This document shows positions 1-64,000 of a DNA stretch of 64,000 nucleotides, in pieces. Below the pieces are notes generated by a model. It was not told the DNA's origin, made no database searches, and saw nothing but the letters and a program-made list of their open reading frames with translations. The stretch lies in assembly GCA_965637545.1 (NCBI GenBank), contig OZ281495.1, positions 25,110,001 through 25,174,000 on the forward strand, written 5' to 3'. This stretch comes from Phallusia mammillata. Its lineage: Eukaryota. The position numbers and the translations under genes were made by a program. Each line of letters starts with the position of its first letter. Within the stretch, counting starts at the first letter, position 1.

Positions 1-3000
1 CTACAAGCGAACGCTGCCGCCTGGCAATTATCCGCCGGACGAACTGGCTAAACACCAGAGCTGCGCGGTCGCACTACCAGGGCGCTTGATGTCAGGCAAT
101 AAATAAATCGCTCATCGCTTGCCTGGCGAAATATTCACGCGTTAGTTGACCTTCCGCAAGCTCGCAATCTGTGGCGTGGAGCAGATTATTATTGCGGTAT
201 AAATCATATACAGACCGCACCGCAGCGACTGTTTCAGCGACAACACAATCGTCGGCATGTTAGCACACAATCGCCGAACGTCGCGTTTGCTCGCGAAATT
301 AGCAATAACACTCTGGGAGGCGAGCGAGCACAGCCGGATATGTTATGATTTCCTATGATCCCGCGTTGTGTGCAAAACAAAAACGCCCCGATGCATTGGA
401 TATTATAAGGCGTTTCCTATTGCGAGTGGTCAGCGGCCGCAATCAGTGAGTTCCCAGAGCCTGCGGAACAACGGTCCCTGCATGTGCGTATACGCAGGAG
501 CGCGGCCTATAAACACTGAATTTTGGGCACTGATCGCCGACGATGACATTTCTATGCGCAATCAATGTGCGATTGTTAACCTTTGCGAGGAAATAATGCG
601 CGACCGCTTTACCTTGGCTACTGGTGTCAACGCGCTAATAATAATACCTGTCTCCGCGCCCCGGGAGCCAATCAAGTCGCACCTTGACGTTGAACGATTC
701 CAACGAGTCAGGGCAAACGAAGACAAACAGAGTTGACCTGGTGCTTAATTTGTACTTTGTTGTTGCGCGTCATGAAACGGCCAGTTTTAAAGTGCAAATC
801 TAGTTGGCCCAGTTGCTGATGATTTTTCCCATCCGCTGTCTGTGCAAACATGTGGATTTGGTCAGCGCCCTTTGGTCAACTTTGCATGAGTGATTCACGC
901 GTAGTTGACGGTACGTACTTAGGGAAATTAAGGTCGTTGGTTTATTAGTCTGCAAAGAACCGCGATTGGCTGCAGCAAGCTTTATTTGGATGAACCTCAA
1001 ACGAAACAACCTGGTATTGTCGTAAAAACTTCTCATCGGGATTACTTCGCAAAGGATTCATTGCAACACAAATACAAGAATTGCTTTATGTCACAACGAG
1101 GCGACCTAGTGAAAAACGCACAACCTGATGTAGCATCACGACTGAAACATAATATTCGGACAATCAAGTGTATAAGATCACGAAATGCTTAAGCCTCAAT
1201 AAAGCTACTGTTAAAATTTACCGACAAATTATATATTAGAAATTTTTACAGTCATCATACTCATCAATTTCTGTTAACCATTACAGCCTCATGAAGGGGG
1301 AGCTCCTAAACCTTTTACACCCCTGGCTTAACCCCAAATCCACTTAACGCATCGAATACAGTCGCAAAAACGACCGCAATTAGGCGACATTAAATTCGTG
1401 GATCGCTGACATAGTCAGGTAACGATGTGAGAATGGGTCACCGCCCTTGCGTGACATCAATACTCCCTACTGCCATCATCAATAAAAATGGCCGCTCATG
1501 CTCAGCCAATCGCTTATGTGCGACGACAAGTCAGTAAAACTCAAAGAGATCGGCAGACCCTGGGTGAAGTGGTCGCAGGCGCGACATGGTGTTAAGTTGC
1601 TTCGTCGAATGATAACCGTTATCATAATTGAATAGGCCCCGGTGTCGGATTGCTGTTGGGTGATCACGATAATACACTCCATCGATTAAATCCGACCGCA
1701 TAGCGCTGTCTAGGGGCATCTATTAGGCACGTGGCTGTCCCCTAAAGTATTGGTCGCGTTCTGCTGGAGATCGGATAAATTCCTCACCGTTGGCTAAGGC
1801 TGGGCTAAATGCATAAAAAGCAATATAGAGCCTGTCGGTTTATGGCAAACTGCGCTGCACGTTTTTCATAATAACTACACACCGAGGGTCCCAGGCGTAC
1901 CAGGTTTCAATGCTGAATGGCTCGCGACGGATTCGGTTACAGGTTTACCCGAATCTCGGTGCTCCCTCTCACTCGATTTCACCGCAAGGCGCATGGGGGC
2001 AACATTGCCGTGGAGAGAAGCGACTCGGTCGGCGTGTGTACATATTTATGGCGTTGATGTCGGCTTGGAATCATGTCGCGACGCTCTGATTCACAATTTC
2101 GCCGATACACCGTCAATGGAAACCGAATATTATGTGGACGCTATTGATTTGGTGGACAACACCTGCGATGATGGCTAACAATCGAATCACCAATGGTTCA
2201 TAATTAACACCTTTCACAAACTCTGCAATATCCAAACGACCTTAATTGCCAAGTAAAGTATTTCGCTTTCCGAATTTATTCGTTCCAATGTGACCCGTTT
2301 TCCCGTTGTGCCATGATAAAAACAGAAGAGTCAATCACTTGCAAATACAACAGGCCATCACCCTGTGACATATAATATGGCTGCCAAATCGTCATCGGCG
2401 AAAATGCCATTGCATCCGTGCACAATGGCTTTCTCACAGGCAAACTTATCAAAACGCTCTGGCAGGGGCCGGACGATCGATGGACCCCTGAGCCAAATGG
2501 TCCTGCCTCACATTAGATGACCCGAGCCAATTGCAGCGAATCATGCAACGCATCGTATTGAACTTTTTCGACAGCGCGAACTTGGCAATTTGACACGTTG
2601 AACAATGTTTGTAAAACAGGTTGTCACTAAACCACGCTATTTTAAAGTGCGGAAAAAACCACAATAACATACAACGTGCAGTATTGGGCGTTTTCGTTTA
2701 CGACATCGAAAAACTGAACATTTGACGTTCCTTACAATTATGCAACAACGTCATGTTACTAATCCAAAATAAAATTGTCTTTTTAACGAAATGTTTCGAT
2801 TAGCCAGGGCTTACAAATCTATTTGAGCAATGTCAGAACGGCTACAAAATGACTTGACAGGCCACCTTGCCCTCGCCATCGATTTAGATAATCCCAAGTA
2901 TACTGAGCGATTAATAAAAATCCCCGATACGGGCACAACAGGGGTAACCGCAGCTTTGCAACAAAACAAAGAAGGTGATCTGATGCATGTCGCGACTAGT

Positions 3001-3473
3001 AATGAATATGGATTATTTTATGTGCACCTCTGACACGCTGTATCGGTGTTCTTTGATCGCATTAGCATCGACGCAAGCTCGCTCGGGCCGTGATCGTCGT
3101 ACGCATTTCACTGCCACTGAGTCAAATATGATTGAATATGTACATAGTGTATTGACGGTAAACCATGAGCGGCACCAAACGTGTAGGCCTGCATGTCACG
3201 GATATCGTCGTTGCCCGCTCTTCATTGCCAATTCTGAAGGCGGATAAGTCTATTCCGATCAGGACTGACGCGCATGTAAGCCATTTGACTGTTCCCAGTG
3301 ACTAATTAAGACTGTACGCATTTTTTGCATATTTATCACACAAAAATTTACACAACAGTTCCAAACTTTTAAAGTGATGCTTAGTCAGATTTACAGAACA
3401 TTTACTATTCATTATACACAACAAAAATCTTTTGCACCATATCTGCAACACTTCATGCATTAATAAATCTTAC

Positions 3474-3945
3474 CGTAATTCTTTGCCGCTGCGCCATTTT
3501 TATTTGTGTTCTCCGAGTCCGATTCAAATCTGCCGTCCTCGTCTATTTCTTTAGCATCAACATCAGGTTCTGTGTTGGCGGTGTTCCAAATCGCCGGGTT
3601 CATGTTCAAATGTCTGTCGCTGTCGCTGCGCACTTCGAACATCGGCACTCGGTGGAAATATTCACCGGCCATTGTGAGCCGATCGGCGGCCGTTTCTTCG
3701 TCCATAGTTTGGCCTTCTTCGTAGCCGCGCTGGGCGTTGTGATTGTTTTTCGATTCGCTTTCAAATGTCATCAAGCGGTTGTTCGCGTCCATCTGACTTG
3801 AGGCCGCTCCGCCCTGACTCAAAACAGGAGAACTGGTGTTTGAAATTTGGTCTGACAGGCTAGGGCGTGTCGTCGATTGGAAGGGGGTCGCCGCGGGTGG
3901 TGGGTCGTTCACGTGTTGGGGGTTCGACTGTTTCCTGCGAGACAT
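3474..3945 (-). CDS. First coding exon (157 codons + 1 nt) of a zinc-finger transcription factor with an N-terminal NuRD-recruiting motif (BCL11/SALL/FOG-ZFPM class); remainder of the gene lies left of the window or is unresolved
   Basis: ATG at 3945 reads MSRRKQSNPQHV, matching the MSRRKQxxPxx RBBP4/NuRD-binding motif (BCL11B MSRRKQGNPQHL, FOG1 MSRRKQSNPRQI, SALL MSRRKQAKPQH). Frame stays open to a phase-1 donor AATTACG|gtaag at 3474/3473. No zinc-finger exon recognised in 1-3473, so the subfamily is not assigned. Confidence 0.85.
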
Positions 3946-4142
3946 GCCGTGGGGGCGCAACGCTTCTGCCAATTGCCAGTTTCAGGATGCAGCGCGTTAA
4001 TAAACATCTAAGCAAAGCATACGAATCTGCAAGAACAAAATTAGAACGTTTGGTTTCGCGAAACTTCACTTCAGGTATGATTCGTTGAAACTGACGTTCG
4101 CGATTGCTTCTTTCTGAGACCGTCCAAACAACGCCGGGCGGC

Positions 4143-4150
4143 TGACGTCA
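4143..4150. promoter_or_regulatory. Palindromic CRE/ATF site about 200 bp upstream of the MSRRKQ start codon
   Basis: TGACGTCA at 4143-4150, with a half-site (CTGACGT) at 4201, in a CpG-rich stretch just 5' of the ATG. Function is inferred only. Confidence 0.3.
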
Positions 4151-7100
4151 CAAACGCTTGGACGATTGTTTACAAACTAATGGTGCTGAAAACAAACGAG
4201 CTGACGTAGGTAGCATTGTTATACCGTGATAAACAAAATTTTATCTTTAAACCCTTGCACCTACATAAATTATATTAAAACTGCTAAACTGTACAAGCTG
4301 CACTTGCACCACGCGCACGCTGTGACCTTCCTCTGGAATGGCCCGAAACTCGACTGACAACCAGTTGCATCGTCTGATTAGAGGCGATGGCAAAGTTTCA
4401 TCGCGTAAGAAAAACAACGCGCTAATCATTTTGGCGCGCGTCGGCGTGCATGAGGGAGTCGAGAAGAAGTTGCGTGTTCGTGCGCGGCCCTCGCCTTTTC
4501 TCTGCGTCCCCGCTTGCTGCCCACCACAGCCCAATTTATTGATATTTCTCTCTTTCGAATGGGAGCGAAACAAATTGTCACGTGGATACCGCGTCGATTG
4601 TGACAGATTTTGTTCATTTTTAAACGCGAAGAAGTGGCCATCAGTCAGAGAAATTGTCTTTGTTTTTGTTCACATCACGACTAAATAGAAGTTTGCATTT
4701 TGTGCAGTTTTATACAATCCTATGAGAAAAATAGTGCAAGAGTTCCTTAGCAGCACATATGTGTCGCCATTGTTGTAAGTAAAATGGAAAAAAAATGTTG
4801 TGCAAAATTTCACCTAAAATTCGGTCAGGTGTGACCTGTTTGCAATTGCGATTACTACACTGCGCTATGGCAAGGTTTCGTCCAAATAGTCACCCATACG
4901 GAATGTGTAACATATCACGTCAAGGACAAATGGAAATTTGGCTTTGTTTGCGCTCGGAATGCCATAAAACGCCTGACAGGGTGTAAAACTATTTTTGTCT
5001 AAAGCCTTTGTTATATCAGGCCTCTTATATATATGCTAATTCTTCGTCCTTTAACATAATCAAACAAACTCAGTATATCTGGAATTTATCGTAATAAATA
5101 TACCTGTTTAGATGTTAAGGCTTGACATTCGACCTTAATTATAGGTTCTGAAGGTAATTTACATTTTCAAGTGTTGACGAAACTTAACACGTTCACATTG
5201 GACCGAGTACCTCCAGTTTGTCGACCAACACTCCTAACGCTGTAAGGATAGGACGCGGCAGAAGCGACACCGAAACCGGGCTGAGCACATCGTCGACGAC
5301 CGGATCATCTTTTCGCGGGGCGCTTTTCCGTCATGATGTGGCGTGACAAATTTCCCAGTATTTTCTTTTGATATTAACTAACGATTTTGGGCGGCCAATA
5401 ACCGACAACGCGCGCGAGCGGGAATGATTTTATTTTTCAAGAATCCGACCGGCGGAAAATTTGAAAAGCGGTCGACGGAAATCAATTCTAAACCACTTTC
5501 CAAGACGACATCTGTTCTCTTCGTCGCGCTTACAAATTTTGGCGAAAAATCGGCGAAAAAAATTAAAAAACTCGAAAATTGCCCGTCTAGTCGTTTCTCT
5601 TGTTCCCAACCCTCAACCAAGACCCACCAAGGCCAGCGCCGTCGCCTTCGTTCACAAGTACCCTTCTCTTCCCTGCCAATTCGCTGTCACGGTCCCGTCA
5701 GAGCGATAAAGCAAATATTGCTGGCAACAATTGTCGCGTTGCGTTATTTTTCATCACCAGTCACCGCAAGTACGTCCATTGATTTGCACTGAGCCCCGGC
5801 TGTCCCGTATTATGCATCCACCGCGATTCGAATGGAATTTTCATGGCAGTGCAATACGACTGATATAGACTTTGTAATCAAATTTGCATCCAAGCATGTT
5901 TTTAGTTGTTTAGCGGCACTGAATGTTACTAAACACTTTCAAATAGTGTTTTCGCTTCAGACTTAAATGCACACAAACGGAATTTAAACAACCGTGTAAT
6001 CCGTGTTTAATTGTAAGTTGTAAACCGCTTATGTAGTTTTTTTTACAGGGGCTTGGGAGTTGTCCTGTTTAAATGTGGACTGACTTTGGCATTTTTTAAG
6101 AAGCAAGAGCGTTGACCTGTTGATCACGGCGTGTTTTTATGGAAGTTTAGCGTATTTTTATGGGTTTTCAGCAAATACTGCGAATAATGGTGACGGTCGG
6201 AACCTCCAGCAGTAAAATTTCATAATGATTTTACGATAATCTTATGGCGTATTATCCTCAACCTATGCGTACAATAAATGAGGGATCATACCAAGGCCGT
6301 TCACCTTCCTTTACAACCGGGCTCTGTCATTTATGATTGTAACGACATAGGCCGTATTATGACAAAACAATACGCTCGTTAAGTAGGCCTTCAATCCAGT
6401 GCACGTACCACTATCCCCATACATATGTCCCATCATTAACAGCACCTAACTTGACTCGTTAAGTTCCCGTGACAGAAAACAGAGCGCCCGCCGTAAAAAT
6501 TAACGGTCCGATTTCGTTTCGAATTATACACTGTTATTGCAGCGATGATTTGAAAGCCATTGTCACACGTCGCAGTTAAGTCGTTTGGCTTTCTTTCATT
6601 GGCGTCGATTCCTGAAGCTATAGTGTAATCGCATGTCGTTAAATCGCCCCCCTTGTCACGAATGCTTCTTGTCTTCGATTGCATTGCTCGCAATTCCTTG
6701 GAAACGCCGAAGACACCAACCATAAATATTTAGCAAGTGAGCGCCACATTTACTTTTGTATTTTGCCTCATTCCATCTCTACCTATTTTAGATATCATAT
6801 ATGCCTGTCGTCTTTTCCGTGGTTTTCCACTGATAGGCAGTATTTGTCCACCTCATTAAACGATTCTTATCGTCTGCAAGATATATGATGTTGAGTAAGC
6901 AAGAACAAGGATTTTCCGAGCGCTTGTCGTTATAACAGGACGACCTTATTCATAATTGGTCTCCTTCTCTGTCGTAAATGGTTTTACGATGCTGTTGATG
7001 GAAGACCTTCGGCTCGTATGAAGTCTCAATGACATGGGGTTATTCTTTAAACTGTCAGTGAACTTAATTTTATATCCCCATTATGTCCCTATAGGGATAC

Positions 7101-10100
7101 ACAGATTTGATTGATGCCCTGTGTCTGCAATACGTTCAGGTTTGTAATTTCATGCACTTGTATTAGGTGAAAAACACGATTTCCATGTGTGCATTTAGTG
7201 CATTAAGGTTCACCCACGAAGAATAAAACTAAAACAAACCCAATAACGTCTTTCAATTACAAAAAAATGCTTAGGTAAAGCTAACTGAATCTTAGTTTTA
7301 CATTATTTTACCATTTGTTTGTTAGCATGCGTGTTTGTCCATTTTACGACCTATGTATGATTTTAGATATTTTCGGAATGTTAGTTTAGGGCATATCATA
7401 GCAGCTGTGCTCCCACAGACTATATATTTCAGTTTGATTAACACACGTCGGGGTGCAACGTCGTTAAAATGCCGAACCAAACATTAAATGACGTACAGCA
7501 GTAAACATATGTTGACTTTGTTTGCATTTATTGTTACACCATTGCTCGTATTACACGTTTTCCGCGTAACTTACCCTCCAAATTGAACGTCGGGGAAACA
7601 AAAACACTGCGTATAATTTAGCAGAACGTGCAAAAGCTCTTATTCATTTGGAATATTATATTTTTGTTCTTTGTCCTCAACGAATTGGTAGCAAAGATGC
7701 AAATATAGGTATGAGGCATCTGGTAAAAACAAGTGTACCACTTCATTTAATACCGTGGGAAAACTTTGAGGTATGTCCCTTTTGTTGAGGAGTAACTATA
7801 GCGCGAAGTATGAGTGTTAGGCGCTGTTAAAAAATATCCGGCAAAATATCACAAGATGAGCAAACAAATCGCTGAAAATCGCAAAAAGGTGATGTTGACA
7901 CAGATAATCAGGCGTGGTTTAGAAATCTTGAAGGTGAGTAATCACCCCCAAAAAATACCGTTACACTTTAAGACCAAACCGCTTATAAGCCATAACACCT
8001 GCGCGGTCTGATAATTTAGATTCGGAATAGTTTCCGGCTAAACCCCCATAATGCGTCATATGACGATTTCCCAATTACAGTCGCTTGCATAACAGGCAGC
8101 CGAAACTCAAGAACTCTTTCCATTTTCTCGATTTCGCAGCACATACATCACGTTGACAAGGTGCCGAAAAGAAAATGTCGGACGGTCATTGCGAGGTGCA
8201 TGTCAATCGCTCGTTTGTACAGAGACATAGCTTTCGCGGTTACGTGTTTTCATAACTGCCCAGCTCTGATATCGCATGACACCTTCTTATATCGCTGATG
8301 AACGAGGTAGCAGGTGCGAGTGTGAAGCTCACCGATGCGATGGCCCGATATTCAAGCGTGTGGGCATTGACTCGATTAAACGCTCGCTTTGAAGCTTTTC
8401 AACTGCGATTTTCGTTGCTTTATTCCACCAATGACATGCTACATGGATGTTGTTTTATTTTCTGGTTGGATTTTCAATAAAATTTTGCTGTTAAATCCCT
8501 ACAAGCGAGTGGAATAATTAAGTGTACCCAACTGCACACGTATTACGAAACATTGTGGCCACTGGTCAATTTTAGTATGTTTTTATTTAAACGTAAAAAT
8601 ATATCAAGAATATCCTTGTATAAGCAACTTGCAGAATTTTAATTTCTTGTAATAACGCTTCTGCAGTTTTAAAGAGCCAAGCGTTTGTTTTCTTTGTTAT
8701 AAACTAGCGCAATGGCAGAACCGAGCTGCACAAAAAGCATCCGCATTTAGAAATTGTGATAAAACGGGCGGCCAAATAGCGACTTATTGTTTCGTCATAA
8801 TTAATATTGATGGAGCGTGGCAGAAGGCCACCTGGGCGACGCGAGGCTTCATCCAAAATGAAATGAATCAAACTAATATCGCAATAAATCTAACTGCCAA
8901 CTCCGCGGGCGGTGTGTTTATGCGGGGCTGCTATCTGAAAGAAACTTTTCGCCTTGCCGAGTTTTTTGCCACTTTGCCAATTCGATTGACAACGATTCGG
9001 TCCCTCGTGACGTCACAATAATGGAATTAGACGATGGGGGCCGATTCGATTTCTGTTCGTTTCGCGTGCTAACTTGTGCGCTCGCATGTCCCTCATTAAA
9101 ACAGGGCCTGCGCCCAGGCGCCCCAGTTAAATTAACTGTCATCTAGATCTTTATTTTGGACATGATTAACGGGGCTCCTAAGCAAGGGGTTTTCTTCCTG
9201 TGAAGGTGTTTCCTTTTGGTCCCTTTACCATAGTTTTGCCTTTTACCAACACGGAGAGTGTTTGTGTACAAGCAAATCTTTTCTTATTGAAATTTCTACA
9301 CATCTATAGCTCTCTCTAATATCCCAATATGTTTAAATCTTCTTTTGTTTGGAAGAAAACCAATAAAAAACAGACAAATCATATACAAAATATATTTTAC
9401 TCAAAGTTGAAAAATAAGCGGAACCGTTTTTTTGCGGCTAGTCATTACTTTCATTGTTGTTTTCGGCGTCTTGTAACCACTGTAGAGGGTGCCTGTGCGT
9501 GGTTTCAATAAACAGGTTTCACAACTTTACAACCAAAGTTTTGAACTTTATGCCATAGAGGTTTACTATCTGATATGACACCTACCAATATATAAACAGT
9601 TTAAGCCTTAAATTTTGAATCTGTAAACTGAATGGCTTGACAATTCAATACTTAGCGTTGCCTCAAACACTTGTCCATTTAAAACGCCACTTTCAGTCTA
9701 GTTCAACAATTATTAAAAGCTTAAAATGTATTGCATCACAGTTTCAGTTATGTTCTGAATCAGTAAAGCTTATATACGTCTAGGCTGTTTGGGGTATGGA
9801 AGCCGTATATAGGCAACACTCCGACAGGGTCGACGTAAATATGTTGCAGGGATTTCAATTTGCATTTCTCTTTTTGACGTTATTTACTGTTCCATTTTTA
9901 GAAAAAAAAATTTTCAACTTTTAAAACGCAAACGTTCTAAACAAATTGTTCGAAATGCCATGCTATAAAGCAAAAATGTCAAAACTTCGCATCCTACATA
10001 AAATCATAAAGTGAAAAGGTTAAAGATTAGGAGAATATGCACACAACGATTTACAAAGTTTGTGTCTTGATATATTCGTATTTTAAAGATGATTCATATT

Positions 10101-13100
10101 CATGTAGCAAAGGTCAATTGCATGTGGGTGGATTTGCGCGGCATTAATAGTTTACAAAAGTTAAATTATCAAGCGATGAACTACATCCGAATTCCAGTCA
10201 GTTCATCGCCGAAAGCCTTGCACGGTCGTATTATGCATAAAAGATTCATAACTCGTCCATTTGCTTGAGAATGTTGCGCTAATTAGAAGCGAAAATCCGA
10301 TGCACATCGAGGTATACGAAAGAACAGAGCGCATTGAAAACCGACAGAGACTGGGCGATTAAAAGTTGAAGAAAATGAAGACGTTCTTGCCTTGGCGAAC
10401 TAAAGAGATTAGCGTCGTGCCAAAACCCAATTTCCGTGGGTCGAGGGACAGCGTTTTCCCCGCGGCCGAGGTGTAGAGGCGATTTTGTGAATATTCCTGT
10501 TGAATATTCGTCATCATAAATGGGCACTTCTTGTGCGTGCCATCTAGTTGACCAATCGATATTAACGCAATAAAGACCGGTTATGAATTATAAATGACCA
10601 GAGTGGACGCATCGCCGGTCCACGAATAATGCCTTCTAAATAATTATGCTTCGAACGCGCAGATTTCTTTGGGCACGGGCCGTTCCGGGCGGACGCACAA
10701 CCAGGAGATTTGCATCGGCCAACTTAAATCAATGCCAGATAAGTCAAAATACATTAGTCGCTATATTTATCCGCACTGCTGAGCGACACCGCTGCTGCTT
10801 GTGTGAGTCACAGTCGTCATCGCAAACATTTCCACTCGGCATTTTTGACCCTCAACCTTCCACCTGTGGCTTAATATTTTGGCGTCCCGTCTGACTGCTC
10901 TAAATAGGTCATGCAACCGCCAAACCGCGCCGAATTTAGCCGATGTTGAATTCCGGCGGCTTATTTCGAGTCGGTGCTTAACGTATTGCGACCAGATCAC
11001 TTCTCGGTTGCTATTCCTACGCTGCAATCGGAACCGCGTGTTAAATACAATTAGGCTATAATTTTAAAAGGGTCGCCGAACGAAAGTGTTTCTCGAAAAC
11101 TTTTGATATCAAGATGACTCAGTTTGGCGATTGTCCGTTTATTCGTTTCCACAAGGCAACTTGTAGGTCAAATTTAATTTCTTTGGGTTTCGGAAAGTTT
11201 CTGTAGTTTTCCGTGGCTGTATGTTTTTTCCAGAGTAAATAAAGCGCATGGCCTAGTGGTTTTTCGTTCCGACTTTTTTGTGTTATTTTTTTAAATTTAA
11301 ACAAGCCTTGAAAAATAGCAATAACGTATTAAGCTATAATCTTTGACAAATAAAACTGCTTGACATTTAATGTTGATAAAGTTTATTTTTTTGATCTTGT
11401 TGCGATCTTGTGTCACGCTTGTTACTGTCATTTTTTCATTTCTTTATTTGGAAGCGAATCACATACCATCGTGACGTTTACAGGCCAATTAGTCCAAAAC
11501 AAAGTGGGTCTATTGTTAACATATTTGCGTCATTCAATGTCATACGTCGCGTTCAAGATGAAGCGTGGCCACATTCCACTAAACAACATTGTCGAATCTC
11601 TTTATGGAGTCGCGTTGTTCACAATAAAACCAACGGCCGTTCGACTTATTTACGAGAGCGTTGGGCCGTCGGGACCCGAGCATTGTACACAAGCAGAGTC
11701 CGAAGCAAAATTTTATGACAGTTATGCCGTGGCGATTCCGTATGTCGTGACCGCGCAGCCTATTATGCACGGTTTGTTGGGCCCGTCAGCGCTGCTGTGT
11801 GGCCGAGGTTTCTTCTTACAAGCGCTGGCAGGGTCAGAGCGGTCACGGAAATTAATCAGTTTAAGCGATAGAGTTTTGATTGCAAGCGGTCGCGCTGGGA
11901 CCTTCTTCGACGGCCGGCAACATATCGATATATGTAAGGGGCGTTTTTAATCTGTCACAAACGCAAACGTATCTGATTAGGAACGATTTGATTCGAACAA
12001 AACCCATCGCCGACGAGGGAGTGATGGATGACGAGAAACCGACATGTTCGGCCACCGCACCAATTCCCACTGTTAACGTTGACACACAACATCCACAACA
12101 GCGGACAGAGATTTAATCCATGTGCCAAATTGCACTTGATCCCTGGGTCACATCCACGTATGCCGGAGTCCAAAACTCGCGAGACATTGTAATTTGCGTT
12201 TATCAACAATAAAAAATATTTCTTCTGACAAACCTATTATTGTTTGCCGAATATGTCTGTACATATGCTTGGCAGCAACAATTTGTTTGTTAAATTTAAG
12301 TGTTCCCAAGCGTACTTTTCAGTGTTTTTGTTTTTTTTTTCAAAGAATACGTTGACCAAAGTCACGGATTTGTGAGGCCCAATATTTAACTTTCTTCAGT
12401 TACAATAAAATAACTTCAAAGGAAACAAATGGCTAGTTTTGTTTCAATCCACATGCGTTTGGATTTAGGGGTGTACAAAAAAACTAAAATGGTCAAACCG
12501 ATTGTGGAGATTAAAGCATGTCAGTTTTTGTCGGTCTCAATGCTTTTAGGACACAACAATCACGGAAAGATGCGCTTCATGTAATGCCATTATATGTTAG
12601 AAAACAAATCAGTTTTCCGACGTCAATGTATATTCGGTTTTGGTCCGAGTACTTACCCAATCTTCGCTTTCATTTTCGCCTTAACACGCCTGTCGATTGG
12701 CGACCAATTTCTGGAGATTCCTAGTCCCTCAAAACAAAACTCTAATGACATAAGTGGTCGGCGAAAAACTAAAGAAACTCGACATTAGGGCCCAGACCGG
12801 TCAATATCGCATGCCGGTGCCGCCTAATGATTTTATAGCGAATGCATAATTTAAAATTTCGCGGAGAAATTGCGTGGATAATTGCCGCAAACATGACTAC
12901 ACAATTGTGACCTCATTATCAAGGCTTATACAGCACCCAGGATGCGGTGACCCCGGCAGAATCGCAGAAGTCATTGTTTTATTGCCGTGCAATTCTATGC
13001 CATAGGCTCGAATCGCTGTCGTTCTGTCTTTAATTGTCATCGATGTTCACGCGTCGCTGCACTTCCATTTTAAGGTCCGCTGGTCACGTGATCGATGACC

Positions 13101-13154
13101 TGCAGGCGCAGAAAAGACTATGTTTGTTTTTCAAAAAATTAACCGTATTCACAG

Positions 13155-13563
13155 CAGAGTTGCAAGCGGGCCCGAAATCTGAGCCCGAACCCGGCCCGAA
13201 CCCGAAAGTATAAGCCCGAAGCCCGGCCCGAACCCGAAACGTTTTTGAGAAGCCCGTTTAGGCCCGAAATTTTGATAGACAGGCCTATCCACGAAAGCCT
13301 TGCAACAAAGTATGAGAAAGAAAAAAGAGAAAAGACAACAAACACAATGAGCAATAGTAGACAATGGGGTAAACAATACGTTTTAGAGTAGGATGAGCAT
13401 TTGGTCAATGTAAGAACATTGTTACTAAAAAGTGGCGGAAACGGAACTTAAAGTCAGGCCCGTTTTGAGCCCGTTTTCTGACAAATACCTAAGCCCGAAC
13501 CCGGCCCGAACCCGGCCCGAACCCGAACCCGGCCCGAAAAGCCCGGCCCGACTTGCAACTCTG
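13155..13563. mobile_element. Non-autonomous hAT-family element (MITE), 409 bp
   Basis: Terminal inverted repeats CAGAGTTGCAAG...CTTGCAACTCTG; exact 8-bp target-site duplication ATTCACAG (13147-13154 and 13564-13571); clustered subterminal CCCGGCCCGAA repeats. Confidence 0.92.
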
Positions 13564-16500
13564 ATTCACAGATTAAAATTCAATTTTTCTTTATCACCTT
13601 TTTAGTACGTGGCCATTTTTATAACTCAGGGTAACTATTCGCGGACCTAAAAGTAATGAAAACAGTATGTTGTTGAAAATTATTTGTGTATGTCAATGTC
13701 GCGAATTCACGAACCCTTCACGGACGCATTTGAGCATAGAAACTGATAAGTATAGACTCATGTGGAAATATTTCGGATTGAACGTTAATATTTATCGAGG
13801 TAGCGATTCTCGTACACATCATTACCCATTGGCTATGCAGACTCACAAATAATGGCTTTAAGTTTAAACATTATTAAGCAGGAAAACAAATCAGTTTGAT
13901 GTATTACCTTCTATTTTTGATCTAACTCATGACAGCATGTACAAATACAGGACAATTCGATATTGTTGTTCATAGAGTTATGATGGGTTTTACCGTATTA
14001 AGCAACAGTCAATTTTAAACAGTTGGATTAAGATTCAATACACATGTGTTATATTTAGCCGTTGCGCATAACACTTTTCCAAGAATCGCAATAAACCGAG
14101 AATTAATTCGCCAAAAATTGTAATTTAATATTGGTTTTATGTGAACTTGTAGTGCAGTTGACATTTATACTCAAAGTCTAACAGGTTTTCTTCGTTTGAC
14201 GAGCAAGAAATTTCTCCTGCCAACCGCATCAGCCAAAATTCGCTAATCCACTTCCTTGACCTTCAACGGATTCGACGTAAGTAAACATATTTAGCGAATT
14301 TTTGAGCCGCGGAAAATTTTCCCAACGCATGCCCGCAAATTTATTTTCATCACAAGCGGGCTGCAAAAATTAAGCACGGTCGGGGCGATGAAAATTTAAC
14401 CGGTCGTCTATAATTTGACAAGACGTCGACGAAAACTCAATGTGAGTGACAGGAAAACTGAAATTCTTTCGTCAGCCTATCGATTTGACGGGCTAATGAT
14501 TCGATAAAATGCATGTGGGAAAATGCTTAAGTTTGGCCTTGACTGAAAACTTGGTCGAACAGCCCGGATATGTTACACGTTGTCGGGTTATCGGCTGTTT
14601 GTTGCACGGGGTCAGCCCACACATTCACCATCATCCCGTAATGGACGCCAGCTTCAGTTTTGGGATGTCTTAATGCCTTGACCTCTGAGGTCGGATCTTT
14701 CTTGTCACACCACGCCTTGGATTAAGATCGTGTGCGGTGGTAATACTTATTAAAGTTGATATTTTCTGATAATGACCGTTGCGCTATTAAGGCAATATCC
14801 TGGTTTCCCCTATCTTTAAACAGAACAGCTTTCTCTTTTTATGGACTGTATTCCGTGTGTGGGTGCGCTTAGGTGAATTATCTCTCCTGCTTTTTTGTTT
14901 ATCTTAAATCCGTTAAATTTATCCAAATACGGAAGGTCTTTTTACGCCCGAGTTTTCTTCCTTTTGCTTACCCTTTTAGTCGCCTTTTACGACAGGCAGG
15001 GTTGCCCCAGTGCTATTCTTACCCGGCACTGGACAGGCTTCGGTCGCTTTTTTGTATGTATGTTTTTGTAACAATGTTGCGGTTCCGATTTACAGTTTGG
15101 TTCTACGCTAATAGCGGAAAGAATGTAGTGGGTCTATGAATTAGTTGGTACGTAAAATCGTTTGGGAAATTTGATTTCGACGTAATACCTCTGTGGTCGG
15201 TTTGTTAGTCGTTACCAGATTTTTGATATTTTCTTAAACTCGCAAAACCACTTAAAAATCGCTTACATTACTAGCTTATTTAACAGTTTGTGGCACAGTT
15301 TCGTGGGTAATTTCAGTTGCATTTTATTAAGACCCTCATGGATTCAAATACGTTCACTAAGTGTTGTAGATTGCAAAGGCGATCTTTTCGGTGGTTAGGT
15401 TTGGATTACATGAGCTTGAAAAAAACTAAAAACCACACTTTAACATTTCTGTAACGTTATGCCACCGTAAGGAAGTCGTCCATACGATTTCATCAAAACA
15501 CAAGTGTGGAAATGCCGAAAAATCAACCACGTATTGTCGAAACTCATTAAGTTGTATCTAGATATCTTCTGCTTCTGTGTCTTTACCGTTCTCTTTCAAT
15601 TTCGCCGCACTAAGGACGAAATGCAAGATAAAACATAATCCCAGGAGGTGGCGCACAAGAGTCAGGCTAAGCAAAGCAAGAAAACCCAGATCAACGAAAA
15701 ACTTTACACAAGCCACAGCTTTAATCATCACATCGAACATCACTTGTTTCCGACCATACTACACAAACAATATTCGATTAGATCTGCACAAGGTAAATTG
15801 AACTGGGAATTTTTAATTTTACATGAGGGAGCATTATACCGAAACAGAGAGGTTCAATTACGTCATAGATGTGCGTTTATGACGGGTGCCAGGCGATTTC
15901 TGTGGCATGATAAAACTTTTATGTCATAAGAGGAAATCGACATTAGATGTCTCCACGGGACGGTCGATGCGCATGTTTCGAATAAAATAACAAGAGGCGA
16001 TCGATGAGTGTGGTGCGCGGCAAGTCGGGCGGGGACAAACTTGATTAATTTCCACCAACTCTTTATGTTTCGCCCATGTCGAAAGTTTTAATTTTGTTTC
16101 GCGCCGGTTTGAAATCGATCGATTTGCGGGTAGAGAGCTTGGGTATCACCGTTATAACCTTCTCCGCACAACAACAAAAAACAATTTACACCACAGTGAA
16201 CATCCCATCAACTCGATAGCGCCTCTGTAGCAAAAGCTGCGGATGGCAAGGCGCAGTTGGGCGTACAAGAAGCGACGGATAAATAAAATATTTGCTTGCG
16301 CACGCGCTCATTATTACACGAACACTTCCATATGTCGACCTCAGACAATATAATTTGATTCGTATAACCTTTTAAATACTGAACTGCTTAATGCAATGCT
16401 TTTAATGTATTGAGTGCTAAGAACTGTTTAGGTATACATTCCCTCCTAAATGTACCTGCTGTTGATCTCAAATTTTGACCTAAGGTTTAGACAGTTTGCG

Positions 16501-17845
16501 TGCGTAAACACACACAGCTCATTAATAATGCAGTTACAAAAAGTTTATTATGCATAAAAATCATTCATTTTTCTCAGTGAAAATTATCGACGAAAAAATT
16601 GGTAAAAAATGTATGTAAGGGCGTACAAGCGTATGTGGCAGATGGTACGATTGCAAAGCGGCAAAATAAAACAACTCGAACTTGCAGTTATTCGTGCAGA
16701 AGCGGCACAAGCGAGAATGTGGCGATATTTACAGCATACTATTTACACGGACAGTGATCACAATTCATCGTCACACTGCCCAACTTGGATCTTAACACAA
16801 AGTCATTAAAATGGTGTACAAGACACATGTTGAAGTACAATGTACATAAGTGGTGCGGGAGCGCCCCCAAGCGGCATGTTCTAAAAACATGCAAGGCTGT
16901 GGAAAAATTTGAACACCACTGTATTTGGTTGTATGGCGTATGTATGAATGCGACAGTAGGGGCTTGACCTATACGAAAGGTTTAGGATTGAATCCTAATA
17001 CAATGGACAAGGTACGTCGTTTGTTCGTAGCTCAGTCATTACAATTAAATAAGTAAACGTGGAACAATTAATACAACCATGTTAAAAAAAACTTTTACGT
17101 TGCATACTTTGTTTTGAACCGGTACAAAACGACACAATGCGAATAAATTGTTTTTGCTAGCCATTTTACCGATATTCCTAATTATCGTCTTTAACATTTG
17201 AATGAAATATTCGTCTTCAAACATTCAGACCATTTGTACAGAATACAAATAGGCGCCATACTTTCGCCAGCGCAAGTTGTTTAAAACAATTTATCGAAGA
17301 CATACATGTGCAGAAATACTGGTTGCGGTAAAACCTTCCTTACATTTTGGACAAATAAAAAAATAGAAAAATGACTTGTTCGTAAATATAGTCAAGAAAA
17401 AATTACAATAGTTGATCTTTGTTTGGTCGATACGCAACTATCTATGCTTTTCGTGTGCAAGCGTACAACGGTAAAAGTAACATAAGAATATTTTGTTCGT
17501 TGCTCATATATTTACAATTAGCACATCTTGTCTTACGAGTGCTTTTGTTCTCTTGGTTAAACGTTTGAGGACCTGGGTCACTAAAACGAAATGTAACAAA
17601 GATGTAACATACAAAATGAAAGTTACCCAGTAGGTTTTATAACGCTAAAAACGATAAGGTTGATATTTGTTCTCAGGACTCAACAAACTTGTTCGAACTT
17701 ATACAATTTTTAACAAACGCTTTCACTTTGTACATCGGCTTTAAACCATCTAAGTACGTCGTCAGATGAAAAAAATGAACACACCAAAACAGTATATAAG
17801 CTATTGTTGCCAGGCATAGTATCAAGTTTAAAGAGCTCTTGGCAA

Positions 17846-17963
17846 ATGTAATTTTATTCCGACGTTTCGACGTCCTATACAGGTGTGCTAGTCGCATTCA
17901 GTGTTATTTACCCTGATGAAGACGACCTGCATAGGACGTCGAAACGTCGGAATAAAATTACAT
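17846..17963 (+). mobile_element. Inverted-repeat remnant carrying a minimal hammerhead-like motif (Penelope-like element end)
   Basis: 39-bp inverted arms (17846-17884 and 17925-17963, one mismatch). Plus strand reads CC-CTGATGA-A-GACGACCT-gcat-AGGACGTC-GAAAC-GTC-GG: catalytic core 17913-17948 with a loopless AC/GT stem III, as in minimal PLE hammerheads. Confidence 0.55.
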
Positions 17964-18463
17964 CTCTTTAAACTTGACATCAAAACAGTTTTGAGTGTAA
18001 GGGGACGATTACTTATACACAATGGAATTCGCAGAAAAAAGTGCCTTGAAAACAAAAAGGTCAAATACAAATTTACGAAAAACTGGTTTCGCGACAAAGA
18101 CATGTCCCTAACTATGTACATGGCAACCAGAGACGCTCGCCACTAAAGCTAACAAGTTAATTCACTAAAAGGCGACGAACTAAGTCTGTCTCCAAAAAAA
18201 CGCTGATTGTTTTGTGTTACGGTTTCAAGTCAATAACAGAAAGTAAGCTAAATGGATGTTTTGCGGAACATTAATAGAGGGCTAGTGTGTCAAATAATAA
18301 ATAACGAGGGCCTTTCGTTAGAAAATTTACAAAAAACGTGTAAATTAGTTGTTCCTGCCTGAGCGGACGCCGAAAGTCGCGAAAATTATCAAAATTACGC
18401 CGCGAAATTTTGTCCCATACTCCGCTGCAAACTGTCACTTTCTCGCTGCTAAAAACATTGAGA

Positions 18464-21221
18464 TCAGATGAACTTGTCTCCGTCGAAATCATTACCGCCC
18501 TCTCCCGACAAGCTGCTTCTTGCGTAACCAACCCGAATTCCGACAGCTTGCGGGTAACCTCTTGGATACCTTGCTCCACCGTATTGTCTTCCGTGGCCGC
18601 CAAAGTGAGGCATGTTGTTGACGGTCTTGTATTCTTTTGTGATGTCCTGGCCTCGTTGTTTCCAGGCTTCGATGATTTTGCGTAGACCCAAGTGATAGAG
18701 CTCGATAATATTAAGGACTATCATGATCAGTCCCGTGCCTGAAAAATCACAAATCAACAATAAATGTTTATTTATTTTTTCATAAAATTCTAACTAACAA
18801 GCGCTGTAACGTCATAAATCGATCCAACAATGGCTGCGCTTGAAAGTGACGTCATATATTGCATCACAGGCAGTAACGTCGACCATGACGTCACGATACA
18901 ATGTGATGACACTGCTTGCAAAACTGGTGCACGAGTTTTCTACCAAGCAAAGCTACAGTTCGTTGTACAGCCAGAGTACAAAGGCTGGACAAACACACGC
19001 AGCTACTGGTCAAACAAATTCCATTGTTTGAATGATGGCCACAGGTCGTTCATAAATGCCTTGTGCAAACTTACCAAACATAATCCAGAGCATGATGGTC
19101 TTTTCCTTTGGCCTCGACACGAAGCAATCGACCACGTTGGGGCAAGGCCACCTCGCGCATTTGAAAAGCTCCGGCACCCAGAATTTAAACACATAAATGT
19201 TGAATTGCAAGATCATAAATCCAATCTCTACAGCCAGTCGCAATACCACCTGAAAGTAAATAACATTGTTAAATAGCTGTTTCAATTCTACACGAATTAG
19301 GTCAGAAAGCTTAAATTACCCAGGCTATTTTGCTAGAGAAGCTGTTCCTAAATATGGCAGTGTATATTTTACGTGTGAAAACACAAATAGTCACTATTAA
19401 ACCACTTTAACGAACGGGGCCTTCCCTCATATTTATTATAGTAGCCACGCTGTCATGTTTACCTGTGCTACGTAGGCAAGCATAAGACGTGACGGAGTGT
19501 CGGAGTCTAATTTGGTCGCCACAACTTTATCCTCGTCTTTGTCTTTATCTTTCTTTTCCTCCTTCTTTTCTTTTTCTTTCTCATCGGTCTGCATGGAAAA
19601 ATACAAGTTGTAAAATTCCGGGTGACGTGAAATGTTGCATCATGCAGAATGAGATATTATTTGTAAGATCTCCAACTCTTTGTTGCACATTTAACCCGAA
19701 CGCGTTTGATGCCACAAGCTCTGATTTTTGCCACAAGTTTGCTGGGTAACAGAAAATACATAATACACACAAATATTACCACCTATTTCCCCCACATTTT
19801 TATGCAATTATAAACACTTTTTTTAGTTGCAGAACCCAAAATAACTTCAAATGGCCATCAACAATGACTTTCTGTCTCTAATCGCCTTAATTCGCGCATA
19901 ATTGTGTGGTGCTTTACCTACCTATGTATACTTGAATAGATAAGATAAAGCGCGTAAATGTTTGAGTAGGGTGTACTATGGGAAGTAAACACTAACTCTA
20001 ATGCATGACATTCCACCTATAAGACCGCAAACTCATCGTCGACAGAGTTGTTGCGCGAAAAAGTTATAAATTTGTAAATGTAATGTTTTGCTTACCTTTT
20101 CGTCTATAATAAACGCCTCGTCTTCCAAAGCAGCATATTCTAAACAAAAAAATTGATTGTTTTACAATAAGCGCAAAAAAAACACAAGGCTTTAGTTGCA
20201 GAACTAGGCAGTTAAACAGTTAACTGGATGGTCGACAGTATAAGTCAGTTTTCTGGATGAAGCTATTTACAACGGACAATGAAAGCTTTAAAACTGCCCG
20301 TTACCTCTTTCGTCCCCAAAGGAAACAAAAGAGATTTTACCTACACAACTGTGCCCTCAATAGCAAACAACCAAATTTGCCAAGTCGTTGGAGGATTACG
20401 TGACTTGTTGTTGACAAGGTCACGTAGACCCTTGTTATCAACATTGCTCACCTGGTGGTCCACTCTCTTCTCTCCGTCTTCTGATGTCCTCCATTGCCTT
20501 CTTCCTCATTGCCTCTTGTTGCTTCTTATTTTTCTCTTTTTGTTTCTCTTTTTGTTTCTTCTTTTTGTCCTGCTCCTCCTGGCGCAGTTTCTTGGCCTGG
20601 CTGATCTTGGCCATCTTGTGAGCGGTGTACACCATAAAAACTACGGTCGGCAGGGAAACGCACAAGATCTGTTGAATAAAATGTTGTTTTGATTTTTTTC
20701 TATGCGCTGCGAAGTATTTTTTTAAAGTATAGCATTCCTCGTCAAAATTTTTCCGTTGTTTTTACAATGCTCATGGAAGCCACTATATACTCTTCGAAAT
20801 CATTTTCAAACTTTTACCATAAATTAAAACCTAAACACGACAAAGAAAACTTAACGCCCTGACAAAACAGTTTTTTTAACACCGTTCTTGTTTTTGTTAA
20901 ATAAAATCAACCAGTTGATAAATCGGTTCTGCGTTAACGACTGCGTTTCGGTTCAACTTTCACATTTAAACACATTCTTACCTGGAGCGCCCATAGTCGA
21001 ATCAAAGATATTGGACTGAAGTCGTTAAAACATATATTAGAGCAACCCGGAGTCAGTGTGTTGCACACAAAGGCGCCTTGCTCGTCGCCAAATACAGTGT
21101 CGGCTATTGAAACCACTAACAAGAATCTCAGTACGAAAAAGAATGTGACCCAGAACTTTCCGACCAAGGTCGAATGCTCAGCGACTTGTTCCAGAAGTTT
21201 CTCTATGATATGCCAGGCCAT
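18464..21221 (-). CDS. Connexin (gap-junction protein), copy 1, 6 coding exons, 358 aa
   Basis: Exons complement 21221-20982, 20668-20452, 20139-20096, 19588-19463, 19249-19075, 18738-18464; all GT-AG and phase-compatible (1077 nt). Connexin signature motifs EHSTLVGKFW, FGDEQGAFVCNTLTPGCSNICFNDFSPISLIRLWALQ and KCARWPCPNVVDCFVSRPKEKT; six extracellular Cys; four TM segments. Confidence 0.93.
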
Positions 21222-24200
21222 TCTGACGTTTGATTGTTACAAGTTGTATTTTAATAATTTAGGATATATATTTTTGTTCTGAAACGTTCAAAAATATTTT
21301 ATGATTTTTGACGTTCATTTTGTATTCTCTATTAATCCACGTTTAGTCTGGGATTTTCCTACTGACGGCCCGGCAAAACTTTTACAAAAGACACAAAACC
21401 CAAAACTTAAACTACTCGAATTGAAATAAAACTGAATAAAAATTTTACCTCTTGAACTGCCACTGGAAAATTGTCGTTTGATTACAAATACTTAACATAA
21501 ATTAACTGTCTTCAATGTATCTCTTACACTCCAATAAAAAAACACATCTGCCTAATCCAACCATTTTACAACTTTAAACACTGAAGCCGATTTAAACAAA
21601 GGGTCCGTTATTCTCGAATATGCTGAAAGCACTCAACGTTGCGCAACGGCCCAAGTCTCGTCGCGATATATGTTCTGGTATGGCCGGTATCACTTTGCTC
21701 GATGTACCTGCGTTACTGATTACTCAATGGAGAACTAATATTGGCTCTTAGTCTGAGTGCACAAAAGAGCACACATGACGCGGAGCAACTTTTTCCAACG
21801 ACGCTGGATTTATGCCGCTCATAACTTGTTCTCTCTGTTTAAAGAAGCTTTCTACGTAGACACTGTGCACGTCTTTTGCTCCGACCGTTCTCCCTTTTTA
21901 ATATTTTCGGTGACCGCCCTTGATGGAGCAAAGCTCCAAAATTACAATAACCTATGAATATTACACAAAATAAAGTTACATCAATAGGTGATAAACTGCT
22001 ACTGTATTGCCTTTCATGGTTTCCGTTTAAGTTTTTGCAGGCATAAATTACTTTATTAAACTAACAAAAGTTCAAAAAAAGAATAAATTTTTTTTACTGT
22101 AGTTTGTATGCCACAAACTATTTTTGGGTCATTGAAATTCACATTTTAAAACACAAGTCTTTTATCTACGCCAAATAACTAATCAAAAATCTGAAAAGTT
22201 GAAAGTCATGTTATTCGTAAATGCTGACGCGCCATGTCATTCGTACGTCATTGATTTGCATTCACAAGACATTTAATGTAGCGGGAAGGACCTTTCTCAA
22301 ACTGTCTCGGTGCGTTTCTTCTTTTAAGGTGCAAACCCGTTTTTATGACGCAAACAACGTAAAACTCCTGATGTGTAAATATGATGAATCAGCGTTCAAA
22401 GTTTAACCAATGTAACTGAATTTTGTTCACTTACAAGTTGCATTAACTACTTTTTAACCTTGTGAAAAAATCTGTGCGTGGAACATTGGAGTGATGAATT
22501 TTTAGAAAACATCTACCACAGAAGAAAAGGAAAAAGAAAACTAACTAGTTTCACAAACGCCTAGTTGCTTAGAATGGCGAAAATAAAAATGAGGCCGAGC
22601 TTGAAGAATGTTGCATCCAGTACGATCAGAGAGTAAGTCACATATATCTTTGACGTGTTTGCCTCATGTTGAGATTTAAACGATGCGATTTCGAATTAAT
22701 GTTTAACCAACAAATCCGACTCCTTGTTTCTCGTTACAAAGGCCGGCTTTGATATTTTCCCAAACTTTGTGTGCTTAACCACGCGATAAACGTTGTCATT
22801 GGCAACGTGTGGTATGTGCACTTTGCTTGCCCTTGAGTGCTGAAAGGTAAAGTTTTGGTCACGTTGCTTCACAAAAACTTAGGTTATTCGCTGTCACCTT
22901 GGCAAACAAGGCATTTTGTTGTGTGTGGTTTTAAAATCTATGCCCTTACCCACGTCCTTTAACATGCTTTTTTATGTTTCCGTGATATAAACTTGCGCCA
23001 AAAACGAGATTACAACAAAAAAATAATGGTTGTTTTAATAATCACCACACTTTAAATTTAATTTGTGCGTGGATTTTCTGGAAAGATCCACATTTAACAG
23101 CAACATTAACAAAACTAAATCTATCACTTTGTACTTGCAAAACTAGTGGTGTTTGTAAAAACAAAAAACAAAGGTCTGGAAACATTTTTTTACAATCAGT
23201 GCAAAAATACTAATGATTTTAACCTAAAACCGTAGGTCATTAGACAAATAAAAAAGCGTAAATGCAGGCCCCCATGTCTGCTATTCTCATTTGATACATT
23301 TAAATTCATTTTAGCAAACAAGTGCTGCAAGTGTAACCTTTTCGATTTCACAAAGTCACCAGGTGACGCGGTTCGGATGAAAAAAATGTTTTCAGCCGTT
23401 CGCCATGAATCCACCTTCGACAAACACGTTGATTGAATGCGAGCAAACATCATATACGACCTCTGCAAACAACATCCCACCAAAGTTCGTTTCTTTGAAA
23501 AATCACGACCGGTCTTATCGTCAAGATGACACGCCACATCACGTGGCACTGTGACGCACATTTATGGCTTTTACTTTAGTTGTTGCTTTGAAAGCTATGA
23601 CCTTCAACAACTCCTTATAACCTTCTATGCCAGGTTCCTTTATAGTCTGAAAACTCCTTATGATCTAGAAAAGTAGCAGTTTTTTACCAAGGTATGTAGG
23701 ACATTTTTAAAGTCGACCACGTACGATTCGATCTTAGAATCCCAAAACGCGTGCTTTTCAAGTTAGTCTACAAACAGTGGACACAACAAATGATGGCAAC
23801 AGATTAAAATACACATTTTAAAGCCAACTTAATAACAAACTTTAACCCAAAACAACCCAAGAAATGATGGGAACAGAGCATACATCTCAATTGTTCTTTA
23901 CCAGTTGTGTACGAAAACTTACCGTTTACCCCCCTTTCCAAAAAAACTTATGCACGTCAAATGACTTTGGTTACAAGCATACATTTTACGAGTCAACAAC
24001 TTCCTAAGTTTACTCCAAAAAGGGAGAACTGACGATCACCGTGCTCACAAAACGTGACGCAATCTTTTGTCCGTTAAACAAATTTGATCTGTCTTGTATC
24101 CTAAACCCTGTTTCTCATTTTTCATCATACGCGCTTTGCGGAACCTTCAAGTTCAACAGTTTAAAGCAAATACTCGCGAACAAAAAAGGTTTTTACTTGC

Positions 24201-25853
24201 ATAAACAACCCCTGCCCAACACTTGTAACCATTTATGAAAGATATAACGCAAACATGACTGTGCCAACGCGTATGAATAGACAGGGAGTTGTCAAGTGCA
24301 CTTAAAACATTGCGCATCATCACAACCTGTTAAAGTATTTTTTATACCTAACAATGCGGATGTTCGGTCCTATAGCAGTTACCCAATCATCGTCAGGTCA
24401 AGGACCCCTAGCTTGTTTAAGGACCGCGCCCATATATGCTGACGTCAGCGTATGAGGGGGCGTCATTACACAAATGGTATATTAAGTTGCACAATCGTTG
24501 CAAAGTTCCTGTACCGAAGTTCGAAGTCGCCTTACCATTGTCATATTTGTTCTGTAGGTGTTCGGTAATAAATGTGACATGGAAAAAAGCAGACATGGCG
24601 ATATTAAATGCAACGTGCTACACAGCGCTACACCTTGAGTATCAAATTACCGAACCGATTTGACCCATACAATTTATTGGTCGTGTAATTTTAACAATTT
24701 TAGGAACCTTCAACCAAGTCCAAATCTAAACACAAAATATGGACACATACGTAAATTTCTTACGCTTATATCTTCATCCCAATTGGCAATTACCGCCTTA
24801 AGTCACAAAATAAAATTTGTAAGTTTTGTAACTTGTAGCTGATCTCCTTTTCTAATTCATCCACTTTTTATAACTGCACCGCCATACAACCACGCTTTCA
24901 TCTTGGCTGCCCTGAAATTACTAAATTGCGTCTCTCTCTTACAAACTCTAACTGACAAATCATGTTTTACAAATTCAACATGAAAATTTGCGATTAGTAC
25001 ACGTGCCTGCTATGTTCGTCGGCTGCCATCGAATGTGTAGAATAGTCGAGGCCGGCTCGCTTTATTCAAACCCCAAGTGTGAAGAGATTAGCAAGTGTGT
25101 CGGGTAGTTAGCAAATTGCGACACCTGCTTCATTTCCGACCATCGCCCGGGAGCATTAAACCCGAATTATGTTAATGCGTATTGAGCGGTGCGCCCGCGT
25201 ACCTCTGTGGTACATATTGCCTATGTTTGCAAAACAAATCTTTTACCATACGAAATAAACTCAACTCAATCGAGAAATTTGCTTTTTGCCGAAAAACGAT
25301 TTTTGCGGACAATTGTTTGGGACGATGAATTTGCAGTAGCGAATGGTAAGGATATAAAAACTGTTTCTGCTGGCTATAAAAGGCCTTTTACTAAAAGTAA
25401 GCAAGTTATGTTATTTACATTGCAAAGGCAGCAGTAAAAAATCGTTGACAAAAGTTTAAATTTATATTGACAGTCGTTTGAGACTGAAAAAGTGTACTGT
25501 TGCTTTATGAGATGCAGGCGCCAATATGTTTTCCCGCAGAGCGTTACTTGAAAATCGTTCGCCAGGTGTCGCACATAAGCCATTTTTGATACTATTGGTG
25601 GTCACCCAATGACATTTTTTTCTTAATGTTTGAAATGGTCATCTTATTTCATTAAGTAGTGGGTATGCCTGCCTCATCGACCCTCCGATTAGTTGCACAG
25701 GTCGCCCTGGTGTATAGAAACATATAATCCGCTTAGAGAGTTCTTCGCCGATAACGCAAACGGGCGCCTCGGAAACATTGCATTAGTTAATTTGCTTGTT
25801 TAGAGCAGAATACTAATACGATCCAGAGGGAGATTAAATCTGGCGGTCGCGAC

Positions 25854-25924
25854 AACTCATTAGATTAGGGCGAGTTTCGTTAAACGATGACGTTTCGCAA
25901 TCGATGTCTTATACACACCGACCA
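25854..25924 (+). repeat. About 71-bp direct repeat, copy 1 (3' side of connexin 2)
   Basis: AACTCATTAGATTAGGGCGAGTTTCGTTAAACGATGA...GCAATCGATGTCTTATACACACCGACCA, nearly identical to 29972-30042. Confidence 0.85.
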
Positions 25925-26471
25925 TCTGACCGAAACTGAATGTTTCGTTATGTTCAAAAAATGGCCATCACTTTACGTTTCAACAAAGTCACCATTCTAC
26001 ACCTTTAGAAAGCTTGAGTTGCGCAGGTTTGATTACATGCTTACAATTTGCAAAAAAGGCAATTTCTAATCTGGCAAAAACAAATTAAGCGTTTTCATGA
26101 TCAGTTAGAAATATACGCTATTAAATGAACAACAAATTGAACTCTTGGACGCTACTGTGGCGTACAGCTGCAGGAAGCTCAAAGACCTACAGATTAGCTC
26201 ACGAAATAAAACAAAATGACCAGGAAGAAGTTTACATGGGGTTGAACGTAAACCGACCATAAGACCAGAACTGTACTAGCAGTCAGTCAGTGATTGTACA
26301 ACACAGATTTCAACGTAATAAGTAATACTATTATGTTTTTTGCGATTACTTTGTTGAAATCTGTTGCGTGAACAATTCCAATCAGAAAAACATTTCTTCG
26401 TCGAAATCACTACCGCCCTCTCCCGACAAGCTGCTACTTGCGTAACCAACCCAGGTTCTGACAGGTTGTTG

Positions 26472-28498
26472 CTAACCTCTTGGATTTCTCGCTCCACCGT
26501 ATTGTCCTTTGTGGCCGGTGAAATGATACAGGTTTTTAAAGGTCATGTTTTCTTTTTTATTGTTCTGGCTTCGCTGTTTGTGGGCTTTGGTGATTTTGCG
26601 AATACCCAAGGAAAAGAGCTCAATAATATTAAGGAGTACCATCACTGAACTGATGCCTGAAACGAGATCAATTAAAGGATCGCAAAACTAACAAACAACG
26701 AAAAAAACAGTGATACAATTTTACTTGAACAAGATTGTGCCTAATTAAGTGACGCACTTAGAACATGTCGGTCTCCACCAGTGTTTTTTTAAGGTGTTCC
26801 CCAAATTTCTCCAGCGGTTTCCCAAAATTTGGACTTGCAACTACAACTACAGTTTTTGGTATTTAAATGAAACACTTGCGGTCTCTTAAAACTACTTAGC
26901 GGTCACCCAAACCAAACCTTAAAAAAACCTGGTCTCCACAATGCCAAAAAAACTATATATCGAGGTCGTTTAAACTCACCGAAAATTACCCAGATCATCA
27001 TTGTCTTTTCCTTTGGCCTCGGAACGGTGCAATTGACCACGTTGGGGCAAGGCCATCTAGCGCATTTGAAAAGTTCCGGCACCCAGAATTTAAACACGTA
27101 AATATTGAATTGCAAGACCATAAATCCAATCTCTATCACAAGCCGCACAAACACCTAAAAGTGAAATGCCAGGCTGCAGTACTCTTTTTAAAAGGTTTTA
27201 CACAGGTTAAATCAAATAAAAAGTTTTTTTTGAGAAGGCAAGTTAATGTTTTCCCATGAAGTTGGTGCAAAAAGGCTGTCAGCGTTTACCTGCGCAACAT
27301 ATGCAAGACATATATGTGACGTAGTGTCCGAGTTTAATTTGGTCGGAAAAACTTTGTCTTCTTCCTTGTCTCTGTCAGCAACCTACGTGAAGAAAACAAG
27401 TTGCAAATGTTGGCAGCAAAACTGCATAACGTCCCCGTTTGCAGCTGAACAGTCGTTTACTGCTGCAAATAGTATTTACACCATTATCGCAAATATTATT
27501 CCTCCTGCTTCTATTTGTCCTAAATTTGGGTACAATGTACAGGCTTGTTTACTGTGGTTAAACACAAACACATCTTTATGAAAAGCTAAAGCATTGGTTA
27601 TAGGTAATGAAACTGCACATATTTATTTAAAGTAAATACAACCTAAAGTTTCTTACCATTTCGTCCACAAAAATCGGTGCATCTTCCAAATTGACATGTT
27701 CTAAACAAAGATAAGTTTGCAATTTTAATACACATACACAGTAAAAGAAGATTAAGATCCACGCCGGCTGTACACTGTTTAAATAGTAAACTACAAGTGT
27801 TGCCATTATTATCTGTAAGGCCAGTCCTAGTCTGACGTTTGCCATCAAAATTTGTACAGTCTCTTGCGTTATGCATAAAGCTAGCTTTATTCAATGTAAC
27901 AGAAAATGGATTTTTTGGCTGCACAACCCCATACTTCAATAACTAACAACCAAGTCCTCACCTGGCCTTCCACTTTCCTCTCTTTTTACAATGTCCTCCA
28001 TCGCCCTTTTCCTCATTACTTCCAGTTTCTTTTGTCGTTTCTTCTTTTTATGCTGCTCCTGCTGGCGCATTTTTTTGACCTGACTGATCTTGTGAGTCGA
28101 GTACACCATAAAAACTACGGTTGGCAATGAAACGGCCAAGCTCTGTTAAATTAGGTTGTTTTTGGACTTTTTATAACGAAGACCTTTAGCAGTAGGCAAG
28201 TAATAACAACCTAAACTAGTAAAAAAGAATTATTTTTTGCCACTACCAGTTTTTTTCATACCTGAAGCGCCCATAATCGACTTAAAGATATTGGACTAAA
28301 GTCGTTCAAACATATATTGGGACAACCTGGAGTCTGTGTGTTGCATTTGAAGGCTTGCTCGTCGCCAAATACAGTGCCAGCTATTAAAACTATCAGCAAG
28401 AGTCTCACAACAAAAAATAATCTGATCCACAACTTTCCAACCAATGTTGAGTGTTCGTAGCCTTGTTCCAGGTGCTTCTTTATGATATTACTGACCAT
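26472..28498 (-). CDS. Connexin copy 2 (tandem paralog), 6 coding exons, 304 aa, C-terminally truncated by an in-frame TAG
   Basis: Exons complement 28498-28262, 28142-27962, 27700-27657, 27382-27290, 27154-26980, 26656-26472; same intron positions as copy 1; six Cys kept. TAG at 26474-26472 replaces TAC(Tyr) of copy 1; the aligned frame continues to the ancestral TGA at 26384-26382. Confidence 0.88.
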
Positions 28499-28767
28499 CT
28501 TTACACTTTTTGTTAAAAATTTGTTAAAAATAGTGTGCAGAAACGGATCTGTTTAGATTTTAGAAGAACGATTCTTCAATAATTTTCTACTCAATCGTAA
28601 ATCTCGAAGCGACTTTGCATCTTTTTTTCTATTATGCAAGCAAAAAAACAACAACATAGATTTAAACCGTGTAATAACAAATGTGCAGCTAAAACAGAAA
28701 TGAAGAAACATTCATTATGTGCAATCTAACATTTCAATCTGCACATATAACAAAACAAAAGTTACTT

Positions 28768-28878
28768 TGCAGACAGTGCACACTGTTTCGACCTATAAGT
28801 TCTCATCAGTGCAGCTGGTCACAAAATATAGGCCGTATATTGGCTTTAGTGTAGCCATGTGCACTGTCTGCAGCTTAT
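28768..28878 (-). mobile_element. Hammerhead-containing short repeat family, slightly degenerate copy
   Basis: Minus strand 28816-28768 reads AGCTGCA-CTGATGA-GAAC-ttata-GGTC-GAAACAGTGTGCACTGT-C-TGCA (one stem II mismatch). The plus-strand end GTGCACTGTCTGCAGCTTAT (28859-28878) is the tail of an inverted second copy. Same family as 31587-31696 and 47784-47970. Confidence 0.7.
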
Positions 28879-29892
28879 TTTTTGTTGGCTTGATGCGTTG
28901 CTTCGTTGTTCTCCAATATGCAAATCATTGTAAACATTGCACCTCAAGGTTGCACCTGTGAAATGTTTCCACACAGCAGTAAGTGCTTTAATTACTTATT
29001 ACCCCGTTGATACTAATATTTGCTTTAAAGCTGGCTGCATAAATAAGTACCCATGCCATGTCGGAACTGCTTATCGACATTGTAGCTTAATCTTCTGTGA
29101 TTGTCAAAAGACGTATTGTGGCTGCATTGATACAAGCAGTTTAAAGGTAAACAAATGAGAAATTTTCAACGAATAAAACATACAAACTCGAAAATTGCAC
29201 AAAGCGACGCTACCTTAATAAGAATACACTCATTTTCTAATTTTCTTGTATACCTGTAGCTCTTTTTGCGTGTGTTTGTATGTAACTTATAATATAACCT
29301 ACTACAGGAAAATCTGATGTTTTGTACTATGCGCTATTCGAGCAATGTTTTTCAGAGAAATAAGTTTTTTTAACACCTCATGCTTAAACACAATCAACAC
29401 CTAAAGTTTGTTAAACGTTGAATTGAGTAAACCCTAAATGTTTTGGGCAAGCATACGTTTTCCAGCCATATATTTTAACCAGTCGTGTTCGGTACCAATG
29501 TGGCGGGTTTTGAGAGACATTCCACTTCAAATGGAATGTTGCAAACACAAAATCATGCCTAAAAAGTCCCTAAGGTTTGAGATTATTGCAGAAAGATATT
29601 GTCTTTAGCAATAACCGGTTGATCCGTGGGTTAGCGACACCTGCGCGTATTATCTCCACTATTTCTCCAGAAGGTAGTTAGTTTCCATCGTGCCCTGAGA
29701 CGCATTGGGCGCAAGTTTGTTTTACTTTCTATATTTTGCGATGTCTTTAATTGTCACATTGTCATTGTTGAACAGTTGCGTAAAACAGCACGGACGCTGA
29801 AATAACGTGAGTTATCCATCGGGTCAAGTGTCCTGTTATTTAAATAATGCTTGACTTCTGTGTTCTGCCGTAGGATCGCAATCACTTTAGCT

Positions 29893-29924
29893 CAGTGCTT
29901 TTCGACCTATGGGTCGCGACCCCC
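29893..29924 (+). mobile_element. hAT-Charlie-like terminal remnant
   Basis: CAGTGCTTTTCGACCTATGGGTCGCGACCCC resembles the CAGTGGTTCTCAACCT...GGGTCGCGACCCC ends of Charlie-type elements; no matching right end or TSD found. Confidence 0.45.
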
Positions 29925-29971
29925 GTGGGTGTAATACGACCCAGAGGAAGGTTAAAGCTGGTGATTGCGGT

Positions 29972-30042
29972 AACTCATTAGATTAGGGCGAGTTTCGTTA
30001 AACGATGAAATTTTGCAATCGATGTCTTATACACACCGACCA
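29972..30042 (+). repeat. About 71-bp direct repeat, copy 2 (5' side of connexin 2)
   Basis: Nearly identical to 25854-25924. Confidence 0.85.
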
Positions 30043-31061
30043 CGGTACTAAATCTGTTCTTTACAATTTATTCGATGAACGGAAACCGTGTTTTTGGGAA
30101 ACGTCTTTTTTTGGTCTAATCAACAAATCTTGCAACACAAAATACACAACTTTTTGTTAACGGCAGTTGCTAGAATAAATTGATACAATTTTTATGTCTA
30201 TTTAGAGTTACAATTGCTTTTTCCCCAACAAATGATAAAGAAACACCATAGCAATGTTCAGGTTGATAATATTATTTTGTACTTGCCCTTGTTTTAAAAA
30301 GACATACGATACTGACCGTTCAACACATCTTTAAGTCTTACATGCAGTAAAGTAATTGTTTGAACGATTTGTTTTATAGACTGCTTATCGTAAATTTAAC
30401 TATTAAATGAGCGTCATATAGATGTAATGTATGCAGATGGTTAAATCGTTTGTGCAATGTTGCATCGCTATCAGCTTAAATGCTTGAGGCAAGCTTTGTG
30501 GTTGGAACGCGTGTGTTACAACGGAATGTGGAGATCACATCAGTGCTTTTAATATGTTCTAGACCTAAAATGTGGAAGCAAAATTAGTTTTGCGTACAAA
30601 CTGACTGATGTGTTTTCAAATAGGTTTGAACAGATAAGCAACCCTATTGTCGACAATTTAGTGCTTGAAGATGTCTATATTTTAACTAATCGTCTGTTGT
30701 ATCTCGCTTTAGGCTATGAATATTTGTTAATTCAGAACATATCGAACAACCAGAAGAGAAAATGTGTGTTTATGTAATGTAGGCTACTAGGAGCTACTAT
30801 TTAAATCACACTTAAAACCGAAATCACAAAATTACGACAAAAACACAAAACCCTTAGCAAAAAAGACGCACCCACGTAGATGTCACGTGTGGGTTTTAGT
30901 TTGTGGCATAAACCAATCCAGTACTACAGACAGAAGTAGCTCAGCCATCCAAGAACCTTTTGGGCCTCAGCCGTAAGAACGAACAATAGCCGGGGGCTGA
31001 AACGTCATCCTTTATGAAGCAACGCGATATATCGGGTCCAGAACATTTGTGAGTTGCAAGG

Positions 31062-31161
31062 ATGGATGGTGGACTTATTGCCCTCTTTGTTATTCTCGGG
31101 GTGCAGTTTGCAGTGGTTGCTGGCATGGTAACCTACCTGCTGTACCGCCGACAACCCAAAA
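31062..31161 (+). CDS. Gene A exon 1: single transmembrane signal-anchor
   Basis: [33 protein letters not shown] followed by a strong phase-1 donor A|gtaagt; in-frame TGA upstream of the ATG; the basic cluster continues in exon 2 (KKPKLK). Confidence 0.75.
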
Positions 31162-34100
31162 GTAAGTTGTGTTCGTTATTTATTTATTTTTTGTCGCAAT
31201 TTTTGAGTTGAATCATTAGTTAATTGATTTGTAAAAACTTTGTCTGTTTCTTTCGTGGTTGTACAAAAGTAGTGTTCAACAAACTGTTGAATATTTATAA
31301 AAAAAAAAATTAACGTTTTTAAATCAAAATAAGTGTTAAAACTCCACAATTTGTTTGGCTACATTAAACGCCAAGTGCACCTTGCCATATTAGGTTATGT
31401 GTGTTATTGTATGGTACCATGGTGACGCCTTTATAAAACGAGTTTTCAGTAAGTGCATCACTTAACGAAGATTTGCAATATAGTTGTGCTACGCGAAAAA
31501 CTTAGTTTAATCTTTTTTGAAGACGTTTATATTTTTTAAACATTGCCCTAAAATAGTAAATGCACCACGCTTTTCGCAAAACAAAAACTGGAGTGCCGTT
31601 GGATGGCTACACTAGCCAATACGGCCGATCTCTCGTCACCAGCTGCACTGATGAGACCTTGTAGGTCGAAACAGTGTGCACTGTCTGCAGCTTATCATTT
31701 ATTGGCTCTATGCTTCTACAAAAACTTTCACAAATTTATTTGTCATGAAAATTAGCATGCCAATATTAAAAATGTTGAACCCGGCGTGATTTTGAATGGC
31801 AGTGATAAAAGAAAATCATTTGTCACACGTTCAACCTAAGATACCCTTCACTTATTTCATTTGTTCGGCTCAAAGCATGTAATTTACTTCTGGCCATGCA
31901 AAAATCACCGCGTTTCAAGCAGCTTCAATAACAATACAAGTACGAATGATATCAACTGACAGAAATGCGCCTGGGGCAGCAAGATCATAAATGTCAGTTC
32001 CGATTTATTTACACTGATGACAACTACGGTTATTGCACTACCTCGACATAACGCCCTTAAGTATTAGAACATGTAATTTCACTACCCTCAAAATCAAATT
32101 AAAAGTAAACTTTTTTTGAATTTTGTCGGTTATAAGCATTTATCTGTAAAACATACATAGCAAACACAGGTGTTTTCATTACTTGTTTTACGTGTTAGCG
32201 CTAACCTAGAAAATCTTTTTTACGGAGGACTCGCTTATCAGTATTCGCGAAACAATAACTATTGGATGGGTTTAACAAATTTATATATTGTGCAGAAAAA
32301 CCCAAACTAAAACCGGACAACAATGTGATAACATCATACGAGGATCCGCATGACAGCAATGGCCACGTCCTCATTGATATCGATGTGAGTGAAAGGTTGT
32401 TTATCTTGTGGGGCCAAGGGTCACGGCTTTTTCCTGCTCTGGACATAGTTACAGTCTTGACCTGTCGTTTTGGTATCTCGAAAGAAAGTCTTTCGAACAT
32501 TTCTTAGTATATCAAGTACAAACGTTGCACAAATCAAAGCAGCCACGGCGATAGCGTACCAAATAGCTCGGGGATAAATAGAATTGGGAACTAGATATGT
32601 ATCATTTGTGTTAGCCACTCTAAGCGCTTCTTGGTATTTGAATGAATCATTGTTGGATAGAGTAAAGATGGATGGTTCGTTAGGTGTCGGGAGATATGTA
32701 TAGTAGTGGGTACATATTTCATGGTGGTGAAAGCTCTAATAAGAAATATACCATCCAGTATATTGAAAATAGAAAAACGGTTGTCAAAATACCATGTTTT
32801 ACACAAGTTTAAACTCGTGTCTGATTTTTTAAGTTCAAAAGTTGCTGAAATAAATGCCTTACGATTACTTGGTTACTTGGGATTGGTAAGGCGCCGTCAC
32901 ATTTAACAAAAGGCTATTTGGACATATTTAAATCTAAATTTTTCCCAAATACACATGCCAAAACTATTGCCTTAAATGTATATTTTCTACATTCCTATAC
33001 CACCGTATCTTGAAACCATGTCTTGTGTTTATTACCAGGAGAAGGATCCTAATGACATCCCTAGCTCTTCTACGTCATCATCACCAGGTAGGCGTAATGT
33101 TTCTCGAAATCAATATTTCAAAGTGCGTAAGTTGGAAGGCGGACCCCGCAATCGAGGAATAACCAACAATTCGACCCAGCTTGGCCTTCCCACAGACAAA
33201 AATGATTAGTATTTGTGCTGGGGGCTGATAACAAGTCTATGTAGGTTATTAGCGTCCTATGTTTTGACGCGGCGCGGCCACGACCCGTTATTATGTAATT
33301 AGCGAAAGTACTTCCCATCGACGTAATGAATTGTAATTCTGGACAGCCATGGTGGTTTTGCACAAAGAAGGGGAAATCTTCTGCATTAAGGGGAAACTAT
33401 TTTACGTAAAACTGAACAGGTGTTCTTTTTAATATATTTTGCATTTCTTTTTTTGAATTTCGAATCGCATAAGCGCAATAAACTTCACAAAGCCACAGAT
33501 AATGTTAGGCTAATTCTTGTATAGCACTACATCAACAAATTGTAATTTAACTGTATCGATATGATTTGCCCCGCAGACTCAAAATATCTGTTCACTTTTT
33601 ATAAGCGTTCCTTTTTTACAAACCTCTTTTTACATCAACATTTATGCTTGTAGCAATACAATTTTGCCCCAAAGCCAAAACACCCGCTACTGAGTATCTA
33701 TTTGCCAAAGCCAACCTGCGCTTACACGTAATGCGCTTAATACAGATCAGCATGGCGAAAACAAACCGTAAATTTTTTAAAGGATATTGTCTGCAGTTGA
33801 AGCGTAGGCGATTAACTTGATCATTGCTTTTAGCCCGTGAGCTATTTATCGCGATCGAATTGTTTCCGACGTCCGCAGTGATGATAAAGGAATTCCTGTT
33901 GTTATTATTTTAATATCAACTACCGCTTTTGTACAATTTATTTTGATCGTTTGGCAGTTACGGTTTTTCAGGTTCAAACGTTTTACATTTTACAAGTCAA
34001 AACTAAATGCCTTGATTCGGGTTTCTGCTTATTTAAGAGTTGCGCAAATAACTTGGGGCAATTATTGTTTGATAAAGATTAAACTGACCAAGAGCTTTAC

Positions 34101-37100
34101 CACATACTTTGATTGGGATTTAACACATTTCAATAAGAATTAACAAGCTCGTCAGTAGCAAACAATTTTACAACTTTCCACTTTACTTTTGAAGGGAGAA
34201 CAGGTTGATAAGGCATGCCGCACCATTTAAAAATACGTTTCAAAAGTTATGGGGCTATTCAACGCAAATAGTGATGTTCAACTTATTGTGTTTCACAATT
34301 ATTTCATTTATAATTGCATATGTGACATACGCTCGTTGCTATGCGGTCCAAGAACTGTGTCATTTCATCGCATCGTATCAATTTGTATCATAAATTCCAA
34401 TCACTGCAATTGATGGACCGTGTGCAACCGATCAGCCAAGTTCGTGCAAAACGCACTTTTCCTCCAGCTACGGCATTTGTACGCTTTGTAATGCACCAAC
34501 GAGCTTGCTTGTAACGCCCCAGGCTCGAATGCGGTTTTTATAAGAGTCCTGTGGTCGACTGAATGTAAACTTTCGAATGTTGTTGCAGATCCAAAGAAGA
34601 AACTGATCGATGAGGACGAAATTGTACCGTCGGCTCCTATGCCGGAAGAAGAGCACGCACCACCTTACACTGTTGTCGATGTTAGTTGTTGCTAATTAGC
34701 CAGCAGTAACAAATTTGATTTGAAACCAACCTACATATAAGTTTACATGAAAAATGTTTCTTGAAATAACAAACCTAACATGTGTTGATATCAATTAGAA
34801 ACATGTAATCATATACATCAATCCCAATTCTCTTAAATCGTAATACAAGAGACCACTCAAACTTTGGTAACAACCATTTACATACTTAAACAAAAATATG
34901 TGTAAAACATTTGATCAAACTTTGGCAGAATAGTGACACTAACGTGTTTAAAACTCTTGCTAATCAACTTCCAAAACCAGCAACAAAAAGATGTCATATG
35001 TATTTAGGTTGACGAAGACCCGGTGACTGTAGTAATAGTGTCGCCAAGCAAGGAAGCACCTCCTCTAGCTCCTTATACCGACCAAGATACTTTACCACGC
35101 ACGAAACCAGCAGAAGTATCCAGTTCTTCATCAAGCTCAAGTGAAGATGAAGTCCAAGAGGAACCGATACCAAAGATTGTTGCCCAACGACCAATAGATG
35201 ATCGCCAGCCTCCTTTTGAATCTTCATTATCATCTTCATCATCATCAGCATCTTCACCAGAGAGCGAGATTGATGAAGCTCCTCCAGTGATTGTTGTTCC
35301 TCCCCTTAAAGAGCCAATTCAAAGCAGCACCAGCTCGTCGTCCTCTTCAGAAGACGATGAGCCAGTACAACCAGTTTTGAAACCTTTAATCGAGGAGAAA
35401 ATTCCAACGTCTTCTTCGTCTTCTTCCGAGAGCGAAAGGGAAGCTCCAATTCAAAAAGTCCCCATTGCAAAAGAACGAAAGATAAAAAGATCCATAGCAG
35501 AGTCGACAACGTCTGAAGAGCTGGTGTCAGTCAAGAAGAGTTCAGATCACAGCTCATATGATGAGGAGATCGTTGTTTTGGAGGAGGGGACCGCAAGTGT
35601 GTCTTCTGGTGACGGCGACGCCGTGGTTGACAAGCAGAGAAGGAGAGTGCGCCGCAAAATCATTCGAAACAAGGAGATCATTGAGCTTATTGAAGAGGAG
35701 AACATCGTCATTAAGAAGCACAAAAAGGTGTCCAACGTCACACGAGAGGAGTCGAGTTCATCTTCGTCCACATCGTCGTCCGAGGAAGAGCAGAAGATAA
35801 AGAAGAAAAAGAAAAAGAAGAGGAAGGTGAAAAAGATTCAAGCGCCTCCCACGTCTTCAAGCTCGTCATCAGAGAGCTCAGAAGAGGAAGAAATAATAAT
35901 TACAACTACCCATAAGGAAGTCCAAGCTACCCAGACAAGACCCCTTTCATCTTCTTCGACTGTATCTCTGCCTGATGCAGGAACAAGGGAAATTGCTACT
36001 TCTACCGACATTCCACAGGAGTTGGTCAGCGACGGAAAATCGTTTTCAAGCGAGTACTATTATGACGTCACCAACCAAGAGCATGGACGTCACATCACCA
36101 CGACGATTATCGAGAGGACCACGTCACCGAACCGCGACGTCACAAAGCACCACGTTGTTCGTGAACTAGTGAAAGATGACGTCGTTGTTCGTGAACTCGT
36201 GAAAGAAGACGTTCATACAAGTTGGTCATTCGTGGTTTATTTGCTCGAAGGTATGTTTACTTATTGTTTGTGTTTACAGCAACAACAGCCACGGCAATGA
36301 CTACATCAGAATCAGAAGATGAGGCCAAAATGCATCATGTCGCCATCGGTGTCCAAACAGGTGACATATATTTGTCTTTGATTATAGTTTTTACAATACA
36401 CTTGTTTGCGATTTTGCTTATTTTGTTCTTCTTTGGCAGACAAAATGTCATCAAGCTCTTCATCGTCATCTTCTGAAGATGAGATTTCCGAAACAAGGGT
36501 AATAATTTATCATAAGGTTTTTATAAAAGAAAATCATGTTTTACTTTCTTAGCACAAACTAAGTGAAAACACACAACCTTTGTTGCGAGCTTTTTCTATC
36601 TTGCATCCCCAGGTTGACGGTCAGACGCAAACTCACTCGGTAACAATGATGGCGAAGGACTTTGACAAGAAAGTTGAAATAGAACAAGATAAGAAATACA
36701 CGTCCTCTGTAACTGCCATTGTAACTAAGGAACGAGTTGTAGAACCGGAGGAAAGGCGGTAAGCATTAAAATATTATATAATTTGGATCAATTGGTTTCT
36801 TGAACGTTTTTTTCCAGGTAGTAATGATTTTTTTCTGAATATTAATTCTACAATAATTTCGATACCTGTTGTCAATTATTATCTTGATAATCTTTAACCA
36901 ATATTTTAAGCAGAAAATCTCGCGCCGATATTCGATTTACATCAGGCTGGAACCGACAGGTGACCTTGGATAACCTCTACCAAGCCGGTATCGTGACGGA
37001 GACTACAGTGACAGAACTGGAAACAGGTTTGTTGAAATTTAACATACACATCTAACTACTACATGATCACTCAACATTAGCAAAAGTAGAAAATGGCTCT

Positions 37101-40100
37101 CACCGGAAGTAAAGTGATGGAAGTTTAAGTCCTTAACTTTTTGTGTTGATTGTTGCAACAGGGAAAATTTCGGAAGCAGATGTTGAGAAGTCACTTCAGT
37201 TGTATTTGGTCGGCAACGAACCTATTGCTGGGCTTATAATGGAAGGCACTGGAGAGAAGATTTCCATATTTGACGCTTATAAGATGGGTCTTATCAGACG
37301 AGGTAATTGCAAGGTCTACTTATGTCTGAACTCTGAAGCAATAAACTTATAATGAGAAAGTCCCACAGGTAGATTTTAATTGGTTAAAATATGATCGGTA
37401 TTCGATAATTTGCTTTCAGGTACTTCAATCAGCTTGTTGGAAGCACAAGCTGCAACAGGTCGCATTATCGACCCTAGAAATGCAAATCGAATGTCGGTAA
37501 AAGAAGCGTCGGAAAATAAAATCATTGACCGACAGTTTGAGGCAGTTCTAACAAGGTAACACATGTTACATTCATAGAGTAAACAAAAGAGTAAATAGAA
37601 AAAATACTTTAGCAGACAGACATGTGGCTAAATTACGTAAGCTACTTAGTGAACAAAATTCCATTAAACCTACTTTTTCTTAGAGCTGAACGGGCAGTGA
37701 TAGGATACAGGGCTCGAAGAGGAGACGAAATGTTGTCGTTGTTTCAAGCAATGAACAATGGTCAAGTGGTGGAAAACCACGGAATTAGGTTACTAGAGGC
37801 GCAAATAGCCACTGGTGGTGAGTTTTTTGCGTTACAAAAGTGTATGTTGCTGGTGACAAAACCCATACAAACATGTTTTGTTTTTCAGGAATCGTTGATC
37901 CAAAGGCCAACCATCGTCTACCGGTGGAGGTCGCCTTTGAGCGTGGTCTTTTCGATGAAAGGCTGCATAATATTCTGGAAGATCCATCGGATGATACAAG
38001 AGGATTCTTTGACCCCAACACAGGGGAAAATCTTACTTATCAAGAACTGATGGAAAGGTTATTACCAAGAGTGTTACAGTGACTTTACAAACTTTTAAAA
38101 ATTCCAAAATTGTTTTTGACCAGACATTTTCTAACTTTGATAAAAGTGCTGTTACCAAAAATGATTACTTGAAACCTTGCATTCAGATGCATTATCGATG
38201 AAGATACAGGGCTGAGGTTGCTTCCGTTTAAGGCGAAACCCGCTGAAAAAGTTGCCGAACCATCTGAGGAAGTTGTTACAACGAGTGAGGCCCAAGTTGT
38301 ACAACAAGGTGATTTTCGATTTACTTTATGCTTTGGGAAATCTTTGTGCATTTACCATTTTTGCTGGACGTGAAAAAATGGTGTGTTACTCAATTTTTAT
38401 TTTTTTTAAAAAGAACCTAGAAGGACATCATCAGATTCGGATAAGGACAAACGCTATGTATCAGAGGTAATCTTCATGTTTTGTTTCATTGTTCATAAAT
38501 AATTCAAAGATTGTTCCCTATGTTGTGCTTGTCTATTGTTAAACAAATCATCCCCAAAGCCTTTTGTACAATAATCGACATAATTTAAAATAGATTTATA
38601 AAAACTTGTGTTGACTAATATGACATTACCTTTTAGATTTCACAAGATATCAAAAAAGAACAAGAATTGTCAACTACCGTAGTAACCACTGAAGAGATGA
38701 TTGTAACAACTACTAGCCAAGAAAAGCGAAGGTTTGTGTCGATAAAACGTGTCATAGCAAAAGAATGTGTTCGTAATTTAATATTCTTGCAGAAAATCGA
38801 GGAGAGACATTCACTTTATGTCGGGTTGGAATAGGCAAGTTACATTGGAAGATCTATACCAAGCTGGTGTAGTCACTGAGTCCACGATCGAAAAACTTGA
38901 AGGAGGTAAAGTCACAAATTCAAACTGACCACACAAACTTGTCATATATTGAAAGGCAAGCAATTTTTCGAACAGGTGAAATTGAACAGTCTGAGGTCGA
39001 AAAATCATTGGAACAATACTTGGTGGGAGCCGAACCTATTGCTGGGCTGCTTATGTCCGATACAGGAGATAAGATTTCCATTTATGATGCTTGGAAACAG
39101 GGACTTATTAGAAGAGGTGGATAGCCCTATTGAGTCTTTTTTTATATTTACAAACTACAAAATGCTTTCTACTTAACTGAATAGCTGTATAATTCTTTTA
39201 TAGTATCGACAAAATGTAACTATTTTAACAGGAACATCCATCAGTTTACTTGAAGCACAAGCAGCCACTGGTCGCATTATTGATCCTAAGACCGCTAATA
39301 GAATGTCTGTTCATGATGCATCCGAAAGTGGAGTAATTGACAGGCAGTTTGAGGCTGTGTTGACCAGGTATGTACTACAGGCAACTTGTTACCTTGGTCG
39401 GTGGTTAACAACAATTGCTGTGTTTCATTTTGCAGAGCTGAGCGGGCTGTGATTGGATACAGAGCACGCGGTGGAAACGAAACTCTGTCTTTATTCGAGG
39501 CGATGAATCGTGGACTGGTAGTCGAAAATCATGGAATTAGATTACTAGAAGCACAGATAGCTACTGGAGGTACGAATAAAATTACTAAAGCTATCCAAGT
39601 ATAATTTTGGCACCGTTATGTCACTATTTTTTTCATTTTGATGTCTAGGAATTGTGGATCCAAAAGCGAATCACCGTTTGCCGGTAGAGGTCGCCTTTGA
39701 GCGAGGTTTGTTTGACGAGAGGCTGCATGAGATTCTTGAGGATCCGTCGGACGATACAAGAGGATTCTTCGACCCGAACACAGAAGAAAATCTTACCTAT
39801 CTTGAACTAATGGAAAGGTGATCCACTTTGTAACGTCCTTAACGTTAGCTAAGGGCATAAAAATAGACTGACCATTTGTTTTACATAAAAAGTGTGACTG
39901 GTAAGCTGGCCTGTAATGGAGGCCCGAAACCCGGATCGAACATAAAAAATTGGATGAAAAAGTGTTAAGTATTAAATTTACCAGGTTGAAGTTACAACAT
40001 CAATGTGGCTTAGTGTAAAATCACGTCCAAATCAAGCCTTAGCCCGACCTGAAAAGCTGTGGTCCAATTTACAACTTCGATTAAAACACTACAGGCCATT

Positions 40101-43100
40101 AGAAATTAAAAGTTAAATGCACTGATTTTGTGTTATGTGATTTTTGTTACTACTGTGACAGTGACACAAGGTCTTAAATTGCTTTGCAGGTGTGTGATTG
40201 ACCAGGACACAGGCTTAAGGTTGCTCCCATTCCGAGTCAAAACTGCTGAAAAAGTTACAAAAGCTTCTGAAGAAGTTGTTACGACAAGTGCTGCTCATGT
40301 TGTGCAACAAGGTAAGATTGTGGCTTCGGACATGCAATTTCAAGTGATACTGGCAGGCAAACATCATCGTGTTTAAGCAGTACATAAACATGGGATGAAA
40401 TGTAAATGATTTTTTTATTATAGAGCCACGGACTAGAACTTCATCTTCGTCTTCATCATCTTCTGACGAAGGAAAAATGGTCGTGTCAGAGGTCAGTGCA
40501 ATAAACAAGTTTTACTTCAACGTTTGGAGGATCTAATAATACTTCGTCTGACAAAAGCGTTTTTTTTGTGAGCATTGCTGTCTAGAACAAAGTAACAAAA
40601 TCTGTACAAACTTTGATACTCCATGAGTCAAACAAAATTGAAATTGAAACGCCTATATTGCTATACCTTTGTTCCAAAAGTTTTATATCTTGCCTCAGAT
40701 GTACAACATGAATCCAACTTAAGATTAATACGTATTGTATTCAATCACGATGTAGATTTCGGAAGAGACCAAGAAAGAACAGGATTCATCGACAACTACT
40801 GTCACCATGGAAGAAGTGATTGTTACCACAACAACACACGAAAAACGAAGGTTGTTTCTGAGACAATTTCGTCAAACATTTTGGTACCATTTCTTTTAAC
40901 TATTGTGTATTACAGGAAATCGCGGAAAGATATCAAGTTTTTGTCAGGTTGGAAGAGGCAAGTGACCATAGATGACCTCCTCAAAGCTGGTGTCGTCACT
41001 GAATCAACAATCGAAAAACTGGAAGAAGGTAGGTTTCGGGTCAAAAGTCAAAAAACATTCTTTGTTGAAACAAATCTTATGCACCACATTTTATAGGTGA
41101 AATTGAACAGTCAGTGGTTGAGAAATCGTTGGAACAATACTTGGTTGGAGCTGAACCGATTGCTGGACTGCTTATGTCCGATACTGGGGACAAAATTTCA
41201 ATTTATGATGCCTGGAAACAAGGATTGATTAGAAGAGGTTAATAGACCAAATCTCTAATCATTATTAGAATTTTTACGGTATCGGATAAAAATGAAAATG
41301 TCGTGAACCTTTTTTGCCTTTATGAAACTACCTTCACAGAACATTTTGTCCAGCTTTATGTACCACGTAAAATACCTTTATTTTTTTGTTTATACAGGAA
41401 CCTCGATTAGTTTGCTGGAAGCACAAGCTGCGACCGGTCGTATAATTGACCCACAAACGGCTGAGAGAATGTCAGTCGAGGAAGCTTCGCAAAAACGCGT
41501 TATCGACCGACAGTTTGAGGCTGTACTGACCCGGTAAGTTTCGCCCGTAAACGACATGAGTCAATATTTTTTCTCAAAGACAAGTTTGGTTGCAGGGCTG
41601 AGAGGGCTGTGTACGGATATAAGACTCGTTTGAGTAAGGAACCTCTGTCACTGTTTGCTGCGATGAAACGAGGATTGGTAGTTGAAAATCATGGAATACG
41701 ACTCCTTGAAGCTCAGATTGCTACTGGAGGTATAGTGTTACAGTTCAGCTGGGGCGAGGAAAGCCTTTTCTGATTGAATAATAAACTATTACTAATGATA
41801 TATACCGACGGCGTTAAACACCCTTTCCAACGATCGTTGTGCAGTTTCAGCAACATATTTTGCATTTTCAAATCTGTTTTTCGTATTCCAATATCGGGAA
41901 CTTCTGTGCGGTGCAACGTCACTAAATGTGTTTTACAGTTGACTGAGATCATAAATTTGATTTTTTTGAAAACGTTGCCAATAAATCTTTGTCCCTTTCA
42001 TGTAGGAATTATTGATCCTAACGCCAACCATCGTCTGCCGGTAGAGGTCGCCTTTGAGCGGGGTCTGTTTGATGAAAGGTTGCATAATGTTCTGGAAGAT
42101 CCTTCAGACGACACGAGAGGATTCTTTGACCCGAACACAGAGGAAAATCTGACCTATCTCGAATTGATGGAAAGGTAGTGCACTAAACTTTTAACCTCAA
42201 AAACAGTTTTGGTGGTTGATTTATAATTGTGTCGAGATATGTTGCTATTGTATGCATATATTTAACCATTAATTTGTTTGTTTGTTTTCAGATGTGTGGT
42301 GGACAAGGACACCGGGTTAAGGCTGTTACCCTTCCGTGTAACACGCTCAAGGGCAGCATTGAAACATTCAAAGGTAACGTATTATGTTTCTTCTTTCCAC
42401 ACTAACACAGCCTACTCTTAATAAAATACTACCTCAACTTTAAAATTTCACACAGGTGGTCTTTGAATCAGCCACAAAGCGTCAGGTGCTGCTTGCTGAT
42501 CTTCTCGCAGCCGATCTTCTGGATAGCAACACTGCTCAGAAGTATGACGAGGGGCTGATGACAACTGATGAGGTGATAGACATGGTCGCCCATCTTAAAG
42601 TTTACGTGGATGGGACGATGCCTATTGCTGGTATCATAAGCTCGACTACAGGTATTGTTTACGTTTTGTTCAAAAGGTTTGCAATGCAAATTCAAGCTGA
42701 TTGTTCCGGTCATAGAGTATAAAAGTTAATTATCCACGCTGTAAACAAACTAGATTAGACCTAAGAAATTATGATTCGTAGCCGGTAGTAAACAACACCC
42801 TCTAAGTACTTTTGCCTGCATTAAACCTTGGTGGTTGCACAGTATGGAGGCCTAATGGCCAATATTTGTAAGGCTCGTAAAGACATACAATTAACAATAT
42901 CGAATGTTTGCATTAAATGTCTAGGTGAAAAGATGAGCATTGTTGAAGCAAGTCGCGCTGGTCTCATTCGCAAAGGCACCGCGTTCGAACTTCTTGAAGC
43001 ACAGGCGGCTTGTGGAAAGATCATGGATGTACAGTCAGGCAAATCGGTCTCCCTGGAAACCGCGATACGCATAGGCGTGATTGACAGGTAAAATACGTCA

Positions 43101-46100
43101 ATTTTCGCACTTTTATACTTATTCAAAATCCTCTATTATTTTGGCAGTGAATTTGAAGACGTTGTGTCACGTGCTCATCGAGCCGTAACCGGGTACCGAG
43201 AACCTTTCAAGCGTGAAGTGTTGTCTCTATGTGACGCTATGGCGCGACATCTTGTGGTGGAAAGACATGCAATTAGGTTTGTCACATTTAATTGACAAAT
43301 ATGCCAAAACTGATCTTCAACAATGTCAATCCTTTTGATTTTCGTCAGACTGTTGGAGGCACAAATCGCCACTGGAGGCATAGTCGACATCAAGAGTCCT
43401 GTTCGCATTAGCGTCCAGGTGGCGCTAAAGAGAGGTATGATTGATTCCGGTCTGGCAAAGAAAATGGAGAAACGCGAAACAACGAGCTATTTTGATCCCA
43501 TGACTGGAGAGAATCTGAACTATTCGGAACTGATGGGAAGGTATTCCTAAATATTCTCTGTAAAGCTTATGAGCAGACTAACCTGTGTTTTGCCTCAAAT
43601 CACAGTTGCATTCAATGGTTGTGCACTACCTTGTTGTATAACGTTTTATCACTTGCGAAATAGATGTGTTCTGGACAAGGACACCAATCTACTGTTCTTA
43701 ATGACCGAAGGAGGAACCGTAACGCAGAACGTGCGACCATTCGAACCAGAACCTGATACGAAGAAGATTCGGGAAAAGGCACAAGCCAAGCTCACTACAG
43801 AGGTTTGGATACTCATGTAGCCAAGCAGGAGTTTTTTGTGAGCAACAATCAACTAAAAGTAAACGATCATTTTAGGTGGTAGAAACAAAGAAGAGAAAGA
43901 AGCGAAGGTCAAGAAAGGGAGAGCCGCCAGCAGGTTAGTTAGTTGGGCAATGAAATATGGATTTTTTTACAGATAAATTACAGATTATCTTTTATTTGAT
44001 TTTTGTCTCAATTACGTTATTCAGTACGCCTTTGGCAACAGTTTATGTATCCTTGTACATATTTGATACTTTATTTGGGCGATGAGTATGGTTTTTAAAT
44101 GATTTTAAATGAAGTTTTTTGTGATTTTTATCGCAATCACGTTGTTGAGCTTATGTGTAGTACTCCTGGTGGCAACAGTTTATGCATCCTTGTACATATT
44201 TGATACTTTATTTGGGCGATGAGTATGGTTTTTAAATGATTTTAAATGAAGTTTTTTGTGATTTTTATCGCAATCACGTTGTTGAGCTTATGTGTAGTAC
44301 TCCTGGTGGCAACAGTTTATGTATCTTTGTACATATTTGACACTTTATTTTGTGGGTTGGTTTTTCCAGCATTAGCAGTGGCTTCCACATCCTCGACTTC
44401 TCCTCCTCCAACGGCGATCCCGAGTAGTCCTCCAGCGATCCTCAGCCGGAGGGTGGTGATCGTGGATCCGAACACGGGCAACGAGATGACAGTGCAGGAA
44501 GCTCTCAAGTTCAAGCTCATTGACGAGGAAACTGCCAAGCAGCTGATCGCACAGGAGGGCGACTTCGAGGAAGAGAGTTAGTTGCATTACGTGACCGCCT
44601 GTTACAGTTCATGCTTGATTAGATTTGTATTCCACGCTTGTAGTATTTCTTGCCTTTGTTTGTAAAGACTTTTGCTTCTTTGTGCACACTGCATGCTTCA
44701 CTTTTCATGTACCCCCGCTTTTCAACCTGACAGTTCCTGTTCGCGTAGAATTGACAACTTCTTTTGTAATTGTTATTTGACTGACACGCTGCACTTTTCT
44801 TGTACGCTATTCATCGTGTATTCGTGCCCCGTAGAGAAACTCACAAATAACAAACGCATATGACGAAGAAATACTTTGTTGTAAGACGATAAATAGCCAG
44901 TAAATCAATTGCGAGAATTCTTGCTGTTAATTTAATGACAAAAACTCAAGGAATGTCAACGAGAAAAAGCATCACTGCGTATTACAAGTCTGATGAAGTG
45001 GTGTTTGTATGTAGTTGTACATATCCCAAACTGCCTTTACAGTTAAACAGATATTCAACTGGAAAAGTTGGCACGTCGTTACGATTCAATACACACTAAT
45101 AGTCGTAGTTTGGTTCAACGGTGCATGGCGGATAATTGGGCAACACATTTTCACTTTGAAAAAGGTCTTGGCACTGCACTTTTAAAGTCTGTAGGAACCA
45201 CGAGAATTCGAAACAATCACATTTGAGCACAAATGGTAAGAAATGAGCCTATTTATGCACTGTCAATATATTCTTCAGTGCCAAGTGTACGTGACTAATT
45301 TTGACTGTTCATGGGGAATTTCTCAGAGGACTGGGCGGCGTTTGAACTTTACCAAACTGGATTGACCTTTGATAAAGTCGTACGTAGGCAGTCAGGCGAA
45401 TCCTCTATATCAGACACAGTGATTCGCGTTCTACTACGACAAAGGTGCGTGTTATTTATAAATTTGTTCAACATGTGAAGGTGTGGATTGAGGATAGATA
45501 TCAATTTCCGTTGATTTTCATTTCTGGCGCCAACTCTATCAAACATTATGGAAAATTTAAGCACTTCTCCCGGCTTTCCACACATATTGCATCTATTTTT
45601 ATAATGCCAAGCCTGGTAGGACTATACGTACCAAATTTTAACTGCACGAAAAACACCAACTTAACTTGTCTTTTATATGAGGTGTAATAAACTTTGTGAA
45701 TGATTCAGAGCAAAAAAAGTCTCCGATTATGTACAACGATAGGGTGTACATTTTTCAGTGATAATAAAGAGCAGTTTATGGGAAACGGACTGGAAGTTGG
45801 GACTTATTGTTCAAGGAGAATGGAGAGGTGAACTTTTCAAAAGTTTTTTTTAGAACCAAAATCAAAGGCTGGTTACTATTTCTATTTATTAGCTGCGTCA
45901 TCGACAATGGTTCTCAGCAGATGATGGTTCAATGGGAATCAGAAAAGGACGGCCTTGTAGGTGTACAGCATAGTTCCACAACGGTATTGGAAACAACTAA
46001 AGTTCATCATGTCACCTCCAAGGTAGCTTTCTTCCACTTTTCTGCCATATTCGACACAACAAATTACGCCCCTTTAAACTTCACATTTTAATGTCAACAG

Positions 46101-46343
46101 ATTGTAAAAACCACTACCATAACGGAGGTCGAAAGTGCAACGGATACGTCTGAAGGTATACGCAGTATAACTTGCAGTTGTAATTTATGTTATTTCATTA
46201 TTTGATTTTTAGTGATTGTTCAATCTTTTTCTGCTATTTTTCTTCCTCCAGATAACCTAAGTGACTCGACGGACACAGAAATGAAGATTGTTCTCACCAA
46301 AAACATTATCGTCGTACGCGATGACGAAAGCAATGAGTACTAA
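31062..46343 (+). CDS. Gene A: membrane-anchored plakin-repeat (plectin/epiplakin-like) protein, about 41 exons, about 2,007 aa: N-terminal TM anchor, Ser/Glu/Pro-rich disordered region, 4 B-type PRDs, IF-binding linker, Thr/Ser-rich tail
   Basis: Phase-consistent GT-AG chain: 31062-31161, 32296-32384, 33039-33087, 34589-34680, 35008-36220, 36280-36360, 36440-36498, 36613-36758, PRD1 module 36914-38731, PRD2 module 38793-40850, PRD3 40916-42373, PRD4 42456-43802, 43876-43933, 44370-44576, (45327-45444 tentative), 45893-46022, 46101-46155, 46252-46343 (6024 nt). PRD motifs [51 protein letters not shown]; linker [22 protein letters not shown] identity is secure; attachment of the 5' TM exons is inferred from splice phase. 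Confidence 0.8.
31641..31692 (+). ncRNA. Type I hammerhead ribozyme motif, sense strand of gene A intron 1
   Basis: Stem I AGCTGCA(31641-47)/TGCAGCT(31686-92); core CTGATGA 31648-54; stem II GACC-ttgta-GGTC; GAAA 31668-71; stem III ACAGT-gtgc-ACTGT; GTC cleavage triplet ending at C31685. All core nucleotides present. Sits at the end of an about 110-bp repeat unit (31587-31696). Confidence 0.82.
36914..42373 (+). repeat. Triplicated multi-exon PRD module within gene A
   Basis: Modules start at 36914, 38793 and 40916. The first five exons are identical in size in all three (113, 141, 136, 134, 169 nt); modules 1 and 2 continue with 122, 53/68 and 95 nt, module 3 ends in an 82-nt exon. Protein sequence is highly similar; introns show no obvious similarity by eye. 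Confidence 0.9.
44034..44350 (+). repeat. 137-bp intronic tandem repeat, about 2.3 copies
   Basis: GGCAACAGTTTATG recurs at 44034, 44171 and 44308. Confidence 0.92.
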
Positions 46344-46491
46344 TTGTTCGTGCAGAATGAAGTCACATAATTTAATTTCCCGTCATGTATACCTTGATTT
46401 TTGTGAACTATTGACTTTTGTACAGTTTTATTGCATGATTAGGTTTAGTGTAGAGTTGGTGTTAGCAATGTTGAGTTCGTAGTGTTCTTCA

Positions 46492-46497
46492 AATAAA
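46492..46497 (+). terminator. Probable polyadenylation signal of gene A
   Basis: AATAAA about 150 nt after the TAA at 46341-46343. Confidence 0.45.
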
Positions 46498-46796
46498 TGT
46501 ACTGCGCACAAGACATTGGGTGTTCAATTGTAACTGAAGCTTTAACACAGTCAGTGTGATATATTATAACGACTCGTCAAGCAAACTTAAGCTTCAAATA
46601 CACTACAAAGACCACTAATATACGGTTGTAGTGAACTGAGTCATGTTTTGGGTGCGCCACTTGTGCGTCACCCTCAAGTCTGAGCACACGAAGAAAGCAC
46701 CAGCATGGTCTGTTCATTCTCCATCCGCCAAGCCAGATGAGGAATTACTGCGCAATTTTGCACGGTCCTGTGCCTATTTACAGCTGAGACAGCAGG

Positions 46797-49700
46797 ATGA
46801 GATGGCCGCAAGATTTGGTGTTATTGCTTCAAGTGGGAATCGTAAACGCTTTAAGACCGACAGAAATTATTGTGATTAACGTATTCGGAAGTTTGGGTGG
46901 TATTTCACTAATTCTGATCGTAGCTCTTGTATGCAGCTATACGATTCAAAGTAAGTGTTTTTGTTTTTAAAGTTGTATCTGTATAACATCAAATTGTATC
47001 TTGTGAATAATCAAACGTTAGTGTTCCAAAACAAAAACAAATGAAAAAATTATTCATATCTTTTTAAAAAGGGTTATTTGTAAAACATTTTAAGTCCGGT
47101 GTTTTAATACGATCGGTTTAAAAAGATTTTAAAATTACTTCGTGTATTGTATTTCGGAGGAGAGAAACTTGTCAAAAGCTGAACCATTTTAGATTAGTAG
47201 TTACCTACTCACCAACCCTAGACCGCACCTTGGGGCTTTCACATTCGACAAAGCGTGGTATCATTCTATTAAAAGATAAGTTTGCGACAACTTTTGTGTA
47301 GTAGCTTGACAACCCTGTCACATTATTAAACCAATCCTGTAGCAACTATGCGATACAAAAGCACTTTACCGTCAAATTACGCAACAAAAACGGTTGTCTA
47401 AAATTGTGCAAATTTTATTTTGTCGTTTACAGAATGTAAAGATGGGCGTAGACGTGGTGAAAACGCTTTAACAGAGGTGGTTTCGGACGGCCGAAGACCA
47501 TACACTAGCACGGTATGTTTGTGTTGTTGGTCTGTGTACCTTCACGAGGGTTTGTTTTTGACAGCTGGTTTTCTCAGTCTAACCCACTCACAAAAGTTTC
47601 GTCATAGACATTCGTGCTTCATATTAAAGCTGCCTTGCAGTTCGTGTATTATCTGCGGAAAGTACCGGGGATAAATCTGAAAACCTTACAGATTCTTGTA
47701 CATACGTCATTTGCAGTTTACATGTGATTTTCAACTTTAAATTAAAATATAAACTTGGGCACATATTGGTAAAACGTTTTTGGCAGTGCACTCTGTTTCA
47801 ACCTATAAGGTCTTATCAGTGCAGCTAGTGACGCGAGATCGGCCGTATTGGCTAGCGTAAACTACCAAGACCCAACTGGAGTGCCATTGGATTGCCTCAC
47901 TAGCCAATACGTCCGATCTTCCGTCATCAGCTGCATTGATAAGACCTTACAGGTCAAAATGCAGCTTATCTTGGTGTTTTTACGTTTTGGCATACTTTGC
48001 ACAAAACTAATGCAGCCAATTTCGATTTGATGTATAATTTAATATTTCATTGCCATACAACACAAGCTTTCTAAATAGCTCTAGGTTTTCACTGAGTATT
48101 GTTTACCTGTTGTGTGAAACATAAACAAAATACTTTTCAAAGCTAAAGAATGTCGGTGCTGGGGAGGAAACATCTCTGGCGACCGTGTCATCACTTTCCG
48201 AAGATGCTGCAAATTCGAAATTACAACAAGAAAACGCTCCAAACCACCAACCAGTTTCGAAATCTCACGAATCGTCGCGCAGTCAAACCCCTGACATTGC
48301 TGACAACTATTCAAAAGATGATACACTGGTTTTTGAAGAGGAAAATACCAGCGAGGTACAACAAAATCTGAGTGAATGTATTTTGTACTACAAAAGTTGA
48401 CCACATTCCAAAATCAATCCAAATCACTATTGATGCCCCCAGTAACATTTTTGCGCGTTGTAAAAATCACGATAAAAACTGAGTAAAGGTTTCTGTACTG
48501 TATGTCCCCCTCAATTTGGCCACACTTCAAACAATCCTAATCACTCTCGGTGCCACAAGTGGAATTTTTCTGCTTTTTTCGTAATGAACATCTTTGCTCA
48601 TTTTTTTGAATGTTTTTCTAAACATTTATCTACAGCACACTTTACTTTTTTGTTCTGATTAAAACATGTCAACATTCAAATTAATGCAACATCACTTTAG
48701 TGTACGTGTAAATTGAAAAGTTAAATATTTGAAAGAACAAAAACAATCTAATTAGTTTGCTCGTTTATCTTTAAAAACTATCCAATCTAAAACAATGTTA
48801 ACATCCCATATAAAACACGTTTACAAGTGACTAAACTGGTGTACTGTAATTGTTTGCAGGGAACGGAGAATGGTAAATGTAATCACTACGAGAGACCCGA
48901 TGATACATTGCTAGAGAAAGAGCACGTGCAAAATGAACGAGTACAAAATAATGAGCAGCAGATACTCTCTGTGTCTCCGCTTTTCAGCAGCGATGTTACC
49001 AACTTGCAACTTGAACACGAAAAAGCGCTGCAAACAGCTCCCCAATCCAATGGTACACCGCCTAAAGCCCGAAACAACCTTCACCACTCTGCGGATCTTA
49101 ACTTAAACCTAGTCGACAGTGATACAGACTCTAGTGATGAGGAAGATTTTACACAGAACATACCCCAAGAGGTACCTAATTTTTTTAAGATAATTTCTTG
49201 CGGTGTAGCTGCAGCGCGTCATAAAGTCATGATCAACCAATTATGCCATCTAGTATTTTGCGCTCTATAACTTTCAACGTTGCGCAACTTTCCGGCTAGG
49301 TGATTGTTCCGTGCCATTGTGACGCTATATGTGCTTTCACCAAGCAAAATAAACTCAACTCAACTCAATTCAACAACTAGAAATACATAGCATGATAGCA
49401 CACCTTTACAATGTTATACTGGGTGTATAATTAATTTTAGTTTTAGCATGCTGGTCCAGTAAAAAACGCCCGCTAAAAACAGTAACACTTCGTGAAAGTG
49501 ACGAAAAATAGTTTTTAACTCTTTTGCGCCGAACGGTGACGACTATTTTAAATCTACATTTATTCTAATTGCAGACCAATAACCTACAACAGCTACAAGA
49601 TTCCTTGGTATTGGAAAATCTGCACTATAAAGATCCCGAGGTTGGTTGTTTAAAACACGATTTTGTCTCTTATCTAAATCCTGTTTGCAAGGATAACATT

Positions 49701-51098
49701 TTTGCCGTTAATTTTGGAATTTAAAATCGGCATGGATAGGCTTTCAATCGCTTTTTAATACTAATTCATAATTTTGTTGTACAGCCACAAGACAACAAAC
49801 CGGAGGTCAAACCAGCAGAGAGCAACCCGGGAAATCAACCTAATGAGCCACATGAACTGGAAAAGACCCACGATAAATTCCCAGAAACGATCCATGAGAA
49901 AAAACACAACGAACATGACGATACCTTACCCACAGGCTCAGTAGTTGATGCGCATGAAGAGAGAGAAAATCGCCCAGCTGAACAAGAACCAACAAAATTG
50001 TCGTCTGAAGAAGAAACTGACTTGGGATTTTCAAAGGTCCATGTTGATAAAAGTGAACATGAAAATCAACATGATGGAGATATGATTACAGTTACAGAGG
50101 TTCACGTACAGACAGAACAAAGTGATTTGTTGATGAGCGAATACTTACAAACATCAAGCGAACCACCCAATAGGGTCGATAACCTCCAGGAGGGTGATTC
50201 AATTTATAACGAAGATAACACGGAGGAACAAGAAACTGTGCAAAATGTAGGAGAAAATCAAGATGAGCATGTGGCCGCTATATCCACGCTCCAAGTTCCG
50301 GATGGATCGGCTAAACCAGATATGGACACTGATGTCGTCGAACCATCCAAGAAACGGGATGAAATAGTCTTTACATCAGGATGGGGAAAGCTGGTCAAAC
50401 TTCTCGATCTATTTAAATCTGGACTCGTATCAGAAGATACTGTCAAGAAACTGGAACACGGTGAAATAGAACAACGTAAAGTAGCCAGTGACCTTGGTCA
50501 ATACCTGAAAGGCGAAGAGCCAATAGGCGGACTTCTACTGGACAATGGCGATGTGATGTCACTTTTCGAAGCAAGCAACAAAGGCATCATTCGACGCGGT
50601 ACCGCTATCAGTCTTTTGGAGGCACAGGCAGCTACGGGTAGCATTATTAACCCCTTAAACGGTGACAAGATGAACGTAACTGAAGCCACACGCTGCAATT
50701 TAATCGGTGGACAGTTCGAATCAGTTTTAATTCGAGCCGAACGAGCGGTTTTGGGATTCAGAACAAAGTTTAGTGACAAGCCTTTTTCGCTTTTTGAAGC
50801 CATGCAACGGGGTTTGGTGGCAGAAAGTCGCGGGGTGCGACTTCTTGAGGCACAAATTGCCACTGGTGGTGTGATCGACCCACACGCCAACCACCGTCTG
50901 TCGATAGATGTCGCCTTTGAGCGAGGTTTGTTTGACCAAAGGTTGCATGACTTGCTGAGCTCCCCGGACAAGAAAGGCTTTTACGACCCGAACACGAACG
51001 AGAACTTAACCTACTTGGAACTTATGCAGCGGTGTACATTTGCCGCTGACACAGGGTTAAGGCTTTTGCCCTTTAAGCAGAGGAAGGCAAGGAGGTAG
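46797..51098 (+). CDS. Gene B: type I membrane protein with signal peptide, tiny ectodomain, TM, acidic low-complexity tail and one C-terminal plakin repeat domain, 6 exons, 712 aa
   Basis: Exons 46797-46950, 47433-47512, 48143-48355, 48860-49171, 49575-49640, 49785-51098; all GT-AG and phase-compatible (2139 nt). N-terminus MRWPQDLVLLLQVGIVNA-LRPTE-IIVINVFGSLGGISLILIVALVCSYTI-QKCKDGRRR. The last exon holds a complete PRD (about 50355-51075) without introns. Confidence 0.85.
47784..47970. mobile_element. Palindromic insertion made of two inverted, degenerate hammerhead-family units, in gene B intron 2
   Basis: Arms ACCTATAAGGTCTTATCAGTGCAGCT...TATTGGCTAG and CTAGCCAATA...CAGCTGCATTGATAAGACCTTACAGGT; catalytic cores mutated (CTGATAA and TTGATAA). 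Absent from the paralogous introns of gene C (about 54470 and 56270). Confidence 0.75.
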
Positions 51099-52066
51099 CT
51101 CTTCAGTTTAAATATATGTATTTTTTGTGCTAAATCTACATCACCTCATGGTCTTTTGTACATGTTTTTGCTTCAAACTAATGTCATTTTGTTCAATGCA
51201 TGTATGCTCTCGCAACTACAACCCCAAATAATTCAAGCCTTTTTCTTAGTGATTGTTCGAACCTTGGGCTATTATTACAAAAATATGTTCAAAATGATCA
51301 AACAATCATAAGCTATAATTTTGGCAATCAAATCATAAAATAAAACAAATAACTGAGATTTTGTTAACACATTGAGCCTAGTGCTGTTGTCATTCGAGGA
51401 TTTGTTTAAACATGATTTAACAAAAAATATGTTTTTTTTCGTTAAGTCGACTATTTTCCGTTTCTTTTCTTTCTTTTTCTTTTCTTTCTCTCTTCTGTTT
51501 GCATTAAGCTGAAAAAAGATTTTTATTTCCGATGAGGGTTATCATCACAGTTTAAACCAGGTTCCAGATGCCTTATCACTTTCCGGACATTTTTGCGCTT
51601 TTTTATTACTTTCAGTTAAAAATTTACTGACTTGTAATACAGTGTATAAATTGTTATGTTTGTTGCCTAGTACATTTTGGGTAATCAGTGTACAAGGTGT
51701 TGCAGTACATATTTAGACCTTCTCGTCACCAAACAGACGTTGCAGTACACCTGCTAGTCACTAAATAGGCTACTACTAATTTGTTTATATAACCTGCAGT
51801 TTGCATCTACAATTAGGTTTACATTCTTGAAACAAATTTTAAAACTAGATTAAAAAGCTTTCTATAATGTTACAAGTTATTAAAAAAAATTCCTGAAACG
51901 AAACAGTTCAAACATTCGTTAACATAGTTCCACAAGAAGTACAACGTAGTTACATCAAAGGTGTAGAAAACTACAAGTTAATCATGTGAGTTTGAATGTA
52001 GCTTTATGTCACTGTATTCTCCGCAACGAAATACGCCTCTTTAACTTTACATTTTAATGTCAACAG

Positions 52067-52500
52067 ATTGTAAAAACCACGACCATAACGAAGGTTTAAA
52101 AACACAACAGATATGCCTAAAGGTATTCACAGTTGTAACTTCAGTTGTGGGATTCAGTCGGTTCGCACCGGTTCTATAGAACCGTCTCACGAAATTTTAT
52201 GAGTTTAGCGAACCGGCTTGCATTACTGGTTACTGTCAATGGACTTTTTGTTAAGGAGCCGGCTAAAAAATATGACTGTTGATCTATGACCGGCTGAAAA
52301 AAAAATTGAATCCCACCACTGATGAAAATAAAATATTTCCTTATTTGATTTTTAGTAATATTTTTTTTCTGCTATTCTTCTTCCTCCTGATAATTTAAGT
52401 CACTAGCCTACACTGTCACGATGGACACAGAAATGAAGATTGTTTACACAAAAAAAACATCATCGCCGTACGCAATGACGAAAGCTCTGAGCACTTAATG
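52067..52500 (+). pseudogene. Degenerate copies of the last two exons of gene A
   Basis: 52067 onward [10 protein letters not shown] mirrors 46101-46155; about 52389-52500 mirrors 46252-46343 with indels. Confidence 0.7.
52142..52321. mobile_element. Short hAT-like MITE, about 180 bp
   Basis: TIRs CAGTTGTGGGATTCA / TGAATCCCACCACTG (14 of 15 match); absent at the paralogous position about 46170-46195; no TSD recognised. Confidence 0.7.
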
Positions 52501-52954
52501 TGCAGGATGACGTATGAAAATTTAATTGTCAGTCATGTATAACTTGCTTTTAGTAAACTACTAACTTTTTTGTAGTTTTAATGCATAATTAGGTATGGTG
52601 TAGAGTTGTTAAATTCGTAGATTTTGTCAAATAAATCCTGGGTGTTTATCTATTATAATTGAAGTTGTAACACAGTGCGTGTGATTTATCGTTACAACTC
52701 TTTAAGCAAAGTTAAACTTTAAACACACTGCAAAAACCACCAATACAAGGTTTGAGTGAAGACAGTCATATTTGGGGTGCGCCGATGGTGTTACCATCAA
52801 GTCTGTAGCACCTGTAGCACCTGTAGCACCATCAAGTCTGTAGCACCCGAAAAAAGCACCAGCAATGGTCTGTTCATTCTTTATCGTTCAAGTCAGCTGA
52901 GGGATTTACTTCGCAATTTTGCACGATCGTATGCTCATTTACAGCTGAGATAGC

Positions 52955-55900
52955 ATGATGAGGTGGTCGCTAGTTTTAGTGTTATTGCTTCTAGTGGGAA
53001 ATGCAAACGCTTTACTTTTAGTGACATTGACAGAAGTTGTCGTATTCAGTGTATTTGCAAGTTTATTTATTCTTGCAGTAATTCTCATCGCAGTTCTTGT
53101 GTGCAGGTATATCAAGCAAAGTAAGTGTTTTTAAAATATACTTGTCACTACGTATCGCCAATTGTGCTCTTGTGTATAATCAAACGCAGTGGTTCTCAAA
53201 CTTTTTTATTGTCGGGGCCAAATGTGATTTTTTTAAGTGTGTAGGGAGCCGCAAAAAAACAAAACCTTGAGCAAATCGCTGAAGATTATTACTTTGAAAG
53301 CTAAAATAGCAATGTTTGGTGGTTTTCTGAGGTCTGGTGCGAGCCGCAGAATAAGTAGTTGGGAGCCGCATGCGGCCCCAAAAACCGAGTTTGAGAACCA
53401 CTGATCAAACGTATCCAAGAGAAAACAAATCAAACGTTTTGGATCGAAAACAAATAGAAGAAGATAATGTATTTTTGTTAAAAAAATGTGTTTGTTTGTA
53501 AAACATTTGATTTCCGGTGTTTAAAATGAGCCGTTTTAATGGCTTTTTAAAATTGCTTCGTGTAATGCATAATTTTGGACGAGAGAAACTTGTCATAAGC
53601 TGCACCAGAGTTGTAAGTTGTAAGGCTTCGGGTTTTTTTAAAATACGGGCTGGAATCGGACCTAATGTCAAACAGCCCTAAAACGTCTTGCTTTAAGGCC
53701 AATTCTCTATTGTGTTTGTTGTCTTGGTCTATCCTGAAGCTTTAATGAAAAGGCAGGTCAATCAAACTTTCGGGCCTAACCCGCGGGCTTCTCATTTCGG
53801 GTTCGGGCCGGGTTTCGGGCTTGTATTTTCGGGTTCTGACCGGGTTCGGTCTCCGATTTCAGGCCCGTTTACAACTCTAAGCTGAACTGTAATAGATTAG
53901 TAGTCTTCTACTCCCAAAACCTAAACTGCACCTTTGAATTGTAAAATTCGACAAAATGTGGTATTATTCTATTGAAAGACAAGTTTGCGACAACTCATTG
54001 TATAGTAGCTTGGTAACACTGTCACATTATTTATTCAACATTGTAGCAACTATGCGACACAACAACACCTTACCGTTAAATTTAAAAATGTGAAGTCAAT
54101 TTCCCATTTTTTTGTTTACAGAATGTGGAGATGGACTTGGGCGTGATGACGATGCTTTGAAAGGGGTGGTCACGGACGGCCGAAGGCCATACAGTATCAC
54201 GGTATGTTAATGTGTTGTTGGTCTGTGTACAGGGGGTTGCGCAGTCTAAACCACTCGTAGAAGTTTCGTCGCAGACATGTTTCCCTGCGTGCAAACAACC
54301 ATAAGAGGTCGGGAGTTTTTGTGCTTCGATAGGAATTCGGCGCTTTTTAATTGAAGCCGTCTCGCAGTTTGCAGCGGTTTCCGCGCCAAAGCGGAAAGTA
54401 CCGTGCCAAACATGGACACCTTATAGAAACCAGTTCACCGTTTGCACTTTGCATGTTAATTTTCAACCTAAAACGTTTGGGGGAAACTGGCACAAAAATA
54501 GTGCAGACATATTGAATTTATTAAAACACTTCTTTTCATGTAAAACCTATTATAAAGCTGTATACTACCAAGCCAGCAAAGCCACATAAATGCATAGGTT
54601 GTAGCTGAGCAGTTATGTTCTCACTGTATGTAACAAAACAGAACACTTTTTACAGCTAAAGAATTTCGATGCTGGGGAGGAAGCATCTCTGTCGTCTGTG
54701 TCGTCCCTTTCCGAAGACGCTGCAAATTCAAAATTACAACAAGAAAACGCTCCAAAAATCCAAATATATTCGAAACTTAACAAATCATCTCGCAGTCAAA
54801 TTCCTGACATTACCGACAATTATTCAAAAGATGAAACATTGATTTCAAAAGTGGATAACACTAGTGAGGTATGATAAAAACGAAGTAAATGTATTTTGTA
54901 ACAAAAGGCCATCTTTTTAAAATCAATTTAAATCACTCTCTATGCACTCAGTGGACTTTTCGTTTCTTTGCTTGTGACTTGCTGAATATACATCGGCGGC
55001 ACAGATAATACTTTATTTTGTTGAGAACATGTCAACACTCAATTGAACATCTGAAATAAAACAATGCCAAAATTCCCTAAAAAAAACAACGTTGCAACAA
55101 GTGATTTAACTCGTAAACTGTACTTGTTTGCAGCCAAAGGAAATCCATCATTATTATCACTACAAGACAGATCAACCTGAAGATTCAGCACAAAAAGTGC
55201 TCGAGAAAGAAAAAATGCAACATAAACAAATGCAAAGAAAAGGGCAACAGATATCCTCAGCGTCGCCGCTTCCCAGCAGCGATTTTCCCAACTTGGAGAT
55301 TGAACACAAAACAGCCCTGCAAACAGCACCTAAATCAAGTGGAAAGCTGAAACCTAGTTTAAACATCGACAGTGATACAGATTCGAGTGATGGGGAGAAT
55401 TTTATGCACAACAAACCTCCAGCGGTAAGCAAAATTTGCGTTTTAAAACGTCGACATTAATTTAATAAGTTTTCATAAGAAACTTAGAAGGCATTGACAT
55501 GACAGCTTTGCTTTACACTGTGGGCATCTCACATCCGTTTAGTTTTAGCATGTTGCACTCGATAAAGTACGAGTAAAATCTTTAAAAATAATTTTAATGT
55601 GCAAAAATTTAAGAAGATTAACGGTGGACGACAATTTAAAGTCTACATTTACTTTATTGCAGATCTACAACCAGCAACAGCGACAAAATCCTTCGGTTGT
55701 GAAACATTTGCATGATAAACATCCCGAGGTCGGTTGTTTAACATGTGGATAAACATTTTTGGTCGTTTAAATCCTGTTTACAAAGTATTTGCTTTTGTAC
55801 ACTTTTTATTATCTAACACAAAGAGACAAATCTAGCACTAAAACGTTTTTTTGTGTGTGTACAGCTAAAATACAACAGGGCAGAGATCAACACAGAGGGG

Positions 55901-58900
55901 GAAAACTCTGGAAAGCTGCCTATTGACAACGCTTTAACAGAGGTGGTCTCAGACGAGCAAAACCCAAAGATAACCACAGTATGTTCGTGTTGTTGTTGCG
56001 TGCTCTTTTAGCATGGTTTGTTTTTGACAGTTGGCTTGCTCAGTTGAAATCACTCGTAGTTTTCCCCACAAACATGTTTTCCTCAATGCAGCGTGCAGAC
56101 GACCGTAACGGTTCAGAAGTTTTTGTGCTTCGATAAGAATTCGGCACTTCCAAAATTAGAGTATGCTTGCAGTTTGTGTCGTGTTTCTGCGGAAAGAACC
56201 AAGGCAAACCTGGAAACCTTATAGAAGCCAGTTCATTGTTTCCAGTTTGGATGTTAATCTTTAACCTAAAACGTTTTGGGCAAAATTTGCACAAAAATAG
56301 TGTGGACATTTTGGATTTATCAAAAAAAAACGTTACATTTTAACACCATTATACAACTCCCATACTATATACCAAGGCAAAAGTGCATACAACTGTACAG
56401 GTTGTTTCATTGTATGGAACAAAACAAACAATTTTTCAGCTAAAGAATGTCGGTGCTGGTGAGGAAGCATTTCAGGCGACTGTGTCTTTACTTGCCGAAG
56501 ACGCTTCAAATTCGAAATTACAACAAGAAAACGCCCCAAACAACCAATGTGTTTTGAAATCTCACGAATTATCTCGCAGTCAAAACCCTGACTTCGCCAA
56601 AAACTATTCAAAAGATAACCTACTGGGTATTGAAAAGAAAAACACCAGTGATGAGGTACAATGAAAACCTAATGGATTTTATTGCACTAAAAAATTTCCC
56701 GCAACTTGGTCATACTTTAAAAGCAATTCTAATCAATCCCGATGCCCTCAGTGGAAATTTCTGCTTTGGTCGAAATGTACATCTTTGCTTGTGTTTTGCT
56801 AAACATACATCAACAGAATAGTTTATAACTTTAGTCTGATTAAAAGATTTCAACATTTTTGTTGTTGCAAGATCAATTAAGCTTGCCAGCTGCGTCCAAA
56901 TAATTGTTTAATTATTTTATGAAACACAATCACCCAAGCATTTTCGCCTATTTTTAAAAAATCATCTAAAATAAACGATGCTAACCTAACATCTAATATA
57001 AATAACGTTTTCACAAGTCACTTAACTGGCGAAATGTACTTATTTACAGCTGAAGGAAATCCATCATTATAGTGACTACAAGATAAATCAACCGGAAGAT
57101 TCAGCACAAAAAGTGCTTGAGAAAGAACACATGCATAGTGAACAAATACAAAGAAAAAATCAACATGTATCCTCGGCGTTGCCGCTCTTCAGCAGCGATC
57201 TTCCCAACTTGGAGATTGAACACAAAACAGCCCTGAAAACAGCATCTAAATCAAGTGGAAAGTTGAATCCTAATTTAAACCTCGACGGTGATACAGATTC
57301 AAGTGATGAGGAGAATTTTATATACAACAAACCCAAAGCGGTAAGGAGAATTTGCGTTTTAAAATGCCAACATACATTATAATCTGTTTTGATAAATAAA
57401 GGCATTGACATAATAGCTTTACAGCCAGGAGAAAGCCACATATCATCACGGTATGTTTGTGTTGTTGTTGTGCGCTCCTTCAGCAGGGTTTGTTTTTGAC
57501 AGTTGGCTTGCTCAGTCAAACCACTCGCAAAAGTTTCCACACAGACATGTTTTCCTCAATGCAGCAGGTAAACGACCGTAATCGGTCACTAATTTGTTTG
57601 CTCCGATAGGAATTCGACACTTGCAAAATTAAAGTATGCTTGCAGTTTGTTTCAAGTTTCTGCGGGGTACCGAGGCAAACCTGGAAAACATTATAGAAGC
57701 CAGTTTATCGTTTTGCAGTTTATATGTCTTAACCTAAAACGTTTTGAGCAAACTTTGCGCAAAAATCGTGTGGACATATTAAATTTTAAAAAAAGAAACA
57801 TTACATTTATCAACATAACACCCTTTATACAGCTGTACACTTTATACCACGGCAAATGTACATAGGTAGTAAATCAGCTCTTTGTGTTCTCATTGTATGA
57901 AACAAAACGAACATTTTTTAAAGTTAAAGAATTTTGATGCCGAAGAGGATGCATCTCTGGCGACTGTGTCTTTACTTTCCGAAGACGCTGCAAATTCGAA
58001 ATTACAACAGGAAAACGTTCCAAACAACCAACATGTTTCGAAATCTCACGAATCATCTCGCAGTCAAACCCCTGACATTGCCGACAACTATTCAAACGAT
58101 GATGCATTGGATTTTGAAAAGAAAAACGCTAGCAAGGTAAAATAAAAAATGAGTAAATATTTTTATCGTTTGCAGTTTACATGTTAATCTTTTACCAATG
58201 AACAAAAATATTGTGGACATATTGGAATTATAAAAAAAACATTACAATTTATCAACATAACACCCAATATACAGCTCTACACTATACACAAAGGAACATA
58301 CAGGTGTTAGGTCGTAAATAGGCTATTTATGTTCTCATTGTATGGATCAAAACCAACAATTTTTTAAAGCTAAAGAAATTCGATGCTGGGGAGGAAGCTT
58401 CTCTGGCGTCTGTGTCTACACTTTCGGGAAACGCTGCAAATTCGAAATTACAACAAGAAAAATCTCCCAACAACCAACGTGATTCGAAATCTCACGAATC
58501 ATCTAGTAGTCAAATCCCTGACATTGACGACAACTATTCAAAAGACGACCTAGTGGTTATTGAAAAGGAAAACACTAGCAAGGTGAAATAAAAACTGAGT
58601 AAATATTTTTGCACTACAAAATTTCTTACAACTTGGTCACACTTCAAAAACAATCCTAATCAATCTCGATGCCCTTAGTGGAATTTTCGTGCTTTGGTCG
58701 GAATGTACATTTTTGCTTATGTTAAAAGTGCAATTTGATGTAAGATTACCTAAATGTAGCAGTTGCGTCCAAATTGTTGAAATATTTTATGAAACAAAAA
58801 ACAACCAAGTACTTCGGCCTTTTTTGATAAATAATTTAAAATAACACATTGCGACTGTACGTGTTTGCAGGCAAAGGAAATTCATCATTATTACCACTAC

Positions 58901-61900
58901 CAGATAGATCAACCTGAGGATTCAGCACAAAAAGTGCTTGAGAAAGAACACAAGCATAATGAACAAATACAAGGAAAGGGGCAGCAGCTTTCCTGTGAAT
59001 CGCCGCTTCCCAGCAACGATTTTTCGAACTTGAAGCTTGAAGACAAAACAGCGTTGGAATCAGCACCTAAACCAAGTGGAAAGTTGAATCCCAATTTAAG
59101 CCATGACGGTGATACAGATTCAAGTAATGAGGAGAATTTTATATACAACAAACCCAAAGCGGTAAGGAGAATTTGCGTTTTAAAATGCCAACATACATTA
59201 TAATCTGTTTTGATAAATAAAGGCATTGACATAATAGCTTTACAGCCAGGAGAAAGCCACATATCATCACGGTATGTTTGTGTTGTTGTTGTGCGCTCCT
59301 TCAGCAGGGTTTGTTTTTGACAGTTGGCTTGCTCAGTCAAACCACTCGCAAAAGTTTCCACACAGACATGTTTTCCTCAATGCAGCAGGTAAACGACCGT
59401 AATCGGTCACTAATTTGTTTGCTCCGATAGGAATTCGACACTTGCAAAATTAAAGTATGCTTGCAGTTTGTTTCAAGTTTCTGCGGGGTACCGAGGCAAA
59501 CCTGGAAAACATTATAGAAGCCAGTTTATCGTTTTGCAGTTTATATGTCTTAACCTAAAACGTTTTGAGCAAACTTTGCGCAAAAATCGTGTGGACATAT
59601 TAAATTTTAAAAAAAGAAACATTACATTTATCAACATAACACCCTTTATACAGCTGTACACTTTATACCACGGCAAATGTACATAGGTAGTAAATCAGCT
59701 CTTTGTGTTCTCATTGTATGAAACAAAACGAACATTTTTTAAAGTTAAAGAATTTTGATGCCGAAGAGGATGCATCTCTGGCGACTGTGTCTTTACTTTC
59801 CGAAGACGCTGCAAATTCGAAATTACAACAGGAAAACGTTCCAAACAACCAACATGTTTCGAAATCTCACGAATCATCTCGCAGTCAAACCCCTGACATT
59901 GCCGACAACTATTCAAACGATGATGCATTGGATTTTGAAAAGAAAAACGCTAGCAAGGTAAAATAAAAAATGAGTAAATATTTTTATCGTTTGCAGTTTA
60001 CATGTTAATCTTTTACCAATGAACAAAAATATTGTGGACATATTGGAATTATAAAAAAAACATTACAATTTATCAACATAACACCCAATATACAGCTCTA
60101 CACTATACACAAAGGAACATACAGGTGTTAGGTCGTAAATAGGCTATTTATGTTCTCATTGTATGGATCAAAACCAACAATTTTTTAAAGCTAAAGAAAT
60201 TCGATGCTGGGGAGGAAGCTTCTCTGGCGTCTGTGTCTACACTTTCGGGAAACGCTGCAAATTCGAAATTACAACAAGAAAAATCTCCCAACAACCAACG
60301 TGATTCGAAATCTCACGAATCATCTAGTAGTCAAATCCCTGACATTGACGACAACTATTCAAAAGACGACCTAGTGGTTATTGAAAAGGAAAACACTAGC
60401 AAGGTGAAATAAAAACTGAGTAAATATTTTTGCACTACAAAATTTCTTACAACTTGGTCACACTTCAAAAACAATCCTAATCAATCTCGATGCCCTTAGT
60501 GGAATTTTCGTGCTTTGGTCGGAATGTACATTTTTGCTTATGTTAAAAGTGCAATTTGATGTAAGATTACCTAAATGTAGCAGTTGCGTCCAAATTGTTG
60601 AAATATTTTATGAAACAAAAAACAACCAAGTACTTCGGCCTTTTTTGATAAATAATTTAAAATAACACATTGCGACTGTACGTGTTTGCAGGCAAAGGAA
60701 ATTCATCATTATTACCACTACCAGATAGATCAACCTGAGGATTCAGCACAAAAAGTGCTTGAGAAAGAACACAAGCATAATGAACAAATACAAGGAAAGG
60801 GGCAGCAGCTTTCCTGTGAATCGCCGCTTCCCAGCAACGATTTTTCGAACTTGAAGCTTGAAGACAAAACAGCGTTGGAATCAGCACCTAAACCAAGTGG
60901 AAAGTTGAATCCCAATTTAAGCCATGACGGTGATACAGATTCAAGTAATGAGGAGAATTTTATGGACAACAAATCCCAACCGGTAAGCAAATTTTGCGTT
61001 TTATAATGCCAACATTGGTATAACCTGTTTTAATAAATGAAGGCATTGACATGACAGCTTAACAGACGGGCAAAATCCACACATTACCGCAGTATGTTTG
61101 TGTTGTTGGTGCCCGTTCCTGCAGCAGGGTTTGTTTTTGACAGTTGGCTTGCTCAGTCCAAACCACTCGCAAAAGTTTCCACACGGACATGTTTTCCTCA
61201 ATGCAGCAGGTAAACGACCGTAATCGGTCACTAATTTGTTTGCTCCGATAGGAATTCGACACTTGCAAAATTAAAGGATGCTTATAGTTTGCAGCGGTTT
61301 GCGGAAAGTACCGAGTCAAGCCTGGAAACCTTATAGAATCCGGTTTATCGTTTGCAGTTTATATGTAAATCTTAACCTAAAACGTTTTGGGCAAACTTTG
61401 CGCAAAAATAGTGTGGACATATTGAATTTATAAATAAAAAAACGTTACATTTATCAACATAACACCCTTTATACAGCTGTACACTTTATACCACGGCAAA
61501 GGTACATAGGTATTAAATCAGCTCTTTGTGTTCTCATTGTATGAAACAAAACAAACATTTTTTAAAGTTAAAGAATTTTGATGCCGAGGAGGAAGCATCT
61601 CTGGCGACTGTATCTTTACTTTCCGAAGACGCTGCAAATTCGAAATTACAACAAGAAAACATTCCAAACAACCAACATGTTTCGAAATCTCACGAATCAT
61701 CTCGCAGTCAAACCCCTGACATTGCCGACAACTATTCAAACGATGATGCATTGGATTTTGAAAAGAAAAACGCTAGCAAGGTAAAATAAAAAATGAGTAA
61801 ATATTTTTATCGTTTGCAGTTTACATGTTAATCTTTTACTAATGAACAAAAATAGTGTGGACATATTGGAATTATAAAAAAAACATTATATTTTATTAAC

Positions 61901-64000
61901 ATAGCACCCAATATACAGCTCTACACTATATACAAAGGAACATACAGGTGTTAGGTCGTAAATAGGCTATTTATGTTCTCATTGTATGGATCAAAACCAA
62001 CAATTTTTTAAAGCTAAAGAAATTCGATGCTGGGGAGGAAGCTTCTCTGGCGTCTGTGTCTACACTTTCGGGAAACGCTGCAAATTCGAAATTACAACAA
62101 GAAAAATCTCCCAACAACCAACGTGATTCGAAATCTCACGAATCATCTAGTAGTCAAATCCCTGACATTGACGACAACTATTCAAAAGACGACCTAGTGG
62201 TTATTGAAAAGGAAAACACTAGCAAGGTGAAATAAAAACTGAGTAAATATTTTTGCACTACAAAATTTCTTACAACTTGGTCACACTTCAAAAACAATCC
62301 TAATCAATCTCGATGCCCTTAGTGGAATTTTCGTGCTTTGGTCGGAATGTACATTTTTGCTTATGTTAAAAGTGCAATTTGATGTAAGATTACCTAAATG
62401 TAGCAGTTGCGTCCAAATTGTTGAAATATTTTATGAAACAAAAAACAACCAAGTACTTCGGCCTTTTTTGATAAATAATTTAAAATAACACATTGCGACT
62501 GTACGTGTTTGCAGGCAAAGGAAATTCATCATTATTACCACTACCAGATAGATCAACCTGAGGATTCAGCACAAAAAGTGCTTGAGAAAGAACACAAGCA
62601 TAATGAACAAATACAAGGAAAGGGGCAGCAGCTTTCCTGTGAATCGCCGCTTCCCAGCAACGATTTTTCGAACTTGAAGCTTGAAGACAAAACAGCGTTG
62701 GAATCAGCACCTAAACCAAGTGGAAAGTTGAATCCCAATTTAAGCCATGACGGTGATACAGATTCAAGTAATGAGGAGAATTTTATGGACAACAAATCCC
62801 AACCGGTAAGCAAATTTTGCGTTTTATAATGCCAACATTGGTATAACCTGTTTTAATAAATGAAGGCATTGACATGACAGTTTAACAGACGGGCAAAATC
62901 CACACATTACCGCAGTATGTTTGTGTTGTTGGTGCCCGTTCCTGCAGCAGGGTTTGTTTTTGACAGTTGGCTTGCTCAGTCCAAACCACTCGCAAAAGTT
63001 TCCACACAGACATGTTTTCCTCAATGCAGCAGGTAAACGACCGTAATCGGTCACTAATTTGTTTGCTCCGATAGGAATTCGACACTTGCAAAATTAAAGG
63101 ATGCTTATAGTTTGCAGCGGTTTGCGGAAAGTACCGAGTCAAGCCTGGAAACCTTATAGAATCCGGTTTATCGTTTGCAGTTTATATGTAAATCTTAACC
63201 TAAAACGTTTTGGGCAAACTTTGCGCAAAAATAGTGTGGACATATTGAATTTATAAATAAAAAAACGTTACATTTATCAACATAACACCCTTTATACAGC
63301 TGTACACTTTATACCACGGCAAAGGTACATAGGTATTAAATCAGCTCTTTGTGTTCTCATTGTATGAAACAAAACAAACATTTTTTAAAGTTAAAGAATT
63401 TTGATGCCGAGGAGGAAGCATCTCTGGCGACTGTACCTTTACTTTCCGAAGACGCTAAAAATTCGAAATTACAACAAAAAAACGCTCCAAACAACCAAAG
63501 TGTTTCGAAAACTCACGAATCGTCGCGCAGTCGAATCCCTGACATTGACGACAATTATTCAAAAGATGACCTAGTGGTTATTGAAAAGGAAAACGCCAGC
63601 AAGGTAAAAAAAACTGAGTGAATATTTTTGCACTACAAAAGTCCCCACAATTTGGCGACACTTTAAAAACAATCCTACTTACTCTTGGTCCCCCAGTAAA
63701 ATTTTCGTTCTTTCATCAGAATGCACATCTATGCTTATGTTAAATGTGCCATTTCATACAAGATCACTTAAGCGTAAAAGCTGCGTTCAAATTGTTGAAA
63801 TAATGTTTTTTTAAAAGTTTTAAAACCAAAAACCAAGTATTCCGAGTATTTTTGTCAAATCATTTAAAGTAAAAGTATGCTAACTGTACTTGTTTGCAGC
63901 CAAAGGAAATCCATCATTATTATCACTACAAGATAGATCAACCTAAATGTTACATCTTATTTGCCAGTAATTGCAGATTTCTATTGATTCCCGCATTTCC
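52955..64000 (+). CDS. Gene C (3'-incomplete): paralog of gene B with signal peptide + TM and a tandemly expanded Ser/Glu/Asn-rich tail; no PRD within the window
   Basis: Exons 52955-53120 (MMRWSLVLVLLLLVGNANA-LLLVTLTE-VVVFSVFASLFILAVILIAVLVC-RYIKQ), 54122-54201, 54656-54868, 55134-55424, 55663-55728, 55865-55978, 56440-56655, 57050-57340, then 57924-58136, 58370-58582, 58871-59161, 59745-59957, 60191-60403, 60692-60982, 61568-61780, 62014-62226, 62515-62805, 63391-63603, 63900-?. Open for 1267 codons up to 63603. Confidence 0.75.
53187..53403. mobile_element. hAT-Charlie-type MITE, 217 bp, in gene C intron 1
   Basis: TIRs CAGTGGTTCTCAAAC / GTTTGAGAACCACTG; exact 8-bp TSD ATCAAACG (53179-53186 and 53404-53411); single empty-site copy ATAATCAAACGTT at about 47007-47019 in gene B. 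Confidence 0.95.
53606..53879 (-). mobile_element. hAT MITE of the same family as 13155-13563, in gene C intron 1
   Basis: Ends CAGAGTTGTAA...TTACAACTCTA; the right part is the reverse complement of the 13155 left end; TSD AGCTGCAC/AGCTGAAC (1 mismatch); empty site AAAGCTGAACC at about 47176-47186 in gene B. Confidence 0.88.
57341..63900 (+). repeat. Tandem array of about 3.6 near-identical 1821-1823-bp units, each full unit with three phase-0 exons (213, 213, 291 nt)
   Basis: Homologous exon starts at 57924, 59745 (+1821), 61568 (+1823) and 63391 (+1823); introns are also nearly identical between units. Confidence 0.95.

What the first reader, a model, noticed from the sequence alone, without database searches (positions are those of the whole stretch)
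31062..46343. Plakin-repeat protein that appears to carry its own membrane anchor instead of the actin-binding, plakin and rod domains
Seen: the first exon encodes one hydrophobic helix followed by RRQPKKKPKLK (positive-inside, so the C-terminus is predicted cytoplasmic), and a phase-consistent exon chain joins it through a Ser/Glu-rich spacer to four PRDs and the plectin/desmoplakin linker. No CH, spectrin-repeat or coiled-coil exons were seen upstream. Established: PRDs plus this linker are the intermediate-filament-binding end of plectin and desmoplakin, which reach membranes indirectly via integrin beta4 or desmosomal cadherin-armadillo complexes. Inference: this protein could tether intermediate filaments directly to a membrane, a one-component desmosome/hemidesmosome-like anchor. 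I know of no described protein with this architecture but cannot search.
Basis: partly seen in the sequence, partly recalled or inferred. Interest (0 to 1): 0.92.

Follow-up and report, generated by a model that had tools for sequence, protein, structure and literature searches.

The report
Membrane-anchored plakin-repeat protein of tunicates
This tunicate gene encodes a single-pass membrane protein whose long cytoplasmic tail carries four plakin repeat domains (the module that binds intermediate filaments), and it belongs to a conserved tunicate family, apparently undescribed, that may tie the filament skeleton directly to a membrane.

Summary
Confirmed, with corrections. RNA contigs from three runs splice the TM exon (31062-31161) through three small exons and a 1.2-kb Ser/Glu-rich exon to the first PRD exon. 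Contig lengths fit my exon model through all four PRDs. No upstream exon was seen: contigs start 5-7 nt before the ATG, an in-frame TGA precedes it, and connexin genes lie upstream on the other strand. Words of 45893-46343 are absent from RNA and the Ciona ortholog ends just after the linker-like module. The CDS most likely stops at 44579-81 (37 exons, 1877 aa), with only the first half of the plakin linker. The architecture is not unique. Predicted proteins of Ciona, Styela, Clavelina, Phallusia and Oikopleura ('plectin-like', 'desmoplakin-like') have an N-terminal TM (or signal peptide plus TM) and 1-3 B-type PRDs, most behind an acidic spacer. Tunicate PRDs form one clade. I found no paper describing this. 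Plectin 1b and dystonin-a2 are known self-anchored plakins. With a ~4-residue ectodomain the protein cannot itself be an adhesion receptor. Best reading: a direct membrane-to-IF tether, membrane unknown. The scan's other notes on it come from this same window.

The parts
31062..31161 (+). Exon 1: start codon, 4-residue N-terminus, TM helix (aa 5-28), start of the basic flank
   Evidence: Sequence; hydropathy; RNA contigs start at 31055/31057 and join 31161>32296; in-frame TGA at 31050-52
32296..34680 (+). Exons 2-4 (32296-32384, 33039-33087, 34589-34680): basic juxtamembrane flank and start of the spacer
   Evidence: GT..AG joints in X1, X3 and X9 contigs; juxtamembrane region is 42% identical to P0041 over 103 aa, E 2e-17
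35008..36758 (+). Exons 5-8 (35008-36220, 36280-36360, 36440-36498, 36613-36758): Ser/Glu/Lys-rich spacer, predicted disordered. With exons 2-4 it forms aa 29-609.
   Evidence: Joints; composition S 17%, E 12%, net charge -33; no Pfam family; no homolog in 1.8 billion representatives; the equivalent region of P0041 has pLDDT below 50
36914..38308 (+). PRD1 (exons 9-14; aa 610-856), B-type
   Evidence: First exon joined by RNA; Pfam PF00681; HMM domain
38414..38731 (+). Inter-PRD spacer exons 15-16
   Evidence: Phase-consistent GT-AG model; colinear with exons 23-24
38793..40311 (+). PRD2 (exons 17-22; aa 931-1177)
   Evidence: HMM domain; 82% aa identity to PRD1
40424..40850 (+). Inter-PRD spacer exons 23-24
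   Evidence: Model
40916..42373 (+). PRD3 (exons 25-30; aa 1257-1503)
   Evidence: HMM domain; 87% identical to PRD2; dN/dS 0.063
42456..43802 (+). PRD4 (exons 31-35; aa 1510-1757), divergent B-type
43876..43933 (+). Exon 36: basic cluster ([10 protein letters not shown])
   Evidence: Phase-consistent splice model; colinear with the KAKRKKK cluster of the Ciona ortholog
44370..44581 (+). Exon 37: Ser/Pro stretch, first PR-like module of the plakin linker, probable stop TAG at 44579-81
   Evidence: Pfam PF00681 E 1e-8; periplakin linker 4Q28 aligns over 44 residues; tail is 51% identical to the Ciona ortholog, E 3e-32.
44582..44865 (+). Probable 3' UTR (inferred only)
   Evidence: The X1 contig has 4003 nt after 36999: 3714 nt of exons to 44576 plus 289 nt. 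An AATAAC hexamer lies about 20 nt before 44865.
45327..46343 (+). None is supported as part of this transcript.
   Evidence: RNA runs hold 0.00 of the sampled words of 45893-46343; only the DNA-like runs X7 and X8 hold them. Exon 45327-45444 was not tested.

Best explanation
Gene A (CDS 31062-44581, 37 exons, about 1877 aa) encodes a single-pass membrane protein with no cleavable signal peptide. A TM helix at aa 5-28 with a strongly basic C-terminal flank should insert N-out/C-in (a type III signal anchor). That leaves about 4 residues outside and about 1850 residues in the cytoplasm. The cytoplasmic part is a ~580-residue disordered Ser/Glu-rich tether, then four desmoplakin-PRD-B-type plakin repeat domains, a basic cluster and the first half of a plakin linker.

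Inferred function: the PRDs and basic tail bind the acidic rod of cytoplasmic intermediate filaments. The protein would then tie filaments directly to the membrane holding its anchor, with four PRDs giving avidity and the long spacer acting as a flexible leash. The anchor's high hydrophobicity, and paralogs with a signal peptide plus TM, point to the secretory pathway (ER to plasma membrane) rather than mitochondria.

The gene is the local member, expanded from two to four PRDs, of a tunicate-wide family of TM-anchored PRD proteins.

Shown: transcript structure up to PRD1, domain content, family conservation, purifying selection. Inferred: topology, membrane identity, IF binding, exact 3' end.
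For: - Splice chain: seen in RNA contigs of three runs.
- Anchor: it is the only hydrophobic segment. Mean KD of aa 5-27 is 2.42, against 1.49 for plectin 1b (PMC2426950). The C-flank carries +6 charge.
- Topology across the family: the charge difference favours C-in in 17 of 18 members.
- PRDs: Pfam. The intronless PRD of the neighbouring paralog (gene B), 58-62% identical to PRD1-3, matches desmoplakin PRD-B with E 8e-61. The AF2 model of the gene-A-type relative P0041 shows helix 3-31, a disordered 36-294 and a PRD with pLDDT above 90. That PRD superposes on 1LM7 with TM 0.95 and rmsd 1.5 A.
- Groove residues: three of envoplakin's six basic groove residues (R1876, K1901, R1952 equivalents) are kept in PRD1-3, the same three as in desmoplakin PRD-B (PMC4782060).
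- Tail: a basic cluster precedes the linker module. A basic cluster is essential for plectin-vimentin binding (PMC2121005).
- Orthologs and paralogs with the same layout: Ciona XP_026689825.1, XP_002120044.1, XP_018670703.1, XP_078482518.1; Oikopleura CBY34044.1; Styela XP_039253948.1; Clavelina XP_076815583.1, XP_076805687.1, XP_076800506.1; Phallusia CAB3240033.1.
- An independent complete mRNA (L001) has stop codons in frame before its TM-encoding start.
- Tunicate PRDs form one clade, support 96/94.
- dN/dS between PRD2 and PRD3 is 0.063.
- Ciona has cytoplasmic IF genes (Karabinos 2004, as cited in PMC5603733).
Against: - No localisation, topology or binding data exist.
- B-type PRDs have only moderately basic grooves (PMC4782060), and each PRD here is net acidic.
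- From memory, in plectin and desmoplakin the strongest IF binding needs linker plus PRD-C. Here there is no PRD-C and only half a linker.
- The anchor layout (aa 5-28, basic C-flank) is the same as that of the mitochondrial anchor of plectin 1b, so an organelle target is not excluded.
- Exons after 36999 and the 3' end rest on prediction, contig-length arithmetic and orthology, not on observed joints.
- Some annotated tunicate relatives (P0023, P0170, P0174, P0175) show no TM. These may be isoforms or incomplete gene models.
Confidence: 0.6

Rival explanations
1. Organelle tether. The N-terminal segment is a mitochondrial outer-membrane (or other organelle) signal anchor, as in plectin 1b, and the protein couples that organelle to intermediate filaments rather than to the cell surface.
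For: Plectin 1b has a TM at aa 5-27 with a positively charged C-flank and sits in the outer mitochondrial membrane (PMC2426950). Gene A has a TM at aa 5-28 and a +6 flank. Dystonin-a2 uses an N-terminal TM for ER and perinuclear membranes (PMC3279385).
Against: Mitochondrial signal anchors have moderate hydrophobicity (1.49 for plectin 1b). Gene A's is 2.42. Paralogous family members carry a cleavable-looking signal peptide followed by a TM (gene B, gene C, P0059, P0062, P0064, P0067, P0173), which implies the ER/secretory route.
Confidence: 0.15
2. Membrane-anchored scaffold whose PRDs bind something other than cytoplasmic intermediate filaments, or bind them only weakly. The PRDs would then serve as a generic protein-interaction platform under the membrane.
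For: Only 3 of 6 (PRD1-3) or 2 of 6 (PRD4) groove basic residues are kept, and the PRDs are net acidic. PMC4782060 notes that PRD-A and PRD-B grooves are less basic and may have other functions.
Against: The retained residues are the same as in desmoplakin PRD-B. From memory, that domain co-sediments with vimentin. The basic cluster plus linker module at the C-terminus is conserved in Ciona. No non-IF ligand of a PRD is established.
Confidence: 0.15
3. The hydrophobic N-terminus is a cleaved signal peptide, and the PRD protein is secreted or luminal.
For: A small-residue pattern (V-A-G) occurs at aa 19-21, which a signal-peptide predictor might score.
Against: The hydrophobic stretch is 24-26 residues long, with no basic n-region (the N-terminus is M-D-G-G), and is followed by seven K/R in eleven residues. 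PRDs are cytoplasmic in every known protein. The spacer is rich in acidic and Ser runs and contains an NLS-like poly-Lys. The same C-in prediction holds across the family.
Confidence: 0.03
4. The TM exon belongs to a separate short gene, or the PRD exons are normally driven from upstream plakin/rod exons outside the window.
For: None found. Only short-read contigs were available.
Against: Single contigs of 5.9 and 5.4 kb join the TM exon to the PRD exons in X1 and X3. X9 shows the same joints. No loose end or joint enters exon 1 from upstream. An in-frame stop lies 12 nt before the ATG. Opposite-strand connexin genes lie upstream. Orthologs in Ciona and Oikopleura start with the same kind of TM.
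Confidence: 0.02

Closest known systems
Plectin isoform 1b
   Same: A plakin with its own N-terminal signal anchor (TM aa 5-27, positive C-flank) and C-terminal PRDs. It was shown to link a membrane (mitochondrial outer membrane) to intermediate filaments (PMC2426950).
   Different: Plectin 1b keeps the actin-binding domain, plakin domain, coiled-coil rod, six PRDs and a full linker. Its anchor is only moderately hydrophobic (1.49 against 2.42 here). Gene A has a disordered spacer in place of all these domains, and its membrane is unknown.
Dystonin-a2 (BPAG1-a2)
   Same: An isoform-specific N-terminal TM domain places a plakin-family cytolinker on ER and perinuclear membranes (PMC3279385).
   Different: It is a giant spectraplakin whose 'a' isoforms have (from memory) no PRDs. 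It links to actin and microtubules, not to IFs through PRDs.
Epiplakin
   Same: A plakin made of B-type PRDs without actin-binding, plakin or rod domains.
   Different: Epiplakin is soluble, with no TM and no long acidic spacer, and (from memory) has 13 or more PRDs encoded in one exon. No ortholog was found in Ciona (PMC8782857). Tunicate PRDs form a clade separate from vertebrate epiplakin/plectin PRDs.
Desmoplakin C-terminus (PRD-B) and periplakin linker
   Same: The paralogous gene B PRD matches desmoplakin PRD-B at E 8e-61, and gene A's PRD4 exon also matches it best. The model of relative P0041 superposes on it with TM 0.95. Exon 37 aligns with the first module of the periplakin linker, including the Q-E-x-D-[WF]-E-E end.
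   Different: Desmoplakin reaches the membrane through plakoglobin, plakophilin and cadherins via its plakin domain. Gene A has no PRD-A, no PRD-C and no second linker module in the supported CDS.
Predicted tunicate proteins named 'plectin-like' or 'desmoplakin-like' (e.g. Ciona intestinalis XP_026689825.1, XP_002120044.1; Oikopleura CBY34044.1)
   Same: Same layout: N-terminal TM, 1-3 B-type PRDs and, in the gene-A-type Ciona ortholog and in XP_002120044.1, a basic cluster plus half-linker at the C-terminus, with an acidic or Ser-rich spacer in most (measured for 10 members). PRD4 and tail are 65% and 51% identical to XP_026689825.1.
   Different: These carry automatic annotations only. The ortholog has two PRDs where gene A has four (PRD1-3 come from tandem duplication). 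One Ciona family member was mentioned as a marker of contractile papilla cells, without its architecture being noted (PMC7397655).

Membership tests
Plakin family (PRD-bearing cytolinkers) | At least one plakin repeat domain (about 4.5 plectin repeats, PF00681) with the PRD fold | tested here: met
   Four domains. PDB sequence matches to desmoplakin PRD-B. The AF2 model of relative P0041 superposes on 1LM7 with TM 0.95.
Plakin family (PRD-bearing cytolinkers) | N-terminal plakin domain (spectrin repeats plus SH3), actin-binding CH domains or a coiled-coil rod. These are present in all members except epiplakin. | tested here: not met
   The transcript starts at the TM exon. Exon 5 has no Pfam family. 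Upstream ORFs are connexins or have no family.
Plakin family (PRD-bearing cytolinkers) | Basic groove residues shown to bind vimentin in envoplakin (R1876, R1895, K1901, R1914, R1952, K1994) | tested here: inconclusive
   3 of 6 are kept in PRD1-3 and 2 of 6 in PRD4, the same pattern as desmoplakin PRD-B (PMC4782060).
Plakin family (PRD-bearing cytolinkers) | Binding to intermediate filaments | not testable with these tools
   Needs co-sedimentation or co-localisation experiments.
Epiplakin | Soluble protein made only of many PRDs, encoded by one large exon, restricted to gnathostomes | tested here: not met
   TM plus a 580-aa spacer and 37 exons. Tunicate PRDs form a clade apart from vertebrate epiplakin/plectin PRDs. 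No EPPK1 in Ciona (PMC8782857).
Signal-anchored plakin isoform of the plectin 1b type | N-terminal TM within the first ~30 residues with a net positive C-terminal flank | tested here: met
   TM at aa 5-28, flank net +6.
Signal-anchored plakin isoform of the plectin 1b type | Moderate TM hydrophobicity (about 1.5) and mitochondrial outer-membrane location | tested here: not met
   Mean KD is 2.42 for aa 5-27, against 1.491 in PMC2426950. Location itself is not testable here.
Type III (N-out/C-in) signal-anchor membrane protein | No cleavable signal peptide, very short N-terminal segment, one TM, and a positive charge excess on the C-terminal side | tested here: met
   By sequence only. SignalP, DeepTMHMM and experimental topology mapping were not available.
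Tunicate TM-anchored PRD family (grouping proposed here) | N-terminal TM (or signal peptide plus TM), a disordered acidic/Ser-rich spacer, and B-type PRD(s) of the tunicate clade | tested here: met
   Gene-A-type orthology: N-terminus 42% identical to P0041 (E 2e-17), PRD4 65% and tail 51% identical to Ciona XP_026689825.1.
Plakin linker (periplakin 4Q28 type, two PR-like modules) | First module ending in Q-E-C-D-W-E-E | tested here: met
   Exon 37 residues 24-67 align with chain residues 11-54, domain E 0.008, colinear. The module is conserved in Ciona.
Plakin linker (periplakin 4Q28 type, two PR-like modules) | Second module | tested here: inconclusive
   A weakly similar candidate exon (45327-45444) exists. 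But the ortholog ends about 18 residues after the first module, downstream exons are absent from RNA, and the contig length fits a stop at 44579-81.

The most novel reading that the evidence does not exclude
From memory, tunicates lack desmosomal cadherins and desmoplakin. They may anchor cytoplasmic intermediate filaments to the plasma membrane with a dedicated, expanded family of single-pass TM-PRD proteins. At least four anchor types were seen, at least four genes exist in Ciona, and three genes lie in tandem here. This would be a one-polypeptide IF-membrane tether that bypasses armadillo and integrin adaptors. It could be either the ancestral chordate solution or a tunicate invention by exon shuffling of a TM first exon onto PRD exons.
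Probability: 0.35. Interest if true: 0.8.

Novelty: new variant of a known kind. Interest (0 to 1): 0.6.

Why it matters
- Known plakins reach membranes through adaptor complexes or, in two isoforms (plectin 1b, dystonin-a2), through an N-terminal TM bolted onto a giant multi-domain protein.
- This family is stripped to anchor, leash and IF-binding module. It is conserved from appendicularians to ascidians and under strong purifying selection.
- If it binds IFs, it is the simplest known membrane-IF linker.
- It offers a tractable system in Ciona for asking how filaments are attached to membranes in the sister group of vertebrates.
- It gives a natural minimal design for testing what PRD-B modules and the half-linker can do on their own.
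- It corrects database names ('plectin-like', 'desmoplakin-like') that hide the membrane anchor.

Tried and rejected
I rejected it after (no RNA words for 45893-46343), the ortholog's end and the contig arithmetic.
- An alternative that the X1 contig runs on into the intron after 43802 was rejected. That path has 106 repeated 31-mers from 44049 on, which a k=31 assembly should not cross.
- A search of 1.8 billion representatives with the spacer exon gave 0 hits, not even itself. The spacer is fast-evolving or low-complexity.
- A search with the P0041 N-terminal 120 residues gave only itself.
- ESM Atlas look-alikes of P0061 all scored 0.66 or below, so there was no lead.
- A PPxY motif suspected in exon 4 was not found.
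- The stronger-looking donor at 36251 is not used; RNA uses 36220.
- Literature searches: 'plakin repeat' with 'ascidian' gave 0 papers, and 'desmoplakin-like' with 'Ciona' gave 0 papers. Broader searches gave only passing mentions.
- Rfam on intron 1 gave nothing at gathering score.
- The read laying cap (one call) prevented checking joints after 36999 and in gene B.
Full report
**The transcript**

I laid Logan contigs of four RNA-type runs on window:31000-36999.
- One 5925-nt contig (X1) and one 5371-nt contig (X3) begin at 31055 and 31057. Shorter X9 contigs carry the same joints.
- The joined blocks are 31161|32296-32384|33039-33087|34589-34680|35008-36220|36280-36360|36440-36498|36613-36758|36914 onward. 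Every skipped piece is GT..AG.
- X1 and X3 come from one study and X9 from another.
- So the hydrophobic first exon is spliced to the Ser/Glu-rich exon and to the first PRD exon in one RNA.
- No joint or loose end enters exon 1 from upstream. TGA lies in frame at 31050-52.
- The upstream region carries two connexin genes on the minus strand (PF00029) and nothing resembling CH or spectrin repeats.
- If the mRNA is trans-spliced, as many tunicate mRNAs are (from memory), that would add no coding sequence.

**Gene model**

I chained phase-consistent GT-AG exons, guided by the three near-identical PRD units.
- The CDS units share no 31-mers, so contig lengths can be used as a ruler.
- The X3 contig has 3451 nt after 36999. 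My exon sum to the end of PRD4 (43802) is 3449 nt. The 2 extra letters (GT) are common to the intron and to exon 36, so this looks like an assembly branch point. An intron-retaining isoform may therefore exist.
- The X1 contig has 4003 nt after 36999. This equals exons up to 44576 (3714 nt) plus 289 nt of read-through. The alternative path through the intron after 43802 contains repeated 31-mers from 44049.
- RNA runs that hold 90% of the exon-5 words hold none of the words of 45893-46343.
- The Ciona intestinalis ortholog XP_026689825.1 (P0139) aligns colinearly with my exons 35-37 (51% identity, E 3e-32). It ends about 18 residues after the same ...EGDFEE motif.

I therefore place the stop at TAG 44579-81, giving 37 exons and 1877 aa. 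Exons between 37000 and 44581 are predicted and length-checked, not seen as joints.

**The protein**
- Residues 5-28 are the only hydrophobic segment (best 19-residue KD window 2.63; mean 2.42 for aa 5-27).
- M-D-G-G precedes it and RRQPKKKPKLK follows it.
- Residues 29-609 are Ser 17%, Glu 12%, net charge -33, with no Pfam family and no detectable homolog.
- Four PRDs follow at 610-856, 931-1177, 1257-1503 and 1510-1757. PRD1-3 are 77-87% identical to each other and 47-49% identical to PRD4.
- PRD2 against PRD3 gives dN/dS 0.063 with dS 1.35. The duplication is old and the copies are under strong constraint.
- The intronless PRD of neighbouring gene B (58-62% identical to PRD1-3) matches desmoplakin PRD-B at E 8e-61. 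The PRD4 exon also matches PRD-B best.
- Mapping envoplakin's six vimentin-binding groove residues (PMC4782060) through the 4QMD alignment shows the equivalents of R1876, K1901 and R1952 kept in PRD1-3, and K1901 and R1952 kept in PRD4. This is the desmoplakin PRD-B pattern, which that paper calls moderately basic.
- After PRD4 come a basic cluster (exon 36) and a module that aligns with the first half of the periplakin linker (4Q28). A basic cluster is essential for plectin-vimentin binding (PMC2121005).

**Family**

A search with gene B's last exon and with P0041, followed by hydropathy scans, shows that the layout is common in tunicates.
- Gene-A-type anchors occur in P0041, Ciona XP_026689825.1 (N-terminus M-E-G-G-L-I-A...) and, probably, Oikopleura CBY34044.1 (TM plus three PRDs, the last 58% identical to PRD4). 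P0041 is a complete metatranscriptome mRNA with stop codons before its ATG; its N-terminus is 42% identical to gene A over 103 aa.
- Other anchor types are as follows:
  - An N-terminal TM followed by juxtamembrane Cys and Lys/Arg: Ciona XP_078482518.1, Styela XP_039253948.1, Clavelina XP_076815583.1.
  - A longer N-terminal hydrophobic region: Ciona XP_018670703.1, Phallusia CAB3240033.1, Clavelina XP_076805687.1.
  - A signal peptide plus TM: P0059, P0062, P0064, P0067, Clavelina XP_076800506.1, and genes B and C of this window.
- In 17 of 18 members the charge difference across the TM favours a cytoplasmic C-terminus.
- In a maximum-likelihood tree of 127 PRDs, the tunicate domains form one clade (support 96/94). 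It lies apart from the main vertebrate epiplakin/plectin-type clade (99/98), inside which gene-A-type, gene-B-type and the other types are separate starred groups. PRD4 sits just outside on a long branch. Two second-domain rows from Ciona savignyi fragments fall in a different PRD clade.
- AlphaFold2 on P0041 with a 31-sequence alignment gives a confident helix at 3-31, a region at 36-294 with pLDDT below 50, and a PRD with pLDDT above 90. The PRD superposes on desmoplakin PRD-B (1LM7_A: TM 0.95, rmsd 1.5 A).
- Some relatives (P0023, P0170, P0174, P0175) show no TM. I cannot tell isoforms from incomplete models.

**Mechanism**

The best-supported reading is a type III signal-anchor protein. 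About 4 residues lie outside and the whole PRD array lies in the cytoplasm on a flexible leash (roughly 200 nm if fully extended; my estimate). It would bind the acidic rods of intermediate filaments multivalently.
- The secretory-pathway assignment rests on two points. The anchor is far more hydrophobic than plectin 1b's mitochondrial anchor (2.42 against 1.49; PMC2426950). Paralogs carry signal peptides.
- A mitochondrial or other organelle target remains possible.
- Because there is essentially no ectodomain, the protein cannot be a self-sufficient desmosome- or hemidesmosome-like adhesion unit. At the cell surface it would need a partner for adhesion.
- IF binding is inferred from homology alone. 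The absence of a PRD-C and of the second linker module, and the net acidity of the PRDs, are real cautions.

**Comparison and novelty**
- Self-anchored plakins are known: plectin 1b (PMC2426950) and dystonin-a2 (PMC3279385). PRD-only plakins are also known (epiplakin), although no epiplakin ortholog was found in Ciona (PMC8782857).
- The combination here is a TM anchor, a disordered spacer and PRDs with nothing else. In public data it exists only as automatically named predictions.
- I found no paper that describes it. One paper lists a Ciona 'plectin/desmoplakin/epiplakin ortholog' as enriched in contractile papilla cells, without noting any architecture (PMC7397655).
- The paper library covers open-access papers and preprints only.
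- I rate it a new variant of a known kind. The sequences are not new, but the recognition of a conserved family of minimal membrane-anchored plakins appears to be.

Noticed in passing
window 18200-21300 and 26200-28500, minus strand: Two connexin genes (PF00029, E 1e-18 to 2e-33 on four ORFs). The nearer one lies head-to-head with gene A, about 2.5 kb from its ATG. From memory, connexins are restricted to chordates, which fits a tunicate origin of the window.
   Followed up: partly
window 31586-31725 (intron 1 of gene A): RNA word depth is about 770-820 in X1/X3, against 14-52 for the exons. Many contigs run off into unrelated sequence on both sides, and nearly all copies show G>A at 31661. 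This is a dispersed, highly transcribed repeat. Another note calls it a hammerhead ribozyme, but Rfam gave no family at gathering score for 31200-32290.
   Followed up: partly
window 46797-51098 (gene B) and 52955-53120 onward (gene C): These are two tandem paralogs. Their first exons encode a signal-peptide-like segment plus a TM, and their 5' regions are 77% identical at nucleotide level. The first exons of genes A, B and C all end in phase 1 at ...AAA A|GTAAGT just after the TM. Gene B ends in an intronless acidic spacer plus PRD exon (49998-51098; PF00681, E 3e-37). No RNA joints were checked for B or C.
   Followed up: partly
window 57100-63700: Near-identical ~1.8-kb cassettes repeat at least three times (for example ORFs at 57882, 59703, 61526 and 63349). 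They encode acidic segments resembling gene B's spacer exons at 48185-48400 and 48827-49270. They probably belong to gene C and run off the window.
   Followed up: no
window 43954-44340 (intron before exon 37): Three tandem copies of a ~137-bp unit, each giving a spurious hydrophobic ORF ([15 protein letters not shown]...). The last copy runs into the acceptor of exon 37. The copies share exact 31-mers.
   Followed up: partly
window 43802-43820: The X3 RNA contig stops 2 nt past the exon 35 donor, where the spliced and unspliced paths diverge. An intron-retaining isoform would end ...LTTEVWILM* at TAG 43818-20 and lack the basic cluster and linker module.
   Followed up: no
window 45327-45444: An open, splice-flanked segment contains ...[14 protein letters not shown]..., which weakly resembles the second module of the periplakin linker (...VIHDRKSGKKFSIEEA...). 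It could be a relic or an alternative exon. It was not tested against RNA.
   Followed up: no

What the first reader, a model, noticed from the sequence alone, without database searches (positions are those of the whole stretch)
31062..64000. A three-gene cluster of single-pass membrane proteins sharing a TM first exon: candidate family of membrane-anchored plakins
Genes A, B and C lie in tandem on the same strand and each first coding exon encodes a TM helix and ends in the same phase-1 junction (AAA|gtaagt at 31161, 46950, 53120). A and B both contain PRDs, so the TM+PRD architecture occurs twice with different topogenic signals (signal-anchor in A, signal peptide + TM in B), which argues against a modelling accident. 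The predicted ectodomains are only a few residues, so these would be scaffolds rather than receptors. The set offers 4 PRDs, 1 PRD and possibly none (C).
Basis: partly seen in the sequence, partly recalled or inferred. Interest (0 to 1): 0.85.

Follow-up and report, generated by a model that had tools for sequence, protein, structure and literature searches.

The report
Membrane-anchored plakin-repeat gene cluster
Three neighbouring genes of a sea-squirt-like genome join a single membrane anchor to plakin filament-binding domains, a design found across tunicates but described in no paper I found; it may show how animals without desmosomes tie intermediate filaments to membranes.

Summary
The sequence features are real. 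AAA|GTAAGT occurs only at 31161, 46950 and 53120, each closing an ATG-started hydrophobic exon in phase 1.

Gene A is proven by RNA. Transcript contigs from two runs join the anchor exon through eight GT..AG introns to the first plakin-repeat exon. My model has 37 exons and 1877 aa: an N-terminal anchor, a ~570-aa acidic/serine-rich spacer, four plakin repeat domains (PRDs) and a plakin linker motif.

Gene B (5 exons, 690 aa: signal peptide, ~5-residue ectodomain, transmembrane (TM) helix, acidic spacer, one intronless PRD) is a coherent model. No RNA run holds it, including runs that express A.

Gene C is B's paralogue. After its TM exon come at least 14 intact phase-0 cassette exons. They give a 1207-codon open frame that is still open at the window end, so whether C has a PRD is unknown.

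The architecture is not a modelling accident. TM+PRD proteins occur in Ciona, Phallusia, Styela, Clavelina and marine metatranscriptome mRNAs. They fall in all four subclades of a tunicate PRD clade, and the TM exon ends in phase 1 in all six genes examined. Databases call them "desmoplakin-like"; I found no paper describing the family.

Binding to intermediate filaments and the target membrane are inferred. The scan's other notes concern this same stretch only.

The parts
31062..31161 (+). Gene A coding exon 1: 33 codons plus 1 nt. Four residues, then a ~24-residue hydrophobic signal-anchor, then RRQPK. Ends AAA|GTAAGT in phase 1.
   Evidence: Sequence. Hydropathy 2.63. RNA contigs begin at 31055/31056 and join 31161 to 32296. 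52% identical to residues 4-36 of mRNA-derived P0069.
32296..36758 (+). Gene A exons 2-8: 32296-32384, 33039-33087, 34589-34680, 35008-36220, 36280-36360, 36440-36498, 36613-36758. They encode a basic juxtamembrane stretch and then a ~570-aa acidic, Ser/Thr-rich spacer.
   Evidence: All seven joints are seen as GT..AG skips in RNA contigs of up to 4 runs. The frame is open with no stop. Composition: D+E 19%, S 17%. No Pfam family in the big exon.
36914..38308 (+). Gene A PRD 1 (aa ~600-862), six exons: 36914-37026, 37162-37302, 37420-37555, 37684-37817, 37889-38057, 38187-38308.
   Evidence: The first exon is joined to exon 8 by RNA. The other junctions were chosen by homology plus GT/AG sites. 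Pfam Plectin hits. Domain table.
38793..40311 (+). Gene A PRD 2 (aa ~922-1183). Same six-exon layout, preceded by linker exons 38414-38466 and 38637-38731.
   Evidence: Pfam.
40916..42373 (+). Gene A PRD 3 (aa ~1249-1509). Same six-exon layout, preceded by linker exons 40424-40491 and 40756-40850.
   Evidence: Pfam. PRDs 1-3 are 80-85% identical in protein.
42456..43802 (+). Gene A PRD 4 (aa ~1507-1758). It is divergent and has different intron positions: exons 42456-42651, 42925-43087, 43148-43276, 43349-43540, 43664-43802.
   Evidence: Pfam. In the tree it groups with P0027/P0029, not with PRDs 1-3.
43876..44581 (+). Gene A tail: exon 43876-43933 and last exon 44370-44581. The last exon carries a plakin linker-like motif (44444-44578) and the stop TAG at 44579-44581.
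   Evidence: 80% identical to the linker motif of Ciona savignyi P0007. Pfam Plectin E 2.6e-8. The junctions are a model. The CDS of 5634 nt plus a 7-nt leader leaves 284 nt of 3'UTR in the 5925-nt RNA contig.
46797..46950 (+). Gene B exon 1: predicted signal peptide (cut after VNA), ~5-residue ectodomain, TM helix. Ends in phase 1 at AAA|GTAAGT.
   Evidence: Sequence. Hydropathy 2.50. Paralogous to C exon 1. Same layout as Clavelina P0054 and mRNA-derived P0084. No RNA evidence.
47433..49171 (+). Gene B exons 2-4: 47433-47512, 48143-48355, 48860-49171. They encode a basic, Cys-containing juxtamembrane stretch and an acidic spacer. Exons 3 and 4 are phase 0-0.
   Evidence: Splice sites and phases read from the sequence. 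Exon 3 against the C copies gives dN/dS 0.26-0.50. Model only.
49785..51098 (+). Gene B terminal exon: acidic spacer plus one intronless PRD (50340-51095), stop at 51096-51098. The full model is 690 aa.
   Evidence: Pfam Plectin E 1.1e-36. Desmoplakin 1lm7 E 7.7e-61 and 5dzz second domain. 60-66% identical to tunicate single-PRD proteins. Model.
52955..54201 (+). Gene C exon 1 (52955-53120: signal peptide ending ANA, ~8-residue ectodomain, TM, phase 1) and exon 2 (54122-54201).
   Evidence: Sequence. Hydropathy 3.06. 72-75% nucleotide identity to B's 5' region.
54656..63603 (+). Gene C cassette array: nine exon-3-type exons (213 nt, one of 216) and five exon-4-type exons (291 nt). All are phase 0-0 with AG/GT sites intact. 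The youngest ~1.82-kb units are 96-99% identical. The array continues past 64000.
   Evidence: All 16 exons join into a 3621-nt open frame with no stop. dN/dS 0.34-1.05 among the C copies; exons are mostly more conserved than their flanks. No RNA test was possible.

Best explanation
The stretch holds three tandem paralogous genes of a tunicate family. The proteins are single-pass membrane proteins with almost nothing outside the membrane. Inside the cell they carry a long, acidic, serine-rich and probably disordered spacer, followed by one or more plakin repeat domains of the desmoplakin PRD-B type. Gene A also ends in a plakin linker motif.

Topology follows the positive-inside rule. In A an uncleaved N-terminal signal-anchor is followed by a cluster of Lys/Arg. 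In B and C a cleavable signal peptide is followed by a second hydrophobic helix and basic, Cys-containing residues. In both cases the spacer and the PRDs lie in the cytoplasm.

The most likely function is a one-protein tether: the TM helix fixes the protein in a membrane, and the PRDs and linker bind the acidic rod of intermediate filaments through their basic groove. The spacer would set the reach of the tether. Its length varies through duplication of phase-0 cassette exons (C) and of whole six-exon PRD modules (A).

Shown: the sequence features, the splicing of A, and the conservation of the architecture.
Inferred: the splicing and expression of B and C, the topology, filament binding, and which membrane is the target.
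For: RNA for gene A:
- Contigs X4 (5925 nt) and X15 (4627 nt) run from 31055/6 through eight GT..AG joints into the first PRD exon. Two further runs support several of the joints.
- The full A model has 37 exons and 5634 nt with no stop, and its length fits the 5925-nt contig.

Domains:
- Pfam Plectin repeats in A and B; four PRDs in A and one in B.
- B's PRD matches desmoplakin 1lm7 at E 7.7e-61.
- There is only one hydrophobic segment per protein.
- Two of the five envoplakin groove positions needed for vimentin binding stay basic (K1901 and R1952 equivalents are Arg), as in desmoplakin PRD-B (PMC4782060).

Family:
- 14 of the 120 retrieved PRD proteins have an N-terminal TM. All 14 are tunicate or unlabelled; no vertebrate one does, apart from one fish protein flagged for a hydrophobic junk-like C-terminus.
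- P0069 and P0084 are complete ORFs on mRNA contigs.
- Exons 1 and 2 of A are collinear with the N-terminus of P0069.
- TM proteins sit in all four subclades of the tunicate PRD clade.
- The TM exon ends in phase 1 in Clavelina P0054 and P0088 and in Ciona P0117, as in A, B and C.

B and C:
- Phases are consistent. Open frames of 690 and at least 1207 codons have all splice sites intact.
- dN/dS is mostly below 1.
Against: - No indexed RNA run holds B's 4.5 kb. The share of words is 0.00 in 12 listed RNA runs of this species, including X4, which expresses A. C was not testable.
- The closest Ciona B-type database model (P0046) starts without a TM.
- No clear TM exon was found within 10 kb upstream of two other B-type terminal exons, L008 and L010.
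- Signal peptide, TM and topology rest on hydropathy and on reading the sequence by eye, not on a predictor.
- The PRD-B type groove is only moderately basic: three of the five envoplakin groove positions are not basic here.
- Junctions downstream of 37026 in gene A are homology-guided models. The three near-identical PRD modules could be collapsed or skipped in transcripts: the word share was 0.43-0.44, against about 0.58 expected from my model.
- The target membrane is unknown.
Confidence: 0.62

Rival explanations
1. Only gene A is a true TM+PRD protein. B's PRD exon belongs to a cytosolic single-PRD gene that starts downstream of the TM exon, as in the Ciona model P0046. The B and C TM exons with their cassette arrays would then be separate PRD-less genes, or decaying duplicates.
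For: No RNA for B. P0046 and several B-type proteins have no TM at the N-terminus. No TM exon was recognised upstream of the B-type exons in L008 and L010. Some C cassette pairs have dN/dS near 1.
Against: Most of the TM-less B-type entries are open-frame calls on genomic contigs that start inside the terminal exon. Clavelina P0054, in the same subclade, has signal peptide+TM+PRD and a phase-1 first exon. B's five exons fit in phase into one 690-codon frame. All 14 C cassettes keep their frame and both splice sites.
Confidence: 0.22
2. The proteins are filament tethers, but for an internal membrane (endoplasmic reticulum, nuclear envelope or outer mitochondrial membrane) rather than the cell surface. 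This applies especially to gene A, whose uncleaved N-terminal anchor followed by a basic cluster resembles signal-anchored organelle proteins.
For: Precedents exist. The sequence encoded by plectin exon 1b inserts into the outer mitochondrial membrane (PMC2426950). The N-terminal TM of dystonin-a2 localises it to the ER and perinuclear membranes (PMC3279385). A's anchor has 4 residues before it and RRQPKKKPKLK after it.
Against: A's anchor is very hydrophobic (2.63), which favours the ER and secretory route. B, C and many relatives carry cleavable signal peptides plus juxtamembrane Cys and basic residues typical of surface type I proteins. One relative has a potential N-glycosylation site in its mini-ectodomain (P0054).
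Confidence: 0.3
3. A and B are one transcription unit: B's phase-0 exons, including its PRD exon, are alternative 3' exons of gene A.
For: A's exon 43664-43802 ends in phase 0 and B's exons 3-5 start in phase 0. An Ensembl model of Ciona savignyi (P0007) fuses an A-type PRD and linker with a B-type PRD.
Against: RNA runs that hold A hold none of B's words. A has its own in-frame stop directly after the linker motif, and the contig length fits that end. B has its own ATG, signal peptide and an upstream motif conserved with C.
Confidence: 0.05
4. The PRDs of this tunicate clade do not bind intermediate filaments. They would serve another interaction, for example binding other acidic polymers or oligomerising, so the proteins would not be cytolinkers.
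For: Three of the five envoplakin groove residues are not basic. Fogl et al. note that PRD-A and some PRD-B modules have weakly basic grooves and may have other functions.
Against: Identity to desmoplakin PRD-B is high, and the residues equivalent to K1901 and R1952 are retained. Gene A also carries a linker motif of the kind found between desmoplakin PRD-B and PRD-C (that this linker binds filaments is from my own knowledge).
Confidence: 0.1

Closest known systems
Plectin isoform 1b (vertebrates)
   Same: An alternative first exon encodes an N-terminal membrane-insertion signal, and the C-terminus carries PRDs that bind intermediate filaments. It is therefore a membrane-inserted plakin tether (PMC2426950).
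   Different: Plectin keeps the actin-binding domain, plakin domain and coiled-coil rod (>4000 aa) and targets the outer mitochondrial membrane. The window's proteins have only anchor, disordered spacer and PRDs, and in B and C a cleavable signal peptide.
Dystonin/BPAG1 isoform 2 (dystonin-a2)
   Same: An N-terminal TM domain decides membrane localisation of a plakin-family cytolinker (PMC3279385).
   Different: It is a giant spectraplakin, and the neuronal a-isoforms act mainly on microtubules and actin. It localises to the ER and nuclear envelope, and there is no minimal TM-spacer-PRD layout.
Desmoplakin C-terminus (PRD-B, linker; PDB 1lm7, 5dzz)
   Same: This is the best solved-structure match to the PRDs here (E 7.7e-61, alignment over ~230 residues). 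Gene A also has the RRVVIVDP-type linker motif.
   Different: Desmoplakin reaches the membrane indirectly, through plakoglobin/plakophilin and desmosomal cadherins. It has no TM, and it has a plakin domain and a rod.
Epiplakin
   Same: A protein made of PRDs and linkers only, without plakin domain or rod. Fish epiplakin-like proteins are the top-scoring database hits.
   Different: It is cytosolic with no TM. EPPK1 homologues were reported absent from Ciona (PMC8782857). The tunicate PRDs form their own clade.
Unnamed tunicate database models ('desmoplakin-like', 'plectin-like', 'uncharacterized'): Ciona XP isoform X2 and LOC100182972, Phallusia A0A6F9DAT3, Styela, Clavelina LOC143449392, and a Clavelina entry with a PDZ domain
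   Same: Same family and same architecture: N-terminal TM (with or without signal peptide), spacer and a C-terminal PRD. The first exon ends in phase 1.
   Different: All have a single PRD. None shows the four-PRD A form or the cassette-expanded C form. They lie dispersed rather than in a tandem cluster in the three loci inspected.

Membership tests
Plakin-repeat proteins (Pfam PF00681, PRD fold) | A PRD of ~4.5 plectin repeats recognisable by profile and by similarity to solved PRDs | tested here: met
   PF00681 hits in 12 gene-A open frames (11 at or above the gathering score) and in B's terminal exon (E 1.1e-36). 1lm7 E 7.7e-61, 5dzz E 2.3e-103. Four full domains in A and one in B.
Canonical plakins (plectin, desmoplakin, BPAG1, envoplakin, periplakin) | A plakin domain (spectrin repeats with SH3) and usually a coiled-coil rod N-terminal to the PRDs | tested here: not met
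   No Pfam family in A's 430-codon spacer frame or in B's exon 2-4 frames. Everything between anchor and PRDs is low-complexity acidic/Ser-rich sequence. The small A exons 2-4 and 6-8 were not scanned separately.
Plakin-repeat proteins as filament binders | Basic groove residues shown to be needed for vimentin binding (envoplakin R1895, K1901, R1914, R1952, K1994) | tested here: inconclusive
   In B's PRD the K1901 and R1952 equivalents are Arg; the other three are V, P and L. Desmoplakin PRD-B shows the same pattern (residues from PMC4782060). Binding itself is not testable here.
Single-pass membrane proteins | One hydrophobic helix of about 20 residues with flanking charges that obey the positive-inside rule | tested here: met
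   Best 19-residue hydropathy 2.63 (A), 2.50 (B) and 3.06 (C). No second such segment in A or B. Basic clusters lie on the C-terminal side. Hydropathy only; no dedicated TM predictor was available.
Type I membrane proteins with cleavable signal peptide (B and C) | An n-h-c signal peptide with small residues at -3 and -1, followed by a stop-transfer helix | tested here: inconclusive
   Read by eye: h-region, then V-N-A (B) and A-N-A (C). The same layout occurs in P0054, P0084, P0086, P0090 and P0092. No SignalP-type tool was run.
Tunicate TM+PRD family (proposed here) | The TM is encoded by the first coding exon, ends in phase 1, and lies on the same mRNA as a PRD of the tunicate clade | tested here: met
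   A: RNA joints. Phase 1 in A, B, C, P0054, P0088 and P0117. mRNA contigs P0069 and P0084. Clade membership. For B and C the shared mRNA is a model only.

The most novel reading that the evidence does not exclude
Tunicates are reported to lack desmosomes. They may use an old, diversified family of minimal TM-spacer-PRD proteins as direct anchors between intermediate filaments and membranes. One polypeptide would then do the job of the vertebrate chain of cadherin, armadillo protein and desmoplakin, or of integrin/BP180 and plectin. The acidic spacer would be an evolvable tether whose length is set by duplication of exon cassettes and PRD modules, and the different N-terminal signals would send paralogues to different membranes.
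Probability: 0.35. Interest if true: 0.8.

Novelty: new variant of a known kind. Interest (0 to 1): 0.6.

Why it matters
Plakins are textbook peripheral linkers: they reach membranes through other proteins. Desmosomes are regarded as a vertebrate invention absent from our nearest chordate relatives (PMC2905707).

A conserved tunicate family that welds a membrane anchor directly to filament-binding PRDs would answer a concrete question: how non-vertebrate chordates attach keratin-like filaments to membranes. It would also show that the PRD-B module and linker existed as a free-standing, shufflable unit before vertebrate plakins diversified. And it would provide a naturally minimal tether, useful for dissecting PRD-filament binding.

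It is directly testable in Ciona, where orthologues exist and electroporation and CRISPR are routine.

Against this, the sequences are already in public databases, and the function is still inferred.

Tried and rejected
- **Tandem Repeats Finder** on 46-64 kb found nothing, because its longest period is 500. A self-BLAST revealed the ~1.8-kb units instead.
- **Whole-library HMMER search** with A's 404-aa acidic exon, meant to recover the full-length natural protein: 0 hits.
- **Word-index search** with the N-terminal 90 residues of P0069, meant to find more A-type anchors: only P0069 itself.
- **ESM Atlas search** with P0084: only low-scoring small type I membrane proteins and no relatives.
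- **Search for a TM first exon** upstream of B-type terminal exons in L007, L008, L009 and L010: nothing convincing.
- **Synteny:** 10-kb flanks of Clavelina P0054 and P0088 and of Ciona P0117 hold no second PRD gene. P0046 is not on record for a locus look-up.
- **Automatic exon chaining:** my own dynamic-programming exon-chaining script (a DP chainer) over-extended exons wherever tblastn alignments ran through stop-free introns. I replaced it with anchor-peptide junction enumeration.
- **Hammerhead in intron 1:** Rfam at gathering score finds no hammerhead. Only weak hits of 22 and 18.5 bits appear.
- **The 9-mer as evidence:** I rejected the triple AAA|GTAAGT by itself as evidence of common origin, because the count is within chance and AAA is simply a juxtamembrane Lys codon next to a consensus donor.

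Full report
**Setting.**
The window is AT-rich (about 61% A+T) and has no N runs. It carries short GT..AG introns of 59-155 nt in several places. Two connexin genes lie on the minus strand upstream. Its plakin-repeat sequences are closest to Ciona, Clavelina, Styela and Phallusia proteins. I therefore treat it as a tunicate, probably an ascidian. The organism itself is coded in the tools.

**The observation.**
AAAGTAAGT occurs three times, all on the + strand, putting the exon ends at 31161, 46950 and 53120. Fourteen of 100 shuffles give three or more matches, so the motif count alone means nothing. Each site, however, terminates an ATG-started open frame in phase 1 that encodes a strongly hydrophobic helix.
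- In A, four residues precede a ~24-residue anchor, which is followed by RRQPK and then more Lys.
- In B and C, a short hydrophobic h-region ends in V-N-A or A-N-A. Then come 5-8 residues, a second and longer hydrophobic helix, and a basic, Cys-containing stretch.
- B and C are obvious paralogues, including ~60 nt upstream of the ATG.

Pfam finds Plectin repeats in many open frames between 37.1 and 44.6 kb, and in the 452-codon frame at 49740-51095.

RNA runs of the same species hold 27-44% of the sampled words of 35008-44600. I laid four of them on 31040-37039.
- A 5925-nt contig (X4, depth 52) and a 4627-nt contig (X15) start at 31055/31056, seven bases before the ATG.
- They skip 31161>32296, 32384>33039, 33087>34589, 34680>35008, 36220>36280, 36360>36440, 36498>36613 and 36758>36914. 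Every skip has GT..AG ends. Two other runs support several of the joints.
- The joined frame is open through 609 codons.

Downstream of 37026 I had no reads left. I placed the junctions by anchoring on conserved peptides and listing all frame-compatible GT/AG pairs. Three PRD modules share an identical six-exon layout, separated by two small linker exons. A fourth, divergent PRD has different intron positions. The last exon carries a plakin linker-type motif, 80% identical to one in Ciona savignyi P0007, and is followed directly by TAG.

The model has 37 exons, 5634 nt and 1877 aa. With the 7-nt leader it leaves 284 nt of 3'UTR in the 5925-nt contig, so the length is consistent. One caveat: the word share (0.43-0.44) is lower than the ~0.58 my model predicts. 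Polymorphism, collapse of the near-identical modules, or module skipping may contribute.

**Gene B.**
Five exons fit in phase: 46797-46950, 47433-47512, 48143-48355, 48860-49171 and 49785-51098. Together they give 690 aa: signal peptide, mini-ectodomain, TM, KCKDGRRRG, an acidic spacer (22% D+E) and one intronless PRD.

The PRD matches desmoplakin 1lm7 and the second domain of 5dzz. From my own knowledge I take these to be PRD-B. The E-values are 7.7e-61 and 2.3e-103 for the whole chains.

No RNA run holds this stretch. The twelve listed RNA runs of the species, including X4, score 0.00. Only two runs of unknown kind, probably DNA, hold it. B is thus a coherent but unverified model.

**Gene C.**
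Exon 1 (52955-53120) and exon 2 (54122-54201) parallel those of B. After them come repeated copies of B's exons 3 and 4: nine copies of 213 nt (one of 216) and five of 291 nt. Every copy keeps an AG acceptor, a GT donor, phase 0-0 and an open frame. All 16 exons join into 3621 nt without a stop, and the frame is still open at the window end.

The youngest ~1.82-kb units are 96-99% identical. Older copies differ by 15-24% in nucleotides. Their dN/dS is 0.26-0.50 against B and 0.34-1.05 among themselves. Exon identity mostly exceeds the identity of the flanks. This fits weakly constrained coding exons of a disordered spacer. Whether C ends in a PRD cannot be read from this window.

**The architecture recurs across tunicates.**
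Of the 120 PRD proteins retrieved with B's terminal exon, 14 have a hydrophobic helix within the first ~60 residues. All 14 are tunicate or unlabelled marine sequences. They include:
- Ciona desmoplakin-like X2 and LOC100182972;
- a Phallusia entry;
- a Styela plectin-like entry (P0113); a second Styela entry (P0082, desmoplakin-like) has a weaker hydrophobic N-terminus that fell below the threshold;
- three Clavelina entries, one with signal peptide+TM+PDZ+PRD;
- several metatranscriptome proteins with signal peptide, a ~10-residue ectodomain, TM and a polybasic stretch.

P0069 and P0084 are complete ORFs on uninterrupted mRNA contigs. The N-terminus of P0069 is collinear with exons 1 and 2 of gene A: 52% and 45% identity, with pairwise E-values of 2e-10 and 2e-5.

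A maximum-likelihood tree of 68 PRDs gives a tunicate clade (SH-aLRT 96) with four subclades:
- an A-type subclade, containing A's PRDs 1-3 and P0069;
- a B-type subclade, containing B, Clavelina P0054 and Ciona P0046;
- two further subclades.

TM-bearing proteins sit in all four. In Clavelina P0054 and P0088 and in Ciona P0117 the first coding exon also ends in phase 1 just after the TM. That makes six of six genes examined. The simplest reading is one ancestral TM-exon+PRD gene that diversified, with the N-terminal signals changing afterwards.

Ciona savignyi P0007 fuses an A-type PRD and linker with a PRD that is 77% identical to Ciona P0046. This suggests that the A-then-B gene order is old. 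It rests on a gene model, not on DNA that I could inspect.

**Mechanism.**
The positive-inside rule puts the spacer and PRDs in the cytoplasm in all three genes. By homology, the PRDs and the linker bind the acidic rod of intermediate filaments. Of the five envoplakin groove residues needed for vimentin binding, the K1901 and R1952 equivalents are Arg in B's PRD. The other three are not basic, exactly as in desmoplakin PRD-B, which Fogl et al. class as moderately basic. Multiple PRDs plus a linker (A) should bind more strongly than one PRD (B).

With ectodomains of only a few residues, these proteins cannot adhere to anything by themselves. Most family members other than the A type have one or more Cys at the cytoplasmic end of the TM. 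These are candidate palmitoylation sites; that is inference.

Which membrane is the target remains open. Signal peptides point to the secretory route and the cell surface. A's uncleaved anchor with a basic flank could also serve an organelle, as in plectin 1b and dystonin-a2.

**Known or new.**
Six of the eight full-text searches looked for the architecture, combining plakin, plakin repeat, desmoplakin, Ciona, tunicate, ascidian and transmembrane; none found a description; the other two only retrieved the dystonin-a2 and plectin 1b precedents. One study reports no EPPK1 homologue in Ciona. Another derives human-like plakins from the tunicate-vertebrate ancestor. Desmosomes are said to be absent from non-vertebrate chordates.

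Membrane-inserted plakin isoforms do exist in vertebrates, but as giant proteins that keep their actin-binding domain, plakin domain and rod. I therefore class this as a new variant of a known kind. The sequences are public, under uninformative names.

**Limits.**
There was one reads call of 6000 bases. No TM or signal-peptide predictor was available. I had no access to sequence beyond the window. The paper library is incomplete, and the taxonomic range outside tunicates is untested.

Noticed in passing
window 18274-21236 and 26279-28552, minus strand: Two tandem connexin genes. Pfam Connexin N-terminal halves lie at 20937-21236 and 28259-28552 (E 2e-33 and 6.5e-26). C-terminal halves lie at 19013-19315 and 26906-27154.
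   Followed up: partly
window 31440-31840 (intron 1 of gene A), core 31621-31690 +: The RNA contig depth here is 100-640, against 12-52 on gene A's exons, with many loose ends and several short contigs. This looks like a dispersed, abundantly transcribed repeat. Rfam gives only weak hammerhead hits (RAGATH-1 hammerhead 22 bits, type III 18.5 bits, both far below gathering score), although the CUGAUGAG / CGAAAC / GUC cores are present.
   Followed up: partly
window 43954-44340 (last intron of gene A): About three tandem copies of a ~137-nt unit. The same open-frame peptides recur at 43954, 44109 and 44246. They lie just upstream of the last exon's acceptor.
   Followed up: no
window 46740-46796 and 52900-52954: A conserved motif lies upstream of the B and C start codons and includes TTTACAG about 13-15 nt before the ATG. 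Gene A's RNA contigs likewise begin 2-3 nt after an AG (31052-31053), 6-7 nt before its ATG. This could reflect spliced-leader trans-splice acceptors with very short leaders. No leader sequence was seen.
   Followed up: no
proteins P0054, P0084, P0086, P0092, P0113, P0117, P0120, P0076, P0088; window B and C exons 1-2: Nearly all family members except the A type have one to three Cys at the cytoplasmic end of the TM helix, next to basic residues. These are candidate palmitoylation sites.
   Followed up: no
L003 13041-14177 (Ciona LOC100182972); L007, L008, L009, L010; window 49785-51098: A PRD encoded in one intronless terminal exon is not peculiar to gene B. It is also seen in B-type genes of other tunicate contigs and in a Ciona gene of another subclade. 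A-type modules and Clavelina P0088 are split by introns. The intronless state therefore looks old rather than a recent retrocopy.
   Followed up: partly
L001 10001-14282 (Clavelina P0054): This B-type relative carries an extra region named as a PDZ domain in UniRef, between the TM and the PRD. The family may thus recruit further scaffolding modules. I did not scan it against Pfam myself; the precomputed Pfam column lists only PF00681.
   Followed up: no
window 55910-55978 and 57409-57500: Degenerate copies of exon 2 lie inside the C repeat units. Their phase (1 to 0) does not fit between phase-0 cassettes, so they are probably dead relics of the duplicated segment.
   Followed up: no

What the first reader, a model, noticed from the sequence alone, without database searches (positions are those of the whole stretch)
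46797..51098. Gene B: signal peptide, about 5-residue ectodomain, TM, long acidic spacer and one terminal PRD
Six canonical exons give an intact 712-aa frame. Juxtamembrane Cys residues (VCSYTIQKC) are candidate palmitoylation sites and are followed by a basic cluster. This is the minimal form of a membrane-tethered IF-binding module and the cleanest test case.
Basis: partly seen in the sequence, partly recalled or inferred. Interest (0 to 1): 0.75.

Follow-up and report, generated by a model that had tools for sequence, protein, structure and literature searches.

The report
Membrane-anchored plakin-repeat protein, sea squirt
This sea-squirt gene encodes a single-pass membrane protein with almost no outside part, whose long acidic inner tail ends in one desmoplakin-type filament-binding domain; this design is conserved in other sea squirts, is described in no paper I found, and could tie intermediate filaments directly to a membrane.

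Summary
Six GT-AG exons (46797-51098, + strand) give an intact 712-aa frame: a signal-peptide-like start, about 5 outside residues, a 27-residue membrane helix, Cys plus basic juxtamembrane residues, a 387-residue acidic spacer (net -58) and one C-terminal plakin repeat domain (PRD).

The PRD is B-type: Pfam Plectin E 9e-37, AlphaFold pLDDT 94, TM 0.93 to desmoplakin PRD-B.

No RNA data exist for this species, so the exon joins rest on comparison:
- Exons and a 160-nt upstream block are 71-75% identical to the downstream duplicate (gene C); introns are about 50%.
- dN/dS is 0.26-0.66.
- Exon 1 is significantly similar to the N-terminus of a 776-aa Ciona model, and Clavelina has the same layout.
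- Clavelina also shares the phase-1 intron after the helix, the intronless PRD exon and the upstream multi-PRD neighbour.

Caveats:
- Newer Ciona RefSeq models split anchor and PRD, and Clavelina has an anchor-less isoform.
- Gene B lacks the orthologues' PDZ-like domain.
- Its PRD is the most divergent of its clade.
- Filament binding is inferred; 3 of 6 envoplakin groove residues are basic.

The scan already noted this family on neighbouring DNA (gene A) and on another piece of this genome.

The parts
46637..46796 (+). Conserved upstream block (promoter / 5' UTR candidate). It includes an AG acceptor-like site at 46782-46783 and an in-frame TGA at 46785-46787.
   Evidence: 74% identical to the stretch upstream of gene C exon 1, while the introns are about 50%. 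Gene A's AATAAA lies at 46492.
46797..46950 (+). Exon 1 (phase 1 at its end), covering the start codon, signal peptide, ectodomain and membrane helix.
   Evidence: The only significant hits of the Ciona P0123 N-terminus in the whole window are this exon (E 6.8e-7) and gene C exon 1 (E 1.4e-7).
46797..46850 (+). Signal-peptide-like segment, residues 1-18 (R2, h-region L7-V16, V-N-A before the predicted cut).
   Evidence: Read from the sequence using the (-3,-1) rule. The same pattern occurs in gene C, P0123, P0049, P0076, P0084 and P0085. SignalP was not available.
46851..46865 (+). Predicted ectodomain of 5 residues (LRPTE).
   Evidence: Orthologues have 8-11 residues here.
46866..46946 (+). 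Membrane helix, residues 24-50, with the conserved F-G-S-L-G motif and C46.
   Evidence: 27 uncharged residues, mean KD 2.28. The motif F-[AG]-[ST]-[LMI]-G is shared across clades I and II.
47433..47512 (+). Exon 2: juxtamembrane K-C-K-D-G-R-R-R basic/Cys cluster and a conserved DGRRPY motif.
   Evidence: 75% nt identity to gene C exon 2, dN/dS 0.60.
48143..48355 (+). Exon 3: 71-codon phase 0-0 acidic/Ser-rich cassette.
   Evidence: Eight intact copies with AG/GT borders in gene C were compared; they are 70-79% aa identical with dN/dS 0.26-0.50. A ninth, more divergent hit lies at 56395-56652.
48860..49171 (+). Exon 4: 104-codon phase 0-0 acidic cassette.
   Evidence: Five homologous copies in gene C, dN/dS 0.36-0.50.
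49575..49640 (+). Exon 5: 22 codons, phase 0-0. This is the least supported exon.
   Evidence: Only the open frame and AG/GT borders support it. There is no homologue in gene C or elsewhere, and the donor GTTGGT is weak.
49785..50354 (+). Exon 6, first part: the rest of the acidic spacer (to residue 465).
   Evidence: Residues 459-520 (the end of the spacer running into the start of the PRD) resemble the stretches before the PRDs of gene A.
50355..51098 (+). Exon 6, second part: one B-type plakin repeat domain (residues 466-712) and the stop codon. It has no intron.
   Evidence: Pfam Plectin E 8.7e-37. PDB desmoplakin PRD-B 1LM7 E 8e-61. AF2 pLDDT 94.3. Foldseek 1LM7 TM 0.93, rmsd 1.7.
51339..51344 (+). 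AATAAA polyadenylation signal, 241 nt after the stop.

Best explanation
Gene B is a working gene of a tunicate-specific family of membrane-anchored plakin-repeat proteins.

Proposed mechanism:
- The first 18 residues act as a cleavable signal peptide, and the following 27-residue helix stops transfer. The mature protein is then type I, with about 5 residues outside and everything else in the cytosol. This is inferred from the h-region length, the -3/-1 rule and the basic cluster after the helix.
- C46 and C53 may be palmitoylated, and the K/R cluster may sit on acidic lipids (inferred).
- A roughly 390-residue acidic, probably disordered tether made of phase-0 cassette exons holds one desmoplakin PRD-B-type domain at its end.
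- That domain most likely binds the rod of cytoplasmic intermediate filaments (tunicates have keratin-like and other IFs) through its basic groove. The protein would then tie filaments to a membrane, most likely the plasma membrane, without plakin domain, rod, plakoglobin or plakophilin.

What is shown and what is inferred:
- Shown here: the frame, the domain, the fold, and homology and constraint on the anchor exon.
- Inferred: cleavage, which membrane, acylation, and filament binding.
For: - Intact six-exon frame.
- PRD by Pfam, PDB sequence search, AF2 and Foldseek.
- Exons 1 and 2 (with the 160-nt upstream block) are 71-75% identical to gene C while introns are about 50%; exon 3 is 70-79% aa identical to its gene C copies. 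dN/dS is 0.26-0.66 for exons 1-4.
- A 93%-identical second copy or allele of the PRD differs mostly at third codon positions (14 of 20; 4 aa changes).
- Exon 1 is homologous to the N-terminus of the Ciona 776-aa model P0123, which runs on into the orthologous PRD.
- Clavelina P0049 and RefSeq P0125, from two assemblies and two annotation pipelines, have signal peptide, 8-residue ectodomain, helix, CC and KKRKKK, a phase-1 intron in a Lys codon right after the helix as in gene B, an intronless PRD exon, and a multi-PRD gene just upstream.
- The PRD tree puts gene B with P0043, P0049, P0034, P0039, P0047 and P0048 inside a tunicate-only clade (SH-aLRT 99).
- P0079 is a 1673-nt mRNA-like contig encoding signal peptide, helix, spacer and PRD in one frame.
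- Every family member with a complete N-terminus has K/R after its helix.
- Tunicates have cytoplasmic IFs including one keratin pair (PMC5603733, citing Karabinos 2004).
- PRD grooves bind vimentin and keratin (PMC4782060).
Against: - No RNA evidence in this species.
- Newer Ciona RefSeq models split the locus into an anchor-PDZ protein (XP_018667155.1) and a PRD-only protein with another first exon (XP_026689896.1). Clavelina has an anchor-less isoform, P0127.
- Only K116, R141 and R192 (PRD numbering) keep the charge of envoplakin's six groove residues. R1914, one of the two most important, aligns with Pro.
- Gene B's PRD departs from 8 of 71 near-invariant columns, two of them invariant in all 31 other sequences.
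- The PDZ-like domain of the orthologues is absent.
- No signal-peptide or topology predictor was available.
- No anchor exon was found within 10 kb upstream of the PRD exon in three metagenome relatives.
Confidence: 0.7

Rival explanations
1. The anchor exons and the PRD exon are mainly used in separate transcripts. An internal promoter or alternative first exon would give a soluble PRD protein, and the membrane-anchored full-length form would be rare or absent.
For: - Current Ciona RefSeq models split the orthologous locus into a 361-aa anchor protein and a 402-aa PRD protein with its own first exon.
- Clavelina has a 498-aa isoform without anchor.
- There is no RNA for this species.
Against: - In gene B the anchor exons are followed only by spacer cassettes with no domain of their own, so an anchor-only product would have no obvious function, yet exons 1-4 are under constraint.
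- Two Clavelina annotations and an older Ciona model join anchor and PRD.
- Clade II relatives include a single mRNA-like contig that holds both.
- No alternative first exon like those of Ciona or Clavelina was found in the window.
Confidence: 0.2
2. The first hydrophobic stretch is not cleaved. The protein would then sit in the membrane as a helical hairpin or with a re-entrant N-terminus, and the PRD would still be cytosolic.
For: - Only 5-7 residues separate the two hydrophobic stretches.
- In gene C the gap is itself hydrophobic: 20 uncharged residues before T-E.
- No predictor was run.
Against: - The first h-region has only 10 residues in gene B, too short to span a bilayer.
- Small residues at -1 and -3 are kept in gene B, gene C, Ciona, Clavelina and three of the four clade II forms aligned (P0076, P0084, P0085), although the rest of the segment varies.
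- From my own knowledge: FcR gamma (5-residue ectodomain) and CD3 zeta (9 residues) are cleaved in the same layout.
Confidence: 0.15
3. Gene B is a young duplicate drifting towards loss, or towards a use other than filament binding. Its PRD would no longer bind intermediate filaments.
For: - It has the longest end branch in clade I (0.38).
- It departs from 8 of 71 near-invariant columns, against 0-4 in its orthologues.
- The PDZ-like domain is lost.
- The acidic DDT loop is shortened.
Against: - All six exons are open and their splice sites intact.
- dN/dS is below 1.
- 63 of 71 conserved columns are kept and the fold is predicted with pLDDT 94.
- The variant copy differs mainly at synonymous sites.
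Confidence: 0.12

Closest known systems
Desmoplakin PRD-B (PDB 1LM7, 5DZZ)
   Same: The C-terminal domain is the same fold and subtype: phmmer E 8e-61, about 43% identity, TM 0.93, rmsd 1.7 A. It also has the extra N-terminal hairpin (the S-G-W-x-x-x-V-K-L region) that PRD-C and envoplakin lack.
   Different: Desmoplakin is cytosolic. It has a plakin domain, a coiled-coil rod, three PRDs, a linker and a Gly-Ser-Arg tail, and it reaches the membrane through plakoglobin and plakophilin. Gene B has none of these and carries its own membrane helix.
Orthologue models: Ciona intestinalis UPI000180C52B (776 aa; later split into XP_018667155.1 'pinin-like' and XP_026689896.1 'desmoplakin-like') and Clavelina lepadiformis XP_076800506.1 / CAK8694512.1 (672 aa)
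   Same: - Signal peptide, 8-residue ectodomain, helix with the F-[AG]-[ST]-[LI]-G motif, basic cluster, acidic/Ser-rich spacer and one B-type PRD.
- Same PRD clade.
- Same intron phase after the helix (Clavelina).
- Same position downstream of a multi-PRD gene.
   Different: They carry a PDZ-like domain after the helix (below Pfam's cut-off in Clavelina: 19.3 against 23.2 bits). Gene B has none. Their names are automatic; I found no paper on them.
Gene A of this window and other tunicate membrane-anchored PRD proteins (clade II XP_002129905.1, clade III XP_078482518.1)
   Same: One N-terminal membrane anchor, an acidic spacer and a cytosolic PRD, often with Cys and K/R after the helix.
   Different: - Gene A has an uncleaved N-terminal signal anchor and four intron-split PRDs.
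- Clade III has a signal anchor with CxxC.
- Clade II genes switch between two alternative anchor exons.
Plectin / BPAG1e at hemidesmosomes, VAB-10A in C. elegans, and nesprin-3 with plectin at the nucleus
   Same: The proposed job is the same: coupling intermediate filaments to a membrane through PRDs.
   Different: In those systems the PRD protein is soluble and docks on a separate membrane protein (integrin beta4, BP180, LET-805/MUP-4, nesprin-3). Here anchor and PRD would be one polypeptide. This comparison rests on my own knowledge and was not tested here.
Short-ectodomain transmembrane adaptors (FcR gamma, CD3 zeta, DAP10/DAP12, LAT)
   Same: Layout only: a signal peptide or none, 4-10 outside residues, one helix, juxtamembrane Cys, and a long cytosolic tail that does the work. 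A clade II relative gives a sub-threshold Pfam DAP10 hit (18.9 against 22.9 bits).
   Different: There is no sequence homology for gene B, no ITAM or YxxM motifs, and no charged residue in the helix.

Membership tests
Plakin repeat domain (PRD) proteins | Pfam Plectin repeats (PF00681) above the gathering score | tested here: met
   125.1 bits against a cut-off of 20.5, E 8.7e-37.
Plakin repeat domain (PRD) proteins | Globular PRD fold of 4.5 repeats | tested here: met
   AF2 pLDDT 94.3, pTM 0.90. Foldseek top hits are 5DZZ and 1LM7 (TM 0.93), then 4QMD and 1LM5.
Plakin repeat domain (PRD) proteins | Basic groove residues needed for vimentin binding in envoplakin (R1876, R1895, K1901, R1914, R1952, K1994) | tested here: inconclusive
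   They align with K, V, R, P, R and L, so 3 of 6 are basic. Desmoplakin PRD-B has 4 of 6. K153 and R138 lie next to two of the lost positions.
Plakin family in the strict sense (desmoplakin, plectin, BPAG1, envoplakin) | N-terminal plakin domain (spectrin repeats plus SH3) | tested here: not met
   Pfam finds nothing in exons 1, 3 and 4 or in the first part of exon 6. Exons 2 and 5 are too short to hold one.
Plakin family in the strict sense (desmoplakin, plectin, BPAG1, envoplakin) | Central coiled-coil rod for dimerisation | not tested
   No coiled-coil predictor was run. The spacer is acidic (net -58) with 25 Pro and 19% hydrophobic residues, which argues against a rod.
Tunicate membrane-anchored PRD proteins, clade I orthogroup | Homologous N-terminal module: signal peptide, ectodomain of at most 11 residues, helix with F-[AG]-[ST]-x-G, basic cluster | tested here: met
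   Alignment A2. tblastn of the Ciona P0123 N-terminus hits only exon 1 of genes B and C (E 7e-7 and 1e-7).
Tunicate membrane-anchored PRD proteins, clade I orthogroup | PRD groups with the Ciona and Clavelina clade I PRDs | tested here: met
   Tree: clade of 7 rows with SH-aLRT 91, inside a tunicate-only clade with SH-aLRT 99. No starred branch holds gene B within the clade.
Tunicate membrane-anchored PRD proteins, clade I orthogroup | Gene structure and neighbourhood: phase-1 intron after the helix, intronless spacer+PRD last exon, location downstream of a multi-PRD gene | tested here: met
   Clavelina L001. Intronless last exons also occur in L002-L007. The C. savignyi model P0006 fuses the two neighbouring genes.
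Tunicate membrane-anchored PRD proteins, clade I orthogroup | PDZ-like domain between helix and spacer | tested here: not met
   No Pfam hit in gene B's exons. tblastn of P0049 residues 100-200 finds nothing in the window.
Type I single-pass membrane proteins | Cleaved signal peptide and N-out/C-in topology | not testable with these tools
   Only rule-based reading was possible: 10-residue h-region, V and A at -3/-1, 5 K/R after the helix. SignalP and DeepTMHMM were not available.

The most novel reading that the evidence does not exclude
The anchor may be more than a tether. Its helix keeps a small-residue face (F-[AG]-[ST]-x-G) across tunicate clades I and II, and the layout is that of DAP10 / FcR gamma-type partner chains. 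These proteins could therefore pair in the membrane with an adhesion receptor and serve as its filament-coupling subunit. That would make them a tunicate alternative to the desmosome and hemidesmosome plaque, built from one polypeptide instead of plakoglobin, plakophilin and a plakin.
Probability: 0.15. Interest if true: 0.85.

Novelty: new variant of a known kind. Interest (0 to 1): 0.6.

Why it matters
In every studied system, from vertebrate desmosomes and hemidesmosomes to worm fibrous organelles and the nuclear envelope, plakin repeat domains reach membranes through adaptor proteins. A PRD fused to its own membrane helix, conserved across ascidian orders in the sister group of vertebrates, would be the simplest known membrane-to-intermediate-filament link. 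It bears on how filament anchorage was organised before desmosomes arose. It also offers a small, tractable construct for testing what a single PRD can do in cells. Finally, it shows that databases name these proteins misleadingly ('desmoplakin-like', 'pinin-like').

Tried and rejected
- **RNA evidence.** The run search gave only two DNA runs that hold the locus. The two RNA-like runs of the same species label that I laid (X3, X8, of twelve listed, all with next to none of its words) hold only intron repeats, so no splice joint could be seen.
- **Anchor exons in relatives.** I scanned 10 kb upstream of the PRD exon in three metagenome relatives (L003, L005, L006) and 3 kb in L007. There were no convincing candidates. 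This proves little, because introns may be longer there.
- **More N-terminal homologues.** A word search with Clavelina P0049 residues 1-200 returned only itself.
- **Hidden exons in gene B.** I looked for a hidden PDZ exon and for alternative first exons like those of Ciona and Clavelina. None was found.
- **Ciona genome locus.** XP_026689896.1 is not in the contig index.
- **Literature.** Seven searches found no paper on membrane-anchored PRD proteins. One Ciona paper mentions a plectin/desmoplakin/epiplakin-like gene enriched in papilla cells, without describing its architecture.
- **Rfam.** Nothing over the locus.
- **Readings rejected.** That B is part of gene A: gene A has its own stop and an AATAAA at 46492, and a signal peptide must be N-terminal. 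That the intronless PRD is a recent retrocopy: the same intronless last exon exists in Clavelina and in four other relatives.
- **Not used.** The large representative-protein search was not run, because the claim does not rest on absence of relatives.
Full report
**1. What is in the sequence**

The window is animal DNA with GT-AG introns, and the nearest proteins are all from tunicates. All have AG/GT borders, and joined they give 2139 nt, that is 712 codons and TAG.

The ATG is preceded by an in-frame TGA (46785-46787). Gene A upstream has its own stop (46341-46343) and an AATAAA at 46492. Gene B has an AATAAA at 51339. B is therefore a separate unit.

**2. The protein**

| Residues | Feature |
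|---|---|
| 1-18 | Signal peptide shape: R2, a 10-residue h-region, V and A at -3/-1 |
| 19-23 | LRPTE, the predicted ectodomain |
| 24-50 | 27 uncharged hydrophobic residues |
| after 50 | C46 and C53, and 5 K/R within 15 residues |
| 79-465 | Spacer with 86 D+E against 28 K+R (net -58, pI 4.4), 19% hydrophobic residues |
| 466-712 | One plakin repeat domain (PRD) |

Evidence for the PRD:
- Pfam Plectin, 125 bits.
- Best solved relatives are desmoplakin PRD-A/B (5DZZ) and PRD-B (1LM7, E 8e-61). C-type PRDs and envoplakin score far lower.
- An AlphaFold model built on 32 aligned PRDs has pLDDT 94.3. It superposes on 1LM7 with TM 0.93 and rmsd 1.7 A.

**3. Is the gene model real?**

No transcript data could be found:
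- The two runs that hold the locus cover introns and exons evenly and show no splice joints, so they are DNA.
- Two RNA-like runs of the same species label hold only two intron repeats.

The case therefore rests on comparison.

(a) A tandem duplicate, gene C, starts at 52955.
- Against it, the 160 nt upstream of the ATG are 74% identical, exon 1 is 71% and exon 2 is 75%.
- The start of intron 1 is 48% identical and its end 52%.
- The only indel in exon 1 is 9 nt.
- dN/dS is 0.66 for exon 1, 0.60 for exon 2, 0.26-0.50 for exon 3 against eight gene C copies, and 0.36-0.50 for exon 4 against five copies.

(b) A 247-nt variant contig over 50567-50813, plus a short further contig, is either a second copy or an allele. 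Together they differ at 20 sites, 14 of them third codon positions, with 4 amino-acid changes.

(c) Exon 5 has no support beyond its open frame and borders. Skipping it would give 690 aa in frame.

**4. Relatives**

A tree of 43 PRDs gives a tunicate-only clade (SH-aLRT 99) with three main groups. Gene B falls in clade I with Ciona XP_026689896.1 (P0043), Clavelina P0049 and four sequences that are terminal-exon ORF calls from metagenome assemblies. Those four show that the intronless spacer+PRD exon is widespread.

Clavelina P0049 / RefSeq XP_076800506.1:
- The two models come from two assemblies and two annotation pipelines and differ at 14 residues.
- The protein has a signal peptide, an 8-residue ectodomain, a helix, CC, KKRKKK, a PDZ-like domain, a spacer and a PRD.
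- Its first exon ends in phase 1 inside a Lys codon right after the helix, exactly as in gene B.
- Its PRD exon is intronless.
- A multi-PRD, intron-split gene lies just upstream, like gene A here.

Ciona:
- The C. savignyi Ensembl model P0006 fuses the same two neighbouring genes.
- The cluster of P0043 contains an older 776-aa model (UPI000180C52B, P0123). It runs from a signal peptide, an 8-residue ectodomain and a helix through a PDZ-like domain and spacer into the same PRD.
- The N-terminal 70 residues of P0123, searched against all six frames of the window, hit only exon 1 of gene C (E 1.4e-7) and of gene B (E 6.8e-7).
- The alignment shows shared V-L-L-L-x-V-G, x-x-A before the cut, T-E at the helix start, and F-G-[ST]-L-G in the helix.

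Clade II relatives have the same module. One of them, P0079, is a 1673-nt contig with 5' and 3' untranslated ends and one uninterrupted frame from signal peptide to PRD, which looks like an mRNA.

The anchor exon is therefore an old, homologous part of this gene lineage.

**5. Caveats**

- Newer Ciona RefSeq models split the locus into a 361-aa anchor+PDZ protein ('pinin-like') and a 402-aa PRD protein with another first exon. Clavelina has a 498-aa isoform without anchor. Soluble PRD forms may therefore exist beside, or instead of, the anchored one.
- Gene B lacks the PDZ-like domain.
- Its PRD departs from 8 of 71 near-invariant columns, against 0-4 in its orthologues. Two of those columns are invariant in all 31 other sequences.
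- Of the six basic groove residues that envoplakin needs for vimentin binding (PMC4782060), gene B keeps K, R and R, and has V, P and L at the other three. Desmoplakin PRD-B keeps four.
- Filament binding is thus plausible but not shown. Tunicates do have the ligands: five cytoplasmic IF genes including one keratin pair (PMC5603733, citing Karabinos 2004).

**6. How it most likely works**

- ER targeting and cleavage of the signal peptide give a type I protein with only about 5 residues outside.
- The long helix, the Cys residues and the polybasic stretch suggest the plasma membrane.
- The acidic tether lets the single PRD reach filaments.
- All phase-0 cassette exons could be skipped or repeated without breaking the frame, and gene C has done exactly that.

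Every step after 'the frame encodes this architecture' is inference.

**7. Known or new**

Databases hold automatic names only. Seven literature searches found no description of a PRD with its own membrane anchor.

This scan had already noted the same idea for gene A of this window (s1-368966) and for a gene on another piece of this genome (s1-410951). Gene B adds three things:
- the variant with a cleavable signal peptide and a minimal ectodomain;
- its orthology to the Ciona and Clavelina genes;
- the warning that current RefSeq models disagree on whether anchor and PRD are one product.

Noticed in passing
window 52955-63603: Gene C is a tandem duplicate of gene B. It has homologous exons 1 and 2 (52955-53120, 54122-54204), followed by nine hits to the exon-3 cassette and five copies of the exon-4 cassette. 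The eight exon-3 copies I examined are open and have AG/GT borders. The copies at about 57924-62226 repeat with a period near 1821 nt and are nearly identical.
   Followed up: partly
window 46637-46796 and 52798-52957: The 160 nt upstream of the start codons of genes B and C are as conserved as the exons. Both keep the sequence tttacag|CTGAGA 13 nt before the ATG, with an in-frame TGA. This may be a spliced-leader trans-splice acceptor or a core promoter.
   Followed up: no
window 47796-47959 (intron 2): A MITE-like palindrome: 60-nt arms, 85% complementary, 44 nt apart. Its word depth is about 150-200 times that of the flanks in both DNA runs. One contig replaces 109 nt of it with 26 other letters.
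   Followed up: partly
window 49311-49372 (intron 4): A very high-copy repeat, about 500 times the depth of its flanks. It also occurs inside contigs of the two RNA-like runs. Rfam finds nothing there.
   Followed up: partly
window 50567-50866: The DNA runs hold a second version of this PRD stretch at about full depth (18 differences in 247 nt, and 2 more up to position 50834). It is probably a paralogue, perhaps the PRD of gene C beyond the window end, rather than an allele.
   Followed up: partly
P0128 / P0070 (Ciona) and P0130 / P0082 (Clavelina): Clade II genes have two alternative first exons in both species. One encodes a signal peptide, a short ectodomain and a helix. The other encodes a different hydrophobic N-terminus (F-W-S-x-T-x-G-x-G-x-L-x-F-F-x-D-L...). 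This suggests one PRD protein is sent to two different membrane settings.
   Followed up: no
Ciona intestinalis XP_018667155.1 and XP_026689896.1 (P0122, P0043): RefSeq names the two halves of one older 776-aa model 'pinin-like' and 'desmoplakin-like'.
   Followed up: partly
L001 23979-24282 (Clavelina, minus strand): A third PRD gene (1045-aa product) lies tail-to-tail about 10 kb downstream of the gene B orthologue, with LRR genes in between.
   Followed up: no
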